From an uncultured Acidobacteriota bacterium (GTDB taxonomy: Bacteria; Acidobacteriota; UBA4820; DSQY01), in assembly GCA_963772255.1 (NCBI GenBank), contig CAVYWK010000022.1, positions 65,388 to 129,387 of the forward strand: a stretch of DNA of 64,000 nt, written 5' to 3'. Numbering within the stretch: the stretch's first letter is position 1; every line of letters starts with the position of its first letter. The position numbers were made by a program, and so were the translations under genes. The notes beneath the pieces are model-generated. The model saw nothing but the letters and a program-made list of their open reading frames with translations. It was not told the DNA's origin and ran no database searches. Positions 1 through 64,000 of the stretch are shown here, in pieces.

Positions 1-1499
1 GCGAGCCACCACGCCGTGACGGGTGAATAGCGGGGCATCTCCGAGATCGAAAATCCGCCGTACCCCGTGAGGAAGCACGGGGCGCTCCCGTTTCTGACGA
101 GGCCCTTCTTATGGACCAGGAACATGGAGATCCGGGTGCCATCCTTGCTCGGAACCCAGACCTGTTCCGTCACCACGTCGCCGAGATTCACCGAAACTTT
201 GGGTTGGAAAAAGGGTACCAGGTCGTTCCTCGCGAAGTCGTAACGGTAGACCGAGGGCGGGGTCGCGAAGGATGTGAAGGGGAGGAACACAAGGTCGCTG
301 TTCCACCGGCCCGACACGCCCGAGACCGTGCCCAGCGAAGGGAGGGGAATTTCCTGCTGGAGCTCGCCGTCCAGGCCGTAGAGCCTGAGCTGGGACGTGG
401 CGTCGTGGAGCATCTGCACGAGCAGCCGGCCGTTCATGACGCCGATGCTCTGGATGGCGTCCTTGCTCTCCGGGATGAGAAGCTCCCAGGCGTCGCGCTG
501 GGGCTTTTTGAGGTCCACGGCGAACACCTGGCCGTTGGGAGCCCCTTCGGTGGTCCGGCAGAAGAAGACATCCCCCAGGATCTCTCCGTCATAGGCGTCG
601 TGGGACCCCTTGGCGAGCTGCATGAGGGCTCCCGTCTGAAGATCCTTCACGTAGATTTCCGTGTTGCGGTCGCTCCCCTCCGCCGCGGTGATGAGGAGGT
701 AGCGGTTCGTGCTCGACAGGCCCAGCTCAAAACCTACTTCCTTCTTGGCGGGTATGGAGAATACGAGAGTGTCCTGCTCGGGATCCGTGCCCAGCTTGTG
801 GAAGAGGATTCGCTGGTTGTAGTTGATCTCGTTGGGGGAAACGGTCCCCGGCCTGGGAAATCGGGTGTAGTAAAAGCCGCTTTCGTCCCGGAGCCAGGCG
901 ATGGAGCACGAGCGGCAGCCGTCCATCACATCGGGGCGGTCCTTGCCCGTAGCCGTTTCGCGCACGCGAAGAACGCTCTGCTCATCCCCGTTGGTGGAAG
1001 CTCCGTAAGCGACGAAGGCGCCCTTTTCGCTGGGGTACCACCAGTCCAGGGCCACGGTGCCGTCGGAGGAGAGCGCATTGGGGTCGATGAGCACCCTCGG
1101 CGTACCCGCCAGCCCCTCCTGGACATAGACGGGTGACTGGTTCTGCAATCCGTCGTTTTTGGAATAGAAGAGATAGGGGCCGGCCTGGGCGGGCGTCCCG
1201 TGGCGGGGGTAGTCCCAAAGCGTTTTGAGCTGGCGTGCGATGAGGGCCCTTTCGGGGAGCGCGTCCAGGAACTTGCGGGTGAGCGCGTTCTGGGCCTCGG
1301 TCCACGCCAGTACCTCCGGATTGTCGCCCTGCTCCAACCATCGATAGGGATCCTCCACCTTGGTGCCGAAGTAGTCGTCCGTCACCGTCCGGATCGGCGT
1401 AGGGGGATAGGCGGGCCTGGTGGGAGGTGCCGCCGAAGCGGCGAGGAGCGCGGACGCGGCACCGAATAGGAGGCACAGGGTAATGAGTTTTTTAGGCAC
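1..1499 (-). CDS. prolyl oligopeptidase (peptidase S9A), N-terminal ~500 aa; the 3' end runs off the window
   Basis: Absent from the ORF track because it has no in-window stop. Reading the reverse complement from GTG at 1499-1497 (AAGGAGAA upstream) gives VPKKLITLCLLFGAASALLA (signal peptide) ..TVTDDYFGTKVEDPYRWLE..NPEVLAWTEAQN..FYSKNDGLQNQ..VPSKDGTRISMFLVHKKG. The frame is open and protein-like down to position 1. Confidence 0.85.
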   Translation of the reverse strand, partial: MPKKLITLCLLFGAASALLAASAAPPTRPAYPPTPIRTVTDDYFGTKVEDPYRWLEQGDNPEVLAWTEAQNALTRKFLDALPERALIARQLKTLWDYPRHGTPAQAGPYLFYSKNDGLQNQSPVYVQEGLAGTPRVLIDPNALSSDGTVALDWWYPSEKGAFVAYGASTNGDEQSVLRVRETATGKDRPDVMDGCRSCSIAWLRDESGFYYTRFPRPGTVSPNEINYNQRILFHKLGTDPEQDTLVFSIPAKKEVGFELGLSSTNRYLLITAAEGSDRNTEIYVKDLQTGALMQLAKGSHDAYDGEILGDVFFCRTTEGAPNGQVFAVDLKKPQRDAWELLIPESKDAIQSIGVMNGRLLVQMLHDATSQLRLYGLDGELQQEIPLPSLGTVSGVSGRWNSDLVFLPFTSFATPPSVYRYDFARNDLVPFFQPKVSVNLGDVVTEQVWVPSKDGTRISMFLVHKKGLVRNGSAPCFLTGYGGFSISEMPRYSPVTAWWL

Positions 1500-1622
1500 G
1501 AGATTCTCCTTAATCCATGGCGAGGCGGGCCCGGCGGTCCGGGCCAGGGTTTAGTTTAGCCGCTTGGCCCTCCGGAGCCAAACGCCTGCCGTGATAAGAT
1601 AGTTGTCATGGAGGTGCAGGAC

Positions 1623-1994
1623 ATGGACCCTCGCAAGCTCTGGGCGCTCGTGCTGGGAAGCTGCACGCTGGTGATCCAGGGCGTGTCGCTGCTGCTCGCC
1701 TGGGGACCCTTCGATGCAGAAGGCGCCGGCGCTCCCTATTTCCTCATGGTCCTGATCGGCGGTCCGGTGTGCCTTCTGGCCGGACTTGTTCTCGGACTGC
1801 GTTGGAGCCGAACGGCGGGAGTGGCCCTGTGGATGGGCGGGGCTCTGGAGGCCTTGGGCATCGCGCTGAGGAGCGGGTCCATGGTGGGCCGTTACTTCCT
1901 GGGCTTGGTTCTCTTCGTCGTGCCGCAGGTCATCGTTGCCAGCCTCCTCTTGCTGTACGCCCGGGATTCCCAAAAGAGCTCCCGATCCCGCTGA
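1623..1994 (+). CDS. hypothetical integral membrane protein (about 4 TM segments)
   Basis: ORF track 1608..1994. It has four long hydrophobic stretches. The second ATG (1623) has GGAGG 8 nt upstream, so I prefer it over 1608. Confidence 0.5.
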   Translation: MDPRKLWALVLGSCTLVIQGVSLLLAWGPFDAEGAGAPYFLMVLIGGPVCLLAGLVLGLRWSRTAGVALWMGGALEALGIALRSGSMVGRYFLGLVLFVVPQVIVASLLLLYARDSQKSSRSR

Positions 1995-2038
1995 CGGTTT
2001 GCCGCGAGGGGCGGACCTTGACTTGCCTGGAGGAATGC

Positions 2039-2851
2039 ATGCCCCACGACCACTCCAAAGAAGCCGACGCCCTGCTGGACCAGGAGTTCCCCGTCCTCGA
2101 CAAGGGGTTCGTTCGCCTCGTGGATTACATGGGCGGCGATGGACGGATCGTGGCCTCGGCCCGAGTCTCCTACGGCAAGGGCACCAAGACCCTTCGCGAG
2201 GACGAGGTGCTCATCAACTACCTCATGCGGCACGAGCACACGTCGCCCTTCGAGCAGGTGGTTCTGACCTTTCACGTGAAGTTGCCCATCTTTGTGGCGC
2301 GGCAGTGGATCCGCCACCGCACGGCGCGCGTGAACGAGATTTCCGGGCGCTATTCAGTGATGAAAGATGAGTGTTACATGCCCGACCGGGAGACCCTCCG
2401 GACCCAGAGCGACATCAACAAGCAGGGGCGTGCTGAGGTGCCGGTCTCACCGGAGGCCGCCCGGCGCATCCTCTCGGAGCTCGAGACCGGCCAGCGCGAG
2501 GCCTACGGCCGATACGAGGCCATGCTCGGGGACGACCTTGCCCGCGAGGTGGCTCGCGTGGCGCTGCCGCTCAGCCTCTACACGGAATGGTACTGGCAGA
2601 TCGATCTGCACAACCTCTTCCACTTCCTCAAACTCAGGCTTGATGCCCACGCCCAGTGGGAGATCCAGCAGTACGCCAAAGTCATGGCTCAGATCACCAA
2701 GGCCGTGGCCCCGCTCGCCTACGCGGCCTTCGAGCGTTACGAACTGAGAGAAGTGAAATTCAGCCTGGAGACGCTGGAGTGGCTGCGGAAGCACGTCTCG
2801 CGTGACCAGGACTTACCCCTGGAGCTCCGCGAGCGGCTGGATGTGAAGTAG
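2039..2851 (+). CDS. thyX: flavin-dependent thymidylate synthase ThyX
   Basis: This is the inner part of ORF 1769..2851. It contains the RHRX7S ThyX motif (WIRHRTARVNEISGRYS). ATG 2039 is preceded by GGAGGA. The upstream part of the long ORF overlaps the preceding membrane gene and is not protein-like. Confidence 0.9.
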   Translation: MPHDHSKEADALLDQEFPVLDKGFVRLVDYMGGDGRIVASARVSYGKGTKTLREDEVLINYLMRHEHTSPFEQVVLTFHVKLPIFVARQWIRHRTARVNEISGRYSVMKDECYMPDRETLRTQSDINKQGRAEVPVSPEAARRILSELETGQREAYGRYEAMLGDDLAREVARVALPLSLYTEWYWQIDLHNLFHFLKLRLDAHAQWEIQQYAKVMAQITKAVAPLAYAAFERYELREVKFSLETLEWLRKHVSRDQDLPLELRERLDVK

Positions 2852-2916
2852 GACCCCGCGCCGTCCCGGGAGCACGCATAACGAGACATCCATGAGGGTC
2901 GGATTGGAGAACTGGC

Positions 2917-3135
2917 GTGTCCTTTGACCCCACTTGGTTATTTCTGTCCGTCATCATCAGCGGCGTGGGCCTGGCCCTGTTCATCTACGGCAAGAAGCAG
3001 GCGCGCATCCCGCATCTCGTGGCAGGCCTGATCCTCATGGTCTACACCTACGTCGTGACGGGCACCCTGTGGATGCTTATCATCGCTGCGGTCGTCCTGC
3101 TTGCCCTTTGGTGGGCCGTGAGGCAGGGGTGGTAG
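2917..3135 (+). CDS. small hydrophobic membrane protein (72 aa), function unknown
   Basis: ORF track. It has two long TM-like stretches and is followed directly by a GTGAAAA-type repeat array. Confidence 0.5.
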   Translation: MSFDPTWLFLSVIISGVGLALFIYGKKQARIPHLVAGLILMVYTYVVTGTLWMLIIAAVVLLALWWAVRQGW

Positions 3136-3142
3136 AAGGGAT

Positions 3143-3185
3143 AGTGAAAAGTAAAGAGTGAAAAGTGAGAAGTAGGAGAAAGTGC
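3143..3185. repeat. period-7 tandem repeat array (GTGAAAA/GTGAGAA type), single arm
   Basis: The sequence agtgaaaagtaaagagtgaaaagtgagaagtaggagaaagtg lies directly after the stop of the 2917..3135 gene. Confidence 0.7.
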
Positions 3186-3304
3186 CAACCCGGAGAAGAG
3201 TCGAGATGGTCGCGAGCCGGTGGGACAGGGGACATAAGAGAGGCCGTTACCAGCGGTAGCTTCTGACGGGTATCGCACCATTTTCAGTTCAAGATCCGTC
3301 TGGC

Positions 3305-3493
3305 CTACTTCTGTCCCCCGCCCCCATGCTCCTCCGTCTTTTCACTTCGCCGCTTCCCCTTCCGCTCCTCCACGGCCCGCTTGAGGACATATTCGATCTG
3401 CCCGTTCACGCTGCGCAGTTCGTCCGAGGCCCAGCGGTTCAGCTCGGCCCAAAGTTCGGGAGAGATCCTAAGGAGGAAGGCCTTCTTTTCCAC
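3305..3493 (-). CDS. ribbon-helix-helix (Arc/CopG-like) small DNA-binding protein
   Basis: 62 aa. The N-terminal [35 protein letters not shown] matches the beta-strand plus two-helix RHH pattern. Confidence 0.55.
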
Positions 3494-3540
3494 AGAGTCC
3501 TCCCACTTTCCGCCCTGCCTGTTCCCACCTCAGGGGGTGC

Positions 3541-3568
3541 CTCTCCCGCTCCCTGCTCCCGGCTCCCA
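3541..3568. repeat. period-7 repeat array (GCTCCCN, complement of GGGAGCR), single arm
   Basis: The sequence ctctcccgctccctgctcccggctccca lies between the SPFH gene stop and the RHH gene start. Confidence 0.7.
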
Positions 3569-3576
3569 GATTTCGC

Positions 3577-4482
3577 CTAGTACAGGCTTCCGGTGTTCAC
3601 CACGGGATGGGGGTCCCGGTTCCCGCAGAGCACCACGAGGAGGTTGCTGATCATGGCGGCCTTGCGCTCCTCGTCCAGCTCCACCACGTGCTCCTCGCTC
3701 AGTTTGGCCAGGGCCATCTGGACCATGCTCACGGCGCCCTCCACGATCTTCCGGCGCGCTGCGATGATGGCTGAAGCTTGCTGGCGCTGGAGCATGGCGC
3801 CGGCGATCTCCGCGGCATAGGCAAGATGGCTCAGCCGGGCCTCCTCGACCTTGACGCCCGCCTTGGTGAGGCGCTCGTGCAGCTCCTTTTCCAGCGCCAC
3901 GGACACCTCGTCGATGTTGGCGCGAAGGGAGATGGCCCGATCGTCCCCCTCCTCCCACGAATCGTAGGGGTAGGTGCTGGCCAGGTGCCGCAGGGCCGAC
4001 TCGCTTTGGACCTTGACGAAATCCGCGTAGTTCACCACATCGAAGCACGCGGCGAAAGTATCCTGGACTTTCCACACCACCACCGCGGCGATCTCGATGG
4101 GATTGCCGGCCTTGTCGTTGACCTTCAGCTTGTCTCCGTTGAGGTTGTAGGAGCGCAGGGAGATTTTGCGCTTCACCGAGAAGGGGTTCACCCACCAGAA
4201 TCCGTAGGCCTTCACCGTGCCCGTGTAGCGGCCGAAGAGCGTCAGGACTCCCGCCTCGTTGGGGAGGAGGATGAAGAACCCCTTGGTGGTGATGGCCCCC
4301 GCGGCCACCAGCAGGCCACCGCAGACCATGAGCGCGATCCCCAACACGGGGACTCTGCCGGCGCTCTTTTCCAAATGGGTGGCGCCGTTGATGAGCAAGA
4401 CGGGCGCCGCCAAGAATAGAAGGACATTGACGAACACCATGGGCCAGCCGTTGATTGCGGAAGTGATCTTTTCCTGGTACAT
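3577..4482 (-). CDS. SPFH/band-7 (stomatin/prohibitin-like) membrane protein
   Basis: 301 aa. It has an N-terminal TM region followed by a band-7-like core ([24 protein letters not shown]..) and an Ala/Gln-rich coiled C-terminal part ([21 protein letters not shown]). Confidence 0.85.
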
Positions 4483-4517
4483 GAGAACCCTCCAATTGAT
4501 ACCTATATGATATCACT

Positions 4518-5612
4518 ATGATTTCACTTTGTCAAGGGGGGGTGGCCACCGCCCAACCGCGGGGTGACTTGCGCGTCACCGCAAGAATGGCTAATCTTCC
4601 AAAGGGCGATGGCGACCCGCCCCGCCCGGAGGCGTGCTCGGTGCGTAAACGGACTCGGCTGGCTTTGTTTCTGATCTTGAACGCCCTCCTCGTCTCGGGA
4701 GGGTTGGCCTGGCATATCGTCCCACCGCGTCGTTCGCTCTCGCCATCGTTGCCTTCGCCTCCTCCTCACGATGAGCATGGAAGGGCACCGCGCCGTGAGT
4801 GGGCGGGGCTGGACCGGACCCGCCTGGCCCTCCGGTCGAGCGCCGCTCTGGTGGCCGACCAGGGCACGGGTGAACTGCTCTACGAGAAGGATGCGGAACG
4901 CGTGACCTCCATCGCCTCCATCACCAAACTCATGACGGCCATGGTGATTCTCGACGCGCGGTTGCCCATGGGCGAGCCGGTGACGGTGACCCAGGACGAT
5001 GTGGACACTCTTCGCAACTCCCTCTCTCGCCTTCCCGTGGGCTGGACGCTGACCCGCGAGGAGATGCTTCGCCTAGCCCTCATGGCCTCGGAAAACCGTG
5101 CCGCATCGGCCCTGGCCCGAACCTTCCCGGGCGGGACCGAAGCCTTCGTCGCCGCCATGAATGCCAAGGCCCTGGCCCTGGGAATGGGGCATACCCGCTT
5201 CGTGGATCCGCACGGACTCCACGCCGACAACGCCTCCACGGCGAGGGATCTCCTCCTCATGGCCAACGCCGCCTACGGTTACCCGACGATCCGGCGGATG
5301 ACCACGACGCCAAGCTATACCGTCGTCTCTCTGGGCTCGGGCCGAAGCCGTACCTTCGGCAACTCGGACTACCTCGTGGCGAGCGACCGCTGGGTGGTGG
5401 GATTGAGCAAGACCGGGTTCATCAACGAGTCGGGCTACTGCCTCGTCCTCCAGGCCACCATCAAGGAGCGGCCCGTGGTCATGGTCTTTCTGGACAGTGT
5501 CGGCAAGCACTCCCGTCAGGGAGATGCGGCGCGCGTCCGGGCCTGGCTGGAGACGGGTTCCGGAGACATGGCACTGGGCAGGAGAAGCCTCGACAGACAG
5601 CCTGCGGGGTAG
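4518..5612 (+). CDS. D-alanyl-D-alanine endopeptidase/carboxypeptidase (peptidase S11, PBP7/PbpG-like)
   Basis: Motifs SxxK (SITK), SxN (SEN) and KTG (SKTG) occur in the right order. The start is uncertain (4518, or ATG 4587). Confidence 0.8.
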   Translation: MISLCQGGVATAQPRGDLRVTARMANLPKGDGDPPRPEACSVRKRTRLALFLILNALLVSGGLAWHIVPPRRSLSPSLPSPPPHDEHGRAPRREWAGLDRTRLALRSSAALVADQGTGELLYEKDAERVTSIASITKLMTAMVILDARLPMGEPVTVTQDDVDTLRNSLSRLPVGWTLTREEMLRLALMASENRAASALARTFPGGTEAFVAAMNAKALALGMGHTRFVDPHGLHADNASTARDLLLMANAAYGYPTIRRMTTTPSYTVVSLGSGRSRTFGNSDYLVASDRWVVGLSKTGFINESGYCLVLQATIKERPVVMVFLDSVGKHSRQGDAARVRAWLETGSGDMALGRRSLDRQPAG

Positions 5613-5639
5613 GGGCGGACTCCACCCGGTCTGACCAGA

Positions 5640-6629
5640 TCACGCCTCATCACGGTGTCGACATTCCCGCGCCAAACCTTGGGCCAGCGCAGAGATGTGG
5701 GCCGCATCCGTGCCACAGCACCCGCCGAGCACCCGCAGGCCGAACCGGTCGCGCAGGGCGCACATGCCCGAAGCGAACGCCTCCGGTGCCTCCCCCTCCA
5801 GTTCCTCGGCGCCGTCCAGCTCTTCGGGGCTCTTGGGGGACGTATTGGCTTGGAGGCCCAGGAGCCTGCCCGTGTTCAGGGCGCGGCGGCCGGCCGGTGC
5901 GCACAGGGCCGAGCTCAAAGCCGAGCTGTGCACGCAGTTCACCAGGTAGCCTAGAGGACGTGGAGACACCTCTTCGTCCATGCGCCACATGGCCTCATCC
6001 ATGGGTGTGCCATCCAGCAGCCGGCCCGAAGGGCGCACGATGAAGCTCACCAGATAGGGACACCCGGTGGACGCGAGCGCCTCCGCCATGCCCAGCGCCT
6101 CGTGGATCTCGGGCATGGTGGAGGCCATGAGGACGTCGGCCCCCGCTCCGGCCAAGGCCCTCGCCTGGTCTTTGTGAAATACGCTCGCCACTTCCCTGGG
6201 GAGGGCCTCCTCGGGCTTGTACGCATCGCCACGACAGCCCATGAGTCCACCGATGTAGACCTGTGCGGCATAGTCGCCGAAGGCCGTCCGAATTTCCTGG
6301 AGAAACCGGACCGCGTCCCCGTTGAGATCGCGCCCCGCAAAGGCCGACGCGGCGACCCGTTCCGGATTGGCCCGCCACGTGGGCGTCAGGCTGAGGAGCG
6401 GCAGGTCGTTGGAGCGCCCGATCTCCATGTATTCGCTATAGATTTGCCGAAGAAGAACGCGCCCCGCCTCCATGTAGATCAAGGGCGCGTTCATGAGGAG
6501 AGGATCTAGCAGGCTCGGCGCGCCCCGGCGGATGCGCTCCACCACCGCGCCTTCCATGAGCACGGGCATCGAGGCCGAGAAGAGTTCGGCCAAGGACCGC
6601 TGCCTTGCCGACGCGGGCATTCTAGACAC
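5640..6629 (-). CDS. homocysteine S-methyltransferase family protein
   Basis: 329 aa with the C-terminal zinc-binding GGCCGT motif and overall Pfam S-methyl_trans-like layout. Confidence 0.8.
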   Translation of the reverse strand: MSRMPASARQRSLAELFSASMPVLMEGAVVERIRRGAPSLLDPLLMNAPLIYMEAGRVLLRQIYSEYMEIGRSNDLPLLSLTPTWRANPERVAASAFAGRDLNGDAVRFLQEIRTAFGDYAAQVYIGGLMGCRGDAYKPEEALPREVASVFHKDQARALAGAGADVLMASTMPEIHEALGMAEALASTGCPYLVSFIVRPSGRLLDGTPMDEAMWRMDEEVSPRPLGYLVNCVHSSALSSALCAPAGRRALNTGRLLGLQANTSPKSPEELDGAEELEGEAPEAFASGMCALRDRFGLRVLGGCCGTDAAHISALAQGLARECRHRDEA

Positions 6630-6635
6630 GCCCCA

Positions 6636-7769
6636 TCAGTCGGAGACTTCGACGAATTTGCCCTGGTTCACCTGCCAGACGGTGTATCGCACCTCTGTGC
6701 GGTCGCCCTTGTCGTTGAAGCGGATGGGCCCGTAAACCGTCGGAAAGACCTCCCGGTGGAGGGCGTCGCGGATGGTGCGTGCAGAGATGGGCGTCACCGC
6801 CTTGGAGACCGCCGCCAAGCCCACCTGGGCCGCCATGTAGCCGTAAACCCCGAAAGGCCCCGGTTCGGCTCCGTACTTCTGGAGGTAGGCCGCTCGAAAA
6901 GCCATGACGTCGGCGCTCGATGACTTTGCGGGGTCCGGGTAGAAGGTGACCAGCGTCCCTTCGGCGGCTTCCGGACCCGCCGCGGTGATAAAGGCGGGAC
7001 CGAAGCACCCATCCCCCGACATGAACTGGGCCCCGATGCCCGCCGCCCGCAGCGTCTTCAAGAGTCCTCCGCCCTCGGCTTCGACCCCCCCGAAGTAGAT
7101 GATCTCGGGGCGCGCCGCCTTGACCTTGGCCACCAGGTCCTCCACCTTGGAGACGCTCCCGGGAAGCTCCTCGTGGAGCACCACTGCGGCGCCGGAGAGG
7201 AACTCCAGGGCTTTGGTGAATTCGTCCCCGAGGCCTCGCCCGTAGTCCGAGGGGGCGTAGATGACCGCGATCCTGTGTCCGGGCGCGTGCGCCGTGAGCC
7301 ATACGGCCGCGGCCTTTCCCTGCGCATCATCCCGTCCGCAAACCCGGAAGGCCCCCGTGTCGCCGCTGTCCGTCAGGCGGGTGTTGGTGGCCGTCGGCGA
7401 GATCATGACGACCCCGTGAGCCTTGTAGATGGGGAAGGTGGCGAGGGAGCACCCCGAATCCACATGACCCACCACAAAGAGGGGATGGCGCGCCACGAGG
7501 ATCTCGGCCACCTCAGCGGCCTTCAGGGGAGAATCCAAATCGTCTTCCGAAAACACTTCGATCTTTCGCCCCCGGACGCCGCCCAAGGCGTTCCATTCGT
7601 CGGCCGCCAGGGTGGCACCGTTGAGGACCTCCCGCCCGATGGTCGATTGGGGCCCCGTGAGGGGTCCCGCCACCGCCATGCGGACCTCCCTGGGGCGGTC
7701 GCAAGAAAGCAAACCAAGCAAGAACAGCCCTGCGCTGATTCCGGCGAAGAACTTTGCCCGCTTATTCAT
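6636..7769 (-). CDS. ABC transporter substrate-binding lipoprotein, branched-chain amino acid (LivK/Leu-Ile-Val-binding) family
   Basis: 377 aa. It has a lipoprotein signal (LLGLLSC) and the type-I periplasmic binding protein pattern (MAVAGPLTGPQSTIGREVLNGATLAADEWN). Confidence 0.85.
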   Translation of the reverse strand: MNKRAKFFAGISAGLFLLGLLSCDRPREVRMAVAGPLTGPQSTIGREVLNGATLAADEWNALGGVRGRKIEVFSEDDLDSPLKAAEVAEILVARHPLFVVGHVDSGCSLATFPIYKAHGVVMISPTATNTRLTDSGDTGAFRVCGRDDAQGKAAAVWLTAHAPGHRIAVIYAPSDYGRGLGDEFTKALEFLSGAAVVLHEELPGSVSKVEDLVAKVKAARPEIIYFGGVEAEGGGLLKTLRAAGIGAQFMSGDGCFGPAFITAAGPEAAEGTLVTFYPDPAKSSSADVMAFRAAYLQKYGAEPGPFGVYGYMAAQVGLAAVSKAVTPISARTIRDALHREVFPTVYGPIRFNDKGDRTEVRYTVWQVNQGKFVEVSD

Positions 7770-7867
7770 GGCCCCCCTCCAAGCTTTGCATATAATATAG
7801 GCCGAATTTCACATTTGGGCACTGTTGGTTGCGGCAGATTGTTTGCGGGGTCCTTCGGCAGTGCCCT

Positions 7868-8380
7868 TCAGCCCTCCCAGGCGTGTCCGCACGAGGCGCA
7901 CCTGAGCCATCCGCGTCCCGTGGCCGCTGAAACGAGGCTCTCGAAGAGGCTTTCTCGGATACCCTCGGGGGGCGTGGTGGATTCTACCTCTTCCGCCCCA
8001 CAGGAGGGACATTGGGGCGCACGGTTGGGGACGGGGCAGAGGTCGTGGGGATCGATGGCCTTCACGCCGTCCGCTTCCTGCACTTCTCCCTCGCCCGCCT
8101 GTGACTCCTGGCCCTCGTCTCGTTCTGGGTCTTCTGGCCCGCCAAAGGGCTTCCGGTGCATCTCCATGGCGCAGAGAATCTCCTCGGCATCTGCGGCCTT
8201 CGACGCCGGTACCTGCACGCGGACGGGACTGGGAAACGGAGCGAGGGTGTTCGCGTTGCGGTCGGGAATGAAGCAGCAAATCCCGGCCGCCGCCAAGATG
8301 TTTTGCGCCCAGTCGGCTTCCATGGGCACGGAGTATTCGCGGATGGTCACGATGGCTTCGTCGTGCGGGTTTCTGTCCAT
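7868..8380 (-). CDS. DUF2007-like (putative signal-transducing) domain protein with C-terminal CxxC..CxxC zinc ribbon
   Basis: 170 aa. The N-terminal ~65 aa resemble DUF2007, followed by an acidic linker. The C-terminal part has CPSCG ... CASCGH. Confidence 0.5.
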   Translation of the reverse strand: MDRNPHDEAIVTIREYSVPMEADWAQNILAAAGICCFIPDRNANTLAPFPSPVRVQVPASKAADAEEILCAMEMHRKPFGGPEDPERDEGQESQAGEGEVQEADGVKAIDPHDLCPVPNRAPQCPSCGAEEVESTTPPEGIRESLFESLVSAATGRGWLRCASCGHAWEG

Positions 8381-8562
8381 ATCGGAACAATAGGCTTCTC
8401 AAGCCTGTCGCGCAAGCGGGGAGGCGGGACACGGGCGTTCCACCGCGGTCTGACCCGATGCGAGGAAGGCGAGCCGGATGAGCCGAGGCATGCTTTAGCC
8501 TGCGTCGCAGGCCCGGACGGCGAGCCTGACAAAGCAGGCGGCCTGGCCCCGGCAGTGCCTCC

Positions 8563-9465
8563 CTATTGCGCCCATCGTTCGATGGACCCCAGCCCCGCCG
8601 CCCCCCCCACCGCCCCCAGCAGGATGCCGGCGCCTATGAGCAGCCCCTGGTCGCCCAACTCCAAAAATCCGTGGGAGACCCAATCCAACAGGAGCGCATC
8701 GGAGCCCCCGAACCGCTGGAGACAAAAGTGCACGGCGAGCAGAACCGAGAGGGCGCCCACGGCGGCCAGGGCGCCCATCATGAGGCCGCCGACTACGAAG
8801 GGCCCGCGGATGCTCGATCCGGTGGCGCCCACGAAGTGCAGGATGACGATCTCCTCCCTCCGGTTCAGTGCGATGATCCGGCAAATGGCGGCCACGGTGA
8901 AGACCGCCGCCAGACCGAGTGCACCGAAAAGCACCCATCCGAGCAACCCCACGAAGCGTGAATAGACCCTCAGCCGGTCAACCCAGTCCCAGTCGAAGAG
9001 AACCTGGGCCACTCCCGGCTCCTTTGCCGCGCGGGCGACGAGGGACCGGACCCGCGCCAGATCCAGGGGCGCCTTGAGCTTGAGGGAGAGGGACGGAGGG
9101 AGGGGGCTCGCGCCCGGGGTGGAACCCGCGGCCTGAAACGCCGGGGCGAGCCGCGCCAGAACCTTGAGGGCCTCCTCCGGCGAGATGTACTCCACCGAGC
9201 CTACGCAGGGATCCTGGCCGAAGATTTGCTCCAGCGCCTTCAGCCTTGAGGAACCCAGGTCGTCATCGAGGAAGACGCGCACCTCCAGGTCTTTCTCCCA
9301 CGTGCGGAGCAGGGCGTTCACGTTTCCGGTGATGTAACGAGAGAAGCCCAGCACGAACAGGGAGAGCGCCATGACGAACCACGCGAAACCGTAGAGCGCC
9401 TTGTTCCTCCTCAGATCCAGCAGGGCCTCCTGAAAAAAATAGATGAGGGTCCGCAGGAGGGTCAT
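8563..9465 (-). CDS. ftsX: cell division ABC transporter permease-like protein FtsX
   Basis: This is the inner part of ORF 8563..9588, starting at MTLLRTLIYFFQEALLDLRRNK. It has the periplasmic domain plus C-terminal TM bundle and lies downstream of ftsE. The longer ORF start lies inside a repeat hairpin. Confidence 0.85.
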   Translation of the reverse strand: MTLLRTLIYFFQEALLDLRRNKALYGFAWFVMALSLFVLGFSRYITGNVNALLRTWEKDLEVRVFLDDDLGSSRLKALEQIFGQDPCVGSVEYISPEEALKVLARLAPAFQAAGSTPGASPLPPSLSLKLKAPLDLARVRSLVARAAKEPGVAQVLFDWDWVDRLRVYSRFVGLLGWVLFGALGLAAVFTVAAICRIIALNRREEIVILHFVGATGSSIRGPFVVGGLMMGALAAVGALSVLLAVHFCLQRFGGSDALLLDWVSHGFLELGDQGLLIGAGILLGAVGGAAGLGSIERWAQ

Positions 9466-9470
9466 GGGGA

Positions 9471-9598
9471 GGAGGCCTCCGCGGAGAATGTGGAATGTGG
9501 AATGTGGAATGTGCGAATGTGGGAAGGGACATGCGCGAGGCCTCCTTGAGGGGAAGACGCCGCACATTCGCCATTCGCCCTTCGCCATTCGCCATTCG
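9471..9598. repeat. inverted pair of period-7 repeat arms (GGAATGT x4 / CATTCGC x5) between ftsE and ftsX
   Basis: Left arm: gagaatgtggaatgtggaatgtggaatgtgcgaatgtggg. Right arm: cacattcgccattcgcccttcgccattcgccattcg. Both are framed by GGAGGCCTCC palindromes at 9471 and 9537. Confidence 0.85.
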
Positions 9599-9604
9599 AG
9601 TCAT

Positions 9605-10267
9605 CTACTCCCCATCGTCCACCAACCGGCCCTTGTCGAGGAGGATCACGCGGCCGCCCGATTCGGCGATGAGCTGCCGGTCGTGGGTGGCCACCACCAC
9701 CGTGGTGCCCGCGGCGTTCACCTCGCGAAAGAGCGCGAGGATCTCCCTGGCCAGCTCCGGGTCCAGGTTCCCCGTGGGCTCGTCGGCAAGGAGGATCACG
9801 GGGCGGTTGATGAGGGCGCGCGCGATGGCCACCCGCTGCTGCTCTCCTCCCGAGAGCTGCTCGGGGAACGAGGACATGCGATTCTGCAGGCCTACCCAGC
9901 GCAGGGCCTCAAACCCCCGGCGCTTGCGCTCCTTGGCGGGCACGCCCTGGATGGTGAGCACGAGGGCCACGTTTTCGTAGACCGTGCGGGTGGGAATGAG
10001 GCGGAAGTCCTGGAACACCACGCCCACCCGGCGCCTGAAGGCCGGCATCTGGGTCCGTGTGAGGGCCTCCAGGTTCCTTCCGTTCACGAGGATTTGGCCG
10101 GCTGTGGGCCGGGCCTCCCGGATGACCAGCTTGAGCAGGGTGCTCTTCCCGGCGCCGGAGGATCCCGTGATGAAGCAGAACTGGCGCGGGTGGATCGTCA
10201 GGGACACTTCGCTGAGAGCGTGGTGCTCACCGCGGTAGGTCTTGTCCACATTGTAGAAGCGGATCAT
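9605..10267 (-). CDS. ftsE: cell division ATP-binding protein FtsE
   Basis: Starts at MIRFYNVDKTY. It has Walker A GSSGAGKST, the ABC signature LSGGEQQR and Walker B ILLADEP. Confidence 0.9.
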   Translation of the reverse strand: MIRFYNVDKTYRGEHHALSEVSLTIHPRQFCFITGSSGAGKSTLLKLVIREARPTAGQILVNGRNLEALTRTQMPAFRRRVGVVFQDFRLIPTRTVYENVALVLTIQGVPAKERKRRGFEALRWVGLQNRMSSFPEQLSGGEQQRVAIARALINRPVILLADEPTGNLDPELAREILALFREVNAAGTTVVVATHDRQLIAESGGRVILLDKGRLVDDGE

Positions 10268-10403
10268 GGTTGTGGCCAAGCCGGGAGCGGGTAGGCGGAC
10301 ATGCTTCGATGGCCCTCCTCCCTCTCGACCCATGAGCCACTGAAAAGGTCCCCCACGGGACGCCGCCGCTTTGTGGGAGCGCTCTCCAGCGCGCGATCCT
10401 CTC

Positions 10404-11363
10404 TCAGCCCGCCTTGCGCTTCATCAGCTGCCTCGCCTGTTCGGCGATGGATGCGGCGTCGAGGCCGAAGTGCCTGAGGAGCTCCCCGGGCTTGCCGGAG
10501 AAGCCGAATGCATCGCGAACGCCCACGCGGTAAACGGGCACGGGGAAGCGCTCGGAGAGGGTCTCGCACACCGACGAGCCCAGGCCTCCGTAAACGGAGT
10601 GCTCCTCGGCGGTGAGGATGGCGCCCGTCTTGCGGGCCAGCGCCTCCACGGCATCGGCATCGAAGGGTTTGAGGGTGGAGACGTTCAGGACCTCCGCCTC
10701 GATACGCTCCTGGGCCAACAGATCCGCGGCCTCCAGGGCGGCGTGGACCATGAGGCCGCAGGCCACCATGCCGATGTCCTTTCCCTGGCGCACGGTGTGG
10801 GCCTTGCCGAAGGTGAAGGGGCAGGCGTCTTCGGGGTAGAGGACGGGGAACTTCTCGCGGCTCAGGCGGACGAAGAAGGGACCCTGCGCGCCCGCCACGA
10901 AGCGCACGGCGGCCACCGTCTCGGCGTAGTCGCAGGGCACGATGACGCTCATGTGCGGCAGGCCGCGCATGAGCGAGATGTCCTCGAGCATCTGGTGCGA
11001 CCCGCCGTCCTCGCCCACGGTGACTCCCGCGTGCGTCACGACGATCTTGACGTTGGCCTCGCTCAGGCAGACGGACTGGCGGATCTGGTCGTAGCACCGC
11101 CCCGTGCCGAAGACCGCGAAGGTGCTGGCGAAGGGGATGAGCCCCACGGCGGCGAGCCCCGCGGCCGTGCCGATCATGTCCGCCTCCGCCACGCCGGCGT
11201 TGAAAAACCGATCGGGGAACTCCTTGGCGAACCAGTTGGACCGGGTGGAGGAGCTCAGGTCGGCATCGAGGGCGACGATGAGCGGGTTCTCCTTCCCGAG
11301 GGCCAGGAGGGTCTTGCCGTAGGCGTCGCGCAGGGCCTTTTTCTCGGTCTTCGCCTCGCTCAT
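10404..11363 (-). CDS. transketolase, C-terminal (pyrimidine-binding) subunit
   Basis: Begins MSEAKTEKKALRDAYGKTLLALG at ATG 11363. This is the typical second half of a split transketolase. In the given sequence it is in frame with the upstream subunit (ORF 10404..12227). Confidence 0.85.
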   Translation of the reverse strand: MSEAKTEKKALRDAYGKTLLALGKENPLIVALDADLSSSTRSNWFAKEFPDRFFNAGVAEADMIGTAAGLAAVGLIPFASTFAVFGTGRCYDQIRQSVCLSEANVKIVVTHAGVTVGEDGGSHQMLEDISLMRGLPHMSVIVPCDYAETVAAVRFVAGAQGPFFVRLSREKFPVLYPEDACPFTFGKAHTVRQGKDIGMVACGLMVHAALEAADLLAQERIEAEVLNVSTLKPFDADAVEALARKTGAILTAEEHSVYGGLGSSVCETLSERFPVPVYRVGVRDAFGFSGKPGELLRHFGLDAASIAEQARQLMKRKAG

Positions 11364-12206
11364 ACCGCACCTCCCAGGCCGCAGAGGATCTGGTCGAGCT
11401 CCGCGAGTCCCACCCGGAGTTCCTCGTCGTTGGGGGCGCTTGCCGTGGAAGTTCACGTTGTTCTCCATGTAGGACACGTCCTTGCCCTTGACCGTTTCGG
11501 CCACGATGACCGTGGGGGCGCCCTTGGTCTCGCGGGCTTCCTCCAGCGCGCCGAGGATGGCGTCGTAGTCGTGCCCGTCGATGTGGTGAGCGGCCCAGCC
11601 GAAGGCGGCAAACTTTTCGGGGACGGGCTCCTCGTTCTTGATCTCCTCCACCACGCCGTCGATCTGGAGGTGGTTGTGATCCAGGAGGACGCAGAGGTTG
11701 TCGGTCTTCCGGTGGCCAGCGGCCATGATGGCCTCCCAGGTCTGGCCCTCCTGGAGTTCGCCGTCCCCCACCACGCAGTAGACCCGCTGGCTCCCGCCCC
11801 GAAGCTTCAATCCCAGGGCCATGCCGTGGGCCACGCTCAGGCCCTGCCCCAGGCTGCCCGTGGAGATCTCCACGCCGGGCAGGTACTTGCACTCGGGGTG
11901 GCCCTGCAACCTGGACTTGAACTTGCGGAAGGTCAGGAGCTCCTCGTGGGGGAAGTACCCGACTTGGGCGAGGACCCCGTATAGCGCGGGGCTGGCGTGG
12001 CCCTTGGACAGGACGAAGCGGTCCCGCCCCTCCCACTCGGGATCCTTGGGATCCAGGTTCATGTCGTGAAAGTAGAGGCAGGTCATGAGGTCGATGGCGG
12101 AGAGGGACCCGCCGGGATGACCCGATTGGGCCGCGTGGGTCATGACCAAGATGTCCTTCCGGATCGAGGTCGCGATCTGCTTGAGGCGTCTGATTTCGGG
12201 GTCCAT
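11360..12206 (-). CDS. transketolase, N-terminal (TPP-binding) subunit; its 3' end is frameshifted into the downstream subunit
   Basis: Starts MDPEIRRLKQIA (GGAGGG upstream of ATG 12206) and contains GHPGGSLS and GDGELQEG. After FHGK the frame changes at the G5/C5 run 11432-11436. Without the extra base it reads ..PNDEELRVGLAELDQILCGLGGAV, with a stop at 11360 overlapping ATG 11363. Confidence 0.8.
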
Positions 12207-12313
12207 TGTCCCTCCGGGATGATGCAAGGCTTCATCTTAGCGGAGGGGGGGCGCCGGGGCAAGGCGGGGGACGGGATGCGGAATTGGCCTTGGTGATGGC
12301 GGAAAAGTGGAGA

Positions 12314-13937
12314 TCAGCGCTGAGGGCGTCGGAGGTGGCCATAGGGTGGCAGGGTGGTGAGGCGCGGGTCGTCCAGGGGGCTTCCGACGGTGAAGTGGTA
12401 GAGGGACTGAAAGGTCTCGTCTCGGAGCCCGAGGAGACGGTGGACCTCGTCGTCGAAATAGCATCCGATGCCCGTTCCACGAAAGCCCCAGGCCTCGCTT
12501 TCCAGGTAGAGCACCTGCCCGAGGGCGCCCGCCTCCCAGAACAGGTGGCGGTAGGCCCACGGACCCTCTGCCAGCGCTCCCTCGACCTGCGCGATCATGC
12601 CCAGCGAGAACGCCGAATCGGCGGCGATGTCCTGGTGGCAGGAGACGATGCGAGCCACCTGGGACACATCCCCGGCCAGGAGGAGGCTCAGCCGAATGTG
12701 CTGCGGGCAGCCCGGCACGCGGCTCCAGGCCCACCTCGTCCCCATGTGTTCCCGGAGCGCCTCCTCTCCCTCCTCGGACCGCGCCATGAGATAGAGACCC
12801 GGGGCGAGGCCCTGCACGCGGTGAACGAAGAGGGCGAAGTGGACGCGGGGCGGCCACGGAAGGGCGTCCAACGGGGGTACGAGGGGGCGGGGCAAGCACG
12901 CGTCGAGCACGGCGAAGAACGCGTCCGCCGGCATGGCCGTCTCCCCGTCGAAGGCCTGGGCGCTCCGGCGCTGGCGGAACAGGTCGGCCGCCGAGAGACC
13001 CGCGGGGGGAGACAGGGCCTCGGGGAGAAGGGTCGGAGGAGGTGTATCGTGCTGGTTCGGTCGCGCGGTTTGCGGCAAGCACGTTCGGCGGCGTTGATGA
13101 CCTCCCATCGGACATTTCGTGGACTCAACCGGTTGGCGCGCCCCGACCAGGACGAGTTGGCCACCGCCGCGAGCAGTGCATCGGGATCGGGGGGCTCCGT
13201 CCCTGGGCCCGACCCAGAGGATGAGGTCAGGGGTCTCGGGTTCCGCACCTTCAAAATCCTCTTTCCGGTCCAGGCCCAGCAAGCGGGCCAACTCCTCGTC
13301 GCCCCAGTGATCGAGGAGGCGGGCCCGCCACCCCAGCGCCGCCCCTGCATAGCGAAGGGCGGCGAGGGCGTGGCCCGGCATCGTGCTGGCAGTAGCGGTA
13401 GGCTCGCTCTCCGTATTTCCAAGCCTCCCGCCAGTGGATCGAGGAGAGCCCCACGAGAACCCCGCCGGGCGGGAAGGCACCATTCCACTCCGTGCCCGGT
13501 TCGGCGCGGCGCTCGAGGGCGTGATCCCCCGGCGCGTAGTGGTAGATCCCACGGCCCAGCCCGGGCAGGTCGGGGCAGAGGAGATAGCCTTCGGTGGGGT
13601 GCAGGTTTCCGCTGGACGGGTTGCAGCGTAGCGCCCACGAGGACCCGCCGTAGGCCTTCCACGCCGAAAGGCCGAGGGAGACCTCGAAGAGCACTCCAAG
13701 GTTTTCCCCGGTGAGGGGAGCCGTCGGGGTGGTTCCGGGGCGGCGCAGCAGGGCGTACGGCGCATGAAGTCCATCGGCGGCCAGTGCCCAGTCGTGCCTG
13801 GGGGCGCCTGCAAAGATGCGGAAAGGATCGGGCTGGTTCGCCCAATCGAGCCCGTTGGGGCCCCGAGCATAATGGGTCAGGGCGTGCTTGGTCCGCCGGT
13901 GATATTCGCGCACGAGGTCTTCCGGCCGGTCCACCAT
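12314..13937 (-). pseudogene. two-domain SagB-type/nitroreductase-family protein, interrupted by about 3 frameshifts
   Basis: The N-terminal part is in ORF 13251..13937 (EYHRRTKH..SSGNLHPTEGY..AYRYCQHDAG). It continues in the frame of ORF 12314..13870 (HALAALRYAGAALGW..). It probably makes a short excursion into the frame of ORF 12688..13944 (GTEPPDPDALLAAVANSSWSGRANRLSP..). It then returns for the second domain (LFRQRRSAQAFDG..GIGCYFDDEVHRLLGL). Confidence 0.75.
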
Positions 13938-14049
13938 TTTCCACTACCCTCGGAGGTGTTAATGTAACTTATGTGAGCGAGCCCGCATTCCCGGAGTTCC
14001 CTGGCATGAACCACGCGATGGCGTTGTTGAGTGGGCAAAGGAGGTTTTC

Positions 14050-14442
14050 ATGCAGAAAGTGACGGTCCCTTTCTTGGTCGGGATAGTACTGATCGCAGCC
14101 GGAGCCTTGGCGCAGGGGGTGGCACCCAGCTTTGTCGAGGGCGTGCAGCCCATATTTGACCGGGAATGCGTGAAGTGCCACGGAGCCAAGGAAAGAAAGG
14201 GCAAGCTCGACTTGAGCGCTCCGGATTCATACAAAGCCCTGGTGAACGTCCCCTCCCGGGAAGCCCCGGCCACCCTCCGCGTGAAGCCGGGTGACCCCGA
14301 GCAGTCTTACCTCTGGCTGAAACTGGAGCACCGCACCGAAGAGGGAAGCGGAATGCCCAAAGGTTTCTTCTCCGCCAAGAGGCTTGCCCAAAAGGACCTG
14401 GATGTCGTGAAGGCCTGGATCGCCGCGGGAGCCCAACCCTGA
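14050..14442 (+). CDS. secreted monohaem c-type cytochrome domain protein (planctomycete cytochrome C / PSCyt1-like)
   Basis: 130 aa with a signal peptide. VQPIFDRECVKCHGAKERKGKLDLS is the PSCyt1 signature and includes CxxCH. AAGGAGG precedes the ATG. Confidence 0.65.
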   Translation: MQKVTVPFLVGIVLIAAGALAQGVAPSFVEGVQPIFDRECVKCHGAKERKGKLDLSAPDSYKALVNVPSREAPATLRVKPGDPEQSYLWLKLEHRTEEGSGMPKGFFSAKRLAQKDLDVVKAWIAAGAQP

Positions 14443-14745
14443 ACCCATCGTTTCGGTCCCCAACCCGATAAGCGCCGTTTGCCCCACTCTCGGGGCGCGA
14501 TGGCCTTTTAGAAGAGGCTGCGGAAGAACCCTTTCCGTTTCCGTGCTAGCCAGTAATTAGTCATTAATTTATAGCCATTTTTGCCAACAAGCCGCCATCG
14601 ATACAAATTCAAAACTGGGTGATATGCCTCTATTTTCTGGTGAATCCATCGGGGGCCCTTCTGTTTTTCTTTCAAATCGGGCGGAGTTTCACTACAGTAC
14701 CCTCTAACTGCAGCGGAGTGAACCGCTGCCGAGGAGGGACGGATC

Positions 14746-16552
14746 GTGGCGCAAAAGGGGCAAGGGCTATACCGCAATACTACGAGCTATTTTGGCGGGC
14801 TGATCGTCCTGTTCAGCGCCGCCCTGATGATCGCCACCATGCTCTGGGAACTGGGGCTCAAATCTCCGAGCCCCTACCTGGGCATTTTCACCTACATGAT
14901 TTTCCCGGGGGTGCTTTCCTTCGGCGCGCTCCTCTTTTTCTACGGCATGCGCCGCGAGAGCCTGAGGCGCCGCAGGGCGGGATCCGACGAGGCCCTTCCT
15001 TACCCGAGCCTGGATCTCAATGACCCATATCAGCGCAAGCGCTTCGGCATCATCCTGGTGGGCGGCTCCCTGCTCGCCATTCTCATGGCCTTCGTGGGGT
15101 ACAACGCGTTCATCTTCACCGAATCGGTGACCTTCTGCGGGAGGGTCTGCCACACGGTGATGCAGCCCGAGTACGTGGCCTACCTCAACTCGCCGCACGC
15201 CAAGGTGCGTTGCGTGGAGTGCCACGTGGGTTCCGGCGCCCAGTGGTACGTGAAGTCCAAGATGTCGGGTCTCTACCAGGTCTACGCGGTCCTCACGCAC
15301 AGCTACGAGACCCCCATCCCCACCCCCGTCAAGAACCTGCGCCCCGCCCGCGAGACCTGCGAGGAATGTCACTGGCCCCAGAAGTTCTTCGGCGCCCAGC
15401 TCATGCAGATCCCCCATTTCCGGTACGACGAGAAGAACACCCCCGAGCAGATCAGCCTCGTGGTCAAAACGGGCGGAGGTAGCCCCAAGCTGGGCCTGAA
15501 CGCGGGCATCCACTGGCACATGATCATCAACAACACCGTGACCTTCGCGCCCGAGGACGAGCACTACCAGAAGATCCCCTGGGTCCAGGTGAAGCACGCC
15601 GACGGCAGGGTGACGGTTTACACGGACAAGGCCTCGCCGCCCACCGCCGAAGCGCTGGCCGCCATGCCCCGCCACGTCATGGACTGCATGGACTGCCACA
15701 ACCGCCCCTCTCACATCTATCCCGCGCCCGAAACGGCCGTGGACAAGGCCATGGCGGGCGGCGGCATCTCTCCCGACCCTTCCGTGGATCAAGAAGCTGG
15801 CCGTGGACGCGCTGGTCAAGGATTACAAGACCCGCGAGGAGGCCCGCGAAGGCATCCGAAAGGCCGTGGGCGATTTCTATCTGAAGAATTACCCGGAGGT
15901 CATGAGGACCCGGAAGTCCGACGTGGAGGCGGCCGCCCAGGCGGCCTGCGACATCTACGACCACAGCGTCTTCCCCGATATGAACGTGAACTGGACGAGC
16001 TACGCCATGAACATCGGCCACCGCAACTGGCCGGGGTGCTTCCGGTGCCACGACGGCAACCACGTGAGTGCGGACGGCAAGGTGCTGAGCAAGGAATGCA
16101 CGACCTGCCACACCATGCCCCAGCGTGGTCCCCTCGGACCTCTGGGCAGCGCCGTACCCACCAGCAGCGAGAACTGGCACCCCCTGCCCCTCCAGGGCAA
16201 GCACGCCGACCTGCTTTGCAACCGGTGCCACGCCGCGGGCTTCCGCCCTACCATGGACTGCGCCGGGTGCCACAAGCTCAAGGCCGATGCCCCCATGATG
16301 GGCGACTGCACGACTTGCCACAGCGCCCCGGGCGTCAAGCTCCCCCTGGCCGACTGCAAGACCTGCCACGACACGCTGGGGGGGCTCCACAAGAAGGGCG
16401 GCCACCCCGACGCCTCCTGCATCGACTGCCACGCCAAACACGTCTGGACCGTCACCTCGCGCGAGGCTTGCCTCGCCTGTCACGACGACAAGAAGGACCA
16501 CAACGCTCCCACGTTTTGCGGCGATTGCCACGAGTTCAAGGGGAAGGTCTGA
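14746..16552 (+). pseudogene. membrane-anchored multihaem cytochrome c (12 CxxCH + 1 CxxxCH), split by one frameshift
   Basis: ORF 14746..16617 is protein-like only up to ..AMAGGGISPD. The sequence continues in the frame of ORF 15803..16552 (..LPWIKKLAVDALVKDYKTREE..). The shift is at the C-run 15787-15789. Haem motifs: CGRVCH, CVECH, CEECH, CMDCH, CFRCH, CTTCH, CNRCH, CAGCH, CTTCH, CKTCH, CIDCH, CLACH, CGDCH. Confidence 0.8.
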
Positions 16553-16607
16553 TGACGGCGGGCTGCCCTCCTTCAAGAAGGGTCCGGCGGTGGGCGTCTG
16601 AGAGGGG

Positions 16608-17081
16608 ATGTTCATGAACGCCAGGTTCAAGGACAAGGAGCACCTCATCCGCATGGGCGCTCTCTTCGTGGGCGCCTTCGTCCTCTTTCTCATCCTGAGG
16701 GCCGTTTTCGTGCCGAAGGGGTTCGGCGCCTACGGCCACTACCGCGCCGGAGCGCTCGCGGACAACAGGGACCATGCCCTCGCATTCGCGGGACGGCGGG
16801 CGTGCGAGGATTGCCATTCCGATGTGGCCCTCGTCAGGAAGGGAAGCAAGCACGAACGGATCGCCTGCGAAGCCTGCCACGGAGCCCAATCCGCGCACGC
16901 CTCCGCCGACGACCCCGCCGCGACCAAACCCAAACTGCCCGACGCCAAGACCCTCTGCCTCGTGTGCCACCAGGACAACGTGGCCAAGCCCAAGGGATTC
17001 CCTCAGGTCAATCCGAAGGAGCACGGCGACGGTGGGCCGTGCACCTCGTGCCACAAACCTCACCACCCCGAAGTCTCATAG
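16608..17081 (+). CDS. membrane-anchored tetrahaem cytochrome c
   Basis: 157 aa with an N-terminal TM helix and four CxxCH motifs (CEDCH, CEACH, CLVCH, CTSCH). The start could be the second ATG (16614). Confidence 0.8.
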   Translation: MFMNARFKDKEHLIRMGALFVGAFVLFLILRAVFVPKGFGAYGHYRAGALADNRDHALAFAGRRACEDCHSDVALVRKGSKHERIACEACHGAQSAHASADDPAATKPKLPDAKTLCLVCHQDNVAKPKGFPQVNPKEHGDGGPCTSCHKPHHPEVS

Positions 17082-17091
17082 GAGCCAGAGC

Positions 17092-17858
17092 ATGGCCATC
17101 GGACCGCCGGGAATTCCTGAAGACCACGGGGACTTTCCTGATCCTCACGGGGGCGGCCTCCCTCGCCTGGGACCAAATCCTGGCGGGAGAGCCTGAGAAA
17201 GCCCCCAACTACAACATGGCCGACCACTGGTGGGCCATGGCCATCGACATCGAGAAGTGCATCGGATGCGGCAACTGCGTGCGCGCCTGCAAAGCGGAAA
17301 ACGGCGTCCTGCTGGAGCCTTTCTACTTCAGGACCTGGGTGGAGCGCTACCACGTCCCCGAGGGCGAACTCGAACACCCCCAGGTGGACTCGCCCGACGG
17401 CGGCTACGACGGATTCCCGGAGAAGTACAGGCCCGGCGACGGGTCCAAGAACTTCTTCGTCCCGAAGCTCTGCAACCACTGTGCGCACAGCCCGTGCGTG
17501 CAGGTGTGCCCGGTGGGCGCCACCTTCGAGAGCCCCGACGGCGTGGTCCTCGTGGACAAGAGCTACTGCCTGGGCTGCCGCTACTGCGTCCAGGCCTGCC
17601 CTTACGGATGCCGCTACATCGACCCGCGCACCAGCACGGTGGACAAGTGCTCCCTCTGCTACCACCGGATCACGAAGGGCCTCACCACGGCCTGCTGCGA
17701 GACCTGCCCCACGAGTGCCCGCGATGCTGGGCGATCTCAAGGACCCGCTGGACCCCATCCACGAGTTCCTCAGAACGCACAAGGTGCAGGTCCTGAAGCC
17801 GCAGATGGCCACCGGCTCCAAGACTTACTACAACGGCCTCGACGGCTCGGTCAGGTAG
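17092..17858 (+). pseudogene. Tat-exported 4Fe-4S ferredoxin-type subunit (NrfC/HybA/PsrB-like), two frameshifts
   Basis: ATG 17092 gives MAI, then there is an extra base at ~17101. The corrected read is MAIDRREFLKTTGTFLILTGAASLAW, a twin-arginine signal. The body is in ORF 16802..18028 (CIGCGNCVRAC, CNHCAHSPC, CLGCRYCVQACP). A second extra base at ~17722 moves the tail (ARMLGDLKDPLDPIHEFL..GSVR) into the frame of ORF 17481..17858. Confidence 0.8.
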
Positions 17859-17868
17859 GGGGGCGACC

Positions 17869-19050
17869 ATGGAATCCATCCTCTACCACGTCCAGGGCTT
17901 CATGTACCCCAACGAAGTGGAGCTCCAGTGGAGCATCCTCATCGTCCTCTACCCCTTCATCACGGGCCTCGTGGCGGGCGCCTTCATCCTCGCGTCGCTG
18001 GAGCGGGTCTTCAATGTGGAGGCGGTGAAGCCCACCTACCGGCTCGCCCTTCTCACGGCCCTCTCGTTCATGCTGGTGGCGCCCCTGCCCCTCCAACTCC
18101 ACCTGGGACACCCCGAGCGCTCCCTCGAGATGTACCTCACGCCCCACACCTCCTCGGCCATGGCCATGTTCGGCTTCGTCTACCTCTGGTACCTCATGGT
18201 CGTGCTCGTCCTGGAAATCTGGCTCGACTACCGAAAGGACATCGTCCTGCAGGCGCGCGCCACCACGGGCTGGACCCGGAAGCTCTACCGCGCCATGGCG
18301 CTCTGGTCCGACAACATCAGCGAGCGCTCCCTCGAAATCGACGACAAGGTGGGACGGTTCATCACCATCGTGGGCATCCCCTCCGCCTTCCTGCTCCACG
18401 GGTACGTGGGATTCATCTTCGGGTCCATCAAGGCGAACCCCTGGTGGTCCACGCCCCTCATGCCCATCGTCTTCCTCTTCTCGGCCATCGTGTCGGGCAT
18501 CGTGCTCGTGATGCTGATGTACATGGTCGTCTCGTGGGTCCGGAGGACGCCGATCGACATGCGGTGCCTGGACACCATCGGGCGTTACTTCATGTACGCC
18601 TTCATCATCGACTTCTCCCTGGAAATGCTGGACCTGATCCACCGGATCTACGAGGCGGACGAGTCCTTCAAGAGCCTCAACTTCATGGTGCACACCAAGC
18701 TCTACACCTCTCAGGTCATCATCCAGATCGTCATGGGGACGGTGGTGCCCATCGGGGTCCTGGCCCTCATCCAGCTCGTGAGGCTGTCCGACACGGCGCG
18801 GAAGGGCCTCTACGCGCTCGCGGGCGGGCTGGCCATGATGGGCATCTTCGCCATGCGGTGGAACGTGGTCATCGGCGGCCAGCTCTTCTCTAAGAGTCTC
18901 CTGGGGTACACCACCTACAAAATGGCCTTCGCCACGCGGGAGGGGCTCTTGGCCACCGTCATCCTCCTCACGCTGCCCTTCGTGATCCTCTGGGTTCTCG
19001 TCAAGCTCCTGCCCCCTTGGCCGGAGAAGGCCGGGGGCGAAACCCGCTAG
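17869..19050 (+). CDS. NrfD/PsrC-family integral membrane quinone-interacting subunit
   Basis: 393 aa and polytopic, with an NrfD-like N-terminus (LQWSILIVLYPFITGLVAGAFILASL). It directly follows the FeS subunit. Confidence 0.85.
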   Translation: MESILYHVQGFMYPNEVELQWSILIVLYPFITGLVAGAFILASLERVFNVEAVKPTYRLALLTALSFMLVAPLPLQLHLGHPERSLEMYLTPHTSSAMAMFGFVYLWYLMVVLVLEIWLDYRKDIVLQARATTGWTRKLYRAMALWSDNISERSLEIDDKVGRFITIVGIPSAFLLHGYVGFIFGSIKANPWWSTPLMPIVFLFSAIVSGIVLVMLMYMVVSWVRRTPIDMRCLDTIGRYFMYAFIIDFSLEMLDLIHRIYEADESFKSLNFMVHTKLYTSQVIIQIVMGTVVPIGVLALIQLVRLSDTARKGLYALAGGLAMMGIFAMRWNVVIGGQLFSKSLLGYTTYKMAFATREGLLATVILLTLPFVILWVLVKLLPPWPEKAGGETR

Positions 19051-19121
19051 CGCCCGACAGAGCGGGAGGCGCGGGGCCCACCCGCGGGATGGGGTCTTCC
19101 CGCATCAGATGGAGGTAGGAC

Positions 19122-19775
19122 GTGGCCGAGAAGGCTCCGCATGCTCAGGCGGGCGGATTCGTATCGCGGAAGGCGCGCCCCGGGGTCTCCCTGCTCCTTT
19201 GCGCCGCCGTCGCCACTGTGACCGCCGCCGGCTATTCCTGGGCCCAGGCCCCACCCCCTCTTCGCCCAGAGGCCAAAATCCCTCAGGCTAAGGACCCGCA
19301 GGTCGCGGCGAGCGTAGGATCTTCGGGGGGGCAGGATATCCAGGTGCCGCCTCCCCCGTTCACGGAGGGGATTTTCCCCTGCACCCAATGCCACGACGGC
19401 AAGACGGTCAAGCTGAATACCACGCCGCGAAAGCTCGTGGACATGCACGACGACATCGTCCTCAAGCACGGACCAAACCGGTGGTGCCTCGACTGCCACA
19501 GCGCGGAGCACCGGGACCAGTTGCACCTCGTGGACGGCCAGCTCATCGACTTTTCCAAGTCCTATCTCCTTTGCGGGCAGTGCCACGGGGACAAGCTGCG
19601 CGACTGGAGATTGGGGGTCCACGGCAAGCGGACGGGAGAGTGGAACGGCAAGAAGCAGTACCTGCTCTGCGTCAACTGCCATAACCCACACTCGCCCCAT
19701 TTCAAGCCCCTCAAGCCCCTGCCCCCGCCCCTCCATCCAACGGAGATCAACATCCAGCAAGGAGGCCGGCCATGA
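19122..19775 (+). CDS. periplasmic tetrahaem cytochrome c
   Basis: GTG start with GGAGG upstream and a signal peptide. Four CxxCH motifs: CTQCH, CLDCH, CGQCH, CVNCH. Confidence 0.8.
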   Translation: MAEKAPHAQAGGFVSRKARPGVSLLLCAAVATVTAAGYSWAQAPPPLRPEAKIPQAKDPQVAASVGSSGGQDIQVPPPPFTEGIFPCTQCHDGKTVKLNTTPRKLVDMHDDIVLKHGPNRWCLDCHSAEHRDQLHLVDGQLIDFSKSYLLCGQCHGDKLRDWRLGVHGKRTGEWNGKKQYLLCVNCHNPHSPHFKPLKPLPPPLHPTEINIQQGGRP

Positions 19776-20713
19776 GCGACGAGCGCCGCCTCGACCCTCC
19801 GTCCGAGAGGCTCCCCGCCCGGGACCGCCCCGCCTCCGATTCACGCCGCAAGTTCCTGCAGGCCGCCGGCTGCGCCGCCGTGGCCACCGCCCTCACGGGG
19901 TGCAAGCACCTGACCATGGAGGAGTTTCTCCAGCACAACTTCAGGGAACTGAACAAGGAGGAGCTGCGGCAGATCATCGCGCGCCTGGAAAAGGAATACT
20001 CGGCCAAGTTCGGTAAGGCGGTGACGGTGGGGACCGAGCCTCCCATGAAGGGCGTGGTCTTCGGATACGCTCTGGACCTCTCGCGGTGCATCGGGTGCCG
20101 GCGGTGCGTGTACGCCTGCGTGAAGGAGAACAACCAATCGCGGGACCCGCAGATCCAGTGGATCCGAGTCCTTCAGATGGACAAGGCGGAAGGCGTCAAC
20201 ATCCGCCACGCGGACCCCTACTACGATCCGCCCCTCGTCCCCCAGGAGGGCCACTTCTACATGCCCGTCCAGTGCCACCAGTGCAAGAACCCGCCCTGCG
20301 TGAAGGTCTGCCCGGTGAAGGCCACGTGGCAGGAGCCCGACGGCATCACGGTGGTGGATTACAACTGGTGCATCGGGTGCCGCTACTGCATGGCCGCGTG
20401 CCCTTACGGCGCGCGCCACTTGAACTGGGGCGAACCGAACCTCCCCAAGGAAGAGATGAACCCCGTCACCCACTACCTGGGAAACCGGCCCAGGGCCAAG
20501 GGGGTGGTGGAGAAGTGCACGTTCTGCATCCAGCGGACGCGCAAGGGCCTCTATCCCGCCTGCGTGGAGGCGTGTCCCACGGGGACTCGCAAGTTCGGCA
20601 ACCTCCTGGATCCCCAGAGCGAGATACGGTACATCATCGAGAACAAGCGGGTCTTCCTCTTCAAGGAGGATCTCAACACCCAGCCCAAGTTCTACTACTT
20701 CTACGGAGTCTGA
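19772..20713 (+). CDS. Tat-exported 4Fe-4S ferredoxin-type subunit (NrfC/HybA/PsrB-like)
   Basis: 313 aa. Tat motif SRRKFLQAAG. Cluster motifs CIGCRRCVYAC, CHQCKNPPC, CIGCRYCMAACP, CTFC..C. It overlaps the upstream stop by 4 nt. Confidence 0.85.
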   Translation: MSDERRLDPPSERLPARDRPASDSRRKFLQAAGCAAVATALTGCKHLTMEEFLQHNFRELNKEELRQIIARLEKEYSAKFGKAVTVGTEPPMKGVVFGYALDLSRCIGCRRCVYACVKENNQSRDPQIQWIRVLQMDKAEGVNIRHADPYYDPPLVPQEGHFYMPVQCHQCKNPPCVKVCPVKATWQEPDGITVVDYNWCIGCRYCMAACPYGARHLNWGEPNLPKEEMNPVTHYLGNRPRAKGVVEKCTFCIQRTRKGLYPACVEACPTGTRKFGNLLDPQSEIRYIIENKRVFLFKEDLNTQPKFYYFYGV

Positions 20714-20714
20714 G

Positions 20715-21950
20715 GTGAGAGAGACCGTGCGGTCGTTCTGGCACTTCTGTCTCGAAAGCCCCAGGCTCCTCGTGGTGGGCAACCGGTACTACTACGGCTG
20801 GGTGGCCTTCCTCCTGGCCCTCATCGGGGCGGGGATCTTCGCCTACATGGGACAGGTCCAGGAGGGCCTCATCCAAACCCACATGCGGGACCAGGTCTCG
20901 TGGGGCTTCTACATCGGCAACTTCACCTTCCTCGTGGGGATCGCGGCGGCGGCCATCATGCTGGTGATCCCCGCCTACGTCTACGAGTGGAAGCCCATCA
21001 AGGAGGTCGCCATCCTGGGCGAGCTCCTCGCCATCAGCGCCCTCGTCATGTGCCTCTGCTTCGTCCTGGTGGACATCGGCCGGCCCGACCGGTTCTGGCA
21101 CATCACCCCCATCGTGGGGCTCCTGAACTTCCCGAGCTCCCTCCTGGCCTGGGATGTCCTGGCGCTCAACGGCTACCTGCTCCTCAACTGGTTCGTCGTC
21201 ACCTACCTGCTCTACTGCGCCTACACGGACCGGCACTACATCAAGAACCTCGTCTACCCGCTGGTGTTCCTCTCCATCCCCATGGCCGTGAGCATCCACA
21301 CGGTAACGGCCTATCTGTACAACGGCCTGGGGGCGAGGCCCTACTGGAACTCCGCCATCCTGGCGCCGCGCTTCCTCGCCTCGGCCTTCTGCTCGGGGCC
21401 AGCCATCCTCCTCATCCTTTTGCAGATCCTGCGCAAGACCACGCGGCTGGAAATCAAGGACGAGGCCATTTTCAAGATCGCCGAGCTCATGGCGTACACC
21501 ATGGGGTTCAACCTCTTCCTCACCGCTGCGGAGGCCTTCAAGGAGTTCTACACGAACAGCGAGGACGTGGTTTTCATCCGGTACCTCTACCTGGGGCTCG
21601 AGGGCCACCACACCCTGGTGCCTTACGCATGGGCGTCCGTGGGCTGCGGCCTGGTGGCCTTTCTCCTGTTCCTCGTGCCCAGGACCCGCAAAAACTGGAT
21701 CACGCTCAACATCGGGTGCGTCCTGATCTACGCCAGCGTCTACATCGAGAAGGGCATGGGACTCATCATCCCGGGGCTCACGCCGGACACCCTGGGCGAA
21801 ATTTACACCTACAGGCCTTCGGCGACGGAGATCTTCGTGGCCGCGGGCATTTTCGCCCTGGGGTTCCTGGTCTTCACCCTCATGCTGAAGATCGCCGTAC
21901 CTCTCATGCTGGGCGAGTTCACCGCCACCAAACGATGCCCTTCCGTTTGA
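20715..21950 (+). CDS. NrfD/HmcC/DsrP-like integral membrane subunit
   Basis: 411 aa and polytopic. A GTG start lies 1 nt after the FeS gene stop, indicating tight coupling. Confidence 0.85.
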   Translation: MRETVRSFWHFCLESPRLLVVGNRYYYGWVAFLLALIGAGIFAYMGQVQEGLIQTHMRDQVSWGFYIGNFTFLVGIAAAAIMLVIPAYVYEWKPIKEVAILGELLAISALVMCLCFVLVDIGRPDRFWHITPIVGLLNFPSSLLAWDVLALNGYLLLNWFVVTYLLYCAYTDRHYIKNLVYPLVFLSIPMAVSIHTVTAYLYNGLGARPYWNSAILAPRFLASAFCSGPAILLILLQILRKTTRLEIKDEAIFKIAELMAYTMGFNLFLTAAEAFKEFYTNSEDVVFIRYLYLGLEGHHTLVPYAWASVGCGLVAFLLFLVPRTRKNWITLNIGCVLIYASVYIEKGMGLIIPGLTPDTLGEIYTYRPSATEIFVAAGIFALGFLVFTLMLKIAVPLMLGEFTATKRCPSV

Positions 21951-22029
21951 CAGCCCCCGAACCGGGCTGATAGGCTCAGTCTTCGGCGGGGCCTGCGGTT
22001 GCCTCCGCTATCCGGTCCGGGGGGCCCTG

Positions 22030-22827
22030 GTGATACGCCGTCTTCGCATTCTCTTCCAGGTTGTGATGGTGGTGGCTGCAGCGGCGGTCGGTATCCGTTA
22101 CGCCATGGGCTGGGCGCTCACTTCGGTGGAGAAATACTGCCCCTTCGGAGGCCTGGAGACGGCCTACGCCCTCATCGCGCGAAAGCGATTCACCTGCGCC
22201 GCGGGGGAGCTGAACCTGGCCCTCTTCATCGCCCTCATCGCCCTCACGCTCCTGGCGAGGAAAGCCTTTTGCGGGTGGGCCTGCCCCCTGGGGGCCGTCT
22301 TCGAATGGACGGGGCGCCTGGGCAGGCGTCTGTTCAAGCGTGAGACGTTCCAGGGGCTCTGGATCATTCCTCCCAAGGTGGACGCGGCGCTCAAGATCGC
22401 CCTCCGATGCATCGTGACGGCCGTCATCCTCGCGGCCACCTGGGCCACGGGAGAGCTGGTCTTCCGGGGGTACGACCCCTACTACATCCTCTTCAGCGCC
22501 CACGGACACGATGTGCGGATGTGGAGCTACGGCATACTGGGGGCGCTGGTCCTCCTGGGATTGCTGGTCCCTCTGTCCTGGTGTAAATACCTCTGCCCGC
22601 TGGGAGCCGTCCTCTGGCCCTTCTCCGCCGCGGGGCGCCTCCGCCTGGAACGCTCGGAGGACCACTGCACGGGATGCGGATCGTGCGACGATGCCTGTCC
22701 TCAGGCGCTGGATGTGTCGGAGGTCTTGGGCGTACGCTCCGGAGAGTGCACGCTCTGCCTGGAATGCACGGCTGCATGCCCCGCGCAGGGCGCGTTGGAG
22801 CTGCGATGGAAGGGCGTGGCCCCATGA
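22030..22827 (+). CDS. NapH/MauN-like membrane-bound 4Fe-4S protein
   Basis: 265 aa. It has repeated CPxG motifs within TM segments (CPFGG, CGWACPLG, CKYLCPLG) and a C-terminal 2x CxxCxxC ferredoxin part (CTGCGSCDDACP, CTLCLECTAACP). Confidence 0.75.
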   Translation: MIRRLRILFQVVMVVAAAAVGIRYAMGWALTSVEKYCPFGGLETAYALIARKRFTCAAGELNLALFIALIALTLLARKAFCGWACPLGAVFEWTGRLGRRLFKRETFQGLWIIPPKVDAALKIALRCIVTAVILAATWATGELVFRGYDPYYILFSAHGHDVRMWSYGILGALVLLGLLVPLSWCKYLCPLGAVLWPFSAAGRLRLERSEDHCTGCGSCDDACPQALDVSEVLGVRSGECTLCLECTAACPAQGALELRWKGVAP

Positions 22828-23219
22828 AGACGCCCCAGTGGGTCGTGCCCGCGCTCGTCGTTCTCTTCGCCGCCCTGGGCATCGGAGGAGCGAGGCTCCT
22901 CGCCATCCCGAGCGTGGTGAGAGACTTCGCCCCCGCCGGATCGGGACCCCTGCGGACGACGCTCCTGGTCGTGGACGGCGTGAAGTGCGTGGACACGGCC
23001 GAGCGCGCTGCGAACCAATTCAAAGAAGTGCCGGGGGTCGTGCGCCTCGTGGCCTACGCCTCGCGCAACCGCGTCGAGGTGACCTTTCGGCCCGAGGTCA
23101 CCGATGTGACGAAGATCAAGGACGCCATCGAGGGACCGGTGTATGATGAGACCTCGAAGGAGTATCTCTTCGGCGTCTACAAGGTCGTCGAAGTGGATGG
23201 GGTGGAAGTCCAACGCTAA
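22824..23219 (+). CDS. membrane-anchored protein with an HMA-like (ferredoxin-fold) domain lacking the CxxC metal site
   Basis: This is the inner start of ORF 22674..23219, with an ATGA overlap on the upstream stop. It has an N-terminal TM helix. LLVVDGVKCVDTAERAANQFKEVPGVVRLVAYASRNRVEVTF resembles a heavy-metal-associated fold. The assignment is tentative. Confidence 0.45.
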   Translation: MKTPQWVVPALVVLFAALGIGGARLLAIPSVVRDFAPAGSGPLRTTLLVVDGVKCVDTAERAANQFKEVPGVVRLVAYASRNRVEVTFRPEVTDVTKIKDAIEGPVYDETSKEYLFGVYKVVEVDGVEVQR

Positions 23220-23295
23220 TACCGTGTTCCCCGCCGGGAAACGGCCGGGGCTACTTCAGTCAGCGAAACGCGCTGAACCACACAGGAGGATCGGA

Positions 23296-23712
23296 ATGTC
23301 GTTCAAGAAGCTCGCCGTCATCGCCCTCGCCTCGCTCGTCCTCGCCGCCCTTCCCCTCTTGGCCGGGGACGCCGTTCCCGCCGGAAACGCAACGACGAAG
23401 GTCGAAGCAGCCAAGGGCCCAGAAACGGCCGTCTTCGCCATCCCCGGCCTGAAAGATGAAGCCCTCGTCAAGAACCTCAACTCGGCCCTCGCCAAGGAGG
23501 TCGGCATCATGGCGGCCAAGGCCGACGCCGAGAATGGCAAGTTCATGGTCACCTTCGAGCCGGGCAAGACCAATCCCGAAACCCTCGGCAAGGCCCTCGC
23601 CAAGGTCTCCCCCGAAGCCAAGTTCGAGAAGGTCCAGGCCGCTGACCCGGCGGCCGCCAAGCACGACTGCTCCAAGTGCCCGAGCAAGTCCACCTGCGGC
23701 AAGCACAAGTAG
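23296..23712 (+). CDS. secreted HMA-like domain protein with Cys-rich C-terminal tail (CSKCPSKSTCGKHK)
   Basis: This is the inner start of ORF 23143..23712, with AGGAGGA upstream of ATG 23296. It has a signal peptide, and AVFAIPGLKDEALVKNLNSALAKEVGIMAAKADAENGKFMVTF is HMA-like. Confidence 0.45.
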   Translation: MSFKKLAVIALASLVLAALPLLAGDAVPAGNATTKVEAAKGPETAVFAIPGLKDEALVKNLNSALAKEVGIMAAKADAENGKFMVTFEPGKTNPETLGKALAKVSPEAKFEKVQAADPAAAKHDCSKCPSKSTCGKHK

Positions 23713-23815
23713 AAAGTGAAAGGTTAGAAGTGAGAAGTGAAAAGTCAGCAGGGAAACGGGGGTGAGTATCTGGATTCGCTCTTGCTTTTCACTTCTTACT
23801 TTTCACTTTTTACTG
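23711..23815. terminator. long hairpin made of period-7 repeats (GTGAAAA/GTGAGAA vs CTTTTCA/CTTCTTA) between convergent genes; likely bidirectional terminator
   Basis: The left arm 23711-23750 and right arm 23778-23815 are near-complementary. They are followed by the palindrome CTGTTAACTAACAG, which carries stops in several frames. Confidence 0.6.
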
Positions 23816-23826
23816 TTAACTAACAG

Positions 23827-24297
23827 CTAACCCTTCTCCAGTTTGAGGAGTTGCTTTTTCATCTTCGGCCCGCCGCCGAACCCGCCGAGCCCCTCTTTGG
23901 CCACGACCCTATGGCACGGGATGATGACGGGGATGCGGTTGGCCCCGCAGGCCCCGCCGACGGCGCGCACGGCCTTGGGGCGACCGGCCCAGCGGGCCAA
24001 GTCGCCGTAGCTGACGACCTCTCCGTAGGGCACCTCGCGCAGGGCGGCCCACACATTGCTTTGGAAGGCCGTGCCGGGAGGATCCGGGTCGAGGGGCAGG
24101 TCAAAAGCCTGGCGGCGCCCTTGGAAGTACTCCTCAAGCTCCTTCTTGACCCTTTTGAAGAGCGGCGCCACGGGCCTGGGGACGGGACCGTCGGGCGCCA
24201 CGCCCCCGAAGTCGATGCGATGCACGGCGTCCTCGGAGAGGGTCACGTCGAGGCGTCCGATGGGGCTCTCCAGCCCCAGGGTGATCTTGCCCTTCAT
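23827..24297 (-). CDS. ogt: methylated-DNA--protein-cysteine methyltransferase
   Basis: Starts MKGKITLGLESPIG and has the active-site PCHRVV. Its ATG overlaps the queF stop (ATGA). Confidence 0.85.
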   Translation of the reverse strand: MKGKITLGLESPIGRLDVTLSEDAVHRIDFGGVAPDGPVPRPVAPLFKRVKKELEEYFQGRRQAFDLPLDPDPPGTAFQSNVWAALREVPYGEVVSYGDLARWAGRPKAVRAVGGACGANRIPVIIPCHRVVAKEGLGGFGGGPKMKKQLLKLEKG

Positions 24298-24692
24298 GAT
24301 CCGAACCCCCCTTTCTTGGCGTAGGTGGCCACCACGGAAGCGCTCAGCCCGCCGCGCGCGTTGAACACGCCCGTGAGGCTCGCCTGCTCGGGCTTGCACG
24401 CGGCCACCACGTCACGAAGCACGCGGTTCACCGCGTTCTCGTAAAAAATGCCCAGGCTCCGGTAGGCGAGAAGGTACTCCTTGTACGACTTGAGTTCCAG
24501 GCAGGCCTTCCCCGGCGTGTACCGCAGGACGAGGAGGCCGAAGTCGGGCAGGCCCGTTTTGGGACAGACGGACGTGAACTCGGGGGACTCGATGGTGATC
24601 TCGTAGCTCGGAAACTGGTTGGGCCAGGTCTCGATGGCCGGGAGTCTTTCGTCCAGACCCTTCTTCGCGTGCTCCTTCGTATAGCCGTTCAT
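24294..24692 (-). CDS. queF: NADPH-dependent 7-cyano-7-deazaguanine (preQ0) reductase
   Basis: Starts MNGYTKEH. It has the catalytic Cys context SVCPKTGLPDF and the QueF motif ELKSYKEYL. Confidence 0.85.
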   Translation of the reverse strand: MNGYTKEHAKKGLDERLPAIETWPNQFPSYEITIESPEFTSVCPKTGLPDFGLLVLRYTPGKACLELKSYKEYLLAYRSLGIFYENAVNRVLRDVVAACKPEQASLTGVFNARGGLSASVVATYAKKGGFGS

Positions 24693-24719
24693 GGGGGCAG
24701 CCCTCCGCAGGGTAAAGGT

Positions 24720-24800
24720 GATCAAGGGATCGGGTGATCGGGTGATGCGGTGATCACTGGGCCACTCGATCACTTGGTCACCTGGTCACTCGATCACCTC
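24720..24800. repeat. inverted pair of period-8 repeat arms (GATCGGGT-type / GATCACYT-type)
   Basis: The sequence gatcaagggatcgggtgatcgggtgatgcggtgatcac | tgggccactcgatcacttggtcacctggtcactcgatcacc. The right arm includes the last five codons and the stop of the glutaredoxin gene. Confidence 0.8.
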
Positions 24801-25052
24801 TTTAATCAGCTTCTCCAACTCGCCGCTCCTGTTCAACGCCTCCAGGTCGTCACAGCCTCCGATGTGCTTGTCTCCGAAGAAAATCTGGGGTACCGTCTGT
24901 CGCCCCGAACGCCTCTCGCACTCCCCCCAACGCTCCGGGTGGTGGTCCAGGTTCACTTCCTCGAAGGCCACCCCCTTCTTCTTGAGCATCTTCTTCGCGG
25001 CGATGCAATAGGGACAGATGGTCATGGTGTAGATGATCACGTTCGCCGACAT
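24786..25052 (-). CDS. glutaredoxin
   Basis: 88 aa with the CPYC active site and a GGxdD motif (HIGGCDDL). GGAGGA precedes the ATG. Confidence 0.9.
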   Translation of the reverse strand: MSANVIIYTMTICPYCIAAKKMLKKKGVAFEEVNLDHHPERWGECERRSGRQTVPQIFFGDKHIGGCDDLEALNRSGELEKLIKEVIE

Positions 25053-25110
25053 GGTTCCTCCATCTCACCCGGCCACGGTAGCATCGAGCGGTACGGGAGG
25101 CAAAGGCGAA

Positions 25111-25310
25111 GGAGCCGGGAGCAGGGAGTGGGAAGCAGGGAGCCGAACCTAAATCCCATGGCCGGCGTATTCTCAGTTCCCCGGTTTCCTAGCCCCGAAG
25201 TCCACAATCACCCAATCACGAACTTTGGATGGCGATCAGAGTGGAGCGGCCCAACGGGACCCATGCTTTCCCCTGCTCCGTTCTCCCTACTCCCTGCTCC
25301 CTGCTCCCTG
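25111..25310. repeat. GGGAGCR period-7 arm (25111-25145) and complementary GCTCCCY arm (25266-25310) about 120 bp apart in a divergent promoter region
   Basis: The arms ggagccgggagcagggagtgggaagcagggagccg ... ctttcccctgctccgttctccctactccctgctccctgctccctg lie between the grx start and the dedA start. Confidence 0.75.
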
Positions 25311-25382
25311 ATAGCGTCTTATCATTTGACTTTCCCGGCCTCATCTTGCATCCTCAGGATTCGCTTTAGGGGGACCGCAAGC

Positions 25383-26057
25383 ATGGAACTGCTGAAGGAA
25401 CTGCTGGGCGCGCTGCACGACCCCGACAAGCTCCGGGCCCTCATCCTCTGGGGGAGCTACCCCGTCCTCTTCGGCATCGTCTATTCGGAAACGGGGCTCA
25501 TGGTGGGGTTTTTCCTGCCCGGCGATTCCCTGCTGGTGACGGCGGGGATCCTGGCGGGTCAAGGGTATTTGAACCCCTGGACCCTGTGCGGGCTGCTCAT
25601 CGCCGCCGCCGTGCTGGGAGACAACACGGGCTACTGGATCGGTCGGAAGACCGGGCCCCTCCTGTTCACCCGGCCCAAGTCGCTCCTCTTCAACCCCTCC
25701 CACGTGAAGCGCGCCCAGGGCTTTTACGACAAATACGGAGCCAAGACCGTGGTGCTCTGCCGCTTCGTGCCCATCGTGCGGACCTTCGCCCCGGTGGTGG
25801 CCGGCGTGGGCAAGATGGTTTACCGGCGGTACGTGGCCTTCAGTATCATGGGGGGCATCGCCTGGATTTCGAGCATGATCCTCACGGGTTACTTTCTGGG
25901 GAGCATCCCGGGAGTGAACCGCTATCTCCACCTCATCATCCTCTCGGTCATCTTCCTTTCCATCCTGCCCGCCATCATCGAAATCTGGCGCGAGAGGAAA
26001 AAGCGACCGACAGGGAGCGGGGAGCGGGGAGCAGGAGTGGGGGACGAAAACCCCTGA
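25383..26057 (+). CDS. DedA-family inner membrane protein
   Basis: Starts MELLKELLGAL and has the DedA signature (GFFLPGDSLLVTAGILAG .. GRFVP-like CRFVPIVRTFAPVVAGV). The last ~12 codons (GSGERGAGVGD) are encoded by a GGGAGCR repeat array at 26011-26045. Confidence 0.85.
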   Translation: MELLKELLGALHDPDKLRALILWGSYPVLFGIVYSETGLMVGFFLPGDSLLVTAGILAGQGYLNPWTLCGLLIAAAVLGDNTGYWIGRKTGPLLFTRPKSLLFNPSHVKRAQGFYDKYGAKTVVLCRFVPIVRTFAPVVAGVGKMVYRRYVAFSIMGGIAWISSMILTGYFLGSIPGVNRYLHLIILSVIFLSILPAIIEIWRERKKRPTGSGERGAGVGDENP

Positions 26058-26099
26058 CAACCAAGGATGGCCTCTGGCTGGCATCGCGCGGCCCATGCG

Positions 26100-27734
26100 G
26101 GTTTACTCGGCGGTCTTTTAGCTACGAACGAAATTTCCCTAATGACCTCGTAGCACGGCAGCGGCGCCCGCAGCCCCTTCACCTTCACATCGCCGATCTT
26201 GCGGCACTCGAATTTCCCGCCCAGGTGCTGGCGGGTGTGTTCGCCGACGATGATCTGGCCCGGTTCGGCCACCTGGGACTGGAGGCGCGACGCGGCGTTC
26301 ACGGTGGTGCCCAGGACGCTGTACTCCATGCGCCGGGGGCTTCCGATGTCTCCCGCCACCACGGACCCCGTGTTCACGCCGATGCGAAAATTGAGCGGCG
26401 CCACACCGGGCCGGCTCGCGTTGAAGTCCGACAGGGCAACTCTCATCTCCAGGGCCGCGCGCACAGCCCTGCACGGCGTGGTCCCCCGAGGCCAGGGGCG
26501 CTCCGAAAATGGCCATGATGCAGTCGCCGATGAACTTGTCCAGCGTGCCCTCGTGGGCGAAGATCACATCGGTCATGGTGGCGAAGTACGCGTTGAGGAG
26601 CGTGGCCACATCCCGGGGCGACATGGCCTCGGACATGGAGGTGAATCCCACCAGGTCCGCGAAGAGCACCGTCGCGTCCAGCTCCCGCACCTCGAGGGTG
26701 AAGTCCTCCCGCGGTACCGCTCCCGACGATCCGCTCCACCACGGACGGGGAGTGGTAGCGCTCCAGGCGGCTCTTGGCGATGCGCTCCGCCTCGAGGACC
26801 GCGCGGAGATCGGCCTGCTGGATGCCCACCGCCGCATACCCTCCCAGAGCGGTGAGAAGGTCCAGGTCCAACTCTTCGTAGGCCTTCACCTTCATGGGGG
26901 TGTCCACATAGATGAGGCCCAGGACCTTGTCCTCCGCCTTGAGGGGAACGCACAGCGCCGACCGGATGCCCAGGAAGCGGATGGACTCGCCCGCCTCGAA
27001 TCTCGGGTCCACCTGGGCGTCCTGGCTCAGGATCGCCACGCCTTCCTTGAAGACCTTGTGGGCGATGGTGCGGCTGATCTGGATGGTGCCCTTGGATTCT
27101 CCCAGCTGGCGCACGCACCGGGGTTGCAGCTCGCCCGACACCGGGTCGGACAGGAGGATCGCGGCCCGCTGAGCTTGAACGTGCTGAAAGATCACATCCA
27201 TGATCTTCTCGAGGACCTGTTCCACGGTGGCCGCGGAGAGGAGCGTCCGGCTCACCTCCGAGAGGACCACGAGGATGCGGCTGGCCCTCGCGAGGCGGTC
27301 GATGCCCTTCTGGTCCGAGGACCCGCCGCTCGGCGGCGGGCGCCGCGGAGAGCATGTCCCTCACCTCCTCGGGGGAACGAATGATGGTCCCCTCGCCGAT
27401 GGGCGTGTCCAGTCCCCCACCCCCGGGCTCGATGCGCACTTCGGAGTTCAGCTCCTCCTCGAACCGCACCTCGAACCGCCCGAAGACCAGCGTGCTTCCG
27501 GGCATCAGCCTGGACTCCTGGACGAGAAGCGCCGTTGACCTGCGTCCCGTTTCGGGAACCCAGGTCGCGAAGGCTCCACCCCGACGCGGTGCGGACCAGC
27601 TCGGCGTGGTTCCGGGAGACGGTGTGATCGGCCAGGACCAAGTCGTTGTCGGCCATGCGCCCGATGGTCACCCGGTCCTTCTTCAGAGGAACGGAGCGGG
27701 TCTCATCGTTGAGCGTATAAACGAGCCTGAACAT
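26100..27734 (-). pseudogene. FHA - GAF - class III adenylate/guanylate cyclase, interrupted by four (possibly five) frameshifts
   Basis: FHA domain: [33 protein letters not shown] (ORF 27252..27794). Linker (ORF 26573..27505). GAF domain (ORF 26443..27270). Cyclase core: ATVLFADLVGFT..FIGDCIMAIFGAP (ORF 26139..26837) and RIGVNTGSVVAGDIG..YSVLGTTVNAASRL (ORF 25922..26464). The native stop is uncertain. As given, the last frame stays open to 25922 and overlaps dedA. Confidence 0.8.
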
Positions 27735-27809
27735 GGAGACCTCGATTCTTGGGGCTGAACCCGCAATATTCTCCCAAATATCCGCGGGGCGCACAATGGG
27801 GGGAGATCA

Positions 27810-28120
27810 TCCTAATTCCGCGATTGAATTCACTTGCCTTCGAATCGTGGGTGGTTTCGGATGCGTGCGGCTCGACCTCCGGGACGGGGAAGGCCCATTC
27901 CCTCCACGCCCCGCGGGCAAAGCCCGACGGAGCGCTCAGTCACCCTTTGGGGCCCTCCACGCCCCGCGGGCAAAGCCCGACGGAGGACCCCAACCCACCC
28001 TTGGGGCTTTCCCGCCAGAAAGCATCTCGAGCGGAGGTGGCCCCGCTCACCTGCCCGGTGAACGGAGCATGTCGGCAAAGGTGCTTTAGGCCCATTCTGG
28101 CCGCCCTCATCGCGGAACCT
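27810..28120 (+). mobile_element. MITE-like element, copy 1 (~311 bp) with imperfect terminal inverted repeats and a 9-bp flanking direct repeat
   Basis: The left end is tcctAATTCCGCGATTGA and the right end is TCATCGCGGAACCt. It is flanked by GGGAGATCA at 27801-27809 and 28121-28129. It is related over most of its length to 49437-49764 (reverse orientation). It contains an internal tandem duplication (27900-27952 / 27953-28005). Confidence 0.7.
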
Positions 28121-28294
28121 GGGAGATCAATGCACTCTGCTCTCTTGGCGGCCTTCCATGCCTGAGGGCCGTCCGCGCGCCTTGGAGATTTCGGCGCACA
28201 GCCGGGCCACCTCCCCAAGCTAGACAAACGGCTGCCGCAGGCGTCTATTAGTAAGGAGCGCACGGGCGGAACCCGGCGTGCGAAGGAGCGGTTC

Positions 28295-30886
28295 ATGACG
28301 AGTCTCGGATTGAAGCGGGGATGCCTTGCGGCGATCCTCTTCGGGTTTTCTTGCGCGCTTTGGGCCGCGGGAAACCTCGTGCCCAAGTGGAACTACTACG
28401 CGCCGGCGGCCATCCTCTTCACCCCGACGGTGGGCTGGGACGGTTCGGTCTACATGGCCACGGACGACAGCCTGATCCGGGCCGTGTCCCCCGATGGACA
28501 GACGCTATGGGCGGTGGACCCGGGCGGTCGGCCTTCGGCGGCCATGGCGCTCCAGGGCAATCTGCTCTATTTCCCCACGAGCCAGGGAGATCTGGCGGCA
28601 TACGGTGTGGACGGAAGGCTCGCATGGCGAACGCACCTTGGCGGCGCGCTGAGCACCACGCCGGCCGTTGCGGCCGATGGGACGGTCTATGTGGGCGCCA
28701 TTTCTGGGCGCGTATACGCCATCGGGCAGCACGGGGTGATTCAGTGGTCCTTCAACACCGGCGATCCCATCATCACCAGCCCGGTCATCGGCAGTTCGGG
28801 GTGGATATTCGTGGCGTCCACGCACAACCTGTACGCCCTGAACTCGCACGGAGTTCCCCAGGCCATCACCCGGCTCCCCGACATGGTCACCTCCCCCCTT
28901 GCCCTCGACGCCGACGACAACCTCTTCTACGTGGACGCCGCGGGGTCCGCCTGGTCCCGCGCGCCGAACGGGGGCGAGCGCTGGCATTCGACGGGAAGCA
29001 CCACCCTCATCACCACCGCCGCCTCGCCGGTGATTTCTGCGGGGTCCGTGGTCCTCTCGGCCTCCTTCTCCACGCCGCCCGCGGCCACCTACTCCATCTC
29101 GGGAACCGTGACCCTGACGGACAACATCACCCCCGTACCCAACGTCTCGATCTCCACGGGAACCGTTTCCGCCCTCACGGATGCCACCGGAAAGTACACC
29201 CTCAACGGGCTGATCAGCGGGACCTACACGCTCACGCCCACGCTGTTGGATTTCGGCTTCACACCTTCCTCCATGAGCGTCATTGTGAACGGCGCCAACG
29301 AGACGGGAAAGGATTTCACCGCCCGGGCAGGGCGAAGCATCTCGGGGACGATCCTGGTCGGGTCCACCGGCCTCCCCGGGGTGACGGTCACCGAAACGAC
29401 CTACGGCACCACGGCCCTCACCGACACGGCGGGCGCCTACTCCCTCAAGGGCCTCGCGGACGGAGTCTACACGGTCACGCCCAGTTTAGCCTCCTATACC
29501 TTCGAGCCCATTTCGCAGGTCATCACCCTCCAGGGATTGAGCGTGGGGGGGGTGGATTTCTCGGCGACGCACACCACATCCTCCGCGGAGACGCCCGCCG
29601 CGGCCGGGGTGGCCGGCGTTGCGGAGGATGCCACGACCTACAAAGTGGGCTCCTACGACCGGTTCACCGGTGATCAGGACTGGACCCCGTTGAACATCGG
29701 GAGCCAATTCGGCCCCGCGATGTCTGCCGACGGTTTGCTCTTCGTACCCAGCACCGGCGACACGAAGGTCTATGTCCTTGACCGAGTTACGGGCAGCACG
29801 GAGGGCACCCTCATCCTCTCCGACGCCCCGGGTGACATGGTGCTGGCCGACACGGCTCCGGGGCCTCGACTCTACCTCATCTCGGGTACGCGGCTTCTGC
29901 TCTGCTACGGGGCCCTCTCCGGACCCGATCCCTCCGCCCCCTGGTCCCAGATCGGCGCCGGTCCCCGGCACCTCTACCGCCGCGATGACCCGCCCAGCGT
30001 CACACTCACCGCACCCAGCGCTGGACATGTTTCGGGCACGGTGCCCCTTGCCGCTACGGTCTCGGACGACCTCAGCCCCGATCTTCAGGTGCGGTATCTG
30101 GTGGATGGCATTTCCATCGGCTCGGCGGAACCGCCGACCTACGCATCCACCTGGAACACCCTGCTCTACCTCAACGGCTCTCACGTGGTGTCGGCGCAGG
30201 TGCGGGACTCGGCGGGCAGCGTCTCCGAGGACCATGTCACCGTCCTGGTGGCGAACTCCGGGACGCCGGTCACGGTGTACGCCGATTCTCCGCCCATGAC
30301 CTTCTCCTGGGCCGCGGGAACCGAGACCCAATTCCGCGTGGATGTGGCCTCCGACGGCGGCTTTCAGAACATCCTCGCAACGTCCAAGACTTCAGGGCAC
30401 AACTGGCTGGCAGACACGACCTGGACGCCCGGCGCGGGCGCCTGGAAAAATATTTTGTCATCGGCCAAGACGGCGGGATCCGACGATGCGTCCTTCTCCT
30501 GGCGCGTCGTGGGCAAATCCTCCAAGGCCTCCCTTCCGGGAGAGGGCGGGGTCGTCAGGATTGCCGGGCAGGTCCCGCCGACAGACCTGACACCGGACAA
30601 CGGGACCCCTGTCTCGCCAGAGACTCCCCCCGTGTTCACCTGGACCGCCCAGCACAACTCGTCCTTTCAAGTCCGGCTGAGCGAAACGCGGGAATTCAAT
30701 GTGGTTCGCCTCAAGAGCAAGGGCAAGAACGGGAAGTGGATCGCCGAGTCCACCTGGACCCCCGACGCGAAGGACTGGAAGAAGCTCGCGGGGAAGTACA
30801 GCCTTCTCTTCTGGGAGGTGGTGGGCGAGGATACCATCGGGCGAAAGAGCGCCAGCGTCGTCAACTCCCTCACCGTGGGGCCGTAA
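28295..30886 (+). CDS. large secreted protein: PQQ-like beta-propeller repeats + carboxypeptidase-regulatory-like (CarboxypepD_reg) repeats + Ig/Fn3-like C-terminal region
   Basis: 863 aa with a signal peptide. It has repeated ..DG(T/S)VY(V/M).. propeller blades and YSISGTVT..TDATGKYTLNGLISGTYTLTP-type repeats. Confidence 0.7.
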   Translation: MTSLGLKRGCLAAILFGFSCALWAAGNLVPKWNYYAPAAILFTPTVGWDGSVYMATDDSLIRAVSPDGQTLWAVDPGGRPSAAMALQGNLLYFPTSQGDLAAYGVDGRLAWRTHLGGALSTTPAVAADGTVYVGAISGRVYAIGQHGVIQWSFNTGDPIITSPVIGSSGWIFVASTHNLYALNSHGVPQAITRLPDMVTSPLALDADDNLFYVDAAGSAWSRAPNGGERWHSTGSTTLITTAASPVISAGSVVLSASFSTPPAATYSISGTVTLTDNITPVPNVSISTGTVSALTDATGKYTLNGLISGTYTLTPTLLDFGFTPSSMSVIVNGANETGKDFTARAGRSISGTILVGSTGLPGVTVTETTYGTTALTDTAGAYSLKGLADGVYTVTPSLASYTFEPISQVITLQGLSVGGVDFSATHTTSSAETPAAAGVAGVAEDATTYKVGSYDRFTGDQDWTPLNIGSQFGPAMSADGLLFVPSTGDTKVYVLDRVTGSTEGTLILSDAPGDMVLADTAPGPRLYLISGTRLLLCYGALSGPDPSAPWSQIGAGPRHLYRRDDPPSVTLTAPSAGHVSGTVPLAATVSDDLSPDLQVRYLVDGISIGSAEPPTYASTWNTLLYLNGSHVVSAQVRDSAGSVSEDHVTVLVANSGTPVTVYADSPPMTFSWAAGTETQFRVDVASDGGFQNILATSKTSGHNWLADTTWTPGAGAWKNILSSAKTAGSDDASFSWRVVGKSSKASLPGEGGVVRIAGQVPPTDLTPDNGTPVSPETPPVFTWTAQHNSSFQVRLSETREFNVVRLKSKGKNGKWIAESTWTPDAKDWKKLAGKYSLLFWEVVGEDTIGRKSASVVNSLTVGP

Positions 30887-30915
30887 ACGGTGCCTCCGGG
30901 AGATCCCGCGATTTC

Positions 30916-31275
30916 CTAGCGGTTTTCGGCCCGCGTGAGGACGGCGAAAAACGCAAGCGGTGCCGTCCCTGGGTTCGCCAACCCATGGGTGTGCCCCGCC
31001 TTGCACAGCCAGACATCGCCGGGGCCCACATCGAAGGACTCACCGTCCAGAAGCCCTACACCCTGGCCCTCCAGGACCAGATAGAGTTCCTCCGTCTCGG
31101 GGTGCAGGTGTTCGCCCACGGAGGCGCCCGGTTCCAGCGCGATCCGGCTCGCCATGAGGACCCCCGCCATCTCGTCAGGAGTCAGGTAGTCCACCGCCAG
31201 GGCTTTCCCCAATCCCCCGCGGATCTTCTCTTTGACCTGCGTAGGCAGGCTCTCAAGCCTCTTGATCATTTCCAT
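30916..31275 (-). CDS. cupin-domain protein
   Basis: Starts MEMIKRLES. It has the cupin motifs GASVGEHLHPETEELYLVLEG and GDVWLCKAGHTHGLAN. The longer ORF (to 31440) runs through a repeat array and a gene remnant. Confidence 0.8.
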   Translation of the reverse strand: MEMIKRLESLPTQVKEKIRGGLGKALAVDYLTPDEMAGVLMASRIALEPGASVGEHLHPETEELYLVLEGQGVGLLDGESFDVGPGDVWLCKAGHTHGLANPGTAPLAFFAVLTRAENR

Positions 31276-31276
31276 T

Positions 31277-31307
31277 CTCCCTGCTCCCCGCTCCCCGCTC
31301 CCGGTCC
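31277..31307. repeat. period-7 repeat array (GCTCCCY; GGGAGCR on the minus strand)
   Basis: The sequence tctccctgctccccgctccccgctcccggtcc lies between the aceF-end remnant and the cupin start codon. Confidence 0.7.
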
Positions 31308-31309
31308 TA

Positions 31310-31385
31310 CCCTTCCAGCGCCAAGAGCATGGGCTCCTCCAGGGCCTGGCAGACCCACCGGAGAAAGCGCGCGCCGTTGGCGCCG
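31310..31385 (-). pseudogene. orphan copy of the last ~25 codons of aceF (E2): ..GANGARFLRWVCQALEEPMLLALEG-stop
   Basis: It matches 36877-36952 (the real aceF 3' end) at 74/76 nt: one D->N change and one silent change, plus TAG instead of TGA just outside the aligned block. No upstream E2 sequence is attached. Confidence 0.85.
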
Positions 31386-31469
31386 GCCGGTCCAAGGCTT
31401 CAACGATAGCACGGGTCTCCCCGAGCCTCTCTTCCTTCACCCTGCGCTATACTGGCAAGTGAGGGTGCC

Positions 31470-32627
31470 ATGACCGTACCGGCCCGCGTCGACAGAGACA
31501 CCGACCCCGCCCTGTGGGCACTGCGCGAGCGAGTCAAGGAGCTCACCTGCCTCTATGGTATTGCCCAGATTGTGGACAGGACGGACATCTCCATGCAGGA
31601 GGTGGCCGAGCGCGTGGCTTCCCTCCTGCCTCCGGCCTGGCAGTATCCAGAATGCACCTGTGCCAGGGTGACTCTCAACGGCGAAGCCTTCCCATCCAAG
31701 CCCTTCCAAGAGAGCACTCAGCGCCTCGCTGCGGCGGTCGTGGTCGCCGATCACGCTCTTGGGCAAGTCGAGGTCTTTTACTCGGAAATCCGGCCGGCAG
31801 CGGACGAAGGCCCCTTTCTCAAGGAGGAGCGAAGCCTCATCAACGAAGTGGCCCGGCAGTTGTCCCTCATGGTGGAACGCCGCCAGGTGATGGAAGAAAA
31901 TATCCGGCTCGAGGATCAGCTCAGACACGCGGACCGGCTGGCCACCATCGGCCGACTTGCCGCCGGTGTAGCCCACGAACTCAACGAACCCCTTGGTGCC
32001 ATCCTTGGGTTTGCCCAGCTTACCCAAAGCAATTTCGGCATACCCGACCAGACGGCTCGGGACCTGGACAAGATCGTGAAGGCCTCGTTGAGGGCCAGGG
32101 AAATCGTCAAGAGACTGTTGATCTTCGCGCGCCAGACGCCCGCCCAGCGAGTACCCGTCGACCTCACCATGGTCGTGAAGGAGGGCATCTATCTTTTGAG
32201 GGCAAGGTGCGCTAAGGCGGGGATCTCCATCAAGCTGCATTTGGCGGCGGACCTCCCGGCCGTAGAAGGCGATGCGAACCTGTTGCAACAAGTGATCGTG
32301 AATCTGGCCGTGAACAGTATCCAGTCCATGCCCGGCGGAGGTGTGCTGGACATTACCGCCGGGGTGCATGAAGAATCCGTCGTGCTGAAAATCGAAGATT
32401 CCGGGGAGGGGATGACGGAGGAGGTGATGCGCCACGTGTTCACCCCCTTTTACACCACCAAGGATGTGGGTCAAGGAACCGGGCTCGGCCTTTCGGTCGT
32501 TCACGGCATCGTGACTTCGCACGGGGGACGGATCGAACTGGAAAGCGCCGTTGGAAAGGGAACGCGGGTAAGTATTCTCCTGCCTCGTGCGCATGAACCG
32601 GTCTGCGAAAAGAGGAGATCTCCATGA
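31470..32627 (+). CDS. sensor histidine kinase (cytoplasmic sensor domain + HisKA + HATPase_c)
   Basis: 385 aa. H-box AAGVAHELNEPL, N-box VNLAVNSIQSM, G-boxes DSGEGM and GTGLGLS. Confidence 0.85.
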   Translation: MTVPARVDRDTDPALWALRERVKELTCLYGIAQIVDRTDISMQEVAERVASLLPPAWQYPECTCARVTLNGEAFPSKPFQESTQRLAAAVVVADHALGQVEVFYSEIRPAADEGPFLKEERSLINEVARQLSLMVERRQVMEENIRLEDQLRHADRLATIGRLAAGVAHELNEPLGAILGFAQLTQSNFGIPDQTARDLDKIVKASLRAREIVKRLLIFARQTPAQRVPVDLTMVVKEGIYLLRARCAKAGISIKLHLAADLPAVEGDANLLQQVIVNLAVNSIQSMPGGGVLDITAGVHEESVVLKIEDSGEGMTEEVMRHVFTPFYTTKDVGQGTGLGLSVVHGIVTSHGGRIELESAVGKGTRVSILLPRAHEPVCEKRRSP

Positions 32628-33880
32628 CGGCTGTCCAGCGGACCGCGCGAATTCTCCTTGTCGACGATTCGCCGGACACCCTGGAAGTGTTGGAGCGGAA
32701 TCTGGCCAAGCACGGATTTACGGTCATGACCGCGCTGGATGCGCGGGAGGCCATGGCCATTCTTGAGCGAAGCTCCGTGGATCTGCTCATTACCGACGTG
32801 CGGATGCCGGGAATGAACGGTCTGGAACTTCTTCGCCACGTCCGGGAAACGTTTCCCGATACGCAAGTCATGCTGATCACCGGCTACGCCACCATCGAGG
32901 GTGCCGTAGAAGCGATGAAAACGGGCGCCGAAGAATACCTCTCCAAGCCGTTCACAACGGAGGAGCTTCTCGCCGCCGTGGGCCGGGTGCTCGAGAAACT
33001 CCGTACGATCCGCTCACGAAGGGCGGGAAGGTCCCCCGATCATTGGGGACTGGTCGGATCGTCCGAGGTCATGAGGCTCCTGTTTGACGCCGCGGATCGG
33101 GCCGCCCCGTCGCACACTCCCTTGCTCATGTTGGGGGAGGATGGGACCGGGCGGGAGAGCCTCGCGCGTGCGCTTTGTAATGCTGGCCCCCGCGCCGATC
33201 AGCCCTTTCTGGTCTTGAACGGGGAGACGACTCCCCCGGATACGCAGGGCAGGGAAATTGAGCACGGCCTAACTTTCACCCAAGGAGGCACACTGTTTCT
33301 CCGGGCTATTGAGTGCTGGTCGCCCGAGCTGGTGGAAGGGGTCGCTAAGCGTGCCGCAGATACCGCGCCTGGCTGCCGGTTCATGGTCTGTGCGGGATCG
33401 CAATTCCGGTTTCTGGTGGAACGCGGCGCCCTGCCCGGACAGATGGGCCCGCTCCTCAGCTGGGAGACCCTTCGGCTGCCTCCTCTGCGAGAGCGCGGGA
33501 TGGATGTCCTCCTGCTTGCCGAGAGCTTCGCACGGTCCATTGCAACAAACTGCGGCCTCAGGGTACCTGGGATGACGCCGCTTTTCCGTCAGGCGCTCCT
33601 GGCCTACCCCTGGCCCGGCAATGTGAGGGAACTCCGATCTGCGATCTCGGCAGCGGTTCGGGATGGCGCTTCCGATCCGCTGGATCTTCCGGATCTGCCC
33701 TCCACGATCAGGTCATGGAGCCCTTCCGGCGCGCCCGCGACGCGCCCGCTGGGCGAGGTGGAAGCGGAGTATATCCGCGTGGTATTGTCGAGCGTGCAAG
33801 GCAACAAGAGCCGCGCCGCCGAGATCCTCGGCATCGACCGCAAGACCCTCCGCGAAAAACTAAAGTCGGATACATCCTAG
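32624..33880 (+). CDS. NtrC-family response regulator (REC + degenerate AAA+ sigma54-interaction domain + Fis-type HTH)
   Basis: 418 aa. REC domain: ILLVDDSPD..DLLITDVRMPGMNG. Central domain: GEDGTGRE, GGTLFLRAIE, PGNVRELRSAI. C-terminal HTH: GNKSRAAEILGIDRKTLREKLK. Its ATG overlaps the kinase stop. Confidence 0.85.
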   Translation: MTAVQRTARILLVDDSPDTLEVLERNLAKHGFTVMTALDAREAMAILERSSVDLLITDVRMPGMNGLELLRHVRETFPDTQVMLITGYATIEGAVEAMKTGAEEYLSKPFTTEELLAAVGRVLEKLRTIRSRRAGRSPDHWGLVGSSEVMRLLFDAADRAAPSHTPLLMLGEDGTGRESLARALCNAGPRADQPFLVLNGETTPPDTQGREIEHGLTFTQGGTLFLRAIECWSPELVEGVAKRAADTAPGCRFMVCAGSQFRFLVERGALPGQMGPLLSWETLRLPPLRERGMDVLLLAESFARSIATNCGLRVPGMTPLFRQALLAYPWPGNVRELRSAISAAVRDGASDPLDLPDLPSTIRSWSPSGAPATRPLGEVEAEYIRVVLSSVQGNKSRAAEILGIDRKTLREKLKSDTS

Positions 33881-33990
33881 GAACCCAAAGAAAACTCTTG
33901 ACCGCAAAGGACGCTAAGGGCACGAAGAAGAAAGGAACACCTTTGGGCGTCCTTTGCGCTCTTCGCGGTTCGATGTTGCCTTCAGAACTC

Positions 33991-35148
33991 TTAGAAAATG
34001 ACCAGCAGGTTCAGGGCCGCGGTGAACTGGCGGTCCGTGAACCCTCCGCCCTTCTGGAACACGGGCCGATTGGACCAGTCCTGGCGGAAATCGGCGCGCA
34101 CGAGCAAATGCCCGCCGATTTTGTAGGACGGGGTGAGCGTGATCTCTTCAAGGCGCTGCGGCGTGCCCGTTCTCGCCCCGTCGCAATCGTCGAGGCGTTC
34201 CGCGCGCAAGGCCAAACCGAATCGGTCCGTAAACCCGTACACCGCGTACAACGCGGCGCCATACCATCGCGCGCTCGCCCCCGATGCCAAGGCGCCCCGC
34301 TCGTACCCGTCGTCCACGTTGAGTCCGAGGGTCAGCGCGTTCGTGGCTTTCCACGTGGCGCAGAAGTCGATCACGTTTCGCCAATTGGAGTTGTTGCTGT
34401 CCTGCTCGGGGCCACCGATGTAGTTCAGGGTCAAGGCGAGCGGGTCGACGGGTGTCACCACTACCTGTGCGCCGATGGTCTTCCCCGTGTTGTTGTCGCA
34501 GACATTGTCCCAGCCCTGCACGACCATGACGGAGCCCGAGACCTGGTCGGAGAAGGGGTAGGAGATCCTCAGACCTGTATTGGTGAAGGGGGCTGAGAAA
34601 CCGAAGAGGAAGGAGCGGCTGAAGTTGTCGTTGTAGGCATCGTAGCGGTCGATGGACTCGTACCCCACCGGCGCAAAGAACTTGCCAAGGTCAAAGCGTA
34701 GCCCGCGGCCGGCTTTGGCGACGTAGCTCACGTAGGCCTGCTCTATATCGAAGTGGCTCGCCTCGCCCGTCTCCACGTTCCTGAACAGACCGCTCGCCGC
34801 CGTGATCTCCGGCAGGGACTGCCCTCCGGCGAGATCCATGCGGAACCCGAATTCCCCCTGGGAGGCCGCGGCCTTCTGGACGGCGAGAGACAGCACATCG
34901 AGTTTCGCCGCATCGCTCTCGAAGTCGAAGATCCTGTAGCCATTGAGATCCGAATCGGGGTGGTTGTCGTTGTAGGTGTAGGAAAGGGAGGCGAAGAGAT
35001 CCACCTGGATTTTCTTGGTCCAGGGTCCGCTTTCGTCAGGCTTGAGGAGCGCCTGGGATCGGGCGGACAGGGGGGCGGCCAGCGCCGCCACCCCTGCCAG
35101 AACCCAGATGGCCGCCCGCCTAGCGGAGCTAAGGCTGGGAGGAGTCAT
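33991..35148 (-). CDS. outer-membrane beta-barrel porin (type commonly found next to amtB)
   Basis: 385 aa with a signal peptide, alternating amphipathic strands rich in Y/G/D/N, and a terminal ..NLLVIF (C-terminal Phe signature). It lies 3 nt downstream of amtB. Confidence 0.7.
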   Translation of the reverse strand: MTPPSLSSARRAAIWVLAGVAALAAPLSARSQALLKPDESGPWTKKIQVDLFASLSYTYNDNHPDSDLNGYRIFDFESDAAKLDVLSLAVQKAAASQGEFGFRMDLAGGQSLPEITAASGLFRNVETGEASHFDIEQAYVSYVAKAGRGLRFDLGKFFAPVGYESIDRYDAYNDNFSRSFLFGFSAPFTNTGLRISYPFSDQVSGSVMVVQGWDNVCDNNTGKTIGAQVVVTPVDPLALTLNYIGGPEQDSNNSNWRNVIDFCATWKATNALTLGLNVDDGYERGALASGASARWYGAALYAVYGFTDRFGLALRAERLDDCDGARTGTPQRLEEITLTPSYKIGGHLLVRADFRQDWSNRPVFQKGGGFTDRQFTAALNLLVIF

Positions 35149-35151
35149 GGC

Positions 35152-36399
35152 TCAGACGCCCTCTAGGTAGGCCTGTTCGCCATGTAGTCCCTCGTCCAAT
35201 CCCACCGTTTCGTGGGCTTCCTCAACCCTGACCTTCGTGATCTTGTTGATAACCCAGAGCATGGCCAGGGTGAAAACGAAAGCCCATATCGAGGAGAAAA
35301 CAACGGCCCACAACTCCACCAAGAAGAAATGGACGTTGCCCCTGAGCAGGCCGTCCACGCCGCCCGACGAGGCTGGATTAAATGCCGTGGTCGCGAAGAT
35401 GCCACACAGCACGATGCCCAGGAATCCGCCCACTCCGTGGACGCCCCAGACATCCAATGCATCGTCCCACTCCAACTTGTTTTTTAGGGCTACGGCATAG
35501 AAACAGACCACGCCCGCGATGATACCGATGAGGGCGGCGGTGGTGGGCGAGACGTAGCCCGCGGCCGGAGTGATGGTGGCCAGGCCCGCCACGGCGCCCG
35601 TGAGGAGGCCGAGAAACTTGGGCTTCTTGGAGGTCATCCAGTCCATCACCAACCACGCGATGGCGGCGAAGGAAGCGGAGATGTCCGTGTTGAGGAAGGC
35701 CACCGCCGTAACCGAGTCCACGCGAAACTCCGAACCGGCGTTGAACCCGTACCACCCGAACCACAGCAGTCCCGTCCCCAGGGCCACGAGGGGGATGCTG
35801 TGCGGCCCGCGGTCGAGGACCTTGCGCTTGCCCACATAGAGGATGGAGGCGAGGGCGGCGATGCCCGCGATGTTATGCACCACGATGCCGCCCGCAAAGT
35901 CCTTCACTCCCCAAGCGGCCATGATGCCGCCGCCCCACACCATATGGACGAAGGGGAAATAGACGAACAGCAGCCAACCCGTGAGGAAGAGCATATAGGC
36001 CTTGAATGTGACTCGGTTGGTGAAGGCCCCCGTGATGAGGGCCGGCGTGATGATGGCGAACATCATCTGGTAGGCGCAGAAGACGATCATGGGAATGGTG
36101 TCATTGGGAGAGGGCATATCGAGGGTAATGCCCCGAAGAAAGGCCCAGTGGAAATTCCCGACGATCCCGGCGAAGTCAGTTCCGCTCTGCAGGTCGCCCG
36201 AGAAGCACATGGAGAACCCCACGGCCCACCAGAGGACCGTCGTCCAACCCATGGAGACGAAGCTCTGGATCATGATGGCGAGCACGTTCTTCCGGCCCAC
36301 CAGCCCCCCGTAGAAAAACGCCAGCCCGGGGGTCATGAGCATGACCAGGCTGGAGCACAACAACATGAACGCGGTATTTCCCGTGTCGAGATGGAGCAT
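35152..36399 (-). CDS. amtB: ammonium transporter
   Basis: 415 aa, Amt/MEP family throughout (DTGNTAFMLLCSSLVMLMTPGLAFFYGG .. DFAGGIVVHNIAGIAALA .. WGVHGVGGFLG). Confidence 0.9.
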   Translation of the reverse strand: MLHLDTGNTAFMLLCSSLVMLMTPGLAFFYGGLVGRKNVLAIMIQSFVSMGWTTVLWWAVGFSMCFSGDLQSGTDFAGIVGNFHWAFLRGITLDMPSPNDTIPMIVFCAYQMMFAIITPALITGAFTNRVTFKAYMLFLTGWLLFVYFPFVHMVWGGGIMAAWGVKDFAGGIVVHNIAGIAALASILYVGKRKVLDRGPHSIPLVALGTGLLWFGWYGFNAGSEFRVDSVTAVAFLNTDISASFAAIAWLVMDWMTSKKPKFLGLLTGAVAGLATITPAAGYVSPTTAALIGIIAGVVCFYAVALKNKLEWDDALDVWGVHGVGGFLGIVLCGIFATTAFNPASSGGVDGLLRGNVHFFLVELWAVVFSSIWAFVFTLAMLWVINKITKVRVEEAHETVGLDEGLHGEQAYLEGV

Positions 36400-36873
36400 C
36401 GTCCCCCCCTTTCATTCCGTTTTCCCGGGGCACGCCCCGGACCCAACCTGCCCCTCGGTCATCAGGCACCGGTGGGCGAACACCGAAAATGCGGGGGCTT
36501 TCTCCCCACAATACGATTCAAGATGCTCCGGACTCGTAGGGTTGAGAAGTCGTGCGGAAAAGACACGACAAAATAGGGCGATATACCCCGATTAGTGGGT
36601 ATTATTTCCTCAGGTAGCCAGGTGGGAGGTTTGCATTTTGGGCACGGCTTCTAGCAGGAGCCACGGGCTTTGGCTCCGTGTTCCGGAGCACTGCCGCGGA
36701 CGGAGCGCAGTCCAGCCAGTTCACCCGGACAAAGTCACCGCGGGAAGGGGTGCGCTCCACCCCTCAACGAGTCGCCTCCTGCTTTTCCGAGGCAGGAGGC
36801 CGGGGTTCTTCACGGGTCCCCTGCTCACCAACTCTCCTACTCACCTGCGTTCCTTAATCTCAATCCCCAACGT

Positions 36874-38211
36874 TCACCCTTCCAGCGCCAAGAGCATGGG
36901 CTCCTCAAGGGCCTGGCAGACCCACCGGAGAAAGCGCGCGCCGTCGGCGCCGTCGATGAGGCGGTGGTCGTAGGAGAGGGAGAGGGGCAGGATCGTGCGC
37001 GGCTGGAATTGGCCCTCCCTCCAGACCGGCTGAATCTCGGACCGCGACACGCCCAGGATGGCCACCTGGGGCCAGTAGACGATGGGCGAGAACCCCACGC
37101 CCCCGATGCCGCCGAGGTTCGAGAGCGTAAAGGTGCCACCCTCCATGTCCTCGGGCGAAATGCGCTTCGTCCTGGCCTTTTCGGCGAGGGCGGCGATCTC
37201 CGCGGAGAGCGCGGTGATGTTCTTTTTGTCCGCGTCGCGCACCACGGGAACGAGGAGGCCTCGGTCCGTGTCCACGGCCACGCCCAGGTTCACGAACTCC
37301 TTGAAGACGATCTCGCCGTGCTCCACATCCAAGCTCGCGTTGAACTGCGGGAAGGCCCTGAGCGCGCCCGCCAGGACCTTCACGAGGATGGCCGTCATGG
37401 TGAGTTTGCCGCCCGCCGCTTCGACCCTCTTGGCGTGCTTGGCCCGGAAAACCTCCAGGTCGGTGATGTCGGCCTTGTCGTACTGGGTGACCGTGGGCAC
37501 GGTGGCCCAGGCGTGGGCCATGCTCTCGGCGGTGATCCTGCGCACCTTGCTCATGGCCTCCCGGCGAACCGGGCCAAACCGGGCGGGATCGGGCAAGGCC
37601 TTGGACGGGACGGCGGCCCCGGGCACCGCGGGCACCCCCGCGCCCATGACGAGCTTGGCGTGGATCTTCACATCGTCCGCCGAGACGCGCCCTCGCGGGC
37701 CCGTCCCCGTGACCTGGGTGATGTCCACGCCGAGTTCCCGGGCGAGCCTGCGCACCGACGGCGCCGCCGGCGTGGAGGGCTTGGGCATGGAGGCATCCGG
37801 GCCGGCCATGGGCCTGGCGGGTTGAACGGCGGGTGGCGGGGTGGCGCGTGCCGGGCGCGAGGGCTCGGGAGCTGGTGACGGGTTCGGAGGAGGATTGTTT
37901 GGGAGCGGCGCGGGAGCCGCAGTGGCCTTGGCGGCGGCGGGCGCGGCGGGCGTGGCTGCCCCGGCCTCAGCGCCCGCGGCTTCCACCCGCACCACGACCT
38001 GCCCCACCTTGATGCTCGTTCCCTTCTGGGCCAGCACCTCCACCACGGTCCCCGCCTCGGTGGATGGCATCTCGAAGACGGCCTTGTCGGTCTCCAGCTC
38101 CAGGAGGGGCTGGTCCAGGACCACCGCGTCGCCCACTTTGACGAGCACTTTCACCACGTCCGCGGCGTTGGTGCTCTCCGACAGTTCGGGAAGCTTGATG
38201 TCTTTGATCAT
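36874..38211 (-). CDS. aceF: dihydrolipoamide acetyltransferase, E2 of the pyruvate dehydrogenase complex
   Basis: 445 aa. It has a lipoyl domain (LELETDKAVFEMPS), an Ala/Pro linker, a subunit-binding domain (PSVRRLARELGVD) and a catalytic domain (SLSYDHRLIDGADGARFL). Confidence 0.9.
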   Translation of the reverse strand: MIKDIKLPELSESTNAADVVKVLVKVGDAVVLDQPLLELETDKAVFEMPSTEAGTVVEVLAQKGTSIKVGQVVVRVEAAGAEAGAATPAAPAAAKATAAPAPLPNNPPPNPSPAPEPSRPARATPPPAVQPARPMAGPDASMPKPSTPAAPSVRRLARELGVDITQVTGTGPRGRVSADDVKIHAKLVMGAGVPAVPGAAVPSKALPDPARFGPVRREAMSKVRRITAESMAHAWATVPTVTQYDKADITDLEVFRAKHAKRVEAAGGKLTMTAILVKVLAGALRAFPQFNASLDVEHGEIVFKEFVNLGVAVDTDRGLLVPVVRDADKKNITALSAEIAALAEKARTKRISPEDMEGGTFTLSNLGGIGGVGFSPIVYWPQVAILGVSRSEIQPVWREGQFQPRTILPLSLSYDHRLIDGADGARFLRWVCQALEEPMLLALEG

Positions 38212-38224
38212 TTAAACCCCTTTT

Positions 38225-38431
38225 CGGGAGCGGGGAGCGGGGAGCGGGAGCGGGAAAAGCAGGAGGCGAAGAAGTGGCAAAAGCTGCTCCGTGTGTCCCT
38301 TCAGCTCCCCGCTCCCTGCTCCCGGCTTCCGCCCTTTTTTCGTAAGCGGTGAGCAGTGAGCGGAATAAGATAAAGACGATGCTTCGCGTTCATTCTCGGC
38401 TCCCTGCTCCCCGCTCCCTGCTCCCGGCTTC
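38225..38431. repeat. aceE-aceF intercistronic repeat cluster: GGGAGCG x4 arm, two GCTCCCY arms, and a GTGAGCR array
   Basis: Arms: gggagcggggagcggggagcgggagcggg (38226-38254), cagctccccgctccctgctcccggcttcc (38302-38330), gtaagcggtgagcagtgagcgg (38342-38363), ggctccctgctccccgctccctgctcccggcttc (38398-38431). Confidence 0.85.
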
Positions 38432-41123
38432 ACGAAAACACCGGGTTGGGCTTCTCGGGCGGAATCCCCAACTCTTCCATGGCGCGTTTCACGGTACCCT
38501 CGTCCACTTCGCCCCGCCGGGCGAGCTGGTGGAGGGCCGCCAGGGCGATGAACCGGGCGTCCACCTCGAAGAAGTCCCGGAGGGCGGCGCGGTTGTCGCT
38601 CCGTCCGAAGCCGTCGGTCCCCAGCGCGTGCAGCGGCCCGGGGAACCACTTGGCCACGCCCAGGGGCAGGACCTTGAGATAGTCGCTCGCCGCCACGAAC
38701 ACGCCCGACTCGCCCGCCAGGGCCTTGGCCACGAAGGGCTCCTGCCGGGGCTCCCCGGGGTGGAGGGCGTTCCAGCGCTCCGCGTCGGCGGCGTCGCGGT
38801 AGAGCTCCTTGTAGCTCGTCACGCTCCAGACGTCGGCGGAAACGCCGAAGCGTTCGGCCAGGAGCGCCTGGGCTTTGACGGCCTCGTTGAGGATGGTGCC
38901 GCTTCCGAGCAGGTGCGCCTTGGGACCCTTCGCCGCTGAGGCGCTGAACTTGTACATCCCCCGGAGGATCCCGTCCTCCGTGGAGAAGGGGTGCCCCGCG
39001 GGAGCCGCCGGCATGGGCGGCTGGGCGTAGAACTCGTTCATGACGGTGATGTAGTAGAACGCGTTCTCCTGGTTCACGCACATGCGGCGGATGCCGTCGC
39101 GGATGATCACCGCCAGCTCGTAGCCGTAGGCCGGATCGTAGGCCCGCAGGTTGGGGACGGTGAGCGCCAGGGCGTGGCTGTTGCCGTCCTGGTGCTGGAG
39201 GCCCTCGCCCGCGAGGGTCGTCCTGCCCGCCGTGCCGCCCAGGAGGAAGCCGCGCGCCCGCATGTCCCCCGCGGCCCAGATCAGGTCGCCGATGCGCTGG
39301 AAACCGAACATGGAGTAGAAGATGAAGAAGGGGATCGTGTGGAGACCGTGGGTGGCGTAGGCCGTGGCGGCCGCCACGAAGGAGGACATGGCGCCCGCCT
39401 CGGTGATGCCCTCCTCCAGGATGGCCCCGTCCTTGGCCTCCTTGTAGTAGAGGAGGATGTCCTTGTCCACCGGGTCGTAGAGCTGTCCCGGGTGGGCGTA
39501 GATACCCACCTGGCGGAAGAGGCTCTCCATGCCGAAGGTGCGCGCCTCGTCGGGCACGATGGGGACGATGAGCTTGCCCAGGTTCGGGTCCTTCAGGAGC
39601 TTGGCGAGGAGGTGGACGAAGACCATGGTGGTGGCCACCTCGCGGCCGCCGCTCCCCTCGTAGAACTCCTGGTAAATCTCGTCCGGTGGGGCCTCGATGG
39701 GGTCCACGGCGGTGGTCCGGCGGGGCACGAAGCCGCCCAGCTGACGCCGTTTTTCGAGCAGGTATTTCATCTCCTCGCTGCCCTCGGGCGGCCGGTAGAA
39801 GGGCACCTCGTTCAGGTCCTCGTCGGAGACGGGGATGCCGAAGCGGCTGCGGAACTCCCTCAGCTCCTGCTCGTTGAGCTTCTTCTGCTGGTGGGTGATG
39901 TTCTTGCCCTCGCCCGCCTCGCCCAGGCCGTAGCCCTTGATGGTCTGCGCCAGGACCACCGTGGGCGAGCCCCGGTGCTCCACGGCGGCCTTGTAGGCCG
40001 CGTAGACCTTCTCCGGGTCGTGTCCACCCCGGCGCATCTTGCGGATCTGCTCGTCCGAGTAGTTCTCCACCATGGCGAGCAGCTCGGGAGACTTGCCGAA
40101 GACATCCTGGCGGATGTAAGCCCCGTCCGAGACGGTGTAGCGCTGCATCTGCCCGTCCACGAGCTCGCCCAGCCGCCGCGCCAGGAGCCCGTCCGCGTCC
40201 TTCTCCAGGAGGGGGTCCCAGTCGTCGCCCCAGAGGACTTTGAGCACGTTCCACCCCGCGCCCCGGAAGGCCGCCTCCAGCTCCTGGACGATCTTGCCGT
40301 TGCCGCGCACGGGGCCGTCGAGGCGCTGGAGGTTGCAGTTCACCACGAAGATGAGGTGCTCGAGCTGCTCCCGGGAGGCCAGCGTGATGGCGCCCAGGCT
40401 TTCGGGCTCGTCCATCTCGCCGTCGCCCATGAAGGCCCACACCTTCTGGTCCGAAGCGGGCTTGAGACCCCGATCCACGAGGTACTGGTTGAAGCGCGCC
40501 TGGTAGATGGCCATGATGCTCGTGAGGCCCATGGACACCGTGGGGAACTCCCAGAAGTCGGGCATGAGGTAGGGGTGCGGGTAGGAGGAGAGGCCTCCCC
40601 CGGGCTGGAGCTCCCGCCGGAAGCGCCGCAGGTCCGCCTCGCTCAGGCGCCCCTCTAAAAAGGCTCGCGCATAGATGCCGGGCGACGCGTGGCCCTGGAA
40701 GTAGACGATGTCACCCTCCCGGCCCTCCGTCTTCCCCCTGAAAAAGTGGTTGAAGCCCACTTCCAGAAGTGTCGCCGCCGAAGCGTAGGTGGAGATATGC
40801 CCGCCGATGCCGTGGTCCTCCCGGTTGGCCCGCACCACCATGGCCATGGCGTTCCATCTCAGGATGCTCTTGATGCGGCGCTCGATCTCCCGGTTGCCCG
40901 GAAAGGGCGGCTGGAGGTCCCGCGGGATCGTGTTCAGGTAGGGCGTGTTGGCCGTGAAGTGGGGACGGACGCCGTAGTGCGATGCGCGGATATGGAGGTG
41001 CCACAGGAGCTCCCGCACCCGCTCGGGGCCCTGCTCCTGGAACACGTCGTCCAGCGACTGCACCCACTCCCGGTTCTCGATTTCCTTCGCCACCCCCGGC
41101 TGCGGTTTCTTGGTTTCGCTCAT
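38430..41123 (-). CDS. aceE: pyruvate dehydrogenase E1 component, homodimeric type
   Basis: 897 aa, AceE-like end to end (GGHISTYASAATL, GDGEMDEPES, transketolase-like C-terminal half). Confidence 0.92.
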   Translation of the reverse strand: MSETKKPQPGVAKEIENREWVQSLDDVFQEQGPERVRELLWHLHIRASHYGVRPHFTANTPYLNTIPRDLQPPFPGNREIERRIKSILRWNAMAMVVRANREDHGIGGHISTYASAATLLEVGFNHFFRGKTEGREGDIVYFQGHASPGIYARAFLEGRLSEADLRRFRRELQPGGGLSSYPHPYLMPDFWEFPTVSMGLTSIMAIYQARFNQYLVDRGLKPASDQKVWAFMGDGEMDEPESLGAITLASREQLEHLIFVVNCNLQRLDGPVRGNGKIVQELEAAFRGAGWNVLKVLWGDDWDPLLEKDADGLLARRLGELVDGQMQRYTVSDGAYIRQDVFGKSPELLAMVENYSDEQIRKMRRGGHDPEKVYAAYKAAVEHRGSPTVVLAQTIKGYGLGEAGEGKNITHQQKKLNEQELREFRSRFGIPVSDEDLNEVPFYRPPEGSEEMKYLLEKRRQLGGFVPRRTTAVDPIEAPPDEIYQEFYEGSGGREVATTMVFVHLLAKLLKDPNLGKLIVPIVPDEARTFGMESLFRQVGIYAHPGQLYDPVDKDILLYYKEAKDGAILEEGITEAGAMSSFVAAATAYATHGLHTIPFFIFYSMFGFQRIGDLIWAAGDMRARGFLLGGTAGRTTLAGEGLQHQDGNSHALALTVPNLRAYDPAYGYELAVIIRDGIRRMCVNQENAFYYITVMNEFYAQPPMPAAPAGHPFSTEDGILRGMYKFSASAAKGPKAHLLGSGTILNEAVKAQALLAERFGVSADVWSVTSYKELYRDAADAERWNALHPGEPRQEPFVAKALAGESGVFVAASDYLKVLPLGVAKWFPGPLHALGTDGFGRSDNRAALRDFFEVDARFIALAALHQLARRGEVDEGTVKRAMEELGIPPEKPNPVFS

Positions 41124-41350
41124 AGATTTCCCCTCGCGACTGAGCCGTCCTTCAATTGTTTTTAATTATACTCTCATGAGAAGAGTCAACGCCCTGGGAC
41201 ACCCCTCCAATTCCACCCCGGCGGCACTCCCAGGGCGCCTTAGCAAATGGTTTTCCGCCCGCCCTCGTGGTTCCTCGGGATATCGGGCTCGCGGGGTCAT
41301 GGGGTTGGGGATTTGCTTTTACCCCATCCCCCCATTTCCCTACCTCCCCC

Positions 41351-41475
41351 TCTATCTCTCCGGTACCACCTTGTACCCGTACGCGACGACGCCGGACTCC
41401 CCGGCCTCCTAATCTTGCGGATCTCCAGAGCGACTTTGAGGCCGATGGCCAGGCGCTCGGGCTCGCAGTCGGCGA
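41351..41475 (-). pseudogene. orphan, frameshifted copy of the last ~40 codons of the DUF35 gene
   Basis: It aligns to 43441-43566. The inner 38 nt are identical. The outer ~88 nt carry 13 substitutions (mostly silent or conservative) plus a 1-nt deletion. With the deletion repaired it reads DCEPERLAIGLKVALEIRKI.EAGESGVVAYGYKVVPER-stop. Confidence 0.85.
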
Positions 41476-41610
41476 AAGGCTTGAACCTTTTCCGCGGGGT
41501 GGTAGCATGGCCGCACATCGGGTGACATCGTCTGGAGAGGTTTCGGGGGGCCGTCAATCTGAGATGTGGGCGTTACAAAGAACAGGGACAAGATCAGAGG
41601 GGAGGGACCG

Positions 41611-43284
41611 ATGGAACATCCTGTATGGGATACCGTGAACAAGGCTTTCAGGTGGACGGCTCTAGGCAGCCTGCTGGCGGCGGCCACGATCCTGTGCGCC
41701 GCTCAGGGGGCGGCCCCGGGCAAGGCGGAAGCGGCGCCAAAGGCGGCAAAGAAACCCAACATCGTGGTCATCATGACCGACGACGTGGGCTGGGGCGACC
41801 TGGGATGCTACGGCGGCGGGGAGACCCGCGGGGCGCCGACCCCCCATCTGGACCGCATGGCCGCGGAGGGCATGCGCTTCACCAACTACTACGGCCAGGC
41901 GAGCTGCACCGCTGGACGGGCGTCCTTCATCACGGGGCGCATCCCCCTGCGGACGGCCCTGTCCGTCGTGCTGGCCCCCGGCGACCTGAATGGGATCAGG
42001 GCGGAGGACCCCACCGTGGCCGAGGCCATGAAGCAGCTCGGCTACCGCACGGTGCAGTTCGGCAAGTGGCACCTGGGCGACCGGCCGGACACCTTCCCCA
42101 CCGCGCACGGGTTCGACGAGATGCACCACATGCTGCCCTACTACGCCGGGGTCTACGCCTACGACCACCTGGCCCTCCAGCCCGATTTCCCCATCCACAA
42201 CAAAAAGATGATGGCGATGTGGGAGAGCTACAACCGCAGCGAATGGTCGGGGAAGGCGGGGCAGCCCCCGGAGGTCACCAAGAAGAGGTTCGGCTACGAC
42301 GATCTGGCCACCGCCGACGACATCATGCGTGCCGATGCGATCCAGTACATCCAGGCGCACGCCAAGGACGATCAACCCTTCTTCATGTACCTCTGCTTCA
42401 TGAAGGTGCACAACCCCAACAACCCGTCGCCGCGCTTCAAGGGAAAATCCCCCGGCGGCGGCAACTATCTCGATGCCCTGATGGAGCTGGATGACAACTC
42501 GGGTCAGGTCCTTCAGGCGATCCGCGATGCGGGCATCGGGGAGGACACCCTGGTCGTCTGGACCACGGACAACGGCGCGTGGATCGACGCGTGGCCCGAC
42601 GCCGGCTACACGCCCTTCCGCGGCACGAAGGGAACGAGCTTCGAGGGCGGCTTCCGGGTGCCGGCCATCGTCTGGTGGCCCGGCCACGTGAAGCCGGGCA
42701 CCGTCGCCAACGGCATGATGTGTCACATGGACTGGTGGCCCACCTTCGTGAAGCTGGCCGGCGGCACGCCGCCGACCCACATCTGGAAGGACAACAACGG
42801 CAAGGGCATCGTCTTCGACGGCATCGAGAACAGCGACTACGTTCTGGGCAACGGGCCCTCGAACCGGGACCATTTCTTCTACATCAACGACCTGTCCTTC
42901 GGCGGCGTCAGGGTCGAGAACTTCAAGATGCTGTTCACCTCCAAGGACACTTGGCTGGGACCCGAGCTCAACCTGGATTTCCCGGCGGTCTACAACCTCT
43001 ACTGGGATCCGGGCGAGCAGTACGACATGATGTTCCGAGGTGCGGCTCCCACCCGGGGCGACCTGCGGACCTCTCCCGGCCGGTACTCGGGAGAGGACCA
43101 CGGCTGGATGAGCATCGTCATCGGGCCCTACACGAGCCAGTTCTTTGGTGAGCTCGCGAAGTATCCCAACCGGCCCACCATCCCCTCGGCGGGGTCCATG
43201 GATCAGTTGGCACGTGCGGTGAACGATCCGCCGGAGCTCATGCGCCTATTGGAAATTCATCCACCCGAGCCACAGGGGAAGTAG
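41611..43284 (+). CDS. arylsulfatase (formylglycine-dependent sulfatase family)
   Basis: It has a signal peptide, PNIVVIMTDDVGWGDLG, and the CTAGRASFITGR (C-x-A-x-R) FGly motif. ATG 41611 has GGGGAGGG upstream. The ORF track starts at 41566. Confidence 0.85.
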   Translation: MEHPVWDTVNKAFRWTALGSLLAAATILCAAQGAAPGKAEAAPKAAKKPNIVVIMTDDVGWGDLGCYGGGETRGAPTPHLDRMAAEGMRFTNYYGQASCTAGRASFITGRIPLRTALSVVLAPGDLNGIRAEDPTVAEAMKQLGYRTVQFGKWHLGDRPDTFPTAHGFDEMHHMLPYYAGVYAYDHLALQPDFPIHNKKMMAMWESYNRSEWSGKAGQPPEVTKKRFGYDDLATADDIMRADAIQYIQAHAKDDQPFFMYLCFMKVHNPNNPSPRFKGKSPGGGNYLDALMELDDNSGQVLQAIRDAGIGEDTLVVWTTDNGAWIDAWPDAGYTPFRGTKGTSFEGGFRVPAIVWWPGHVKPGTVANGMMCHMDWWPTFVKLAGGTPPTHIWKDNNGKGIVFDGIENSDYVLGNGPSNRDHFFYINDLSFGGVRVENFKMLFTSKDTWLGPELNLDFPAVYNLYWDPGEQYDMMFRGAAPTRGDLRTSPGRYSGEDHGWMSIVIGPYTSQFFGELAKYPNRPTIPSAGSMDQLARAVNDPPELMRLLEIHPPEPQGK

Positions 43285-43308
43285 GACCCGAAGCGCCATG
43301 AGTCGCAC

Positions 43309-43343
43309 AAAAAGGGCGGGCACGATGCCCGCCCTTTCTTTTC
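43309..43343. terminator. bidirectional rho-independent terminator
   Basis: The sequence aaaaaGGGCGGGCacgatGCCCGCCCtttctttt has an 8-11 bp GC stem with A-run and T-run flanks. It sits between the convergent sulfatase gene and the DUF35 operon. Confidence 0.8.
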
Positions 43344-43440
43344 GCTTTGCCGCTTTGCTTCTTTGCTTCTTGCTTCTTTGCTTTCCTTGCTTCTTCTTTG
43401 TATCTCTTCGTGGCCTCGTGGTCCCGTGGGCTCGTGGATC
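43343..43440. repeat. pyrimidine-rich short-period arrays (GCTTYTT-type 7-9 nt units, then four CGTGGNNN octamers)
   Basis: The sequence cgctttgccgctttgcttctttgcttcttgcttctttgctttccttgcttcttctttg ... cttcgtggcctcgtggtcccgtgggctcgtgg lies directly downstream of the DUF35 stop. Confidence 0.75.
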
Positions 43441-43441
43441 T

Positions 43442-43837
43442 CTATCTCTCCGGTACCGCCTTATACCCGTACGCAATAACTCCCGACTCCCCGGCCTCCT
43501 GGATCTTGCGGAACTCCAGGGAGACCTTGAGGCCGATGGCCAGGCGCTCGGGCTCGCAGTCGGCGATCTGGCACAGGAGGCGCGTGCCGTCGCTCAGCTC
43601 CACGACGCCCATGCAGTAGGGGGCCTCATCCGAGAAACCCCTGGGGGGCGTTCTGATAACGGTATGTGAGATGACCTGACCCTCTTCGGGCAGAGTGTAG
43701 GCCTTGAACTTGCGGCTTTGGCAATCATCGCAGATCAGGCGCGGGGGGAAGAAGACCTTGCCGCACTTGGCGCACTTGGCCGCTTCCATGCGGTAGCGCT
43801 GGGGGGTGTTCCTGCGGACGATGGCTGGCGTGAGCAT
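43442..43837 (-). CDS. DUF35 OB-fold/zinc-ribbon protein (scaffold of the archaeal-type thiolase/HMG-CoA synthase complex)
   Basis: 131 aa. It has the zinc ribbon CAKCGKVFFPPRLICDDC followed by an OB-fold part. Its ATG overlaps the thiolase stop. Confidence 0.85.
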   Translation of the reverse strand: MLTPAIVRRNTPQRYRMEAAKCAKCGKVFFPPRLICDDCQSRKFKAYTLPEEGQVISHTVIRTPPRGFSDEAPYCMGVVELSDGTRLLCQIADCEPERLAIGLKVSLEFRKIQEAGESGVIAYGYKAVPER

Positions 43838-44994
43838 CACAGCACCTCCAGGATGTGGACGACGGCGCTGCCGCCGGAACCGCCCATGTTCTGGGCGAGG
43901 CCGCGGCGCACGTTCTTGAGCTGGCGCTTGCCGGCCTCGCCGCGGAGCTGGGTGACGATCTCGTGGATCTGGGCGATGCCCGTGGCGCCCACGGGGTGCC
44001 CCTTGGACTTGAGGCCGCCGGAGGGGTTCACGGGGTACTTGCCGTCGCGCGCCGTGAAGCCTTCGCGCGTGGCCTTGCCGCCCTGGCCCTTCTTCACGAC
44101 GCCCAGGGCTTCGAGCACGCAGATCTCGGCGATGGTGAAGCAGTCGTGGACCTCGGCGAAGTCGATGTCCAGGGGTTTCACGCCGGCCATCTTGTAGGCG
44201 CGGGCGGCGGCGTCGGCGGTGGACCTGAGCCAGGTCATGTCGGCGCGCTGGTGGAGGGCGATGGTGTCCGTGGCGTGGGCCGATGCGGCGATCTTGACGA
44301 GGGGTTTCTTCTTGAGCTTTTTGGCCATCTCCAGGGGGCAGATGATGACCGCCGCCGCGCCGTCCGTAATAGGCGAGCAGTCCAGGATGTTGAGGGGATC
44401 GGCCACCTTCACGCTGTTGATGACCTGGTCCACCGTGATCTTCATGCGGTACTGGGCGTGGGGGTTGAGCAGGCCGTTGTCGTGATTCTTCACGGCCACC
44501 TGGGCCAGGTCTTCCCGCTTGGTGCCGTACTTGTGCATGTGGGCGGTGGCCATGAGGGCGTAGAGCCCCGGGAAGGTGGCGCCGTGGAAGGCCTCGTAGT
44601 CCTGGTCCGCGGCCGTGGCCAGGGCGTAGGTGGCCTGGGCGCCGCTCACGTCGGTCATCTTCTCCACGCCGCCGCACAGGACGATGTCATGCATTCCCGA
44701 GGCGACGTAGGCGATGCCCGTCCTCAAGGCCATGCCGCCGGAGGCGCAGGCCGATTCCACGCGCACGCCGGGGATGGGCGCCTGGCCGAGGTAGTCCGCG
44801 AGCAGGGAGCCGATGTGCTCCTGGCCGGCGAAGAGCCCCGGGCTCATGCAGCCCGCCACGAGGCCGTCGATGTGGTCCACGCCGGCGTCGTCCATGGCCT
44901 CCAGGGCCGCCTTCACGAATAGGTCCCTCAGGGAGTCGTTCCAGAGCTCCCCGAAGTCCGTCATGCCGATGCCGATGATGGCGATGTCGCGCAT
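43837..44994 (-). CDS. archaeal-type acetyl-CoA C-acetyltransferase (thiolase)
   Basis: 385 aa: [16 protein letters not shown].., the active-site Cys context VESACASGG, and C-terminal [15 protein letters not shown]. Confidence 0.9.
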
Positions 44995-44998
44995 GGCC

Positions 44999-46051
44999 TC
45001 AGTCCTCCACGTTCTTCCGGATCTTGCGGCGGAATTTCACGTACGTGCCGTAGTCCAGATAGAAGGGGTTGTTGTCGAGATAGTCCCGGGTCTTTTTCGC
45101 CTTGCCCTGGACCTTGGGAAGGGCCTTGGTGGCGGTGAAGATGAAGCCGTCCGAACCCGCGCCCGAGCCGAAGGAGCACATGAGGATGGCGTCGCCCGGC
45201 TTGGCCTCGTCCAGGATGGCCGAGAGGCCCAGGGGCGAGGCGCCCGAGTAGGTGTTGCCCAGCGTCGGCACGAGCAGGCCCGTCTTCACCTGGTCCTCGG
45301 TGAAGCCCAGGTCCTTGGCCATGCGCACGGGGAACTTGCCGTTGGGCTGGTGGAAGACGATGTACTTGAAGTCCTTGGGCTTGGCGCCCGCCTTCTTGAG
45401 GAGGCCCTCCACGCCGCCGCGCACGTGTTTGAAGTAGGCCATGTCGCCCGTGAAGCGGCCCGCGTGGCGCGGGTAGTGCATGTACTCCCGGCGCCAGAAA
45501 TCGGGGGTGTCGCTCATGTAGGAGAACTGGCAGTCCAGGCTGGCCACCACGTTCGTCTTGCCCATGATGAAGGCCGCGCCGCCCGCCGCCGCCGAGTACT
45601 CCAGCGCGTCTCCGGGCGCTCCCTGGGAGGTGTCCGAGCCGATGCCGAGGGCGTACTCCACCTCGCCCGACTTGACCAGGCCGAAGGCCAGGAACATGCC
45701 CTCCGAACCGGCCTTGCACGCGAAGGAGAGATCCGCGCAGTGGCAGTCGTTCACGGCCCCGAGGACCTCCGCCACGGCCGTGCCCGAAGGCTTCACGGCG
45801 TAGGGGTGCGACTCGGAACCCACGTAGATCGCCCCGATCTTGGCGGCGTCGATGCCCGCCCGGCGGAGGGCGTTCTTGGCCGCCTCCACCGAGATGGTGA
45901 TGGTGTCCTGGTCCGGACCGGGGACCGATTTTTCTCTCAGCATCAGACCCTTTTTGTAGCTGGGCGCATCCGCTCCCCAGACCTTGGCGATCTCCTCCAC
46001 CTTGATCCGGTAGCGGGGAATGTACGCCCCGTATCCCACGATTCCTACCAT
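44999..46051 (-). CDS. hydroxymethylglutaryl-CoA synthase, archaeal type
   Basis: Starts [22 protein letters not shown] (GAGGAGG upstream). It also has [22 protein letters not shown] and HQPNGKFP. Confidence 0.9.
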
Positions 46052-46292
46052 GAAGACCTCCTCAGTCGAGCGCTTGGCATGGCGAAACGAGAAAGAGGGT
46101 AATGTACTGGTTTTCTCGTGTGGAGGCAAGGCCGGAGGGTGGAGCAAACGGTCCTAAGCCGAGTCCCGTCCCCATTCTTGAAGGGAGGAATCGGGAGGGT
46201 GCGCCGTGTCCTGTCTTTGTTGCCTATGGACTCTGAGCGGGTCGCTCGAAGCCTCAATCTTCAGGGTGTTCGCGGTTCAGGGTGCCTTCCCC

Positions 46293-47225
46293 TCAGCGGC
46301 CGCCTCGACCGCCTCCGGCTCCGCCGCCTCCGGGGCCGCCGCCAGAGCCACCGGAGCCACCCGATCCCCCGGCGCCGCCGGAACCGCTGCCCCCGCTGCC
46401 CCCGCTCCCTGCCCCAGAAGATCCCGCGCCAGGCGGACCCCAGCCTCTGCCGGGACCTCCCTGCTGGCGGCCCCAGCCCTGTCCCCGACCCGCGCCCGGG
46501 CCCCGAAGACCCGCCTCCTCCGCCCACTGCCGCATGAGCGCCGAAGGCAATGCTCCAGCTCCCACCTGGCGGAACATCGCTTGAAGGACATCCGCATCGG
46601 CCATGCCGCAGCGACGTCCCACGAAGAACGCCGACGGGATGCGCCGGATCTCTTTGTCGTCCAGGGACGCGGGCACGGCACCGAGCACCATCAGGGTGGC
46701 TTTGTCCCCCACTTTCAGGACCCTCAGATGGGCGAGGGCTTCGCTTCCCGCCAGGACGCGTGGGAGCAGGTCGGTTCGGAGCGCTTTCTGGACCGCATCC
46801 AGGTCGGAGGAGGTCACTTCCCCCGTTTCCAGCGTGTCGGCCAGATCTTCCACGGCGCTCCATTCATACCCCGATGGGGAGTCCTTCAACCCCCGCGCCT
46901 TCATCCCGTCCACCAGGAGGCGTGCGGCGCGCGTGTCTTCCACCGCGCCCTCGGCCCGGGCTCGCAGGCCTTCCGACGAGGCGCCCTTCGAAATGCACTC
47001 CACCATGCGCTCCACGAAGCGCTCCGTGGGAAGCCCTTCGGCCTCGAGCACGTCCAGGCTCGACAGGGCCGGGATGAGGGCGGACTCGGGCGTGGAGGCG
47101 CGCTGGGCCGCGGCCAGGATGCGGCCCATGCCGGTCTGGGGAACCTCGGCGGGCTGGGCGAGCGGCGCGGTGACCTGGGCCAAGCCGAGGAAAACAGCGG
47201 CGGTGAACATCCATAGCTTTTTCAT
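46293..47225 (-). CDS. secreted hypothetical protein with a ~90-aa Gly/Ser/Arg-rich C-terminal tail
   Basis: 310 aa with a signal peptide (MKKLWMFTAAVFLGLAQVTAPLA). It is the last gene of the ECF sigma operon. The tail is GPGAGRGQGWGRQQGGPGRGWGPPGAGSSGAGSGGSGG... Confidence 0.55.
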   Translation of the reverse strand: MKKLWMFTAAVFLGLAQVTAPLAQPAEVPQTGMGRILAAAQRASTPESALIPALSSLDVLEAEGLPTERFVERMVECISKGASSEGLRARAEGAVEDTRAARLLVDGMKARGLKDSPSGYEWSAVEDLADTLETGEVTSSDLDAVQKALRTDLLPRVLAGSEALAHLRVLKVGDKATLMVLGAVPASLDDKEIRRIPSAFFVGRRCGMADADVLQAMFRQVGAGALPSALMRQWAEEAGLRGPGAGRGQGWGRQQGGPGRGWGPPGAGSSGAGSGGSGGSGSGGAGGSGGSGGSGGGPGGGGAGGGRGGR

Positions 47226-47226
47226 G

Positions 47227-47829
47227 TCAGAGCCTCAACACGGCATTTTCGTTGCCCATGCCGTCCTGCCTCAGCTCGAGGGCGTTGGGATCCGATTCAT
47301 ATCGCGACCCATCCACCAGAAACAGGTATTCGTGCCGGCCCTGAGGAAGGCTCACCTGGATCGTCCAGATCCCATCCTTGCCACGGTTCATGGGTGCCTT
47401 TTCCGGGTTCCAGTCGTTGAAGGTTCCCACGAGGGAGACGGACTTGGCCTTGGGCGCGTAGAAGACGAAGGTGACGGGCGCCAGTGGCCCGAGGGCGGCC
47501 TGGGGACGGGAGACCATCTTGGCTTTCATGGACGCCGTGTCGCCGGGAGAAGGGACCGCGTGTTGCCCCGCATGGCGCCAGATTCCCCCGAGAATGCCCA
47601 GCAGGACGACAAAAATCGCCGCCCTGTAGGCCCACACCGTTCGAGGCTGCTGCGGGTTGGCCCAGAGGCGGCGCCATTTGGACCTGTGGGGCGGAGGGAG
47701 CTTGGCAAGCCCGGAGGCGACGGTCGAGGCCAGGCTCTCCGGAGGGAGATCCTGCCTCAAGTTGCGGAGGGATTCGCCCAGGGCCCGCAACCCGGGTTCC
47801 TCGGATTCGGATGGTTCCTTGAAGCTCAT
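47227..47829 (-). CDS. single-pass membrane protein, putative anti-sigma factor, with an extracytoplasmic CBM48/AMPK-beta-like (E-set) domain
   Basis: Its ATG overlaps the sigma gene stop (ATGA). It has a TM helix (AAIFVVLLGILGGIW). The C-terminal part is VTFVFYAPKAKSVSLVGTFNDWNPEKAPM..DGIWTIQVSLPQGRHEYLFLVDG. Confidence 0.6.
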   Translation of the reverse strand: MSFKEPSESEEPGLRALGESLRNLRQDLPPESLASTVASGLAKLPPPHRSKWRRLWANPQQPRTVWAYRAAIFVVLLGILGGIWRHAGQHAVPSPGDTASMKAKMVSRPQAALGPLAPVTFVFYAPKAKSVSLVGTFNDWNPEKAPMNRGKDGIWTIQVSLPQGRHEYLFLVDGSRYESDPNALELRQDGMGNENAVLRL

Positions 47830-48398
47830 GTCGCCTCTCCCGATTCCCCGCCCGCCATGCAGTCGCGTAGCAGGGTCAAGCCTCGCTGTATCCTCATCTT
47901 CGCCGCGGAGAGCCCGATGCGGAGCTGGTCCGCCACCTCCTGGAGAGAGAGGTCCTCCTGGTAGCGAAGGAGGAGGGCCGCCCGCAGGGTGCTGGGCACC
48001 CGGCCGAGACATCCCCTCACCTGGGCCTCGTCCTGGGCCGCCATGAGGGTGTCCACCGCGGTGGGCTGGTCAGACGCCATCACGGCCTCCGCATCATCCG
48101 AAAGCGGCCGCTCCCGCTCCCATGCACGCCGGCGCCGCTTGCCCGCATCGTAGCAGACGTTCACGGCGATGCCGCACAGCCAGCTGTAGAAACGCGTCCG
48201 CCCGTCGAATTTGCCCAGGTCCCTGTACGCCCTGAAGAAGGTCTCCTGTACCACATCCGATGCCTCCGAGGGGCCGCCCATCATTTTGAAGGCCAGGTTG
48301 TAAAGGGCCGGAGTGTACGCGTCTACGATGGGCGTGAAGCGGTCCGGTTCCCCGTCCAGCACCCGATCGAGCAACGCCGTCACCACCCGCTCCTCCAT
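47826..48398 (-). CDS. ECF (sigma-70 family group IV) RNA polymerase sigma factor
   Basis: 190 aa. Region 2: YTPALYNLAFKMMGGPSEASDVVQETFFRAY..FYSWLCGIAVN. Region 4: EDLSLQEVADQLRIGLSAAKMRIQRG. Confidence 0.9.
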   Translation of the reverse strand: MEERVVTALLDRVLDGEPDRFTPIVDAYTPALYNLAFKMMGGPSEASDVVQETFFRAYRDLGKFDGRTRFYSWLCGIAVNVCYDAGKRRRRAWERERPLSDDAEAVMASDQPTAVDTLMAAQDEAQVRGCLGRVPSTLRAALLLRYQEDLSLQEVADQLRIGLSAAKMRIQRGLTLLRDCMAGGESGEAT

Positions 48399-48552
48399 CA
48401 GCCCTCCCCCTCCCCCTCATTATTTCCCTTAATCCCCGAAAGGTCACGCTCGCCCGATTCTCGCCGGCCCCTGAGGAAAGAACGGCGGGGGCCCGTGCAT
48501 AATGCCCCGGGCTCCCGCCTTAGGAAGAGGCGAAAGCTGAAAGGAAGAAAGG

Positions 48553-49308
48553 TCAGTCCAGCCAGAGGGGAACACCCTGGTCGTCGCGGAGCTGGAGCAC
48601 CTCGCCCGTGGGCCGGGTCACCGAGAAGGCGACCCATTTGCCCTGGCAGAGGGCCATGCGGATCCGGACCGTCTCGCCCACCTGGAAGGTGAAGCCGTTC
48701 TGCGTCATGTACCAGTAGGGCCCCACGGACACGGTGTAGGAGATTCCCGCGCCCGTCTGCAAGGTCAGGGTGTTGTTGTGTGTGCCCAGCCCGCAGTTCA
48801 CGGCCGCGAGAGGGCCTTCCACCTCCATGAGGGTGGAAAGGTCCACGCTGAGGCCGGCGCCGTATCCGCCCATGCGGTGCCCGTTGCCGTTGTGGCCGCC
48901 GCCGTAGCCGTTCCCTCGCCCGTTCCCGCCCGTCCAGAGCGGGAGACCGTCGTCGCTCCGCAAGCTGATCTGTTTGCCCGTAGTCAGGTCGGTCACCTCG
49001 AAGGCCACCACTCCCATGGCACAGTTCGCCACCTTGGCGCTCACCTGGTCACCCACGGCCAGCGAGAAGTTGTTGGCCACCAGGTAGAAGTAGGGGCCCA
49101 GATTGACCGTGAGCGCTCCTTCCTGGGTGGAATTCATGGTGAAGCCCGGATGGCTCAGGCCGTAGTCCATCGCCACCGCCGTCACTTCGCCGGTCACCGT
49201 CCTCACCGTGGAGAGGTCCACCTTGTTGCCACCCTTTTTCTTGGCTCCCGCAAACGCAACCGCCGTCGCCATGATCAGCACCATCGCAATTATTGCCGCT
49301 CGTTTCAT
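48553..49308 (-). CDS. secreted protein made of two homologous ~100-aa domains joined by a Gly/Asn/His-rich linker
   Basis: Starts MKRAAIIAMVL (AAGGAGGA upstream). Both halves share VDLST..GPY(F/W)Y..F(S/T)..VG(D/E)..C..VAF(E/S)VT..TG..L(S/Q)LR(S/D)D(D/Q)G(L/V)PLW. Confidence 0.6.
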   Translation of the reverse strand: MKRAAIIAMVLIMATAVAFAGAKKKGGNKVDLSTVRTVTGEVTAVAMDYGLSHPGFTMNSTQEGALTVNLGPYFYLVANNFSLAVGDQVSAKVANCAMGVVAFEVTDLTTGKQISLRSDDGLPLWTGGNGRGNGYGGGHNGNGHRMGGYGAGLSVDLSTLMEVEGPLAAVNCGLGTHNNTLTLQTGAGISYTVSVGPYWYMTQNGFTFQVGETVRIRMALCQGKWVAFSVTRPTGEVLQLRDDQGVPLWLD

Positions 49309-49436
49309 GCGATCCTCCTTGCCGTCTGGTCCCTCTCGGCGACCGCCCAAGGGCCGCCTCCACCCCGATATTTCCGGCACCGGGGTCGGGGTCACATCGG
49401 GCGGCTTTTCCCCCACCCCGCGATTCGGGGGTTAGC

Positions 49437-49764
49437 CCCCAATTCCGCGATTCGAGCAGGTCAAACGGGTTGAAGGCCTTGCTGGACATGAGCTTGATCA
49501 CCATGCCCCATTCACCAAGCAGGTGAATGGGGCGGTCTCCGAGCCGCATGCTTGCCGAGCAGAAAAGTCCCAAGGGCGGGGTGGGGTCCCCGGCGGGCTT
49601 CGCCCGCGGGGCGGGGAACCCGGAGGGCAACATCCCGGACCGTCTGGCTTCGCCAGCGGTTCGGGAAGTAAACGCATGGGCCCTCCCCGTCTCGGAGACC
49701 GAGCGGAATACACCCGGGACCACCCCTTTTTCCGAAGGCAGAAAATTCAATCGCGGAATTAGGC
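49437..49764 (-). mobile_element. MITE-like element, copy 2 (~328 bp), same family as 27810-28120
   Basis: It has terminal inverted repeats AATTCCGCGATTCGA (49441-49455) and TTCAATCGCGGAATT (49746-49760). The interior aligns with copy 1 in reverse orientation, including the near-terminal hairpin CCCCATTCACC..GGTGAATGGGG. Confidence 0.7.
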
Positions 49765-49813
49765 TTTGCCCCAAGCCTTGCCCCCGAGCGAGCGCCTCTG
49801 ACATAATGAACGC

Positions 49814-51085
49814 ATGCCTGACCTCCACCTGGAAAACCTTTTCGATGGCTCTCCGTCGCATCTCCCGTCCGATCTGTTCGACCGCATGGCTCCCGCCATG
49901 GAGGGCCTGCGCCACGCACTGCTCTCCCTGTCGAAGGATCCCGGCCATCCCTTTCACCACATGCCCCCGTCCCCGGGGGTCGTGCACGCCGTAAGGAGCC
50001 AGGCCAAGGCCCTTCGGAGGGAGGCCAAAATCCTTGTGGTGGTGGGGATCGGTGGGTCGTCGCTGGGGTCCAGGGTCCTGTGCGAACGCCCCGGCGGGGG
50101 CGTCCGGTTCTTCGAGGGTCTGGACCCCCAGAACATCTCCGCGCGACTCGGTGATATTCCGTGGGATCAGGCCGCGCTCAACATCGTTTCAAAGTCCGGG
50201 GGAACGCTCGAGACTCTCGCCAATTCGGCTCTGGCGCTGGAACGGCTCAAGCGGGCCGCTCCCGATCGGTGGCGGCACCGCGTGGTGGTGACGGCGTCTC
50301 CGGGAGAAGGCCGTCTTCAGAAGTGGGCACTGGAGGAGGGCATTCCCACTCTGGACATCCCCCCGGGCGTGGGCGGGCGCTATTCCGTGCTGACGCCGGT
50401 GGGGCTGCTTCCGGCCGCCTTTGATGGCATCGATCCGGCGGCCCTCGTCACGGGAGCGCGGGCGGGCGCCGACAAGGCCCTGCTGCTCCAGGGAGCCGCC
50501 AACCCGGCCCTCACGCTGGCGCTCACGCTCTTTTCTCTTTACTCCCAGGGCAAGCTCGAGGTGGACCTCTGGGGCTATGGGGCCAGGTGTCACCTGCTCG
50601 CCCTGTGGCTCCAACAGCTCTGGGGGGAATCCCTCGGCCGCAGATTGGGCGAGGGCGCCGGAGCGCCGAAGGTCGGCCCCTCTCCGCTGGCATGCCTGGG
50701 GAGCGAGGATCAGCACTCCCTGCTTCAGCTCTTCGTGGATGGTCCGCCCCACCGGTGGGTGCTCCTGCTCACGGCGGACTCGGCGGGGCCAGCGTTCTCG
50801 GCAAGGGCCCGGAGCTTCATCGGCCTCCCCGAGCGAGCGCTCAACGCGGGCTCGGTTCAGCGGGCTCTCTGGCAAGGCACCGGGCGGGCGCTGACGGAGG
50901 CGGGCGTCCCAACGGTGCGTTATGACCTGGGTGAAGCCGACGCTTCGTCCCTCGGGGAGGCGTTCTTCGTCCTCATGGCCGCCACGATTTACACCGCTGC
51001 CCTGTTCGAGATCGACCCCTTCGGCCAACCCGGGGTCGAGGCCGGCAAGCGATTCACCAGGGACTTCCTGGAGTCCGGAGCCTAG
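49814..51085 (+). CDS. pgi: glucose-6-phosphate isomerase (short bacterial/archaeal type)
   Basis: 423 aa with the motifs VVVGIGGSSLGSRVL, SKSGGTLET, GGRYSVLTPVGLLP and EDQHSLLQLF. Confidence 0.85.
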   Translation: MPDLHLENLFDGSPSHLPSDLFDRMAPAMEGLRHALLSLSKDPGHPFHHMPPSPGVVHAVRSQAKALRREAKILVVVGIGGSSLGSRVLCERPGGGVRFFEGLDPQNISARLGDIPWDQAALNIVSKSGGTLETLANSALALERLKRAAPDRWRHRVVVTASPGEGRLQKWALEEGIPTLDIPPGVGGRYSVLTPVGLLPAAFDGIDPAALVTGARAGADKALLLQGAANPALTLALTLFSLYSQGKLEVDLWGYGARCHLLALWLQQLWGESLGRRLGEGAGAPKVGPSPLACLGSEDQHSLLQLFVDGPPHRWVLLLTADSAGPAFSARARSFIGLPERALNAGSVQRALWQGTGRALTEAGVPTVRYDLGEADASSLGEAFFVLMAATIYTAALFEIDPFGQPGVEAGKRFTRDFLESGA

Positions 51086-51103
51086 GCGGACCCATTGGCG
51101 GGT

Positions 51104-54013
51104 TCAGCCTCGGGTGACCACCGCATCCCAGACGCCGACCACCGCCTCCCGATGGCCCATCCAGAGCCTCTCCAAAGTATCGGCGCTCTGGGGTTCCAAG
51201 GCCCCCGAGGGCCGAGGAAGCCAGAGCGCATCCAATTCGGCCAACAGCCCTCTGGGCCAGCCACGGCGGGGGGAGTGCGCGAAGCGGAGGCGGGACCGAT
51301 GCAGGAATCCCTCCATGAATGAGCGGGCCCGGTAGAGAATCTCCCGGTGCTCGGAGGATAGGATGCCGGCCGATTCCAACCTCGCGAGAATCTCCCCGAA
51401 TCCTCCTCCCGCCGGAACGAGCCCCGCCCTGAGTTGGAGAGAGAGGGCGAGGAGGTCCTGGTGGAGCAGCCCCCCCGGCCGAAACTTGAGGGCGCTCTCA
51501 AAATCGGAGGATCCCGATTCGAGGCCTTGGCGCAAACCCAAGAGTTCTTCCATCTCAGGAGGCGTCGCGCGCCGCGGAAGACTCGTCGCCCACACCGCCT
51601 CCAGCGCCTCTCGACCAAGATCCCCGTTGCCCGCCACGGGCCTCGCTTTGAGATAGGAGAGCCGCTCCCAGAGTTGGGCCGGCCCCGCGAAGTAATCCCG
51701 AAGGGCTTGAAGGGACTGGAGGGGCGATCCCGACGCGCCGTAGGGGCGAAGGCGAAAGTCGGTCTCGTAGAGGGAACCGTGCCGGGTGACCGCCGCCAGG
51801 GCGCCGGCCATTTCGCGGAGCAACTGGGCCTCCACCCGGGCCGAGCGCTCCGGGTCATCGTGCAGGACCCAAGCGTTGCGCTTGACGAAGACCAGGTCCA
51901 GGTCGGAGCGGGGGTGCATCTCCCGGAGGCCCAGGCGCCCCAAGCCCAGCAATCCTACGGACTGGACGAGCAACCCGGGCTCCAGTCCCTCTCGGGCCTC
52001 CACCGAAGCGCAGGCCGCGGTGAGCACGGCGGCGCAGGCGCGCTCGGCCAACCCGGAATGGATCTCCTGGGACCAGGCCACCGATTCGCCCAGGACGATC
52101 TCCCGGGCCTGGACCAGTACCATGATCTCCTTCTGCCATCGACGAAGGGCATCGGGGCCCTCCTCCGGGAGTGGCACTCGGCCCAGACGATCGGTGATCT
52201 CCCGCATGGCATCGAACCCGATGAGGCCCACGAGGGCCGGCATCCGGATGAGCGTCTCGGTCAAAGCCTCGCTCTGGTGGGCCAGGCGGAAGAGCATGCG
52301 GGGCAGGCGCGGGCGGTCCAGGAGCGCTTCCAGGGAACCGGGCTCACCGGCCAGAGCCCGGGCGAGCTTGTGCAAGGCCGCCAGTCCCTTGTAGGGGTCC
52401 GCGGTTCGGGCGAATTCTCCCCGCAGCGAATAGTGGATTCGGACCAAGTTCTCCTTCCGCTGGGGCGTGGTGAGGTGAGGCGTGAGCGTGGCGTAGATTC
52501 CCGAGAGCAGGGGTAGAGCCCGCACGGGATCTTGAAACCGCCCCTGCTGCAAGACCGAATACATGCCGTCGGGGGTGAGTATGGACGCCATGCCGTCCCG
52601 GTCCGCGTCCTTGCTCTCCAGTTCCTCCAGGGTGCGCAAGAAGAGGTGGCGCAGTTCCTTCCGGGCCTGGCCCACGGCCGCGAGGGCTTCTCCGGCGGTG
52701 GAAAGATGAAGGAACCGGGAGAGCGGCCCCCAGGACCCCTCCTCCTCGGGCAGCTTGTGGGCCTGCCGCATGTGCTGTACCTGAACCCAGTGTTCGGCCT
52801 GACGGAGCAGGGTGTAGTGCTGGGCAAAGGACGCCTGGCGGGTGGTGGAAACGAGCCCCTTCTGCGCGAGTTTGCTCAGGGCAAGAAGCGTCTGCCCCTC
52901 CCGAACCCATCGGTCCTCGGGGCCGTGGGCAAGCTGGAGGGCCTGGACGGAGAACTCGGCGTCCCTGATTCCGCCGGGGCCCTCTTTCACATCCTCCTTG
53001 GCGGCATGTCCGAGCTTGGCTTCGGCCCTCTGCCTCATGCGGCGGACCTGCTTGGCGATTCCCTCCCACGAGTAGGGCTGGTAGACCACGGGCTCCATGA
53101 GCTTCAGAAAGCGCGCGCCAAGCTCTGGGTCCCCGGCGCAGGGGCGGGCCTTGATCCACGCCTGCCGCTCCCAGAGGTCCGCCCATTCTCGGTAGTAGGC
53201 CAGGGCCCCATCGGCGGCCAGGGTCAACTCTCCGTCACGGCCCCTGGGGCGGAGGTTCAAGTCCACGCGCAGGCACGGCCCATCGGGAGTCATGGTCGTC
53301 AGAAGGGCCACGGCGGCCTGCACCCAGGCGTTGAAGAATGCCCCGTTGGGCCGGCCGAGATCGGTGACGCCCTCGGCCCCGTAGAGGGCGATCAAATCCA
53401 CATCGGAGGCATAGTTCAGTTCCCGCGCTCCGAGCTTGCCGAGGGCGAAGAGGGTCATGCCGCATGGCGCCGGCCGGCCCTCCGGGGTCATGGCCATGGG
53501 GAGGCCCATGCCCTCGCGCAGGGGTTGGTAGGTGAGCGCCAGGCTGCGCTGGATGAGCACATCGGCCAGAGCACTCAGCTCCCGGGTGACCGACTCGAAG
53601 GGTAGGATGCCCAAAACATCTTGCAGAAGGATGCGCGCCGTCTGGAGCGCGCGGAAGGCCGCCAGCGCCGACGCCGTCGAGGGCCAGCGCCCCAGCAGGA
53701 GAAAGCGGGCCAAGGCCTCATCCATGCCCTCGAGCCCCTGTCCATCCGCTGCGCTCACCTGGAAAGACAGGCTGCCCAGCTGTCCCGGGTGACGCAAGAG
53801 CGCAAGAAAGAGGGCCTCACTCGTCCCTGCCAGGTAGAGCAGATGGAGGAAGGACCCGTCGTTCTCCGGTGGCGCCGCGGTGTCAAACCATCTGCCCATG
53901 AGGCTCTTCGCCGCATCCCCATGGGGGAGGCGCTCGCGGTGAGCCATCCACAGCCGCCTCTGGGACGGGGTCCATCGTGGATCGGCGTCGGAGAGGGGAG
54001 AGCGGTGTGGCAT
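51104..54013 (-). CDS. glnE: bifunctional glutamine synthetase adenylyltransferase/adenylyl-removing enzyme
   Basis: This is the inner start of ORF 51104..54238. It has two nucleotidyltransferase modules (YASDVDLIALYG.. and PRSDLDLVFV..), each followed by a GlnE helical domain. The start codon is uncertain. Confidence 0.85.
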   Translation of the reverse strand: MPHRSPLSDADPRWTPSQRRLWMAHRERLPHGDAAKSLMGRWFDTAAPPENDGSFLHLLYLAGTSEALFLALLRHPGQLGSLSFQVSAADGQGLEGMDEALARFLLLGRWPSTASALAAFRALQTARILLQDVLGILPFESVTRELSALADVLIQRSLALTYQPLREGMGLPMAMTPEGRPAPCGMTLFALGKLGARELNYASDVDLIALYGAEGVTDLGRPNGAFFNAWVQAAVALLTTMTPDGPCLRVDLNLRPRGRDGELTLAADGALAYYREWADLWERQAWIKARPCAGDPELGARFLKLMEPVVYQPYSWEGIAKQVRRMRQRAEAKLGHAAKEDVKEGPGGIRDAEFSVQALQLAHGPEDRWVREGQTLLALSKLAQKGLVSTTRQASFAQHYTLLRQAEHWVQVQHMRQAHKLPEEEGSWGPLSRFLHLSTAGEALAAVGQARKELRHLFLRTLEELESKDADRDGMASILTPDGMYSVLQQGRFQDPVRALPLLSGIYATLTPHLTTPQRKENLVRIHYSLRGEFARTADPYKGLAALHKLARALAGEPGSLEALLDRPRLPRMLFRLAHQSEALTETLIRMPALVGLIGFDAMREITDRLGRVPLPEEGPDALRRWQKEIMVLVQAREIVLGESVAWSQEIHSGLAERACAAVLTAACASVEAREGLEPGLLVQSVGLLGLGRLGLREMHPRSDLDLVFVKRNAWVLHDDPERSARVEAQLLREMAGALAAVTRHGSLYETDFRLRPYGASGSPLQSLQALRDYFAGPAQLWERLSYLKARPVAGNGDLGREALEAVWATSLPRRATPPEMEELLGLRQGLESGSSDFESALKFRPGGLLHQDLLALSLQLRAGLVPAGGGFGEILARLESAGILSSEHREILYRARSFMEGFLHRSRLRFAHSPRRGWPRGLLAELDALWLPRPSGALEPQSADTLERLWMGHREAVVGVWDAVVTRG

Positions 54014-54142
54014 GGTTCCAGTGTAATACGACTCGCCCGCCGCGCGGGGCGGGGGCCTTTCACCCAATGTCTTGACGAGGCCCCCGTTCCTTGACAGTGG
54101 ACCGACGCGACCCCTATGCTGGGGTTCCCGGGGGAGGAGAGG

Positions 54143-54502
54143 ATGCCAGCCATTGAACCCGTCGTCCTGGTGCTCACGACCACAGGCTCGGAGGAGCAGG
54201 GCATCAACATCGCGGAGGCGCTTGTAGAGCGCGGCCAATCCGCATGCGTGAACATCGTCAAGAAGATCCGCTCCATCTACCGCTGGAAGGGCGAGATCTG
54301 GGACGATGAGGAATACCTTCTCGTCATCAAGACCCGGGAGAGCTGTTTCGCGCAGGTGCGGGAAACGATCCGCGAACTACACAGCTACGAACTTCCCGAA
54401 GTGCTGTGCGTCCCCGTGACGCTGGCCGATGAGAAGGTCCAGGCCTGGATCGTCGGTGCCACCGGCGGCCATCCCGCCCGCACCGAAAAAGCCGCCGAGT
54501 AA
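54143..54502 (+). CDS. cutA: divalent-cation tolerance protein CutA
   Basis: The pattern VVLVLTTTGSEEQGINIAEALVERGQSACVNIV..IRSIYRWKGEI..EEYLLVIKT..HSYELPEV is present. GGGGAGGAGAGG lies upstream of ATG 54143. Confidence 0.85.
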   Translation: MPAIEPVVLVLTTTGSEEQGINIAEALVERGQSACVNIVKKIRSIYRWKGEIWDDEEYLLVIKTRESCFAQVRETIRELHSYELPEVLCVPVTLADEKVQAWIVGATGGHPARTEKAAE

Positions 54503-54529
54503 TTTACGCGGATTCTTTAGAATGGACAG

Positions 54530-54563
54530 CGGGCCGGGAGAAAACTCCCGGCCCGTTTAGTCT
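54530..54563 (+). terminator. rho-independent terminator of cutA
   Basis: CGGGCCGGGAG aaaa CTCCCGGCCCG followed by TTTAGTCTT. Confidence 0.65.
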
Positions 54564-54612
54564 TCACCGTTCCTTATTCCCACCTACGTACCTACTCACC
54601 TACTCACGCCCT

Positions 54613-54654
54613 TCACACCGCTTCTACCGCCATGGCGACCCCATTTCCTCCCCC
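54613..54654 (-). pseudogene. displaced, diverged copy of the thiolase 3' end ([13 protein letters not shown]-stop)
   Basis: It differs from the in-gene copy (55051-55092, [13 protein letters not shown]-stop) at 12/42 nt. Six of the differences are silent third-position changes. It is followed by a period-8 array (CCTACTCA type, 54581-54610). Confidence 0.8.
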
Positions 54655-54829
54655 CAGGTCGCGCCTCACGCGCTCCCCCAGGGGGCCTCAGCCGGCCCCC
54701 TAGGGCGGGCCCTTCGTGCCCTGTGACCCCCTGCCCTCATGCGGGAAGCCCTTCGCTCGGGGGAACCTCCTCGTTCCCCCGCACCCCCTCGCCGCCTCGG
54801 CGGCAAATCGCCAAGGTCCGCCCGCTGAA
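54655..54829 (-). mobile_element. ~175-bp GC-rich structured element E' (distal copy)
   Basis: It is homologous to 54872-55050. The ~75 nt next to the gene-end copy are near-identical. The remaining ~100 nt are diverged but keep an 8-bp hairpin through a compensatory change. Confidence 0.7.
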
Positions 54830-55050
54830 CTACATCGATTCGATGGCCATGGCGACGCCGTTCCCGCCGCCCAGGCGTCGCGCGCAAGCACGCTCCCCCC
54901 AGGGGGGCTCTGCCGCCCCCCTAGGGCGGATGCTTCGCATCCTGTGACCCCGGGCCCTCCCGTCAGGAGACCTCTGCTCGGGGGAACCTCCTCGTTCCCC
55001 CGCACCCCCTCGCCGCCTCGGCGGCAAATCGCCAAGGTCTGCCCGCTGAA
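54830..55050 (-). mobile_element. second exact copy of the thiolase 3' end (54830-54871) plus ~179-bp structured element E (54872-55050)
   Basis: 54830-54871 is identical (42/42) to 55051-55092. E contains perfect hairpins GGGGGAAC-ctcctc-GTTCCCCC (54980-55001), AGGGGGGC-tctgcc-GCCCCCCT (54901-54922) and GGATGC-ttc-GCATCC (54928-54942). Confidence 0.75.
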
Positions 55051-56234
55051 CTACATCGATTCGATGGCCATGGCGACGCCGTTCCCGCCGCCGAGGCACA
55101 GGCTCACAATCCCCCTCCGGGCGCCCCGGTCCTTCATGGCGTAGAGGAGGGTGAGCAGGCAACGGGTGCCCGATGCGCCGATGGGGTGCCCCAGGGCCAC
55201 GGCACCGCCGTTCACGTTCACCTTTTCGGCGGGAGGCCCAGGACCTTGAGGAGGGCGCAGGACTGGGCTGCGAAGGCCTCGTTGAGCTCGAAGAGGTCCA
55301 CGCTTTTCAGGTCCCAGCCCGCCTTGGTTGCCGCGGCCCGCACGGCGGGTTCAGGGGTCATCATGACCCACCGGGGTTCGAGCCCAGAAGTGGCGTAGGC
55401 CACGATGCGCCCCAGCGGAGCCACGCCCTTCTTCTCCGCCACAGACGCCGTGGTCACCACCACCGCCGCCCCGCCGTCGTTGATTTGGCTCGCGTTCCCC
55501 GCGGTCACTACGCCGTCCTTCTTGAAGGCCGGGCGGAGCTTGGCCAGGCCCTCGAGGGAGACATCGGCGCGGATACCCTCGTCCGCGCGGAACTGGACGG
55601 GGTCCCCCTTCTTCTGCGGGATGGGCACGGCGAAGGTCTCCCCGTCGAACCTGCCCGCAGCCCACGCGGCGGCGGCCCGGCGGTGGCTCTCCACGGAATA
55701 GGCGTCCATCTCCTGGCGGGAGATCTGATGCTCGCCGGCCACGAGCTCGGCGGTGAGTCCCATGTGCTGGCCATCGTATGCGTCGGTGAGGCCGTCGGCC
55801 ACCAGGGAGTCGGTCACCTCCCCGTGTCCCAAGCGGAAGCCCGTGCGCCCCTGCCTCAGCAGGTAGGGCGCGTTGGACATGGACTCCATGCCGCCCGCCA
55901 GGATCAACGCCGCGTCTCCCGCCCTGATGGCCTGGGCCGCCAGCATGACCGCCTTGAGCCCCGAACCGCAGACCTTGTTCACGGTGAAGGCGGCCACCGA
56001 GACGGGCAAGCCGGCCTTGAGGGCCGCCTGCCGCGCCGGGTTCTGTCCCACTCCCGCCTGGAGGACGTTGCCCAGGATGACCTCTTCTACCTCTGCGGGA
56101 TCCACCTTGCCGCGCGAGAGGGCCTCCCGGACGGCCACCGAACCGATTTCAGGTGCGGTCATGGCCGCCAGCGGGCCCTGGAATTTGGCGATGCCCGTTC
56201 GGGCTCCTGCGAGAATGACGATGGGATCCGACAT
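55051..56234 (-). pseudogene. bacterial-type acetyl-CoA C-acetyltransferase (thiolase II), one frameshift near the 3' end
   Basis: Starts [20 protein letters not shown] (GGAGGA upstream) and has [14 protein letters not shown] 55218..56279 stops after ..GLPPKR. Adding one base at ~55227 restores ..[60 protein letters not shown]-stop (55051). Confidence 0.85.
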
Positions 56235-56312
56235 GGTGTCCTCCTGGGGTGATGGGTGGGGGTTAGAAGCCTTCCTCATGCCACGGTGCGACCATGTCCC
56301 GTGAGCGGAACG

Positions 56313-57296
56313 CTAAGTCATGAACTGTTTGAGGGCGGGGCCCAGAACGATGAGGGAGTCGCCCGCATGGATCGGTGTGGACCCCTCCGGGTTGAACGCC
56401 ATGGTCCCGTCCGTGCGCTTGATGGCCACCACGAGAATCTTGTGCTTGCGGAGGAGGCCCGTTTCGGTCAGGGTCTTCCCCGCCAGCGAGCTCGTGGCCT
56501 TGACCGTGAATTCCTCCATCTGAAGCTGCAGGTTCTGCTTCTCCGTGGCCATTTCGATGAAGTCCGTCACGTGGGGGTTGAGGATCATTCGCGCGATGCG
56601 TTTGCCTCCCTCCCGGTGGGGGCTGATGACGTGGCTCGCGCCGGCATTCTGTAGGCGCTTGTCGGCGGAGGGGTCGTTGGCCCTGGCGATGATGTTCAGA
56701 TTTGGGTTCATGTCCCGGGCGGCGAGGATGAGGTAGAGGTTGTCCGCGTCCGCGGGCAGGAGCGCGATGAGGCCCCTGGCGCGCTCCACGCCGGCCTGCC
56801 TCAGGACGCTCTCCTCCCTGGCATCGGCTTGCATGGCCAGCACGCCACCGGCCTCCAATTCGGCCACCGTCTTGGGGTCGGACTCCACGACCACCAGAGG
56901 CGTTCCCTTCTTGATCAGCTCCGCGGTGACGATGGAGCCGATGCGGCCGTGCCCGCAGACGATGTAATGGTCCTGGAGTTCTCCGATTTTCCTGGTCATG
57001 CGACGCGCTCCGAAGGTCTCGATGAAGCCCTTCTCGAGGAGGACCCCGAACAGCTGGGTCAGGTGGTAGGAGAAGGTCGCCACGCCCACCACGATGAATG
57101 CGATGGTGAACAGTTTACCTTCCACGCTCAGAGGCTTCAACGTCCCGTACCCCACCGTCGACAGCGTGATCACGGTGAGGAAGAGCGCGTCCAGGAAAGG
57201 CATCCGCTCGATGAGCGCGAAGCCGAACGTGCCCACGGCCAGAAGGACCACCAGGCTGGCGACCAGCGTGATGAGCTTGTACCGCGATCGGGTCAC
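56313..57296 (-). CDS. potassium channel with TrkA-N/TrkA-C (RCK) domains
   Basis: Selectivity filter TLSTVGYG, Rossmann motif IVCGHGRIGS, and a C-terminal TrkA-C domain. GTG 57296 has AAGGGGG upstream, and TATAAT lies at 57316-57321 on the minus strand. The ORF track start is 57362. Confidence 0.85.
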   Translation of the reverse strand: MTRSRYKLITLVASLVVLLAVGTFGFALIERMPFLDALFLTVITLSTVGYGTLKPLSVEGKLFTIAFIVVGVATFSYHLTQLFGVLLEKGFIETFGARRMTRKIGELQDHYIVCGHGRIGSIVTAELIKKGTPLVVVESDPKTVAELEAGGVLAMQADAREESVLRQAGVERARGLIALLPADADNLYLILAARDMNPNLNIIARANDPSADKRLQNAGASHVISPHREGGKRIARMILNPHVTDFIEMATEKQNLQLQMEEFTVKATSSLAGKTLTETGLLRKHKILVVAIKRTDGTMAFNPEGSTPIHAGDSLIVLGPALKQFMT

Positions 57297-57315
57297 GACG
57301 CCCCCTTCTGTGCCG

Positions 57316-57321
57316 ATTATA
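57316..57321 (-). promoter_or_regulatory. candidate -10 box (TATAAT) for the K+ channel gene
   Basis: A perfect TATAAT on the minus strand ~20 nt upstream of the proposed GTG start. No convincing -35 box. Confidence 0.3.
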
Positions 57322-57421
57322 GCAGGCCGCAGGCGGAAGGTTGGGGGGAGGGGGGATGGCAAGGGGGTGCGGGAGATCTCGGAGAGAAGGACCCTCGATC
57401 CGAACGGGCCAGGGAGCCCTC

Positions 57422-58444
57422 TCAGGCCGAGTCGGACATGACCGGAGAGCTGCCCACGAGCCTGCGCGCCTCTTCGATCACCGCCTCCTGGGCCTCGCCA
57501 AGGGGCGACTGGACGCAGAATCCGGAAGCGAGGGGGTGGCCGCCTCCGCCGAAACGGTGGGCCAGGGCGTTGGCCCTCACGCGTCCCTTGCTTCGGGCGG
57601 AAACCTTGACGCTACCGGGCGTCACTTCCACGAAGAGGAGCGCCAGCTCCACCCCGGCCAGGGAGAGCGGGATGTTCACGACGGCGGAAAGGTCCATGGG
57701 ATCGACCCGGTTCCTGCGGAGCATTTCTGCGGTGACCTCCGAGTAGGCCACCTCTCCCGAGGGGTCCAGGCGCATGCGGGCGATGACTTCGCCCTCCATT
57801 CGGACCTCCTCCAAGGAGCGCTGCCAGTTCAACGCCATGTGGATCTTGTAGGGCTCCGCCCCGGCGGCCACGAGCTCCGAAGCATACTGGAAGGTTCGGG
57901 GAGAGCACCGCTCGTAGGAGAAGGAGCCGGTGTCGACGCTGATGGCCGCGAAGAGCGGCGCGGCCACTCGCGGGTCCATGCGGATCCCCGCGACCTTCAG
58001 GAGGCGGTAGAGAATTTCCCCCGTGGACCCCGAGGAGGAGTCCGAAAGGGAGTGTGCAAACGCCGGGTCCGCGTCCAAGTGGTGGTCCAGGCAAATCTTT
58101 GTGGCACCACTCTTCAGGAAGACCTCCTCCAGCCGGCCCAGGCGATAGGTGAGGCCCACGTCCAGCACCACGATGGCATCGGCGCGGGAGAGGAACTCCC
58201 CGTCTCGCGCGGGGTCATAGACCAGGATCTCGTCGGGATCCTCTTCCAGAAATCGGAGCGGTCGGGGCACGGCCGTGTCGTTGATGATCCGCGCCTCCTT
58301 TCCCATAGCCCTCAGCGCCCGCAGCAGGGCGAGTTCGCACCCGATGCCGTCACCGTCGCTCTTCACGTGGGTGGTCAGCCAGAGGACGCGCGCGCCCAAG
58401 AGGGCACGGGCGGGTGCAACGAAGTCGCTCTCGGTGAGTTTCAA
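57422..58444 (-). CDS. nrnA: DHH-family phosphoesterase (NrnA-like oligoribonuclease/pAp phosphatase)
   Basis: Motifs HVKSDGDGIG, DHH (CLDHHLD), DTGSF and GGGGHPLASG. A TTG start at 58444 overlaps the rsmI stop. The longer ORF (to 58714) overlaps rsmI. Confidence 0.8.
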   Translation of the reverse strand: MKLTESDFVAPARALLGARVLWLTTHVKSDGDGIGCELALLRALRAMGKEARIINDTAVPRPLRFLEEDPDEILVYDPARDGEFLSRADAIVVLDVGLTYRLGRLEEVFLKSGATKICLDHHLDADPAFAHSLSDSSSGSTGEILYRLLKVAGIRMDPRVAAPLFAAISVDTGSFSYERCSPRTFQYASELVAAGAEPYKIHMALNWQRSLEEVRMEGEVIARMRLDPSGEVAYSEVTAEMLRRNRVDPMDLSAVVNIPLSLAGVELALLFVEVTPGSVKVSARSKGRVRANALAHRFGGGGHPLASGFCVQSPLGEAQEAVIEEARRLVGSSPVMSDSA

Positions 58445-59253
58445 GTCCTGCTCCCCTTCACGATGGCGTAGACTTCCCTGCGCGGCACGCCCATCTCCCG
58501 GGCGACCCTGCGGAGGGCCTCCTTTTCCTCGATCCCCTCGTCGACGAATTGCCCCACGCGTCTCGCCGCTTCCTCGGGCGAACAGGGCACTGCTACCGGA
58601 GTGGGCGGAGGTCCGAACAGGACCACGAACTCGCCGCGCTCCGGAATCTGTTCCGGGTCCGACACGGGCCCCACCCACTCGAAGCGCTTGGTGAGCTCCC
58701 GCCCGACCACGCACTCCCTGCCGCCAAAGGCCGTCAGCGCCTCTTTCAGAAAGGACCTGACGCGGTGGGGCGCCTCATAAAAAACCAGGGTGGACGGATC
58801 TCCAGCCAGGCTCGAAAGAAACCTGGCGCGCTCCTGGGTTTTCCGGGGTGGAAATCCCAGGAATAGCACCCTCTGCGCCGGCAGGCCGCTCACCGAGAGC
58901 GCGGTGGCCAGGGCGGACGGTCCGGGGATGGGCACCACCGGAATCCCCGCCTGCCTGCATGCCCTGACGAGAAGGTATCCCGGGTCCGAAACGCCCGGTG
59001 TGCCGGCATCGGTCACGAGGGCGATGGAGTCCGTTCCCTTGAGGCGCTCGAGAATGGGCCCCAGCCGGCGCTCTTCATTTCCTGCGAAGTACGATTTCAG
59101 AGGCTTTTGGATGCCGTAACGGGCCGTGAGGGTTCGCGTGACCCGGGTGTCCTCGCAGAGGATGAGGTCCACGGATTTCAAGGTTTCCAGGGCACGCAGA
59201 GTGATATCTTCCAGATGCCCGATCGGTGTCGCCACCATGTAGAGTGTTCCCAT
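58441..59253 (-). CDS. rsmI: 16S rRNA (cytidine1402-2'-O)-methyltransferase
   Basis: Starts MGTLYMVATPIGHLEDITLRALETLKSVDLILCEDTR. It also has DAGTPGVSDPG and FYEAPHR. Confidence 0.9.
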   Translation of the reverse strand: MGTLYMVATPIGHLEDITLRALETLKSVDLILCEDTRVTRTLTARYGIQKPLKSYFAGNEERRLGPILERLKGTDSIALVTDAGTPGVSDPGYLLVRACRQAGIPVVPIPGPSALATALSVSGLPAQRVLFLGFPPRKTQERARFLSSLAGDPSTLVFYEAPHRVRSFLKEALTAFGGRECVVGRELTKRFEWVGPVSDPEQIPERGEFVVLFGPPPTPVAVPCSPEEAARRVGQFVDEGIEEKEALRRVAREMGVPRREVYAIVKGSRT

Positions 59254-59290
59254 GCTGTTTACCCACCCCAGGGTCGGCGGATTATAGCAC

Positions 59291-59296
59291 AAACGG
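59291..59296 (-). promoter_or_regulatory. candidate -10 box (TATAAT) for rsmI
   Basis: The minus strand reads gtgcTATAATccgcc 38 nt upstream of the rsmI ATG. The -35 candidate is weak (TTTTGT). Confidence 0.3.
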
Positions 59297-59735
59297 GCTG
59301 AGCACAAAATGACGGAGACGGGATGCCCAGCCATGACGAGATCCCTGGCCCGCGGCTTCGGGGCAGAAACCCATGCGCAATTTGCTCCGTTTGAACATGC
59401 CGGTGGCGGACCGGGAGCAAAAGTGCATCGTCCTTTCGAGACAGCAGCCGCCGGACGCCCATCCCATGTGCACACCGATTTGTACGGGAGTCCCTTTCAG
59501 GCAAAGACCCCGGCGAGCGGACATGAACCTGCAATAGATTCTTTGCCGCTTGGGACCCCAGTCAGTGCTCGCCCGGTTCGGCCCGATCCGAATCCCCATC
59601 GGGGACCTTCATGGAGCCGCCCTGGGAAAGACCGCAGGCTTCCTCCCACGTCTGGATTTGATCCTCAGGGCGAAGTGGAGTGGAATAAGATCTTTGCTGT
59701 GTTACAATTATCTCTGAATCATAAGTGAGGTTGAG

Positions 59736-60146
59736 ATGGCTCAGGATTCCAAAGAAACGGAGATCACCGTCACCATCGGACGGGTATCCGTGGAGACGGG
59801 ACTACCCATCAGCACCATCCGTTATTACGAAAAGGAATTCGGGAGTTACCTCCAGTTGCCCAAGACCCCCGGAGGTCACCGCAGGTTCCGCACCGAGGAT
59901 GTGGAGAAACTAAAGCGCATTCACTATCTGATTCACACCCAGGGACTCTCCCTCAAGGACGCCAAAACCAAACTCGTTTCGGATCGAGATCCGGTGTTGA
60001 TGAGGCGAGACCTCGATCTACTCCTGGAGGTTTTTGAAACCCTGGTGAGCGAAAACATCAAATTGCATCGAGCCATCGAGGACATGACGGCCCGTCTGCT
60101 CGCTCTGGAGGAGCAGGCCAAGAAGAAAAAATTCAAGCTTTTTTAG
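59736..60146 (+). CDS. MerR-family transcriptional regulator
   Basis: 136 aa. HTH: TIGRVSVETGLPISTIRYYEKEFG. It also has PGGHRRFRTEDVEKLKRI and a C-terminal coiled coil. Confidence 0.8.
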   Translation: MAQDSKETEITVTIGRVSVETGLPISTIRYYEKEFGSYLQLPKTPGGHRRFRTEDVEKLKRIHYLIHTQGLSLKDAKTKLVSDRDPVLMRRDLDLLLEVFETLVSENIKLHRAIEDMTARLLALEEQAKKKKFKLF

Positions 60147-61308
60147 GGACGAACCTCAGGCGCGCCACCCAGCCGTCGCCCGACCTCATGAGCTGGCCCG
60201 CTTCCGCCAGCACCCCGCCAGGGATGGCGTGGCGCTTCTGCCCGCTGACGACTTGCAGGGCGATGTGGATCCCCTCCAGATCCTGAAGGAACTCGGCGGG
60301 CACCTCCACGACGATGTCCGCCTCCACTCGCTTGGCTTGTTCCGCCACCAGGGCCAGGTCGTCCAGGGCCGGTTTCAGATCTCTGACCTTCGGCGCGCTG
60401 GGCGCCAAAATGGGACCTAAAAGGCTTTCCCGGATCCGATCCAGCTCGGAGGCGACGCGGCGTGCAGTCACCGAGACGGTTTTGACCTTGGGTGCCGTGG
60501 TGGCCAGCTCCTTCTCGTCCCCCTTGGTCTGGCGGGTGTCGAACTCGACGACCGGAACGGGAACCGGCGGCTGGGGCACAGGCGCCACCGCGGCGGAAGC
60601 GGACGCCACCTGAACCGGAGGCACAGGCGCAGGCGCAGGCGGAGTGAGCGGGGCCATCGCGGGGCGTGGAGCCGTCACAGCGGAGGCGGGGCTTGGGGCT
60701 GCCACTGCCGGCTCCGGCTTGGATAGCTTGTGCTTGAGGCTCCCGAGCGTGAGGCGGCTGATGGACTTGAGGGTGTCGAAAACCCCCATGCCGTTCACCG
60801 CGCTCGATTCGACCCGGGGCCACCCGTGCCAGTTCAGGTCTCTGTCCAGTTCCTCCGGGGTCAGGAGGTTGGTCAGGTCGCGCTTGTTGTACTGAAGGAC
60901 GAGGGGGATGTTCTTGATCTGGAGGCTCATTTCCTGGAGGTTTTTCTCCAGGTCCTTCAGGCTTTCGATGTTGGCCTCGCGCATGGGCCGCTGGGAATCC
61001 GCCACGAAGACCACGCCGTCCACGCCCCGCAGGACCATGCGGCGGGTCTCTCCGTAAAAGACCTGGCCAGGCACGGTGTAAAGCTGGAACCGGGTCTTGA
61101 ATCCGGCGATGACTCCCACCTCGAGCGGGAGGAGGTCGAAGAAGAGCGTCCGGTCCGACTCCGTCTCGAGCGAGACCATCTCCCCCCGGGACTTGGCGGA
61201 GGTCTTGTTGTAGATGTACTGGAGGTTGGTGGTCTTCCCGCACAGGCCGGGGCCGTAGTACACGATCTTGGCCGCCATCTGCATGGTCGCGTAGTTGAAA
61301 AATGCCAT
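60133..61308 (-). CDS. MglA-like Ras-superfamily GTPase with a ~200-aa C-terminal extension
   Basis: The N-terminal 195 aa are MglA-like (KIVYYGPGLCGKTTNL, YTVPGQVFY, LQYNKRDL). They are followed by a Pro/Ala-rich linker and a ~140-aa domain I cannot place. Confidence 0.8.
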   Translation of the reverse strand: MAFFNYATMQMAAKIVYYGPGLCGKTTNLQYIYNKTSAKSRGEMVSLETESDRTLFFDLLPLEVGVIAGFKTRFQLYTVPGQVFYGETRRMVLRGVDGVVFVADSQRPMREANIESLKDLEKNLQEMSLQIKNIPLVLQYNKRDLTNLLTPEELDRDLNWHGWPRVESSAVNGMGVFDTLKSISRLTLGSLKHKLSKPEPAVAAPSPASAVTAPRPAMAPLTPPAPAPVPPVQVASASAAVAPVPQPPVPVPVVEFDTRQTKGDEKELATTAPKVKTVSVTARRVASELDRIRESLLGPILAPSAPKVRDLKPALDDLALVAEQAKRVEADIVVEVPAEFLQDLEGIHIALQVVSGQKRHAIPGGVLAEAGQLMRSGDGWVARLRFVPKKA

Positions 61309-61325
61309 GGTTCCCCGCTCCAGAA

Positions 61326-62225
61326 CTATTTACTTTGCCATTCCGAGAGAAGCTTTGCAAGCGCGTCGTACGCTTCGGTCCGCTCCGGGTTTCTGCGCCG
61401 AGATAGGTCCAGGGCTCCGAGGGCGAGAACCCGATAGCGCTCTCTCACCTGTGGCCAGCGCTTCAGGGCCTGGAGGTGGTTCTTCACGGTCCGCGCGTCC
61501 CCTCTTTCCACGGGCCCAGTGATGGCGGCCACCGCCCCGCCAGCATAGAAATTTTCCACCGTTCCATCCACGAGTTGGTGAAAGGCCTCGTGGGCCGAAG
61601 CCGGATCCACTCCGGCCTTCACGAGCATGTCCTGGCTGTCGGCGAGCAGGGTCAGGACATGATTGGAGGCCATGACGGCGGCGGCGTGGTACAGGGTTTT
61701 GCCCCGGGGGGAGAGGATGAAGCTCTTTCCCGCCAGGGACTGGGCCATGGCCCTCATGACCTCCACCGCGGCGGGACGGCCCTCGATGGCGAAGGTGGCA
61801 CCCCTCAGGCGGCGTGCACCCGTCAGCGGATCGGGCAGGGTCATGATGGGATGGAAGGAACCCACGCTGGCACCCCGGAGACGGCAGATTTCGAGCGCGC
61901 GCGACGGCAGAGCGCCACTGAGGTGCAGGATCACCCGGCCCTCAAGGTGCTGGTCCTCCACGGCGATCCTCCGGTCCACCTCCGTGAAGGCGCCCTCGGG
62001 AACTCCCAGGATGATCACCACGCCCGGCGGCACCTCCGCCACGGATTGCAGGATCTGGCAGGCCAGCCACTGGGCGCCCTGCTCGGCGGATTGGGAGGTG
62101 ATGCACAGGCACCCGGCCACCTCCCATCCGGCGCTTTTCAGCGCCAGGGAGAGCGAGAGTCCCGCCTTCCCGCATCCGAGGAGAGCCAGCCGCTTGTTCG
62201 AGGGCGAGACGGCAAAGTCAGCCAT
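61326..62225 (-). CDS. Rossmann-fold oxidoreductase-like protein with DUF2520-type C-terminal domain
   Basis: Starts MADFAVSPSNKRLALLGCGKAGLSL (dinucleotide-binding GxGxxG). The C-terminal part is YHAAAVMASNHVLTL..ITGPVERGD. Confidence 0.7.
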   Translation of the reverse strand: MADFAVSPSNKRLALLGCGKAGLSLSLALKSAGWEVAGCLCITSQSAEQGAQWLACQILQSVAEVPPGVVIILGVPEGAFTEVDRRIAVEDQHLEGRVILHLSGALPSRALEICRLRGASVGSFHPIMTLPDPLTGARRLRGATFAIEGRPAAVEVMRAMAQSLAGKSFILSPRGKTLYHAAAVMASNHVLTLLADSQDMLVKAGVDPASAHEAFHQLVDGTVENFYAGGAVAAITGPVERGDARTVKNHLQALKRWPQVRERYRVLALGALDLSRRRNPERTEAYDALAKLLSEWQSK

Positions 62226-63210
62226 GGGTTCGGAAGGCCTCCATGATCGACAAAAACTCTTCGGGCAGGGGCGATTCCACGACCACCTCACCCGCCGCCG
62301 GACTGCGAAAGGAGAGCCGATGGGCGTGGAGGAAGAAGCGTCCCGCCGAGCGCACCCTCTCCTGAAGGATCTTGGATGGCAGACCGTTTTCGGGGTGGCC
62401 CCCGTACAGCGCATCCCCGAGCACGGGATGGCGGAGCAGGGCCAGGTGGAGCCGGACCTGGTGCGTGCGACCCGTACGGGGTTCGGCCTCCAGGAGGCTC
62501 ACGTGCGGCAGGCGCTCCCGCGTGGTCACCCGGGTCTGCGCGGGACGGCCGTCCTCCCTGATCGCCATCTTCTTCCGGTTCACCGCATGGCGGCCGATGG
62601 GGGCGTCCACCTCCACGGGTTCCCGGTCCAGGCTTCCCCAGGCGATGGCGAGGTACAGCTTGTGCACGGTCCGATCCCGAAACTGCTCCGAGAGTGCGGC
62701 GTGGGCCCGATCCGTCTTGGCCACGAGCAGGACCCCCGAAGTCTCCTTGTCCAGCCGGTGGAGGATGCCGGGGCGGTCGGGGGCCGACCCCGACGAGAAA
62801 ACCCGCCCGCTCCCCACGAGGGCGTTCACGAGGGTGTCGTCCCAGTGGCCCTTGGCCGGGTGGGTGACGAGCCCGGAAGGCTTGTCCACCGCGATGCAGG
62901 CTTCGTCCTCGTAGAGGAGGGTCAGGGGGAGGTCCATGGCCACGATTCCCGAGGGACGGGGTTCGGGCAGTTCCAGGATCACCACCTCTCCCTGTCGGGC
63001 CTCCGCGGAGGCCTTGGCGGGCGAGCCGCCCGCAGTAACCAACCCTTCGTCCATGAGCCTGCGGATTTGGGAGCGGGTCAGTCCCTGGTCTCTGAGCAGC
63101 CGAGCGAGGAGGGCGTCGAGCCGGCGCCCGCCCTCGGGCAATGTCACCGTGAGGCGCCGATACCGCGATGGCGGCACCGAAAGGGGCGGAATTTGAGTGC
63201 GCCGGGACAT
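62218..63210 (-). CDS. rluD: 23S rRNA pseudouridine synthase, RluA/RluD family
   Basis: It has an S4 domain (RLDALLARLL..LTRSQIRRLMDEG) and the catalytic HRLDKETSGVLLVAK. The start at MSRRTQIPP lies 3 nt after the lgt stop. The longer ORF overlaps lgt. Confidence 0.9.
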   Translation of the reverse strand: MSRRTQIPPLSVPPSRYRRLTVTLPEGGRRLDALLARLLRDQGLTRSQIRRLMDEGLVTAGGSPAKASAEARQGEVVILELPEPRPSGIVAMDLPLTLLYEDEACIAVDKPSGLVTHPAKGHWDDTLVNALVGSGRVFSSGSAPDRPGILHRLDKETSGVLLVAKTDRAHAALSEQFRDRTVHKLYLAIAWGSLDREPVEVDAPIGRHAVNRKKMAIREDGRPAQTRVTTRERLPHVSLLEAEPRTGRTHQVRLHLALLRHPVLGDALYGGHPENGLPSKILQERVRSAGRFFLHAHRLSFRSPAAGEVVVESPLPEEFLSIMEAFRTHG

Positions 63211-63212
63211 GG

Positions 63213-63989
63213 TCACCGGGTGATGGCGGCCTTCCGCCGCCAGAGGTAGACACCCGCGGCCGCGCCGAAAGCCACCACCGCCACGATCTGGGAAAGGGAG
63301 ACGGCGCCGCCGAAGTAGAGGCCGCGCACGTCGTCGCCCCGCAGGAACTCCAGCAGGCCCCGGGCCACGGCGTAGGTCATCACATAGACGAGGAAGACCT
63401 GGCCGGAAAACGCGCGCCGCCTGAAGAGCCAGAACAGGAGCGCGAAGATGGCCCAGTCCGCCAGGCTCTCGTAAAGGGGCCACGGGTGGATGTGGGTCCC
63501 GTCCGCGCAGATCGGCACCGCGGGGAACACCATCCCCCAGGGCAGCTGGGTCGGCTTCCCGTAGCAGCACCCCGCGAAGAAGCATCCCCACCGGCCCATG
63601 GCCTGCCCCATGGCGAGACACACCACCGTCACGTCCGCCGCGTCGTAGAAGCGGATCTTGTGCTTGCGCAGGTAGTAGACGGCCACGAGGACGCCGGCGA
63701 TAAACCCGCCGTAGAACGCCCCGAAAGATCGCAGGTTCTCGATCATGAACTGCACGGGGTGATCCGCGAAGGCGCTGAAGTCCCCGATGATGAGGGCCAC
63801 CTTGGCTCCCACGAAAGCGCCCAGGAGGCTGAAGACGAACAGGTCCACGAGCTTCTCGGGGTCCAGTCCGGCCTGGGGGGCCAGCATCCGGCCCAGGGCG
63901 ATGGCCGCCAGGGCCGCGATGGCCAGGAGCACGCCGTACGTGCCCACGGGAAAACTACCGATGGTGAACAGGATCGGGTGCATGGTCAC
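63213..63989 (-). CDS. lgt: prolipoprotein diacylglyceryl transferase
   Basis: 258 aa. It has the Lgt signature GRWGCFFAGCCYGKPT and a polytopic membrane profile. Confidence 0.9.
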   Translation of the reverse strand: MTMHPILFTIGSFPVGTYGVLLAIAALAAIALGRMLAPQAGLDPEKLVDLFVFSLLGAFVGAKVALIIGDFSAFADHPVQFMIENLRSFGAFYGGFIAGVLVAVYYLRKHKIRFYDAADVTVVCLAMGQAMGRWGCFFAGCCYGKPTQLPWGMVFPAVPICADGTHIHPWPLYESLADWAIFALLFWLFRRRAFSGQVFLVYVMTYAVARGLLEFLRGDDVRGLYFGGAVSLSQIVAVVAFGAAAGVYLWRRKAAITR

Positions 63990-64000
63990 CCTCCGGAGTG

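Follow-up and report, generated by a model that had tools for sequence, protein, structure and literature searches.

Inverted pairs of tandem 7-8 nt repeats fill intergenic spacers and are predicted to form hairpins in an uncultured bacterial lineage

Introduction

What kind of element fills the spacer between a small secreted-protein gene and a convergent MGMT gene, where two arrays of short tandem repeats face each other as inverted complements? The preliminary description of the window, by which we mean the whole 64-kb stretch of DNA analysed here, placed this spacer in a family of intergenic hairpins whose arms are tandem 7-8 nt repeats, and did not recognise the family as a described class.

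Reports of heptamer arrays in bacterial DNA go back to 1990, and those of paired arrays to 2009; to our knowledge there is no established function or origin mechanism for them. The STRR sequences of cyanobacteria are tandem intergenic heptamers; one genome has several unit types, and most descriptions are of single arrays. The period of 7 has been explained by slippage that depends on the footprint of the polymerase. For the STRR heptamers and for the over-representation of heptanucleotide SSRs, the sources are reportedly Mazel in 1990 and Mrazek in 2007, both as cited in PMC4692102. The REP/BIME sequences of enterobacteria and pseudomonads are intergenic imperfect palindromes, often tandem or alternating, that stabilise the upstream mRNA and modulate termination. 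REP sequences make up a family of fixed sequence, 20-40 nt long and with a conserved GTAG/CGTC head, and the RAYT transposase spreads them.

Methods

Arrays were called by TRF and by our own scan; for comparison with shuffled sequence an array was required to have >=3.5 copies and >=80% match. The wider data set comprises 1.94 Mb from many phyla, including control loci found by an aceE search (60-69% identical). The window was compared with the relatives L081, L083 and L082 at six spacers; L083 and L084 are two close relatives obtained from a metagenome search with QueF.

Results

The focal hairpin and the other arrays of the window

The focal feature belongs to a group of long-unit simple-sequence repeats arranged as inverted pairs (Table 1). 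Its 5' arm begins 1 nt past the TAG (23710-23712) that ends the + strand small secreted-protein gene, and its 3' arm stops 6 nt short of the stop codon of the MGMT gene (23827-24399, - strand). The + strand RNA (23709-23822) is predicted to fold into a near-continuous stem of ~40 bp with an energy of -48.4 kcal/mol (z = -7.4, equalled by none of 200 shuffles), and the - strand RNA gives -29.5 kcal/mol (z = -5.1). The sequence of the central segment is not kept in L081 and L083. In part, the site looks like a two-way terminator whose A/T tracts have been expanded.

Table 1. Repeat arrays of the window and the segments enclosed by paired arms
Feature	Position	Strand	Units and remarks
Focal hairpin, 5' arm	23713-23756		AAAGTGA / GAAGTGA, ~5 units
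Focal hairpin, central segment	23757-23779		non-repeat; makes a small stem of its own
Focal hairpin, 3' arm	23780-23821		CTTTTCA / CTTCTTA units
ftsE-ftsX spacer, G-rich arm	9482-9522		GGAATGT, ~5 units
ftsE-ftsX spacer, C-rich arm	9563-9601		CATTCGC, ~5 units
grx-queF spacer, G-rich arm	24717-24757		8-nt units GGTGATCG / GGGATCGG
grx-queF spacer, C-rich arm	24758-24797		8-nt units GATCACYN
Upstream of grx, G-rich arm	25111-25143		GGGAGCN
Upstream of grx, core between arms	25144-25270		127 nt, non-repeat
Upstream of grx, C-rich arm	25271-25315		CTGCTCC, ~6 units
aceE-aceF spacer, G-rich array	38223-38254		GGGAGCG, ~4 units; G-quadruplex possible in principle
aceE-aceF spacer, C-rich array	38301-38333		GCTCCCY; pairs with 38223-38254
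aceE-aceF spacer, G-rich array	38340-38365		GGTGAGC / AGTGAGC; partial partner of 38394-38431
aceE-aceF spacer, C-rich array	38394-38431		GCTCCCY, ~5 units
Unpaired array	3143-3185		AGTGAAA; 8 nt past stop of a 72-aa + strand ORF
Unpaired array	3541-3571		GGGAGCN on - strand; 6 nt past stop of Band 7/SPFH gene (- strand)
Array in ORF tail	26009-26037	+	GGGGAGC; within C-terminal tail of DedA/VTT-family ORF (stop 26055-26057)
Unpaired array	31270-31307	-	GGGAGCN; fills 37-nt spacer from aceF 3' fragment to cupin gene
Unpaired array	43339-43400		CTTTGCTT on +, AAGCAAAG on -
Second, unrelated array	43406-43437		TCGTGGCC; directly after ChsH2/DUF35-like gene stop (43442-43444)
Unpaired 8-nt array	54579-54609		CACCTACN; after terminator-like hairpin 54530-54555

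Facing arrays are found at five loci of the window, and at four of the five they are predicted to fold into stems of 25-40 bp with z values from -3.5 to -7.4. The stem-loops occupy the whole spacers at ftsE-ftsX, aceE-aceF, grx-queF, upstream of grx and at the small secreted-protein gene/MGMT site. That hairpins with tandem-repeat arms exist, as the preliminary description held, is borne out by stems folding beyond their shuffles and by array counts far above those of shuffled sequence. Among its five paired loci, 23711-23815, 24720-24800, 25111-25310 and 38225-38431 are complementary; the pair at 9471-9598 (ftsE-ftsX) folds more weakly than the other four (z = -2.0 and -1.5), because its arms are complementary at just 5/7 positions per unit. 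The corresponding z values are -5.1 and -7.1 for grx-queF and -3.5 and -4.7 for aceE-aceF.

The arrays can merge with the ends of the flanking genes. The C-rich units of the grx-queF spacer, read on the - strand, encode the last codons of the glutaredoxin together with its stop codon (GAG GTG ATC GAG TGA), and the aceE-aceF array 38394-38431 abuts the aceE stop codon (38430-38432, - strand). The unpaired array 31270-31307 terminates in a Shine-Dalgarno-like GGGAGAA ahead of the cupin ATG, and the array 43339-43400 is flanked by a canonical two-way terminator (43311-43337) on one side and by the stop codon of the ChsH2/DUF35-like gene (- strand) on the other. Single arms reported earlier at 3143-3185, 3541-3568, 26011-26045, 31277-31307, 43343-43440 (which consists of two arrays) and 54581-54610 were recovered by TRF or by our own scan; those at 36827-36850 and 48522-48552 are weak and were reported by neither. 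The placement of arrays after stop codons or between operon genes holds generally, with the exception of 26009-26037 inside the C-terminal tail of an ORF.

At least six unrelated unit types are present within the 64 kb, and they are locus-specific only in part. GGGAGCN-type units recur at >=6 sites (3544, 25111/25274, 26009, 31271 and four arrays at 38223-38431), and GTGAAAA-type units are found at 3147 and 23719, and also at a different locus in L083. Each of the remaining units occurs once in the 64 kb. In L024 the recurring unit type is GGGCTCA.

Abundance, placement and polarity

The excess of arrays is real and far above chance. Twelve period-7 arrays are observed in the window against a mean of 0.2 in dinucleotide shuffles, and five period-8 arrays against a mean of 0.35. 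Over the 1.94 Mb, where intergenic DNA makes up only ~14.5% by our own gene calls, period-7 arrays number 124 intergenic vs 78 coding and period-8 arrays 28 vs 13, an intergenic enrichment, whereas period-6 arrays number 84 intergenic vs 278 coding. Arms start within a few nt of stop codons and finish shortly ahead of the next gene, the distances to start codons being approximate since the gene calls are crude (GC3-based). Each arm has 3-6 tandem copies, with copy numbers declining smoothly from 3 to ~6 without a sharp optimum, and the two arms of a pair are ~84% complementary. Neighbouring array pairs are inverted-complementary in 37/88 cases and direct in 17/88; across the whole data set the gap between paired arrays ranges from 7 to 364 nt.

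The pairs have a marked polarity. In 29 of the 32 unique tandem-arm hairpins in the 1.9 Mb from many phyla, the G-rich arm is the 5' one (p = 2.6e-6), and outside this lineage the same holds for 22/25. Ordinary perfect hairpins have no such bias (67 G-left vs 84 C-left). Arrays adjacent to stop codons are G-rich in the sense direction in 35 cases vs 14. The layout first worded as a purine-rich arm on the left of the plus strand is correct as a layout, yet it is not specific to the plus strand: the hairpin pattern is its own reverse complement, so the G-rich arm is 5' and the C-rich arm 3' on either strand. The same architecture was found in loci of Ignavibacteria, Vicinamibacterales, other Acidobacteriota, Pirellulales and Anaerolineae.

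Comparison with relatives

In close relatives the same spacers carry arrays, but the unit, the copy number or even the period differs; in more distant relatives there are tight gene junctions in place of the arrays. On the MGMT 3' side, GTGAAAA is repeated five times per arm in the window and twice in L083, and L081 has GTGAGG / CCTCAC. In the aceE-aceF spacer, L081 has CAGCTGA/TAGCTGT where the window has GGGAGCG, and in L082 the two genes are separated by a junction of just 10 nt. At grx-queF, 8-mers are present at differing copy numbers in three genomes, the genes overlap in L082, and L084 has no array. The array in the DedA tail has period 7 in the window and period 8 in both L081 and L083. 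The core 25144-25270 is single-copy in all sequence searched save for its L081 orthologue (93% conserved), and other arrays replace it in L083. The flanking proteins are 85-95% identical between genomes whose units, copy numbers and periods differ. Across these genomes the arrays stay in place between the same operon genes although the sequence of the unit, and even the period, gets replaced.

Tests for function, known families and mobility

Base substitutions within the arms do not point to selection on one transcript strand. Arm mismatches comprise 68 that give G.U on the plus strand, 59 that give G.U on the minus strand and 65 transversions, with no strand preference. Of the co-directional spacers, 10 have the better fold on the sense strand, 4 on the antisense strand and 2 show a tie, a weak trend that is not significant. 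Arm lengths within pairs are uncorrelated (r = 0.06), which agrees better with each arm slipping on its own than with selection keeping the two arms matched. RNAalifold of the three grx-queF orthologues yielded just 2 compensatory pairs, and that of the three focal orthologues was uninformative, because arms with differing unit numbers are unalignable. A terminator consensus scan returned 14 sites vs 12.9 in shuffles, no excess. An identity as intrinsic terminators, with a short GC-rich stem and a U-tract, was rejected, most hairpins having no T run after them.

Searches against known families were negative within their scope. Rfam gave no match at the gathering threshold over the entire window, and nothing credible at an E-value threshold in 24950-25450 and 54240-55220. 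Chance Rfam matches to long-hairpin miRNA models appear at 25100-25320. Among ~60 window ORFs scanned against Pfam no transposase domain was detected, RAYT (Y1) included; no conserved core common to different loci was found, and self-BLAST between loci recovers similarity at the level of the repeat unit alone. The earlier argument that the hairpins are not copies of one transposed element agrees with both results.

Several other candidates were considered. CRISPR was rejected since the units are 7-8 nt long, head-to-tail and without spacers (CRISPR repeats are 23-50 nt). A MITE or mobile element with a 127-nt core was rejected on the single-copy status of 25144-25270 described above. Units rich in stop codons could serve as stops in all frames, but by a hand estimate their frequency is not clearly above expectation. 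CsrA-type GGA sponges were also set aside, as GGA is present in some units only and the motif would fall within stems.

Relation to known repeats

Both the paired arrays reported in Geobacter metallireducens and the convergent arrays of GGGAATC in Xanthomonas are of this kind, and the class had thus been described already. In G. metallireducens the reported classes are GTTGCTYN x4 (24 pairs), TCTCCGTS x3 (21 pairs), MTYCTGA x5 (8 pairs) and GGACCGG x4 (49 elements) (Aklujkar et al. 2009, PMC2700814). As in the window, units are 7-8 nt in 3-5 tandem copies per site and fall into several unrelated classes, paired sites lie on opposite strands at variable distance, and sites occur between operon genes (proB-proA there) and are absent from the sister species (PMC2700814). 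By our reading of the figure legends, the C-rich motifs there diverge, which is equivalent to a 5' G-rich arm (PMC2700814). Unlike here, where one unit clearly recurs in 64 kb, those classes are multicopy (tens of loci, found by BLAST); they belong to another phylum and were read as protein-binding sites and not as hairpins.

Xanthomonas GGGAATC and Nostoc GGGGAYT are G-rich heptameric repeats, and heptameric SSRs are cited as over-represented in prokaryotes generally (Rehm et al. 2015, PMC4692102). In Xanthomonas, whose genome has ~65% GC, the intergenic heptamer arrays usually have about four units, ~40% form convergent opposite-strand pairs able to form stem-loops, as here, and their position is kept between related species while length and sequence vary (PMC4692102). 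The GGGAGCN arrays of the window have the same G3-N4 pattern. The difference is that one unit dominates genome-wide in Xanthomonas, whereas the window holds at least six, most of them incapable of forming G4 and some 8 nt long. Inverted pairing is said to be rare in Nostoc (PMC4692102).

Compared to STRR, the window shares the tandem intergenic heptamers and the several unit types, and differs in the inverted pairing. The TAACTGA direct repeats described from Beggiatoaceae, cyanobacteria and Bacteroidetes (MacGregor 2015, PMC4679880) are likewise intergenic tandem heptamers. They lie near start codons and among other heptamer arrays, and close relatives lack them and have shorter spacers. In contrast to the arrays here, they consist of one specific unit that is nearly always direct, with one inverted case in 170 sets (PMC4679880).

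With REP/BIME the hairpins share the form of intergenic or intercistronic imperfect palindromes, and a functional analogy may be proposed on that basis. Membership was rejected: the hairpins do not form a single family of 20-40 nt palindromes headed by GTAG/CGTC, their arms consist of unrelated tandem units that vary in sequence and copy number, and neither a family consensus nor, among the ORFs scanned, a RAYT was found.

Discussion

We consider it somewhat probable that these are repeat hairpins grown by slippage which act, if at all, as mRNA structures of the REP/BIME type. To judge by the anatomy of the arrays and by what relatives carry, each arm would grow from a short seed at a gene boundary through slipped-strand amplification. 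Candidate seeds are a Shine-Dalgarno-like GGGAG, as at the end of the cupin array; the A/T tracts of a terminator, as where a T-rich array follows one; and the final codons of a gene with its stop, as in the glutaredoxin gene, whose C-terminus and stop codon are array units. Turnover within arrays would then homogenise the units. Slippage and turnover together would therefore lead to units, copy numbers and even periods that differ between genomes with 85-95% identical flanking proteins. Once transcribed, a pair would fold into an imperfect stem-loop of 25-40 bp, reaching from the upstream stop codon to just ahead of the next gene. Between cistrons, such a stem could act, in the manner of a REP/BIME-type mRNA element, as a barrier to 3' exonucleases or as a substrate of RNase III; between convergent genes, as at the focal site, it might be a two-way insulator or terminator. 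The hairpin would be tolerable as an insertion in a tight operon junction because its stem brings the stop codon and the next start close together. With the G-rich arm first, a C-rich run that attracts Rho might never lie exposed while its partner is still untranscribed.

The closest alternative, which we find rather unlikely, is that the hairpins do nothing useful and are a neutral mutational by-product, in which slippage-prone 7-8 nt units expand at gene boundaries and only the insertions that fold back on themselves, leaving the stop codon and the next start near each other, escape purifying selection. Their rapid gain, loss and replacement among close relatives is consistent with this, as are the uncorrelated arm lengths, the smooth fall in copy number, the spilling of arrays into ORF tails and arm mismatches that look like ordinary mutation (transitions:transversions ~2:1, no strand bias). 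However, neutral slippage does not predict a strict polarity of 29 to 3 that ordinary hairpins lack, nor the occupation of the same spacers in three genomes despite unit replacement, nor the recurrence of one unit type across the loci of a genome (GGGAGCN here, GGGCTCA in L024).

The same polarity could be taken further than the slippage-grown REP/BIME-like reading takes it. Tandem-arm hairpins could constitute a distinct intergenic class of many phyla, programmable operon-junction insulators and not slippage debris, whose obligatory polarity stems from a dedicated mechanism of origin or of reading. We hold this to be distinctly unlikely. The origin might be fold-back synthesis from a G-rich repeated 3' end; the reader might be Rho, if it loads on YC motifs spaced 7 nt apart and the 5' arm hides these. 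As an image, the polarity may be likened to two telomere-type G-strands meeting head to head.

A role at the DNA level, with the arrays as periodic sites for nucleoid or regulatory proteins (IHF/HU-type) or as non-B DNA (cruciforms, or G-quadruplexes of G3 units), is quite improbable. The paired arrays of G. metallireducens were read as sites of a 'global regulator' protein (PMC2700814), G.U pairs show no strand preference and the typical arm has ~4-5 units. Four or more GGGAGCN units fit a G3-N4 quadruplex motif, as does Xanthomonas GGGAATC, which forms G4 in vitro (PMC4692102); by sequence reading only, the motif (>=4 G3 tracts, loops of 1-7 nt) is present in the GGGAGCN arrays 38223-38254 and 26009-26037, and on the - strand of 31270-31307, 25271-25315 and 38394-38431. 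It is absent from the focal GTGAAAA arms, GGAATGT and GTGATCNN, so that most unit types would not form a G4. At least six unrelated units in 64 kb would need many different binding proteins, no binding protein is known in any organism, and the units change among close relatives while the arrays persist.

Finally, it is very improbable that the hairpins are mobile elements of the REP/BIME or MITE type, mobilised by a transposase of their own whose gene lies in another part of the genome: an identical unit does occur at several loci of one genome, hairpins break junctions that are tight in other genomes, two array-adjacent gene-3'-end fragments are duplicated elsewhere in the window and in Geobacter the distance between such sites and inserted IS elements is fixed (PMC2700814), but the similarity between loci is limited to the repeat units without a common core, end or target duplication, arm copy number varies continuously, units include sequence from the adjacent gene and the window ORFs scanned hold no transposase domain.

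To the earlier reports of such arrays the window adds a further carrier of the paired architecture, an uncultured lineage that is probably acidobacterial, and the detection of this architecture by the same scan in loci of Ignavibacteria, Planctomycetes and Chloroflexi. It further adds the persistence at junctions despite unit replacement, and the strict polarity that is missing in ordinary hairpins. If the hairpins affect mRNA processing or termination, they would represent a widespread and fast-evolving means of tuning how strongly adjacent genes are expressed relative to one another; if neutral, they would offer a clean natural case of concerted evolution of bacterial micro-satellites. It should also be mentioned that the arrays cause annotation errors, because ORFs become extended through them.

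Tandem-repeat arrays in the window

Each hairpin in the window pairs two inverted arrays of tandem hepta- or octanucleotides and sits where two genes meet; the kind is known, though poorly understood, and the lineage is new to it. The observation made in the preliminary description, a hairpin family with 7-8 nt repeat arms, is confirmed, and its interpretation is partly right. The arrays are real and highly non-random. At a threshold of ≥3.5 copies and ≥80% match, 12 arrays of period 7 and five of period 8 were counted, against means of 0.2 and 0.35 in 20 shuffles. The plus-strand RNA of the focal hairpin folds at -48.4 kcal/mol (z = -7.4) into a near-continuous stem of ~40 bp, and none of 200 dinucleotide shuffles folded as well; the minus strand gives -29.5 kcal/mol (z = -5.1). 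For the non-focal sites, Tandem Repeats Finder and our own autocorrelation scan were concordant. Four of the five proposed complementary pairs were upheld and the fifth is weak, with 5 of 7 positions per unit complementary and a weak fold (z about -2). Six of the eight proposed single arms were recovered, the other two being reported by neither scan.

Features of the window and their positions
Feature	Position	Description
Focal 5' arm	23713-23756	~5 copies of AAAGTGA / GAAGTGA
Focal centre		23 nt, separating the arms
Focal 3' arm	23780-23821	CTTTTCA / CTTCTTA copies
Focal spacer		114 nt, convergent small secreted-protein gene and MGMT; hairpin 1 nt and 6 nt from the two stops
Pairs upheld	23711-23815, 24720-24800, 25111-25310, 38225-38431	complementary arrays
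Weak pair	9471-9598
Single arms in neither scan	36827-36850, 48522-48552
ftsE-ftsX hairpin		begins 3 nt past ftsE stop, ends ~17 nt ahead of ftsX start
aceE-aceF spacer		218 nt, four arrays, read as two tandem hairpins
Glutaredoxin-queF spacer		filled by hairpin
Core upstream of glutaredoxin	25144-25270	127 nt, between GGGAGCN arms
DedA-tail array	26009-26037	read through by the ORF
Unpaired arrays	3143, 3541, 43406	directly past stop codons
Unpaired array	31270-31307	between stop and next start; ends in Shine-Dalgarno-like GGGAGAA
Canonical terminators	43311-43337, 54530-54555	adjoined by unpaired arrays
aceF 3' end and copy	36876-36952, 31309-31385	last 77 nt with stop, 97% identity
ChsH2/DUF35-like 3' end and copy	43440-43566, 41350-41475	90% identity; copy upstream of aceE
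Tandem repeat	54629-55097	221-bp unit, 2.1 copies, 86% match; long gap upstream of glnE
Inverted repeat	49502-49763, 27811-28071	267 nt, 73% identity; intergenic regions 21 kb apart

Gene context

In Pfam scans of ~60 ORFs, the window proved to be made up of ordinary chromosomal genes and no transposase was found. Similarity between loci is limited to the repeat units and the 127-nt core is single-copy, in agreement with the earlier view that the arrays are not copies of a single transposed element. Their placement next to stop codons or between operon genes was also borne out: hairpins take up the entire spacer at five junctions, and unpaired arrays adjoin stops.

Some arrays enter coding sequence. 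Array units supply the last codons and stop of the glutaredoxin gene, grx (GAG GTG ATC GAG TGA), and a DedA/VTT-family ORF passes through an array before its stop, its C-terminal tail being encoded by repeat units. The array-encoded glutaredoxin C-terminus, EVIE-stop or EVIR-stop, is seen in the window (24770-24800, minus strand) and in the related loci L081 (9609-9625) and L083 (5905-5925); the C-termini in the more distant L082 and L084 are unrelated to it. Automatic gene callers run ORFs into arrays, for example 24294-24773 and 8563-9588. Both canonical terminators consist of a GC-rich hairpin and a T run, followed by an unpaired 8-nt array, and the array at 43339 resembles an expanded T-tract of the preceding terminator (CTTTGCTT). 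A cytochrome cluster (14050-23712; multihaem cytochrome c, NrfD-like and 4Fe-4S proteins of a respiratory complex), with gene order common to the window and L081, terminates at the focal hairpin.

The same spacers in relatives

The closest named homologues of aceF come from Acidobacteriota metagenome-assembled genomes, and four loci were informative for spacer comparison. Close relatives carry arrays in the same spacers with different repeats; unit number, unit sequence and period all vary.

Arrays in orthologous spacers (L081 and L083 positions are those of each locus)
Spacer	Window	L081	L083	L082	L084
Source		Logan assembly	JGI metagenome	ENA contig	JGI metagenome
Identity		aceF 89%	QueF 95%	aceF 84% over 66% of query	QueF 81%
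aceE-aceF	GGGAGCG arrays	CAGCTGA/TAGCTGT		10-nt junction, TAGAGGGGCCGCCATG
MGMT 3' side	five GTGAAAA units per arm, 23-nt centre	GTGAGG / CCTCAC units	two units per arm, 4-nt loop	no array
grx-queF (copy numbers differ)	8-mer arms	8-mer arms	8-mer arms	genes overlap	45-nt spacer, no array
Upstream of grx	arms and 127-nt core	arms and core conserved	seven GGGGACA and four CTTTTCA units instead	single G-rich array
aceF-cupin	GGGAGCN, period 7	GTAATCGG, period 8		GGGAC / GCTCCC arrays
DedA tail	GGGGAGC, period 7	CCGGGGAG, period 8, 8372-8408; rotation of L083 repeat	GGGGAGCC, period 8, 4720-4758

The comparison shows that the hairpins are insertions or expansions at places where other genomes keep the junction tight. 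In the DedA tail a one-base difference is repeated in every unit, as concerted evolution driven by slippage, with arrays often gained and lost, would predict. The 127-nt core is conserved at 93% in L081, while L083 has other arrays in its place; it lacks a second copy and an Rfam match, and a 5'-UTR structure and a small RNA are possible readings of it.

Occurrence across phyla and relation to known repeats

We scanned 162 other loci from many phyla, mostly aceE or queF neighbourhoods (1.94 Mb including the window). This gave 243 arrays of period 7 or 8, with 37 cases of neighbouring arrays that are inverted and complementary. Carriers of pairs include Ignavibacteria (L005), Vicinamibacterales (L014), Pirellulales (L062), Anaerolineae (L015) and other Acidobacteriota (L024, L030, L042). 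Thus tandem-arm hairpins are not peculiar to the window's lineage. On an intergenic share of ~14.5% of the DNA by our own crude gene calls, intergenic versus coding arrays numbered 124 vs 78 for period 7, 28 vs 13 for period 8 and 84 vs 278 for period 6. Several unit types occur, as described earlier; however, a genome often reuses one of them, GGGAGCN at least six times in the window and GGGCTCA three times in L024, so the units are not purely locus-specific. Heptamer arrays are extremely dense in L005, a locus from an Ignavibacteriaceae metagenome-assembled genome: its 22.7 kb hold 16 of them, the one at 18855-18938 being 84 nt of TAACACC, and several unit types are each used repeatedly.

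The earlier description did not recognise this as a described repeat class, but paired hepta- and octanucleotide arrays have been reported. Xanthomonas genomes carry ~185 GGGAATC arrays each, mostly of about four units, with 70-75 cases of two sites convergent on opposite strands; from species to species the arrays keep their positions and differ in length (Rehm et al. 2015, PMC4692102). [quoted passage not shown] In Geobacter metallireducens the paired sites fall into three classes: GTTGCTYN octanucleotides, four in tandem (24 pairs); TCTCCGTS, in threes (21 pairs); and MTYCTGA heptanucleotides, in fives (eight pairs, one of which separates proB from proA). A further 49 elements are of the type GGACCGG x4 (Aklujkar et al. 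2009, PMC2700814). The two sites of a pair are on opposite strands and their distance varies; the three paired classes, which G. sulfurreducens lacks, were taken to be sites where an unknown global regulator binds. TAACTGA arrays occur in Beggiatoaceae, cyanobacteria and Bacteroidetes (MacGregor 2015, PMC4679880), and a Nostoc preprint reports that deleting heptamer repeats changed expression modestly. Beyond these accounts, the present analysis adds the cross-phylum scan of arrays and pairs, the polarity contrast between tandem-arm and ordinary hairpins, orthologous spacers with unit and period replaced, and arrays encroaching on ORF ends.

Polarity of the arms

A purine-rich arm on the left was described as a plus-strand property. 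It stands as a layout only: the arrangement is unchanged by reverse complementation, so that on both strands the rule places the G-rich arm 5' and the C-rich arm 3'. With arm-sharing pairs removed, it is followed by 29 of the 32 hairpins in the 1.94 Mb (p = 2.6e-6), as do 22 of the 25 outside the window's lineage, whereas ordinary perfect hairpins (stem ≥9, loop 3-9) in the same sequences are 67 G-left and 84 C-left. Stop-adjacent arrays are G-rich on the sense strand in 35 cases against 14. Rho prefers C-rich, unstructured RNA, and on that basis the polarity might reflect selection against a C-rich 7-nt-period run facing Rho before its partner is transcribed. Alternatively, the hairpins could originate when a 3' end made of G-rich repeats folds back and is copied. 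Xanthomonas arrays have the same convergent arrangement (PMC4692102), as do the C-rich motifs of Geobacter, going by the figure legends (PMC2700814).

RNA or DNA level

Between paired arms, 68 G.U-on-plus, 59 G.U-on-minus and 65 transversion mismatches were counted against 995 matches, and no strand-specific wobble signal was found. For co-directional spacers, on our own reading of the energies, the sense fold is better in 10, worse in four and tied in two. Arm lengths are uncorrelated between paired arms (r = 0.06; median arm 32 nt, median gap 40 nt), and copy number falls off smoothly from 3 to about 6. Together these tests favour neither the RNA nor the DNA level; they fit independent slippage in each arm, with selection for exact pairing weak or absent. 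From what is known of these enzymes, stems of such length would, if transcribed, be likely to stop 3' exonucleases and to be cut by RNase III. The hairpins may serve as REP/BIME-like mRNA structures of a kind that tight junctions can tolerate.

Duplications and other repeats

The 221-bp tandem unit has no Rfam match, and ORFs overlapping the 267-nt inverted repeat have no Pfam match. The 77-nt aceF copy sits just ahead of a GGGAGCN array and a cupin gene. Since the cupin gene lies directly 3' of aceF in L081 and L082, the ~5.5 kb between aceF and its copy appears to have been inserted in the window, with the duplication at its borders; this segment encodes a histidine kinase, a sigma-54 response regulator, a BBP2 porin and an ammonium transporter. 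Beside the ChsH2/DUF35-like copy, a degenerate TCGTGG-like stretch resembles, by eye, the start of that gene's downstream array. Array-adjacent gene 3' ends are copied elsewhere in two cases, aceF and the ChsH2/DUF35-like gene.

Follow-up and report, generated by a model that had tools for sequence, protein, structure and literature searches.

A 77-nt copy of the 3' end of aceF, stranded beside a cupin gene in the window (the whole 64-kb stretch of Acidobacteriota DNA analysed), is probably a recombination scar, left when a cassette-bearing and a cassette-free haplotype were joined through one illegitimate joint and one homologous exchange. The mechanism is of a known kind, and the locus is a clean but ordinary example of related bacteria swapping gene blocks. 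The locus comprises the following features, with the basis of each assignment in brackets:

30916-31275, minus strand: cupin gene (Pfam).
31276-31306, minus strand: native aceF-cupin spacer of (GGGAGCR)n heptamers, 31 nt, identical to the L095 spacer.
31309-31385, minus strand: repeat copy A, the orphan aceF 3' end, with the TAG at 31307-31309 as its stop (repeat search, alignment).
31386-31392, no strand: joint between the HK-proximal cassette end (...TTGGACCG) and aceF position -77 (CGGCGCC...) (alignment with the L081, L098 and L099 junctions).
31386-31469, no strand: region upstream of the histidine kinase (HK) gene, cassette DNA with the motifs CAGTATAGC and GTGCTATNGTTG (alignment with other junctions).
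31470-32627, plus strand: HK gene, HisKA and HATPase_c domains (Pfam).
32624-33880, plus strand: NtrC-family response regulator gene with a degenerate AAA+ domain (Pfam, motif comparison).
33991-35148, minus strand: BBP2 (OmpL-like) beta-barrel porin gene, 3 nt downstream of amtB (Pfam).
35152-36399, minus strand: amtB, ammonium transporter (Pfam).
36400-36612, minus strand: amtB leader, common to L081, L093 and L003 (locus comparison).
36613-36873, minus strand: 261-nt segment directly 3' of the aceF stop (locus comparison).
36874-38211, minus strand: aceF, E2 dihydrolipoamide acyltransferase (Pfam).
36876-36952, minus strand: repeat copy B, the true last 25 aceF codons and the T of the TGA stop at 36874-36876 (repeat search, Pfam, alignment).

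The repeat search, run over 13 kb, returned a 77-nt direct repeat (31309-31385 and 36876-36952) that is identical at 75/77 positions (97%) with a spacing of 5567 nt, and the other repeats in the same 13 kb measured 32 nt or less. The repeat noted in the original prediction is therefore real, its coordinates having been one base short at one end (74/76 vs 75/77). On the aceF sense strand it begins 25 codons ahead of the stop and extends to the T of that codon, and homology breaks off abruptly at both ends. The aceF stop codon coincides with the end of the repeat and with the end of homology between the two haplotypes, and the other edge falls abruptly inside aceF. Copy B ends in TGA, the genuine end of the 445-aa E2 gene according to Pfam. 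Copy A lies outside any open reading frame (ORF) and lacks an upstream ORF, a stop occurring 31 codons before its end. Each copy matched L094 at 76/77 positions, copy B with one private synonymous G>T change and copy A with one private G>A change that would give D423N.

Pfam confirmed every gene call predicted between the two copies (HK, degenerate NtrC-type regulator, porin and amtB), and the accompanying leader measured 474 nt, the other intergenic gaps of the block being 84 and 110 nt. Within the amtB part of the leader, a hairpin with a T-run behind it occupies 36490-36510, and 36583-36602 form the palindrome ATACCC-N8-GGGTAT. The 261-nt remainder had a homologue in no fetched locus; it contains local hairpins, and its start, TGA-ACGTTGGGGAT, resembles the sequence downstream of aceF in L094 and L096. 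At the opposite end of the block, CAGTATAGC and GTGCTATNGTTG are conserved upstream of HK and may represent divergent -10 boxes. The AmtB protein is 85-95% identical to many Acidobacteriota AmtB proteins.

The regulator has the GAFTGA loop deleted, the Walker A lysine replaced by arginine (GESGTGK to GEDGTGR) and the Walker B DE lost, as judged against an E. coli reference sequence. After these losses in both Walker motifs, ATPase activity is unlikely. The leader contained no match to the -24/-12 promoter pattern TGGCAC-N5-TTGC, and with GAFTGA, Walker A/B and this match all absent we rejected an assignment to NtrC proper, a sigma-54-dependent enhancer-binding protein. The protein resembles the GAFTGA-less NtrC proteins of Caulobacter and Rhodobacter capsulatus and VpsR of V. 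cholerae in the absence of the sigma-54 contact loop, and sigma-70-acting bEBPs without this loop are known (bioRxiv 10.1101/2023.06.06.543975; PMC6158489); it differs from them in that its Walker A lysine and its Walker B acidic residues are gone as well. The pairing of AmtB with an NtrB/NtrC-family two-component system recalls amtB-glnK operons under NtrBC control, but here glnK is lacking and amtB is coupled to a BBP2 porin of its own. A canonical amtB-glnK operon was rejected because no P-II gene adjoins amtB. The predicted absence of glnK held throughout the 64-kb window (best tblastn E = 0.1 for P-II/GlnK homologues); its description as unusual did not, as a P-II gene was also absent from six other cassette copies and this state is normal for the cassette in Acidobacteriota.

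Five related loci (L001, L002, L094, L095 and L096) have aceF directly adjoining the cupin gene, with no cassette. This is the adjacency that had been predicted for relatives, and it includes the three closest ones as judged from the aceE, aceF, cupin and propeller genes, namely L094, L095 and L096 (89-92% amino acid identity for AceF, 97% for AceE, 86-88% for the propeller protein; clade bootstrap of 100%). In the tree the window was nested among cassette-free genomes. When aligned to the aceF-cupin junction of L095, the orphan copy, TAG stop and spacer proved collinear with it, and in-silico excision of the cassette restored an intact AceF, in agreement with the expectation that removing the block would bring aceF next to the cupin gene. 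The original interpretation is supported by this outcome.

The cassette was found at the same locus in five other contigs (L081/L082, L093, L098, L099 and L003), spread patchily over at least three clades, and elsewhere in Acidobacteriota in unrelated contexts without aceF. The HK-cupin junction was readable in three of the five contigs (L081/L082, L098 and L099), and in none of these three was the orphan present. They share the HK-proximal end up to GGACCG, which is also the sequence upstream of the orphan, and continue with ~45 nt of unrelated junction. The joints differ among the four cassette-bearing genomes compared. Relative to L081, the cassette and its flanks are equally diverged (0.48-0.90 per four-fold site). 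The orphan has a single private change in its 77 nt, which makes the joint far more recent than the cassette lineage. Youth is confined to the junction that created the orphan; the cassette itself did not arrive in one isolated event. The original prediction had taken the near-identity of the copies as a sign of a recent event or of ongoing gene conversion, the former being correct for this junction, although the 75/77 identity is by itself weak proof because the stretch is 95-99% conserved across the clade.

The cupin gene is mosaic. Its first ~56 nt are of L095 type and the remainder is of L094/L098 type, with the breakpoint near 31210/31211; 12/12 informative sites were L095-type before the breakpoint vs 64/159 after it (Fisher p = 3.5e-5). 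A comparable chimera was present in L098, which combines clade-A flanks (propeller 90.6% and cupin body 92% identical to the window) with a clade-B-type cassette and a cupin switching type at about nt 55, the same point as in the window. L098 and L099 share 93% identity in the porin and only 73.8% in the propeller. L098 demonstrates that the cassette moved between lineages by homologous recombination. Two features of a one-sided recombination were thus found at the locus: ancestry switches within homologous sequence (at 31210/31211), and both parental allele types occur in related genomes (five cassette-free and five cassette-bearing loci).

The aceF-cupin locus of this Acidobacteriota family exists as two old haplotypes. 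The cassette-free one consists of aceF, a ~30-85-nt spacer and a cupin starting MIK(K/R)LE, and the cassette-bearing one of aceF, the leader, amtB, the porin gene, the regulator and HK genes on the opposite strand, a short junction and a cupin starting M(K/R/L)(M/I)K.A(E/D)LKG. Both pass between lineages by homologous recombination, for which two conserved stretches act as arms, the 3' end of aceF and the body of the cupin gene beginning at about nt 58. The window carries a hybrid of these haplotypes. The structure of the locus, the haplotypes, the mosaics and the absence of recombinase genes were observed, and from them we infer an order of events, a donor allele and a route of uptake. A segment of a cassette-bearing allele that terminates at ...GGACCG, a short way upstream of HK, would have been joined illegitimately to a cassette-free allele 77 nt before its aceF stop, so that the latter would have contributed the orphan, that is, the last 77 nt of aceF, together with the TAG stop, the spacer and the cupin start. 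The second exchange would have been homologous, either in the cupin near 31210 or in aceF/aceE. Such an event would correspond to homology-facilitated illegitimate recombination (HFIR), with one homologous anchor, one illegitimate end and no mobile-element enzyme. The joint reads GGACCG|GC|CGGCGCC, and its partners are clearly non-homologous; in DNA of 65% GC, a G/C overlap of 2-4 nt is indistinguishable from chance. The orphan is closer to the window's own aceF and to L094 (76/77) than to L095 (74/77), yet the adjoining spacer is L095-type, which requires an unsampled donor or a later gene conversion. No cassette-bearing clade-A parent with the cassette type of the window was found among the sampled genomes, the closest non-self homologue of HK being 74-76% identical.

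The same structure could have arisen from a circle that was closed by the illegitimate joint and comprised the cassette, its leader and the final 77 nt of aceF. Such a circle would enter a cassette-free chromosome through one RecA-dependent crossover within the 77 nt, duplicating the homology on both sides, and the repeats could later excise the cassette. We regard this Campbell-type course as possible but rather unlikely. It yields exactly the structure seen and suits the cassette-free state of the closest relatives and the intact locus obtained on in-silico excision; furthermore, in experiments with partly homologous circular molecules, single crossovers left the insert flanked by duplications of 109-950 bp (PMC3240628). 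However, 77 nt is short for RecA-mediated integration, and the model alone leaves the cupin breakpoint at ~31210 unexplained. In addition, the near-identity of the circle's 77 nt to the recipient calls for a same-clade donor, and no cassette-bearing one occurs among the sampled genomes. As their products are identical, the linear course (HFIR) and the circular one (single crossover) are inseparable here. A duplication dating from the first entry of the cassette, kept at 97% by gene conversion from aceF or by selection on an orphan now serving as cupin 5' UTR or promoter region, appears distinctly improbable. The equal divergence of cassette and flanks from L081 means that the cassette could be old here, the orphan and spacer match L095 at 97% in the first 120-nt interval, and upstream of the orphan there is a conserved TGCTATNGT box; against this, the readable junctions of other carriers lack the orphan, the window is nested among cassette-free genomes, and the spacer and cupin 5' end belong to the cassette-free haplotype and are bounded by a recombination breakpoint.

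Direct repeats of a gene 3' end around an insert are typical of integrative islands, and the presence of the cassette at one locus in several clades could likewise suggest that the repeats are attL/attR of an island that lacks an integrase of its own, is mobilised in trans and inserts at the aceF 3' end, restoring the gene. We consider this very unlikely: the block encodes no integrase, excisionase or transposase, the second aceF copy is absent at three other cassette-bearing junctions, the cassette also occurs in aceF-less contexts, the right junction of L098 is a homologous crossover inside the cupin rather than an att site, and no plasmid or phage link was found. Little more than a trace of probability goes to an assembly chimera in which strains of both types were joined through the common aceF end. 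The genome is probably metagenome-assembled and both haplotypes occur in nature, but a misjoin at the repeat would switch within the 77 nt instead of creating the new adjacency of the HK-proximal end and position -77; each copy has its own private substitution, and the contig is 414 kb long. Least credible of all, to the point of being virtually dismissed, is a remnant of a second, deleted E2 paralogue, the scenario originally put forward as one that could overturn the insertion reading. Nothing beyond the existence of the fragment speaks for it: homology stops sharply at 77 nt, the DNA upstream of the orphan is cassette DNA, and the fragment matches the orthologous L094 aceF at 76/77 and stands in the orthologous position before the cupin. 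With neither longer upstream homology nor paralogue-level divergence, a second E2 paralogue was rejected.

Searches for mobile-element signs agreed in being negative. Pfam identified no integrase, transposase or recombinase among the four genes filling the block, the repeat search revealed no terminal inverted repeats pairing its ends, and no plasmid counterpart of the cassette was found. An integrative island or mobilisable element was rejected, as the block contains no tyrosine or serine recombinase gene and the independent carriers L081/L082, L098 and L099 have no second aceF copy at the locus. A transposon or insertion sequence was also rejected, given the lack of a transposase and of inverted repeats and a 77-nt duplication far longer than transposon target-site duplications. 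Integrative islands share with the locus the 3'-end repeats bracketing a block and the intact gene, but here there is no integrase, other carriers have no repeat at the locus, and the cassette also resides away from aceF.

HFIR has been described for Acinetobacter, Pseudomonas stutzeri, Streptococcus pneumoniae and conjugation in E. coli (PMC3240628; refs 41, 42 and 47 in PMC5361080), and recombination of this type is documented to leave duplications and orphans comparable to those seen here (PMC3240628, PMC5361080). The locus resembles HFIR in combining one homologous exchange (the mosaic breakpoint in a conserved flank) with one non-homologous joint, in lacking element-encoded enzymes and in trapping foreign or extra DNA beside a conserved anchor. 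It differs in that a 77-nt stretch is duplicated, the classic result being deletion of recipient DNA, and in that the event is deduced from comparative genomics of uncultured Acidobacteriota, with non-diagnostic microhomology at the joint. Campbell-type single crossovers (PMC3240628, 109-950 bp) likewise place an insert between direct homology repeats, reversible by recombination, but here the homology is only 77 nt and there is an extra breakpoint inside the cupin. At Rhs loci and in the orphan immunity arrays of the V. cholerae T6SS (PMC5361080), an incoming conserved part with new genes similarly displaces the old 3' end, which stays as an orphan fragment, and alleles are exchanged among related strains. 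Here, in contrast, no toxin tip with its immunity gene was displaced but the last 25 codons of a housekeeping E2 gene, a non-functional tail; the cargo serves nutrient uptake, and one orphan is present instead of an array.

The current understanding of recombination is unchanged by these results. The combination of amtB, porin, HK and GAFTGA-less NtrC emerges as a recurrent glnK-free nitrogen-uptake unit in Acidobacteriota. It is conceivable, though unlikely, that the 77-nt repeats make the cassette a RecA-driven pop-in/pop-out unit, with both states in the population and lineages switching between them; gene content would then vary at a housekeeping locus, and the aceF tail and cupin body would be standing arms of a long-lived two-haplotype system across species. 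On the preferred reading, a scar of one illegitimate joint and one homologous exchange, the locus would be a natural and well-resolved case of a functional cassette that spreads between related Acidobacteriota, uncultured bacteria of soil and sediment, and needs no mobile-element machinery to do so. The conserved genes on either side would provide the arms for recombination, and now and then an illegitimate joint would strand the tail of a gene. Such orphan fragments can serve as markers of the age and direction of exchanges in metagenome-assembled genomes.

The original prediction had described a repeat of the aceF 3' end, an orphan fragment, a four-gene module and a ~470-bp leader, and all of these were confirmed. 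The direct repeat spans 77 nt (31309-31385 and 36876-36952, 75/77 identical, starts 5567 nt apart), with similarity stopping abruptly at either side, and all other repeats within the surrounding 13 kb are ≤32 nt. The two copies, A and B, enclose a cassette of histidine kinase (HK), NtrC-like regulator, BBP2 porin and amtB. The features of the region are as follows.

30916-31275, minus strand: cupin gene, after the orphan and a 31-nt spacer
31309-31385, minus strand: copy A, the same 25 codons with TAG replacing TGA, outside any gene
31386-31469: HK-proximal cassette end, just upstream of the orphan, aligning with comparison contigs L081, L098 and L099
31470-32627, plus strand: histidine kinase (Pfam)
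32624-33880, plus strand: NtrC-family response regulator (Pfam)
33991-35148, minus strand: BBP2 porin (Pfam)
35152-36399, minus strand: AmtB (Pfam), followed by the 474-nt leader
36490-36540: leader hairpins, arms GCGGGGCAT / TGCGGGGA / GCCCCGCAT, then TTTT
36583-36602: palindrome ATACCC-N8-GGGTAT inside GGGGAAATAATACCC...GGGGTAATTAACCC, candidate operator
36613-36873: 261-nt segment directly after the aceF stop
36874-38211, minus strand: aceF, a 445-aa E2 with lipoyl, E3-binding and catalytic domains
36876-36952, minus strand: copy B, the genuine aceF end, then TGA

We have compared the locus with its nearest genomes, which are uncultured Acidobacteriota. Neighbour-joining trees were built from AceE and from the catalytic domain of AceF; they resolved clade A (window, L094, L095 and L096; 100% bootstrap, the window being sister to L094 in AceE with 90%), clade B (L081 and L093; 99-100%) and clade C (L001 and L003; 99%), with L002 standing alone. 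The predicted aceF-cupin adjacency was found in L094, L095 and L096, and also in L001 and L002, all cassette-free, with aceF followed directly by the cupin gene. The first three are the closest relatives of the window (AceF 89-92%, AceE 97%, cupin 86-90% and the propeller gene beyond it 86-88% identical), and no exact match to the AceF protein is on record. The cassette-bearing order was complete in L081/L082 (aceE, aceF, amtB, porin, regulator, HK, cupin, propeller); in L093 and L003 aceF is followed by amtB, and in L098, L099 and one JGI contig the HK adjoins the cupin. More distant Acidobacteriota had neither cupin nor amtB after aceF, and a metagenome pattern scan with the aceF tail returned a single contig, L093. 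The cupin starts with MIK(K/R)LE in the cassette-free haplotype and with M(K/R/L)(M/I)K.A(E/D)LKG in the cassette-bearing one. The aceF-cupin locus has two old haplotypes in circulation.

In the alignment with cassette-free relatives, which proved decisive, copy A, its TAG, the (GGGAGCR)n spacer and the cupin start were collinear with aceF-spacer-cupin of L095, the 31-nt orphan-cupin spacer being identical between the two. Removing the block in silico through the repeat left AceF intact, with D423N as its single change and an L095-type junction after it, so that aceF came to lie next to the cupin gene as anticipated. Hence, copy A and what follows it are the unaltered downstream end of a cassette-free allele. 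With a stop 31 codons before its end, copy A belongs to no gene. Relative to L094, each copy carries a private change at exactly one position. A TGCTATCGT box is located upstream of the orphan aceF fragment.

The alignment of 31386-31469 with L081, L098 and L099 runs through CAGTATAGC and GTGCTATNGTTG up to GGACCG; past this point the three contigs run into an unrelated junction of ~45 nt and a cupin that starts differently, and an aceF fragment is absent from all three HK-cupin junctions. The joint at 31386-31392 therefore connects two mutually non-homologous sequences. Copy B is followed by TGA, by 261 nt with no match in the fetched loci, and then by the leader common to L081, L093 and L003. 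A duplication longer than 77 nt was rejected: in Smith-Waterman comparisons with six relatives, a decayed cupin copy after the true aceF stop scored no better than shuffles, and a decayed spacer copy was indicated by nothing beyond weak matches of 13-18 nt to the spacers of L001 and L002 (z ~2.7).

The cupin genes of L098 and of the window are mosaic. L098 belongs in clade A next to the window by its propeller (90.6% identical) and cupin body (92%), its porin is 93% identical to that of L099, and the L098 and L099 propellers are only 73.8% identical. The L098 cupin is chimeric, with its first ~55 nt (1416-1469) of clade-B type and the rest (1116-1415) of clade-A type, 90-100% identical to the window. 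L098 thus records the route of transfer: homologous recombination brought a clade-B-like cassette into a clade-A genome, and the crossover on the right lay within the cupin. The window cupin is mosaic at the same place: informative sites are L095-type at 12/12 positions in the first 56 nt vs 64/159 after, with the best breakpoint at 31211|31210 (Fisher p = 3.5e-5, ~0.006 after correction). Thus, what lies between the stop of aceF and about nt 58 of the cupin behaves as a replaceable segment with a conserved arm on either side. The aceF tail, which is the left arm, shows 95-99% identity within clade A and 84-87% to L081 and L093 of clade B, and the window and L081 have 27 consecutive identical nt in common; the right arm, the cupin body, is 90-98% identical even across clades.

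The (GGGAGCR)n heptamer arrays form a dispersed family in intergenic DNA (14 matches vs 0 expected), at 3549-3567, 25110-25142, 25283-25308, 26013-26031, 31277-31302, 38226-38244, 38305-38330 and 38400-38425. A stop codon often immediately precedes them (aceE, orphan aceF), and in the spacer between aceE and aceF they make up a long hairpin (38225-38324). The homologous aceF-cupin spacer of L094 and L096 has an expanded (GGTGATC/GGTAATC)n array instead.

The cassette is a conserved unit: on a Holophagales chromosome and other contigs its four genes keep their arrangement in surroundings unrelated to this locus, with glnK absent from all these copies. The BBP2 (OmpL-like) porin gene, never glnK, lies 3-30 nt after amtB in the window (33991-36399), L081, L083, L087, L088, L098 and L099; the lack of glnK beside amtB, already pointed out, extends to any P-II protein in the whole 64 kb. 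This suggests that the porin is a dedicated outer-membrane channel coupled to ammonium uptake and that the cassette is regulated without an adjacent P-II protein. The regulator is degenerate, with the GAFTGA loop deleted, the Walker A lysine replaced by arginine and the Walker B acidic pair (DE) gone, losses seen in every cassette copy examined. It retains the receiver domain, lid and Fis-type HTH and is predicted to act, probably, without sigma-54 and without ATP hydrolysis.

AmtB (window 35152-36399, compared with L083 10001-11245 and P0001-P0120) showed 85-95% identity across orders of Acidobacteriota and in some MAGs that carry a Planctomycetota label, while the co-located porin, HK and regulator were only 45-60% identical across the same genomes. 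In L003, where amtB occupies the same aceF locus, AmtB identity was only 80%. The pattern suggests extreme constraint or separate exchange of amtB. An HK search found no closer cassette relative (next-best HK 74-76% identical), and a plasmid search gave generic amtB similarity only. A cytochrome c/Fer4 (4Fe-4S)/NrfD-type cluster was also noted at 16626-18843 in the window, 19009-21245 in the Holophagales genome L083 (51-71% aa identity to the window) and 484-2652 in L099. It lies on the HK side of the cassette both in L083 (4 kb off) and in the window (12.6 kb off), with the relative orientation reversed between the two, a single observation hinting at an old linkage, or chance.

The amtB leader is conserved in the window, L081 (3975-4100), L093 (690-780) and partly L003. 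Its three G-rich/C-rich arms could form alternative, attenuator-like hairpins. Rfam gave no credible match to leader or block and only spurious miRNA matches to the aceE-aceF hairpin; a consensus scan for sigma-70 promoters and terminators gave no signal beyond chance, and a sigma-54 scan found no promoter. No homologue of the segment 36613-36873 turned up in the fetched loci or in the rest of the window, and the corresponding interval in L081, L093 and L003 is only about 35-80 nt. Its strong local hairpins, CCUCCUGCC...GCAGGAGG and GGGGUG...CACCCC, may terminate aceEF transcription; the overall fold was no more stable than shuffles.

We have then considered the age of the event. At four-fold sites, the window and L081 differ by 0.48-0.90 in the cassette genes and by 0.52-0.72 in the flanking genes; the window cassette lineage therefore dates back about as far as the clade A/B split. 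The non-coding orphan has one private change in 77 nt, when 4-15 would be expected on the window branch under neutrality since the split from the nearest relatives (0.10-0.39 per site). The joint that made the orphan is therefore much younger than the cassette lineage, and its age probably does not exceed that of the split from L094. The proposed recent event was supported in this respect. GC is lower in the block (60-63% vs 64-70% in the flanks), as is GC3 in the window HK and regulator (73% vs 80-94%), but these genes are also low in L081 (77.5-81% vs 81-90%), so that composition is at best weak evidence of recent import.

On the best-supported reading, the window carries a hybrid of both haplotypes. 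An allele with the cassette, ending in GGACCG, would have been fused illegitimately to one without it at a point 77 nt ahead of the aceF stop, and a second exchange, in the cupin or in aceF/aceE, would have been homologous; one illegitimate plus one homologous exchange is the pattern of homology-facilitated illegitimate recombination (HFIR). That the repeat ends precisely with the stop codon is explained by haplotype homology, which ends there. HFIR has been put forward for the orphan arrays of T6SS and Rhs loci; there, as in the window, the old 3' end is pushed downstream as an orphan (PMC5361080). A circular intermediate integrating by a single crossover within the 77 nt would give the same product as the linear version, and such integrations leave 109-950-bp flanking duplications in experiments (PMC3240628).

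The block contains no gene for an integrase or transposase, nor space for such a gene, and it has neither terminal inverted repeats nor a plasmid counterpart. Site-specific integration would also place a block between repeats, but it is unlikely: no recombinase is present, other cassette carriers with a readable junction are without the repeat, and in L098 the junction arose by homologous crossover. An ancient duplication whose copies were kept similar by gene conversion, the other option originally offered, or by selection is possible but less parsimonious, given that the window is nested among cassette-free genomes and that the other readable HK-cupin junctions (L081/L082, L098, L099) have no orphan. 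An orphan left by a second E2 paralogue, the case named as refuting, was excluded by the alignments with relatives. An assembly chimera is unlikely too, as a repeat-induced misjoin would not make the adjacency of cassette end and aceF -77, and each copy has its own private change. The original interpretation is supported, with the refinements set out above, and the event is an instance of an already known kind of recombination scar, neatly documented rather than surprising.

Follow-up and report, generated by a model that had tools for sequence, protein, structure and literature searches.

Displaced 3' ends of three metabolic genes in an uncultured Acidobacteriota-like lineage: a case for recombination between structural variants

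What process leaves the terminus of a gene behind as a second, displaced copy, and does so three times in one stretch of chromosome? The window, a stretch of 64 kb from an uncultured Acidobacteriota-like lineage in which ~47 ORFs were scanned, contains three loci with one layout: an intact gene, then extra DNA, then a promoter-less copy of its 3' end on the same strand. The orphan copies comprise the last 15-42 codons of three housekeeping genes, with duplications of 45 nt (thiolase), 77 nt (aceF) and 126 nt (DUF35), and similarity stops at, or a few nt past, the stop codon at all three loci. This shared architecture had been described in the original prediction, and a whole-window self-BLAST together with a repeat search recovered it at each place, the aceF, DUF35 and thiolase loci being the three strongest direct repeats of the window (E-values of 1e-32, 5e-41 and 9e-73). 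The comparison set consists of the relatives' loci L081-L095 and covers six related metagenome lineages. Nucleotide identity to L081 swings per gene from 76% up to 97-99% between neighbours, indicating frequent recombination.

The first locus concerns aceF and its surroundings, with the following features:
30916-31269, minus strand: cupin gene, 117 aa (Pfam Cupin_2; start inferred from 117-aa relatives)
31307-31385, minus strand: aceF orphan, the last 25 codons with their own in-frame TAG
31386-36873: segment between the aceF repeats, containing Amt, BBP2 porin, sigma54 response regulator, histidine kinase (Pfam) and spacers
31470-32627, plus strand: histidine kinase (Pfam)
32624-33880, plus strand: sigma54 response regulator (Pfam)
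33991-35148, minus strand: BBP2 porin (Pfam)
35152-36399, minus strand: Amt (Pfam)
36874-36952, minus strand: aceF repeat copy A, the 3' terminal 77 nt plus stop
36874-38211, minus strand: intact aceF, PDH E2 (Pfam 2-oxoacid_dh, Biotin_lipoyl, E3_binding)
38430-41123, minus strand: aceE, PDH E1 (Pfam)

The orphan lies 5.5 kb from the intact aceF end and matches it at 75 of 77 positions (97%). In L081-L083, whose aceE is 94-97% identical to that of the window at the nucleotide level, and in the deep outgroup L087, aceF and cupin are directly adjacent; the cluster is absent in L081-L083. L081-L083 are the closest relatives at this locus; five contigs at a greater distance carry the Amt-porin-NtrC-HK cluster, which stands between aceF and cupin in L091-L093, without an orphan, and adjoins cupin in L090 and L094, also without one, both of these contigs ending before aceF. 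Both alternative arrangements are accordingly represented among relatives (L081-L083 vs L090-L094). Cluster and flanks show similar divergence from L091 (74-87% vs 77-85% nucleotide identity), so the cluster is not a recent foreign island, and searches with the 5.5-kb segment returned no phage matches and plasmid matches to the Amt gene only. This 'insert' is a conserved chromosomal cluster for nitrogen sensing and transport. Ahead of the cupin gene, a GGGGAGC heptamer array occupies positions 31277-31304, and these 28 nt after the orphan match the array behind the aceE stop at 27 positions. Arrays of this kind, tandem repeats of 7-8 nt, begin directly after many stop codons.

The second locus lies at the end of an HMGCS-thiolase-DUF35 operon, of which DUF35 is the last gene:
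41350-41475, minus strand: DUF35 orphan, the last 41 codons plus stop, with one 1-nt gap
41566-43284, plus strand: sulfatase (Pfam Sulfatase), convergent with DUF35 and between the two DUF35 3' copies
43440-43566, minus strand: DUF35 repeat copy A, the last 41 codons plus 3 nt
43442-43837, minus strand: intact DUF35/ChsH2-like gene (Pfam OB_ChsH2_C, zf-ChsH2)
43837-44994: thiolase of the HMGCS operon (Pfam)
44999-46147: HMGCS (Pfam)

Here, the copies are 2.09 kb apart and 90% identical over 126/127 nt. The orphan shares 92% identity with the L085 allele but 90% with the intact gene of the window, and ~35 nt downstream of it also match the L085-type DUF35 downstream spacer, so that two spacer types occur, the L084 type at the intact gene and the L085 type at the orphan. 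The sulfatase is the neighbour of DUF35, in the same position, in all three close relatives (L084, L085 and L086). The original prediction had read the intervening DNA as inserted; given that the sulfatase and, in L090-L094, the Amt cluster are native to these positions in relatives, what separates the repeats is not a set of foreign cassettes in a pristine operon. The ancestral colinear string that it proposed holds for aceF-cupin (L081-L083, L087), whereas its DUF35-aceE adjacency was found in no relative, locus 2 showing the sulfatase-bearing arrangement only.

The third locus carries an AtoB-type thiolase gene (thl2) and a GC-rich element:
54116-54502, plus strand: CutA
54503-54612: L084-type spacer and terminator, contiguous with thl2 copy 3
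54613-54657, minus strand: thl2 3' end copy 3, encoding 14 residues; 32/45 identical to copy 1
54658-54829, minus strand: GC-rich structured element unit 2, 172 nt (MFE -100.6 kcal/mol, z = -4.0)
54830-54874, minus strand: thl2 3' end copy 2; matches copy 1 at 44/45 positions
54875-55050, minus strand: GC-rich structured element unit 1, 176 nt (MFE -102.7 kcal/mol, z = -3.6)
55051-55095, minus strand: thl2 3' end copy 1 (true end), the last 14 codons plus stop
55051-56279, minus strand: thl2, AtoB-type thiolase (Pfam Thiolase_N, Thiolase_C)

The duplicate described here in the original prediction is present in a more complex form, with three 45-nt copies and two 221-nt units, each a thl2 end plus an element, that are 84-89% identical; element unit 2 is 84% identical to unit 1, and the changes preserve the hairpin. 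A 1-nt frameshift in thl2 near 55222 (TT-to-T compared with L084 and L085) is probably a sequencing error. L084 presents the empty site, thl2-spacer-CutA, in which the thl2 end runs into the sequence of window copy 3 and its downstream spacer, while in L085 the 176-nt element replaces the usual spacer (thl2-element-CutA), without an orphan; both alternative arrangements are thus seen at locus 3 as well. The element is a dispersed repeat, with related copies after thl2 in L085 and at another locus in L088. In the window, copies 1 and 2 precede the L085-type element and copy 3 precedes the L084-type spacer. Of 36 positions compared, 9 differ between copy 3 and L084, the nearest sampled allele.

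Divergence between the orphans and the intact ends ranges over 3-29%. Silent-site divergence, noted earlier for two of the displaced copies, is borne out at loci 2 and 3, where differences at codon positions 3/1/2 number 7/3/1 and 8/3/0, respectively (pooled 15:6:1; chi-square p ~0.001), and all replacements are conservative; locus 1 offers too few differences for a codon-position pattern. To judge from these counts, the orphan and intact ends at loci 2 and 3 have diverged as working alleles do. The orphans have the look of other lineages' alleles.

On balance, each locus probably is a scar that joins two structural variants of one neighbourhood in tandem instead of replacing one cleanly by the other. 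The variant arrangements in relatives, the allele-like divergence and the DUF35 orphan that is closer to L085 support such a join. Structural variants would circulate in a recombining population of the lineage. An incoming DNA tract would pair by homology with the resident gene and bring its own gene 3' end with a different downstream segment, and an illegitimate join would fix its far end to resident DNA, a few dozen bases upstream of the stop codon there. The gene would thereby stay intact with the incoming 3' end, and the last 15-42 resident codons would persist, without a promoter, ahead of the downstream DNA that they had preceded before. Three known routes yield precisely this product: homology-facilitated illegitimate recombination, integration of a circularised fragment by a single crossover, and one-ended double-strand-break repair in which the second end is captured without homology. 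At thl2, the second 221-nt unit may have arisen later, by unequal crossover or slippage between 45-nt copies. The bias towards 3' ends would follow from selection, since joins without a complete gene do not survive; the comparison of 3' with 5' ends that the original prediction had asked for, run on the window, gave 4 orphan 3' ends and 0 orphan 5' ends among ~47 genes, a count too small for significance.

If the loci are such scars, most likely no dedicated machinery lies behind them. The architecture, the variant haplotypes in relatives and the allele-like divergence are observed; the route and direction of recombination are inferred. The three loci appear to be independent outcomes of one generic process, which brings them closer to the 'three unrelated accidents' once considered for them, with the qualification that they share one process. 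A trans-acting system that targets or repairs coding 3' termini, the other option put forward at the time, found no positive support, as the duplications differ in length, share no convincing core sequence and yield allele-like orphans.

Several observations count against the scars. The locus 2 parent with DUF35 directly upstream of aceE is unseen in relatives, which leaves one parental haplotype hypothetical. At locus 1, the spacer behind the orphan, with its GGGGAGC array, is unlike the spacer between aceF and cupin in those sampled relatives that lack the cluster, which has a GTGATCA-type array, and a 7-nt direct repeat flanking the orphan fits templated insertion in situ equally well. All four orphans are private to the window genome and absent from L081-L095, and two of the three duplications start with a shared motif (10 of 11 nt). 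The usual experimental outcome of homology-facilitated illegitimate recombination is a deletion in the recipient DNA and not a duplication. Such recombination has been described in naturally transformable bacteria (de Vries and Wackernagel, 2002; Prudhomme et al., 2002; both as cited in PMC5361080). The window loci resemble it in having one homologous anchor, one illegitimate end and variant DNA added beside a conserved gene, but differ from its products in that 45-126 nt of recipient DNA are kept as a duplication.

The closest known parallels are Rhs tips (Jackson et al., 2009, PMC2935791) and T6SS effector-immunity arrays (Kirchberger et al., 2017, PMC5361080), for which authors have put forward the same architecture and mechanism. 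Displacement in Rhs, CDI and T6SS systems has been attributed either to a circular intermediate that enters by a single crossover or to homology-facilitated illegitimate recombination (PMC2935791; PMC5361080). By analogy, the three loci most likely represent C-terminal displacement of this type, here in metabolic genes. As in those systems, a gene with a new 3' end is followed by new DNA and by the displaced old end as a promoter-less orphan, no recombinase is found in cis, and the orphans resemble alleles of other strains. Unlike them, the genes are not polymorphic toxins but encode housekeeping enzymes (PDH E2, the DUF35 partner of HMG-CoA synthase, which is DUF35/ChsH2-like, and acetoacetyl-CoA thiolase), neither a toxic variable C-terminal tip nor an immunity gene accompanies them, and the orphans, at 15-42 codons, are very short. 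The incoming end encodes nearly the same peptide as the displaced one, so nothing diversifies.

An explanation to which we give a low but appreciable probability is templated duplication in situ, in which the nascent strand, as replication or break repair proceeds, changes to another template by way of microhomology (MMBIR/FoSTeS type), so that the adjacent spacer receives a copy of the gene's 3' end or of a repeat element nearby; homologous recombination later swaps the intact gene for a diverged allele. Locus 1 offers support for this account: the orphan is 97% identical to a source 5.5 kb away, GGACCGG brackets it (31387-31393 and 31301-31307), the array after it matches the one behind aceE at 27 of 28 positions, and as cluster-bearing relatives lack the orphan, it reads as an insertion of ~80 nt in a conserved HK-cupin spacer. 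At locus 3, the 221-nt tandem is a local duplication and the 176-nt element, as a dispersed repeat, could act as a template. However, the 15:6:1 pattern would require one more allelic replacement at each of loci 2 and 3, the DUF35 orphan comes with 35 nt of downstream spacer of the L085 type, and the pairing of thl2 copy 3 with an L084-type spacer and of copies 1-2 with an L085-type element is what a join of haplotypes predicts.

Site-specific integration, with an att site overlapping the gene 3' end and a recombinase supplied in trans from elsewhere, is quite unlikely. Its model is prophage e14 in icd, where icdC, the distal copy, has become a C-terminal pseudogene whose differences are mainly silent (PMC13626634). 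The layout at the three loci matches icd-e14-icdC, with a gene that extends into the insert and a C-terminal pseudogene at the far end (PMC13626634), and as with e14, phage 21 in icd and islands at tRNA 3' ends, the gene 3' end is duplicated and the element-proximal copy completes the gene; the end of copy similarity at or near the stop codon also suits it. In addition, CGCCGACNGCG is found at the 5' edge of the duplications at loci 1 and 2, not at locus 3 (rough post-hoc p ~0.01), and it occurs four times in the window vs 0.84 expected. This motif is nonetheless an in-frame codon string (Ala-Asp-Gly/Cys), and repeat lengths and sequences vary among the loci. Those known elements are plainly mobile and encode an integrase of their own, whereas no integrase, transposase or tRNA was found in the 64 kb: none of the ~47 ORFs holds a recombinase or transposase Pfam domain, in agreement with the claim that no insert encodes a recombinase, and there were no tRNA or Rfam matches in the window. 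The intervening DNA, unlike e14, is ordinary chromosomal DNA without phage similarity, the cluster, the sulfatase and the 176-nt element each occupying the same sites in relatives without flanking repeats.

Transposon or MITE insertion, which would also leave direct repeats flanking the intervening DNA, was rejected: the borders of the three loci have no terminal inverted repeats, and the repeats are 45-127 nt long and diverged, far beyond target-site duplications of 2-15 bp, as had been claimed.

An assembly artefact, in which haplotypes of two strains living side by side were strung together by a long-read metagenome assembler wherever their structure varies, is very improbable: single-base indels against all relatives (TT-to-T in thl2 and four extra G in a cyclase gene) suggest error-prone long reads, and the orphans are confined to this assembly, but the spacer/orphan junction at the left of the aceF orphan recurs at 99.94% identity in a Logan contig of independent assembly (L095, 1623 nt), whose end falls within the repeat, as expected of a real one, the 221-nt units differ by hairpin-preserving substitutions and not by random errors, and the orphans are too diverged, thl2 copy 3 differing even from L084. 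Overlap and graph assemblers do not normally create internal duplications of 45-127 nt, which also counts against it.

With the recombination scars as the preferred reading, the CGCCGACNGCG-like edge at two of the three duplications hints at a further, doubtful idea: the lineage may have a favoured site for breaks or crossovers a short way inside the 3' ends of genes, where repair with variant DNA renews the terminus and leaves the old one behind, and the 7-8-nt tandem arrays after stop codons could serve as fragile sites. If true, this would make the loci products of a semi-specific, recurrent turnover of gene neighbourhoods and not just three accidents. Separately, a genuine MITE family exists in the genome, and the window's MITE behaves unlike the three loci.

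The genes around the three loci were defined by third-position G+C and Pfam matches in a window of 62-70% G+C, and their arrangement is listed below.

Genes around the three loci (window positions, strand, product)
30916-31269, minus, cupin
31470-33880, plus, sigma54 response regulator and histidine kinase, divergent
33991-35148, minus, BBP2 porin
35152-36399, minus, Amt
36874-38211, minus, aceF
38430-41123, minus, aceE
41566-43284, plus, sulfatase, convergent
43442-43837, minus, DUF35/ChsH2-like
43837-44994, minus, SCP-type thiolase
44999-46147, minus, HMGCS
54116-54502, plus, CutA, convergent with thl2
55051-56279, minus, thl2, AtoB-type thiolase

When the whole window was compared with itself by BLAST, the top three direct repeats were exactly the three 3'-end duplications of the original prediction, which are therefore real. 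At each locus a displaced copy of the gene's 3' end, here called an orphan, lies beyond the DNA that follows the intact gene, and coordinates and translations were rechecked at all three. The duplication at locus 3 was borne out, but its structure is richer than had been described, with three tail copies and two intervening elements.

Repeats at the three loci (window positions)
Locus 1, aceF: intact 36874-36952, orphan 31307-31385; 75/77, orphan with its own TAG
Locus 2, DUF35: intact 43440-43566, orphan 41350-41475; 90%, one 1-nt gap
Locus 3, thl2: intact 55051-55095, orphans 54830-54874 (44/45) and 54613-54657 (32/45)

These repeats are real DNA and not artefacts, as follows from three observations. 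An independently assembled Logan contig (run ERR12035932), 99.94% identical to window 31348-32970, spans the spacer/orphan junction of locus 1 and ends within the repeat; the substitutions between the two 221-nt units at locus 3 keep the hairpins; and thiolase copy 3 differs from the nearest sampled allele, that of the related contig L084, at 9/36 compared positions. The assembly, which probably stems from error-prone long reads, does carry single-base indels relative to every relative, so that the single-nucleotide gap of the DUF35 orphan could be an error as well. Two genes that are otherwise conserved are broken in this way, thl2 by a TT-to-T change near 55222 and the FHA-GAF-cyclase gene (26118-27802) by four extra G, at 26472, 26712, 27316 and 27530; these indels look like homopolymer errors of long-read assembly rather than signs of pseudogenes.

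Relatives obtained by scanning GTDB genomes with aceE, none of which has DUF35 or HMGCS upstream, were judged to be of no help since they are too distant (≤69% aa identity), and an exact look-up of the window aceF protein gave no match. Close metagenomic relatives (contigs L081 and following), whose best named kin are Acidobacteriota MAGs, were found by protein searches followed by contig look-ups; a metagenome scan with the porin as query yielded two loci only. None of the relatives' loci examined contains an orphan of aceF, DUF35 or thl2. The orphans are private to this genome, which could point to a single complex recombination episode over the 24 kb.

At locus 1, the relatives present two layouts. 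In L081, L082 and L083 (aceF 85-90% aa identity to the window) aceE, aceF, cupin and PQQ genes are directly contiguous, an 88-nt stretch of L081 aligns with both aceF tail copies of the window, and aceF also adjoins cupin in the outgroup L087. In the more distant L091, L092 and L093 (aceF 76-78% aa) the entire Amt-porin-response regulator-histidine kinase cluster sits between aceF and cupin; in L090 and L094 the cluster adjoins cupin and the contigs stop short of aceF. The aceF orphan is undetectable in all of these cluster-bearing relatives (5/5), and a decayed version was rejected because alignments scored the same as with shuffled sequence. The 5.5-kb segment is an old chromosomal cluster and not a recent cassette, given that it occupies the same site in relatives, that it is as diverged from L091 (74-87% identity) as its flanks (77-85%) and that no phage or plasmid relatives of it were found. 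From these comparisons, the window looks like a cluster-bearing layout joined to a piece (aceF tail, stop, GACCG) resembling the cluster-less one. Derivation of the cluster-less relatives by deletion between the 77-nt repeats of a window-type genome was rejected on their aceF-cupin spacer, which looks like the sequence following the intact aceF of the window and not like that following the orphan. A left crossover at the aceE/aceF spacer was also considered; sliding-window identity falls there from 97-99% to about 90%, a fall that is not separable from a difference in constraint. By comparison with L082 and L083, the same spacer (38212-38429) contains an internal duplication of ~102 nt; it also holds GGGAGCG arrays in both orientations, able to pair as a long hairpin. 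Overlapping the histidine kinase start codon and directed toward the orphan and cupin, TGGCAC-N6-TTGC (31455-31470, minus) resembles a sigma54 promoter, with a spacing one base off.

At locus 2, DUF35 natively adjoins the sulfatase in L084, L085 and L086. Beyond it, L085 continues with TetR and fatty-acid genes, and its similarity to the window ends about 20 nt short of the DUF35 orphan. The orphan together with 35 nt of spacer is L085-like (92%), and the spacer of the intact gene is L084-like. DUF35 next to aceE was not seen in any relative; L087 carries both operons on one contig with other genes in between. The ancestral colinear string originally proposed, from HMGCS through aceE and aceF to cupin, is therefore upheld for the aceF-cupin adjacency (L081-L083 and L087) but not for DUF35-aceE, and the assumed polarity should probably be reversed at locus 1.

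At locus 3, two copies of a 172-176-nt element separate the three thl2 tail copies. L084 represents the empty site: its thl2 end runs directly into the sequence of window copy 3, followed by a GTGAGTAG-type spacer, a terminator and CutA. In L085 the structured element replaces this spacer after thl2 and no orphan is present, and L088 carries a related element, inverted, at a different locus. The window accordingly reads as thl2, two rounds of L085-type downstream DNA, a thl2 allele's tail and L084-type downstream DNA. The element (window 54658-55050; L085 702-833; L088 8708-8865) is a member of a dispersed intergenic repeat family, GC-rich and with multiple hairpins; its fold z-scores are -3.6 and -4.0, compensatory changes occur in 7/34 predicted pairs across four copies, and it has no match in Rfam. 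Likewise, neither Rfam nor tRNA scanning of the whole window gave a match.

The differences between orphan and intact copies fall mainly at third codon positions (third, first and second: 8, 3 and 0 at locus 3; 7, 3 and 1 at locus 2; pooled 15:6:1 against equal expectation, chi-square p about 0.001), and all replacements at both loci are conservative (I/V, S/A, M/V, F/I, A/V). This pattern is incompatible with a neutral orphan and indicates that both copies were coding while diverging, so that they would be alleles of different lineages united by recombination; similarity would end at the stop codon because the haplotypes differ in the DNA after the gene. Adjacent genes also range from 76% up to 97-99% nucleotide identity to one relative, L081 (window 23800-41130: aceE 97-99%, aceF 90%, PQQ 88%, cyclase 94%, VTT 76%, MGMT 94%), a mosaic implying that homologous exchange is frequent in the population.

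The simplest account would be additive recombination between structural haplotypes, in which homologous pairing occurs within the gene and the opposite end is joined illegitimately at a point upstream of the resident stop, which preserves the resident tail. Three known routes lead to this product: homology-facilitated illegitimate recombination, integration of a circularised fragment in the Campbell manner, and repair of a one-ended break in which the second end is captured non-homologously. The second 221-nt unit would most simply reflect a later unequal exchange between 45-nt copies. For displaced Rhs tips the Campbell-type route has been put forward (PMC2935791), T6SS effector-immunity arrays, which share the architecture, have been interpreted along the same lines (PMC5361080), and icd-e14-icdC has the same structure as these loci, but with an integrase (PMC13626634). 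For locus 1, in-situ templated insertion of the aceF tail is an about equally good fit: orphan and source share 97% identity, GGACCGG flanks the orphan, the array after it is 27/28 identical to that after the aceE stop, and the spacer of the cluster-less relatives is like the DNA that follows the intact aceF rather than the orphan. A trans-acting system targeting coding 3' ends, as suggested originally, is not supported. The duplications of loci 1 and 2 both have CGCCGACNGCG at their 5' edge (4 occurrences, 0.84 expected); since the sequence is an Ala-Asp-Gly/Cys codon string, this may be chance.

Under additive recombination a 3' bias is expected, because selection removes joins in which no complete gene is left. 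Among the ~47 window genes there are 4 orphan 3' ends and 0 orphan 5' ends, statistically not an established bias; with 50-aa queries from both ends of each gene product, tblastn against the window recovered the known 3' orphans and, beyond these, low-complexity noise only, and an apparent 5' hit (ThyX against a sigma-factor gene) was rejected as out of frame. The most fitting class for the loci is 3'-end displacement, a known type of recombination scar, of which they are new cases at housekeeping genes. The orphan-tail architecture of toxin loci and prophage attachment sites thus arises also at ordinary metabolic genes, here in an uncultured lineage from soil or sediment. Scars of this kind could mark which gene neighbourhoods of a wild population have alternative haplotypes, as well as places where one-ended or illegitimate recombination added DNA and did not replace it. 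Orphans can also misguide gene callers, as in the cupin ORF, which as called ran on across the aceF orphan, and ancestral operon inference, the apparent insert here predating the apparent ancestral string.

Further repeats occur in the window. Tandem arrays of 7-8-nt units, among them GGGGAGC, GTGAGTAG, CTTTGCTT and GAATGTG, take up many of the intergenic spacers (3543-3567, 9486-9598, 23713-23814, 24717-24797, 25111-25310, 31277-31302, 36800-36870, 38226-38429, 43345-43437, 54581-54607), often with a start no more than ~15 nt from a stop codon. Close relatives differ in the type and number of units, L081-L083 having GTGATCA-type units after aceF, and the arrays are reminiscent of cyanobacterial STRR repeats and Beggiatoaceae TAACTGA repeats (PMC4679880). 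The cytochrome c-Fer4-NrfD block (19050-21966), which supplies a second NrfD paralogue, is the other window-specific indel relative to L081; it is missing in L081, is partly present in L090 and has no duplicated gene end at its borders. Finally, a MITE-like element of ~300 nt with terminal inverted repeats CCCAATTCCGCGATT / AATCGCGGAATTAGG is found at 49401-49774 and, inverted, at 27803-28212, as well as in L084 (1028-1240), L086 (5705-5915) and L087 (17967-18044); because insertion sites differ between window and relatives, the family has recently been mobile.
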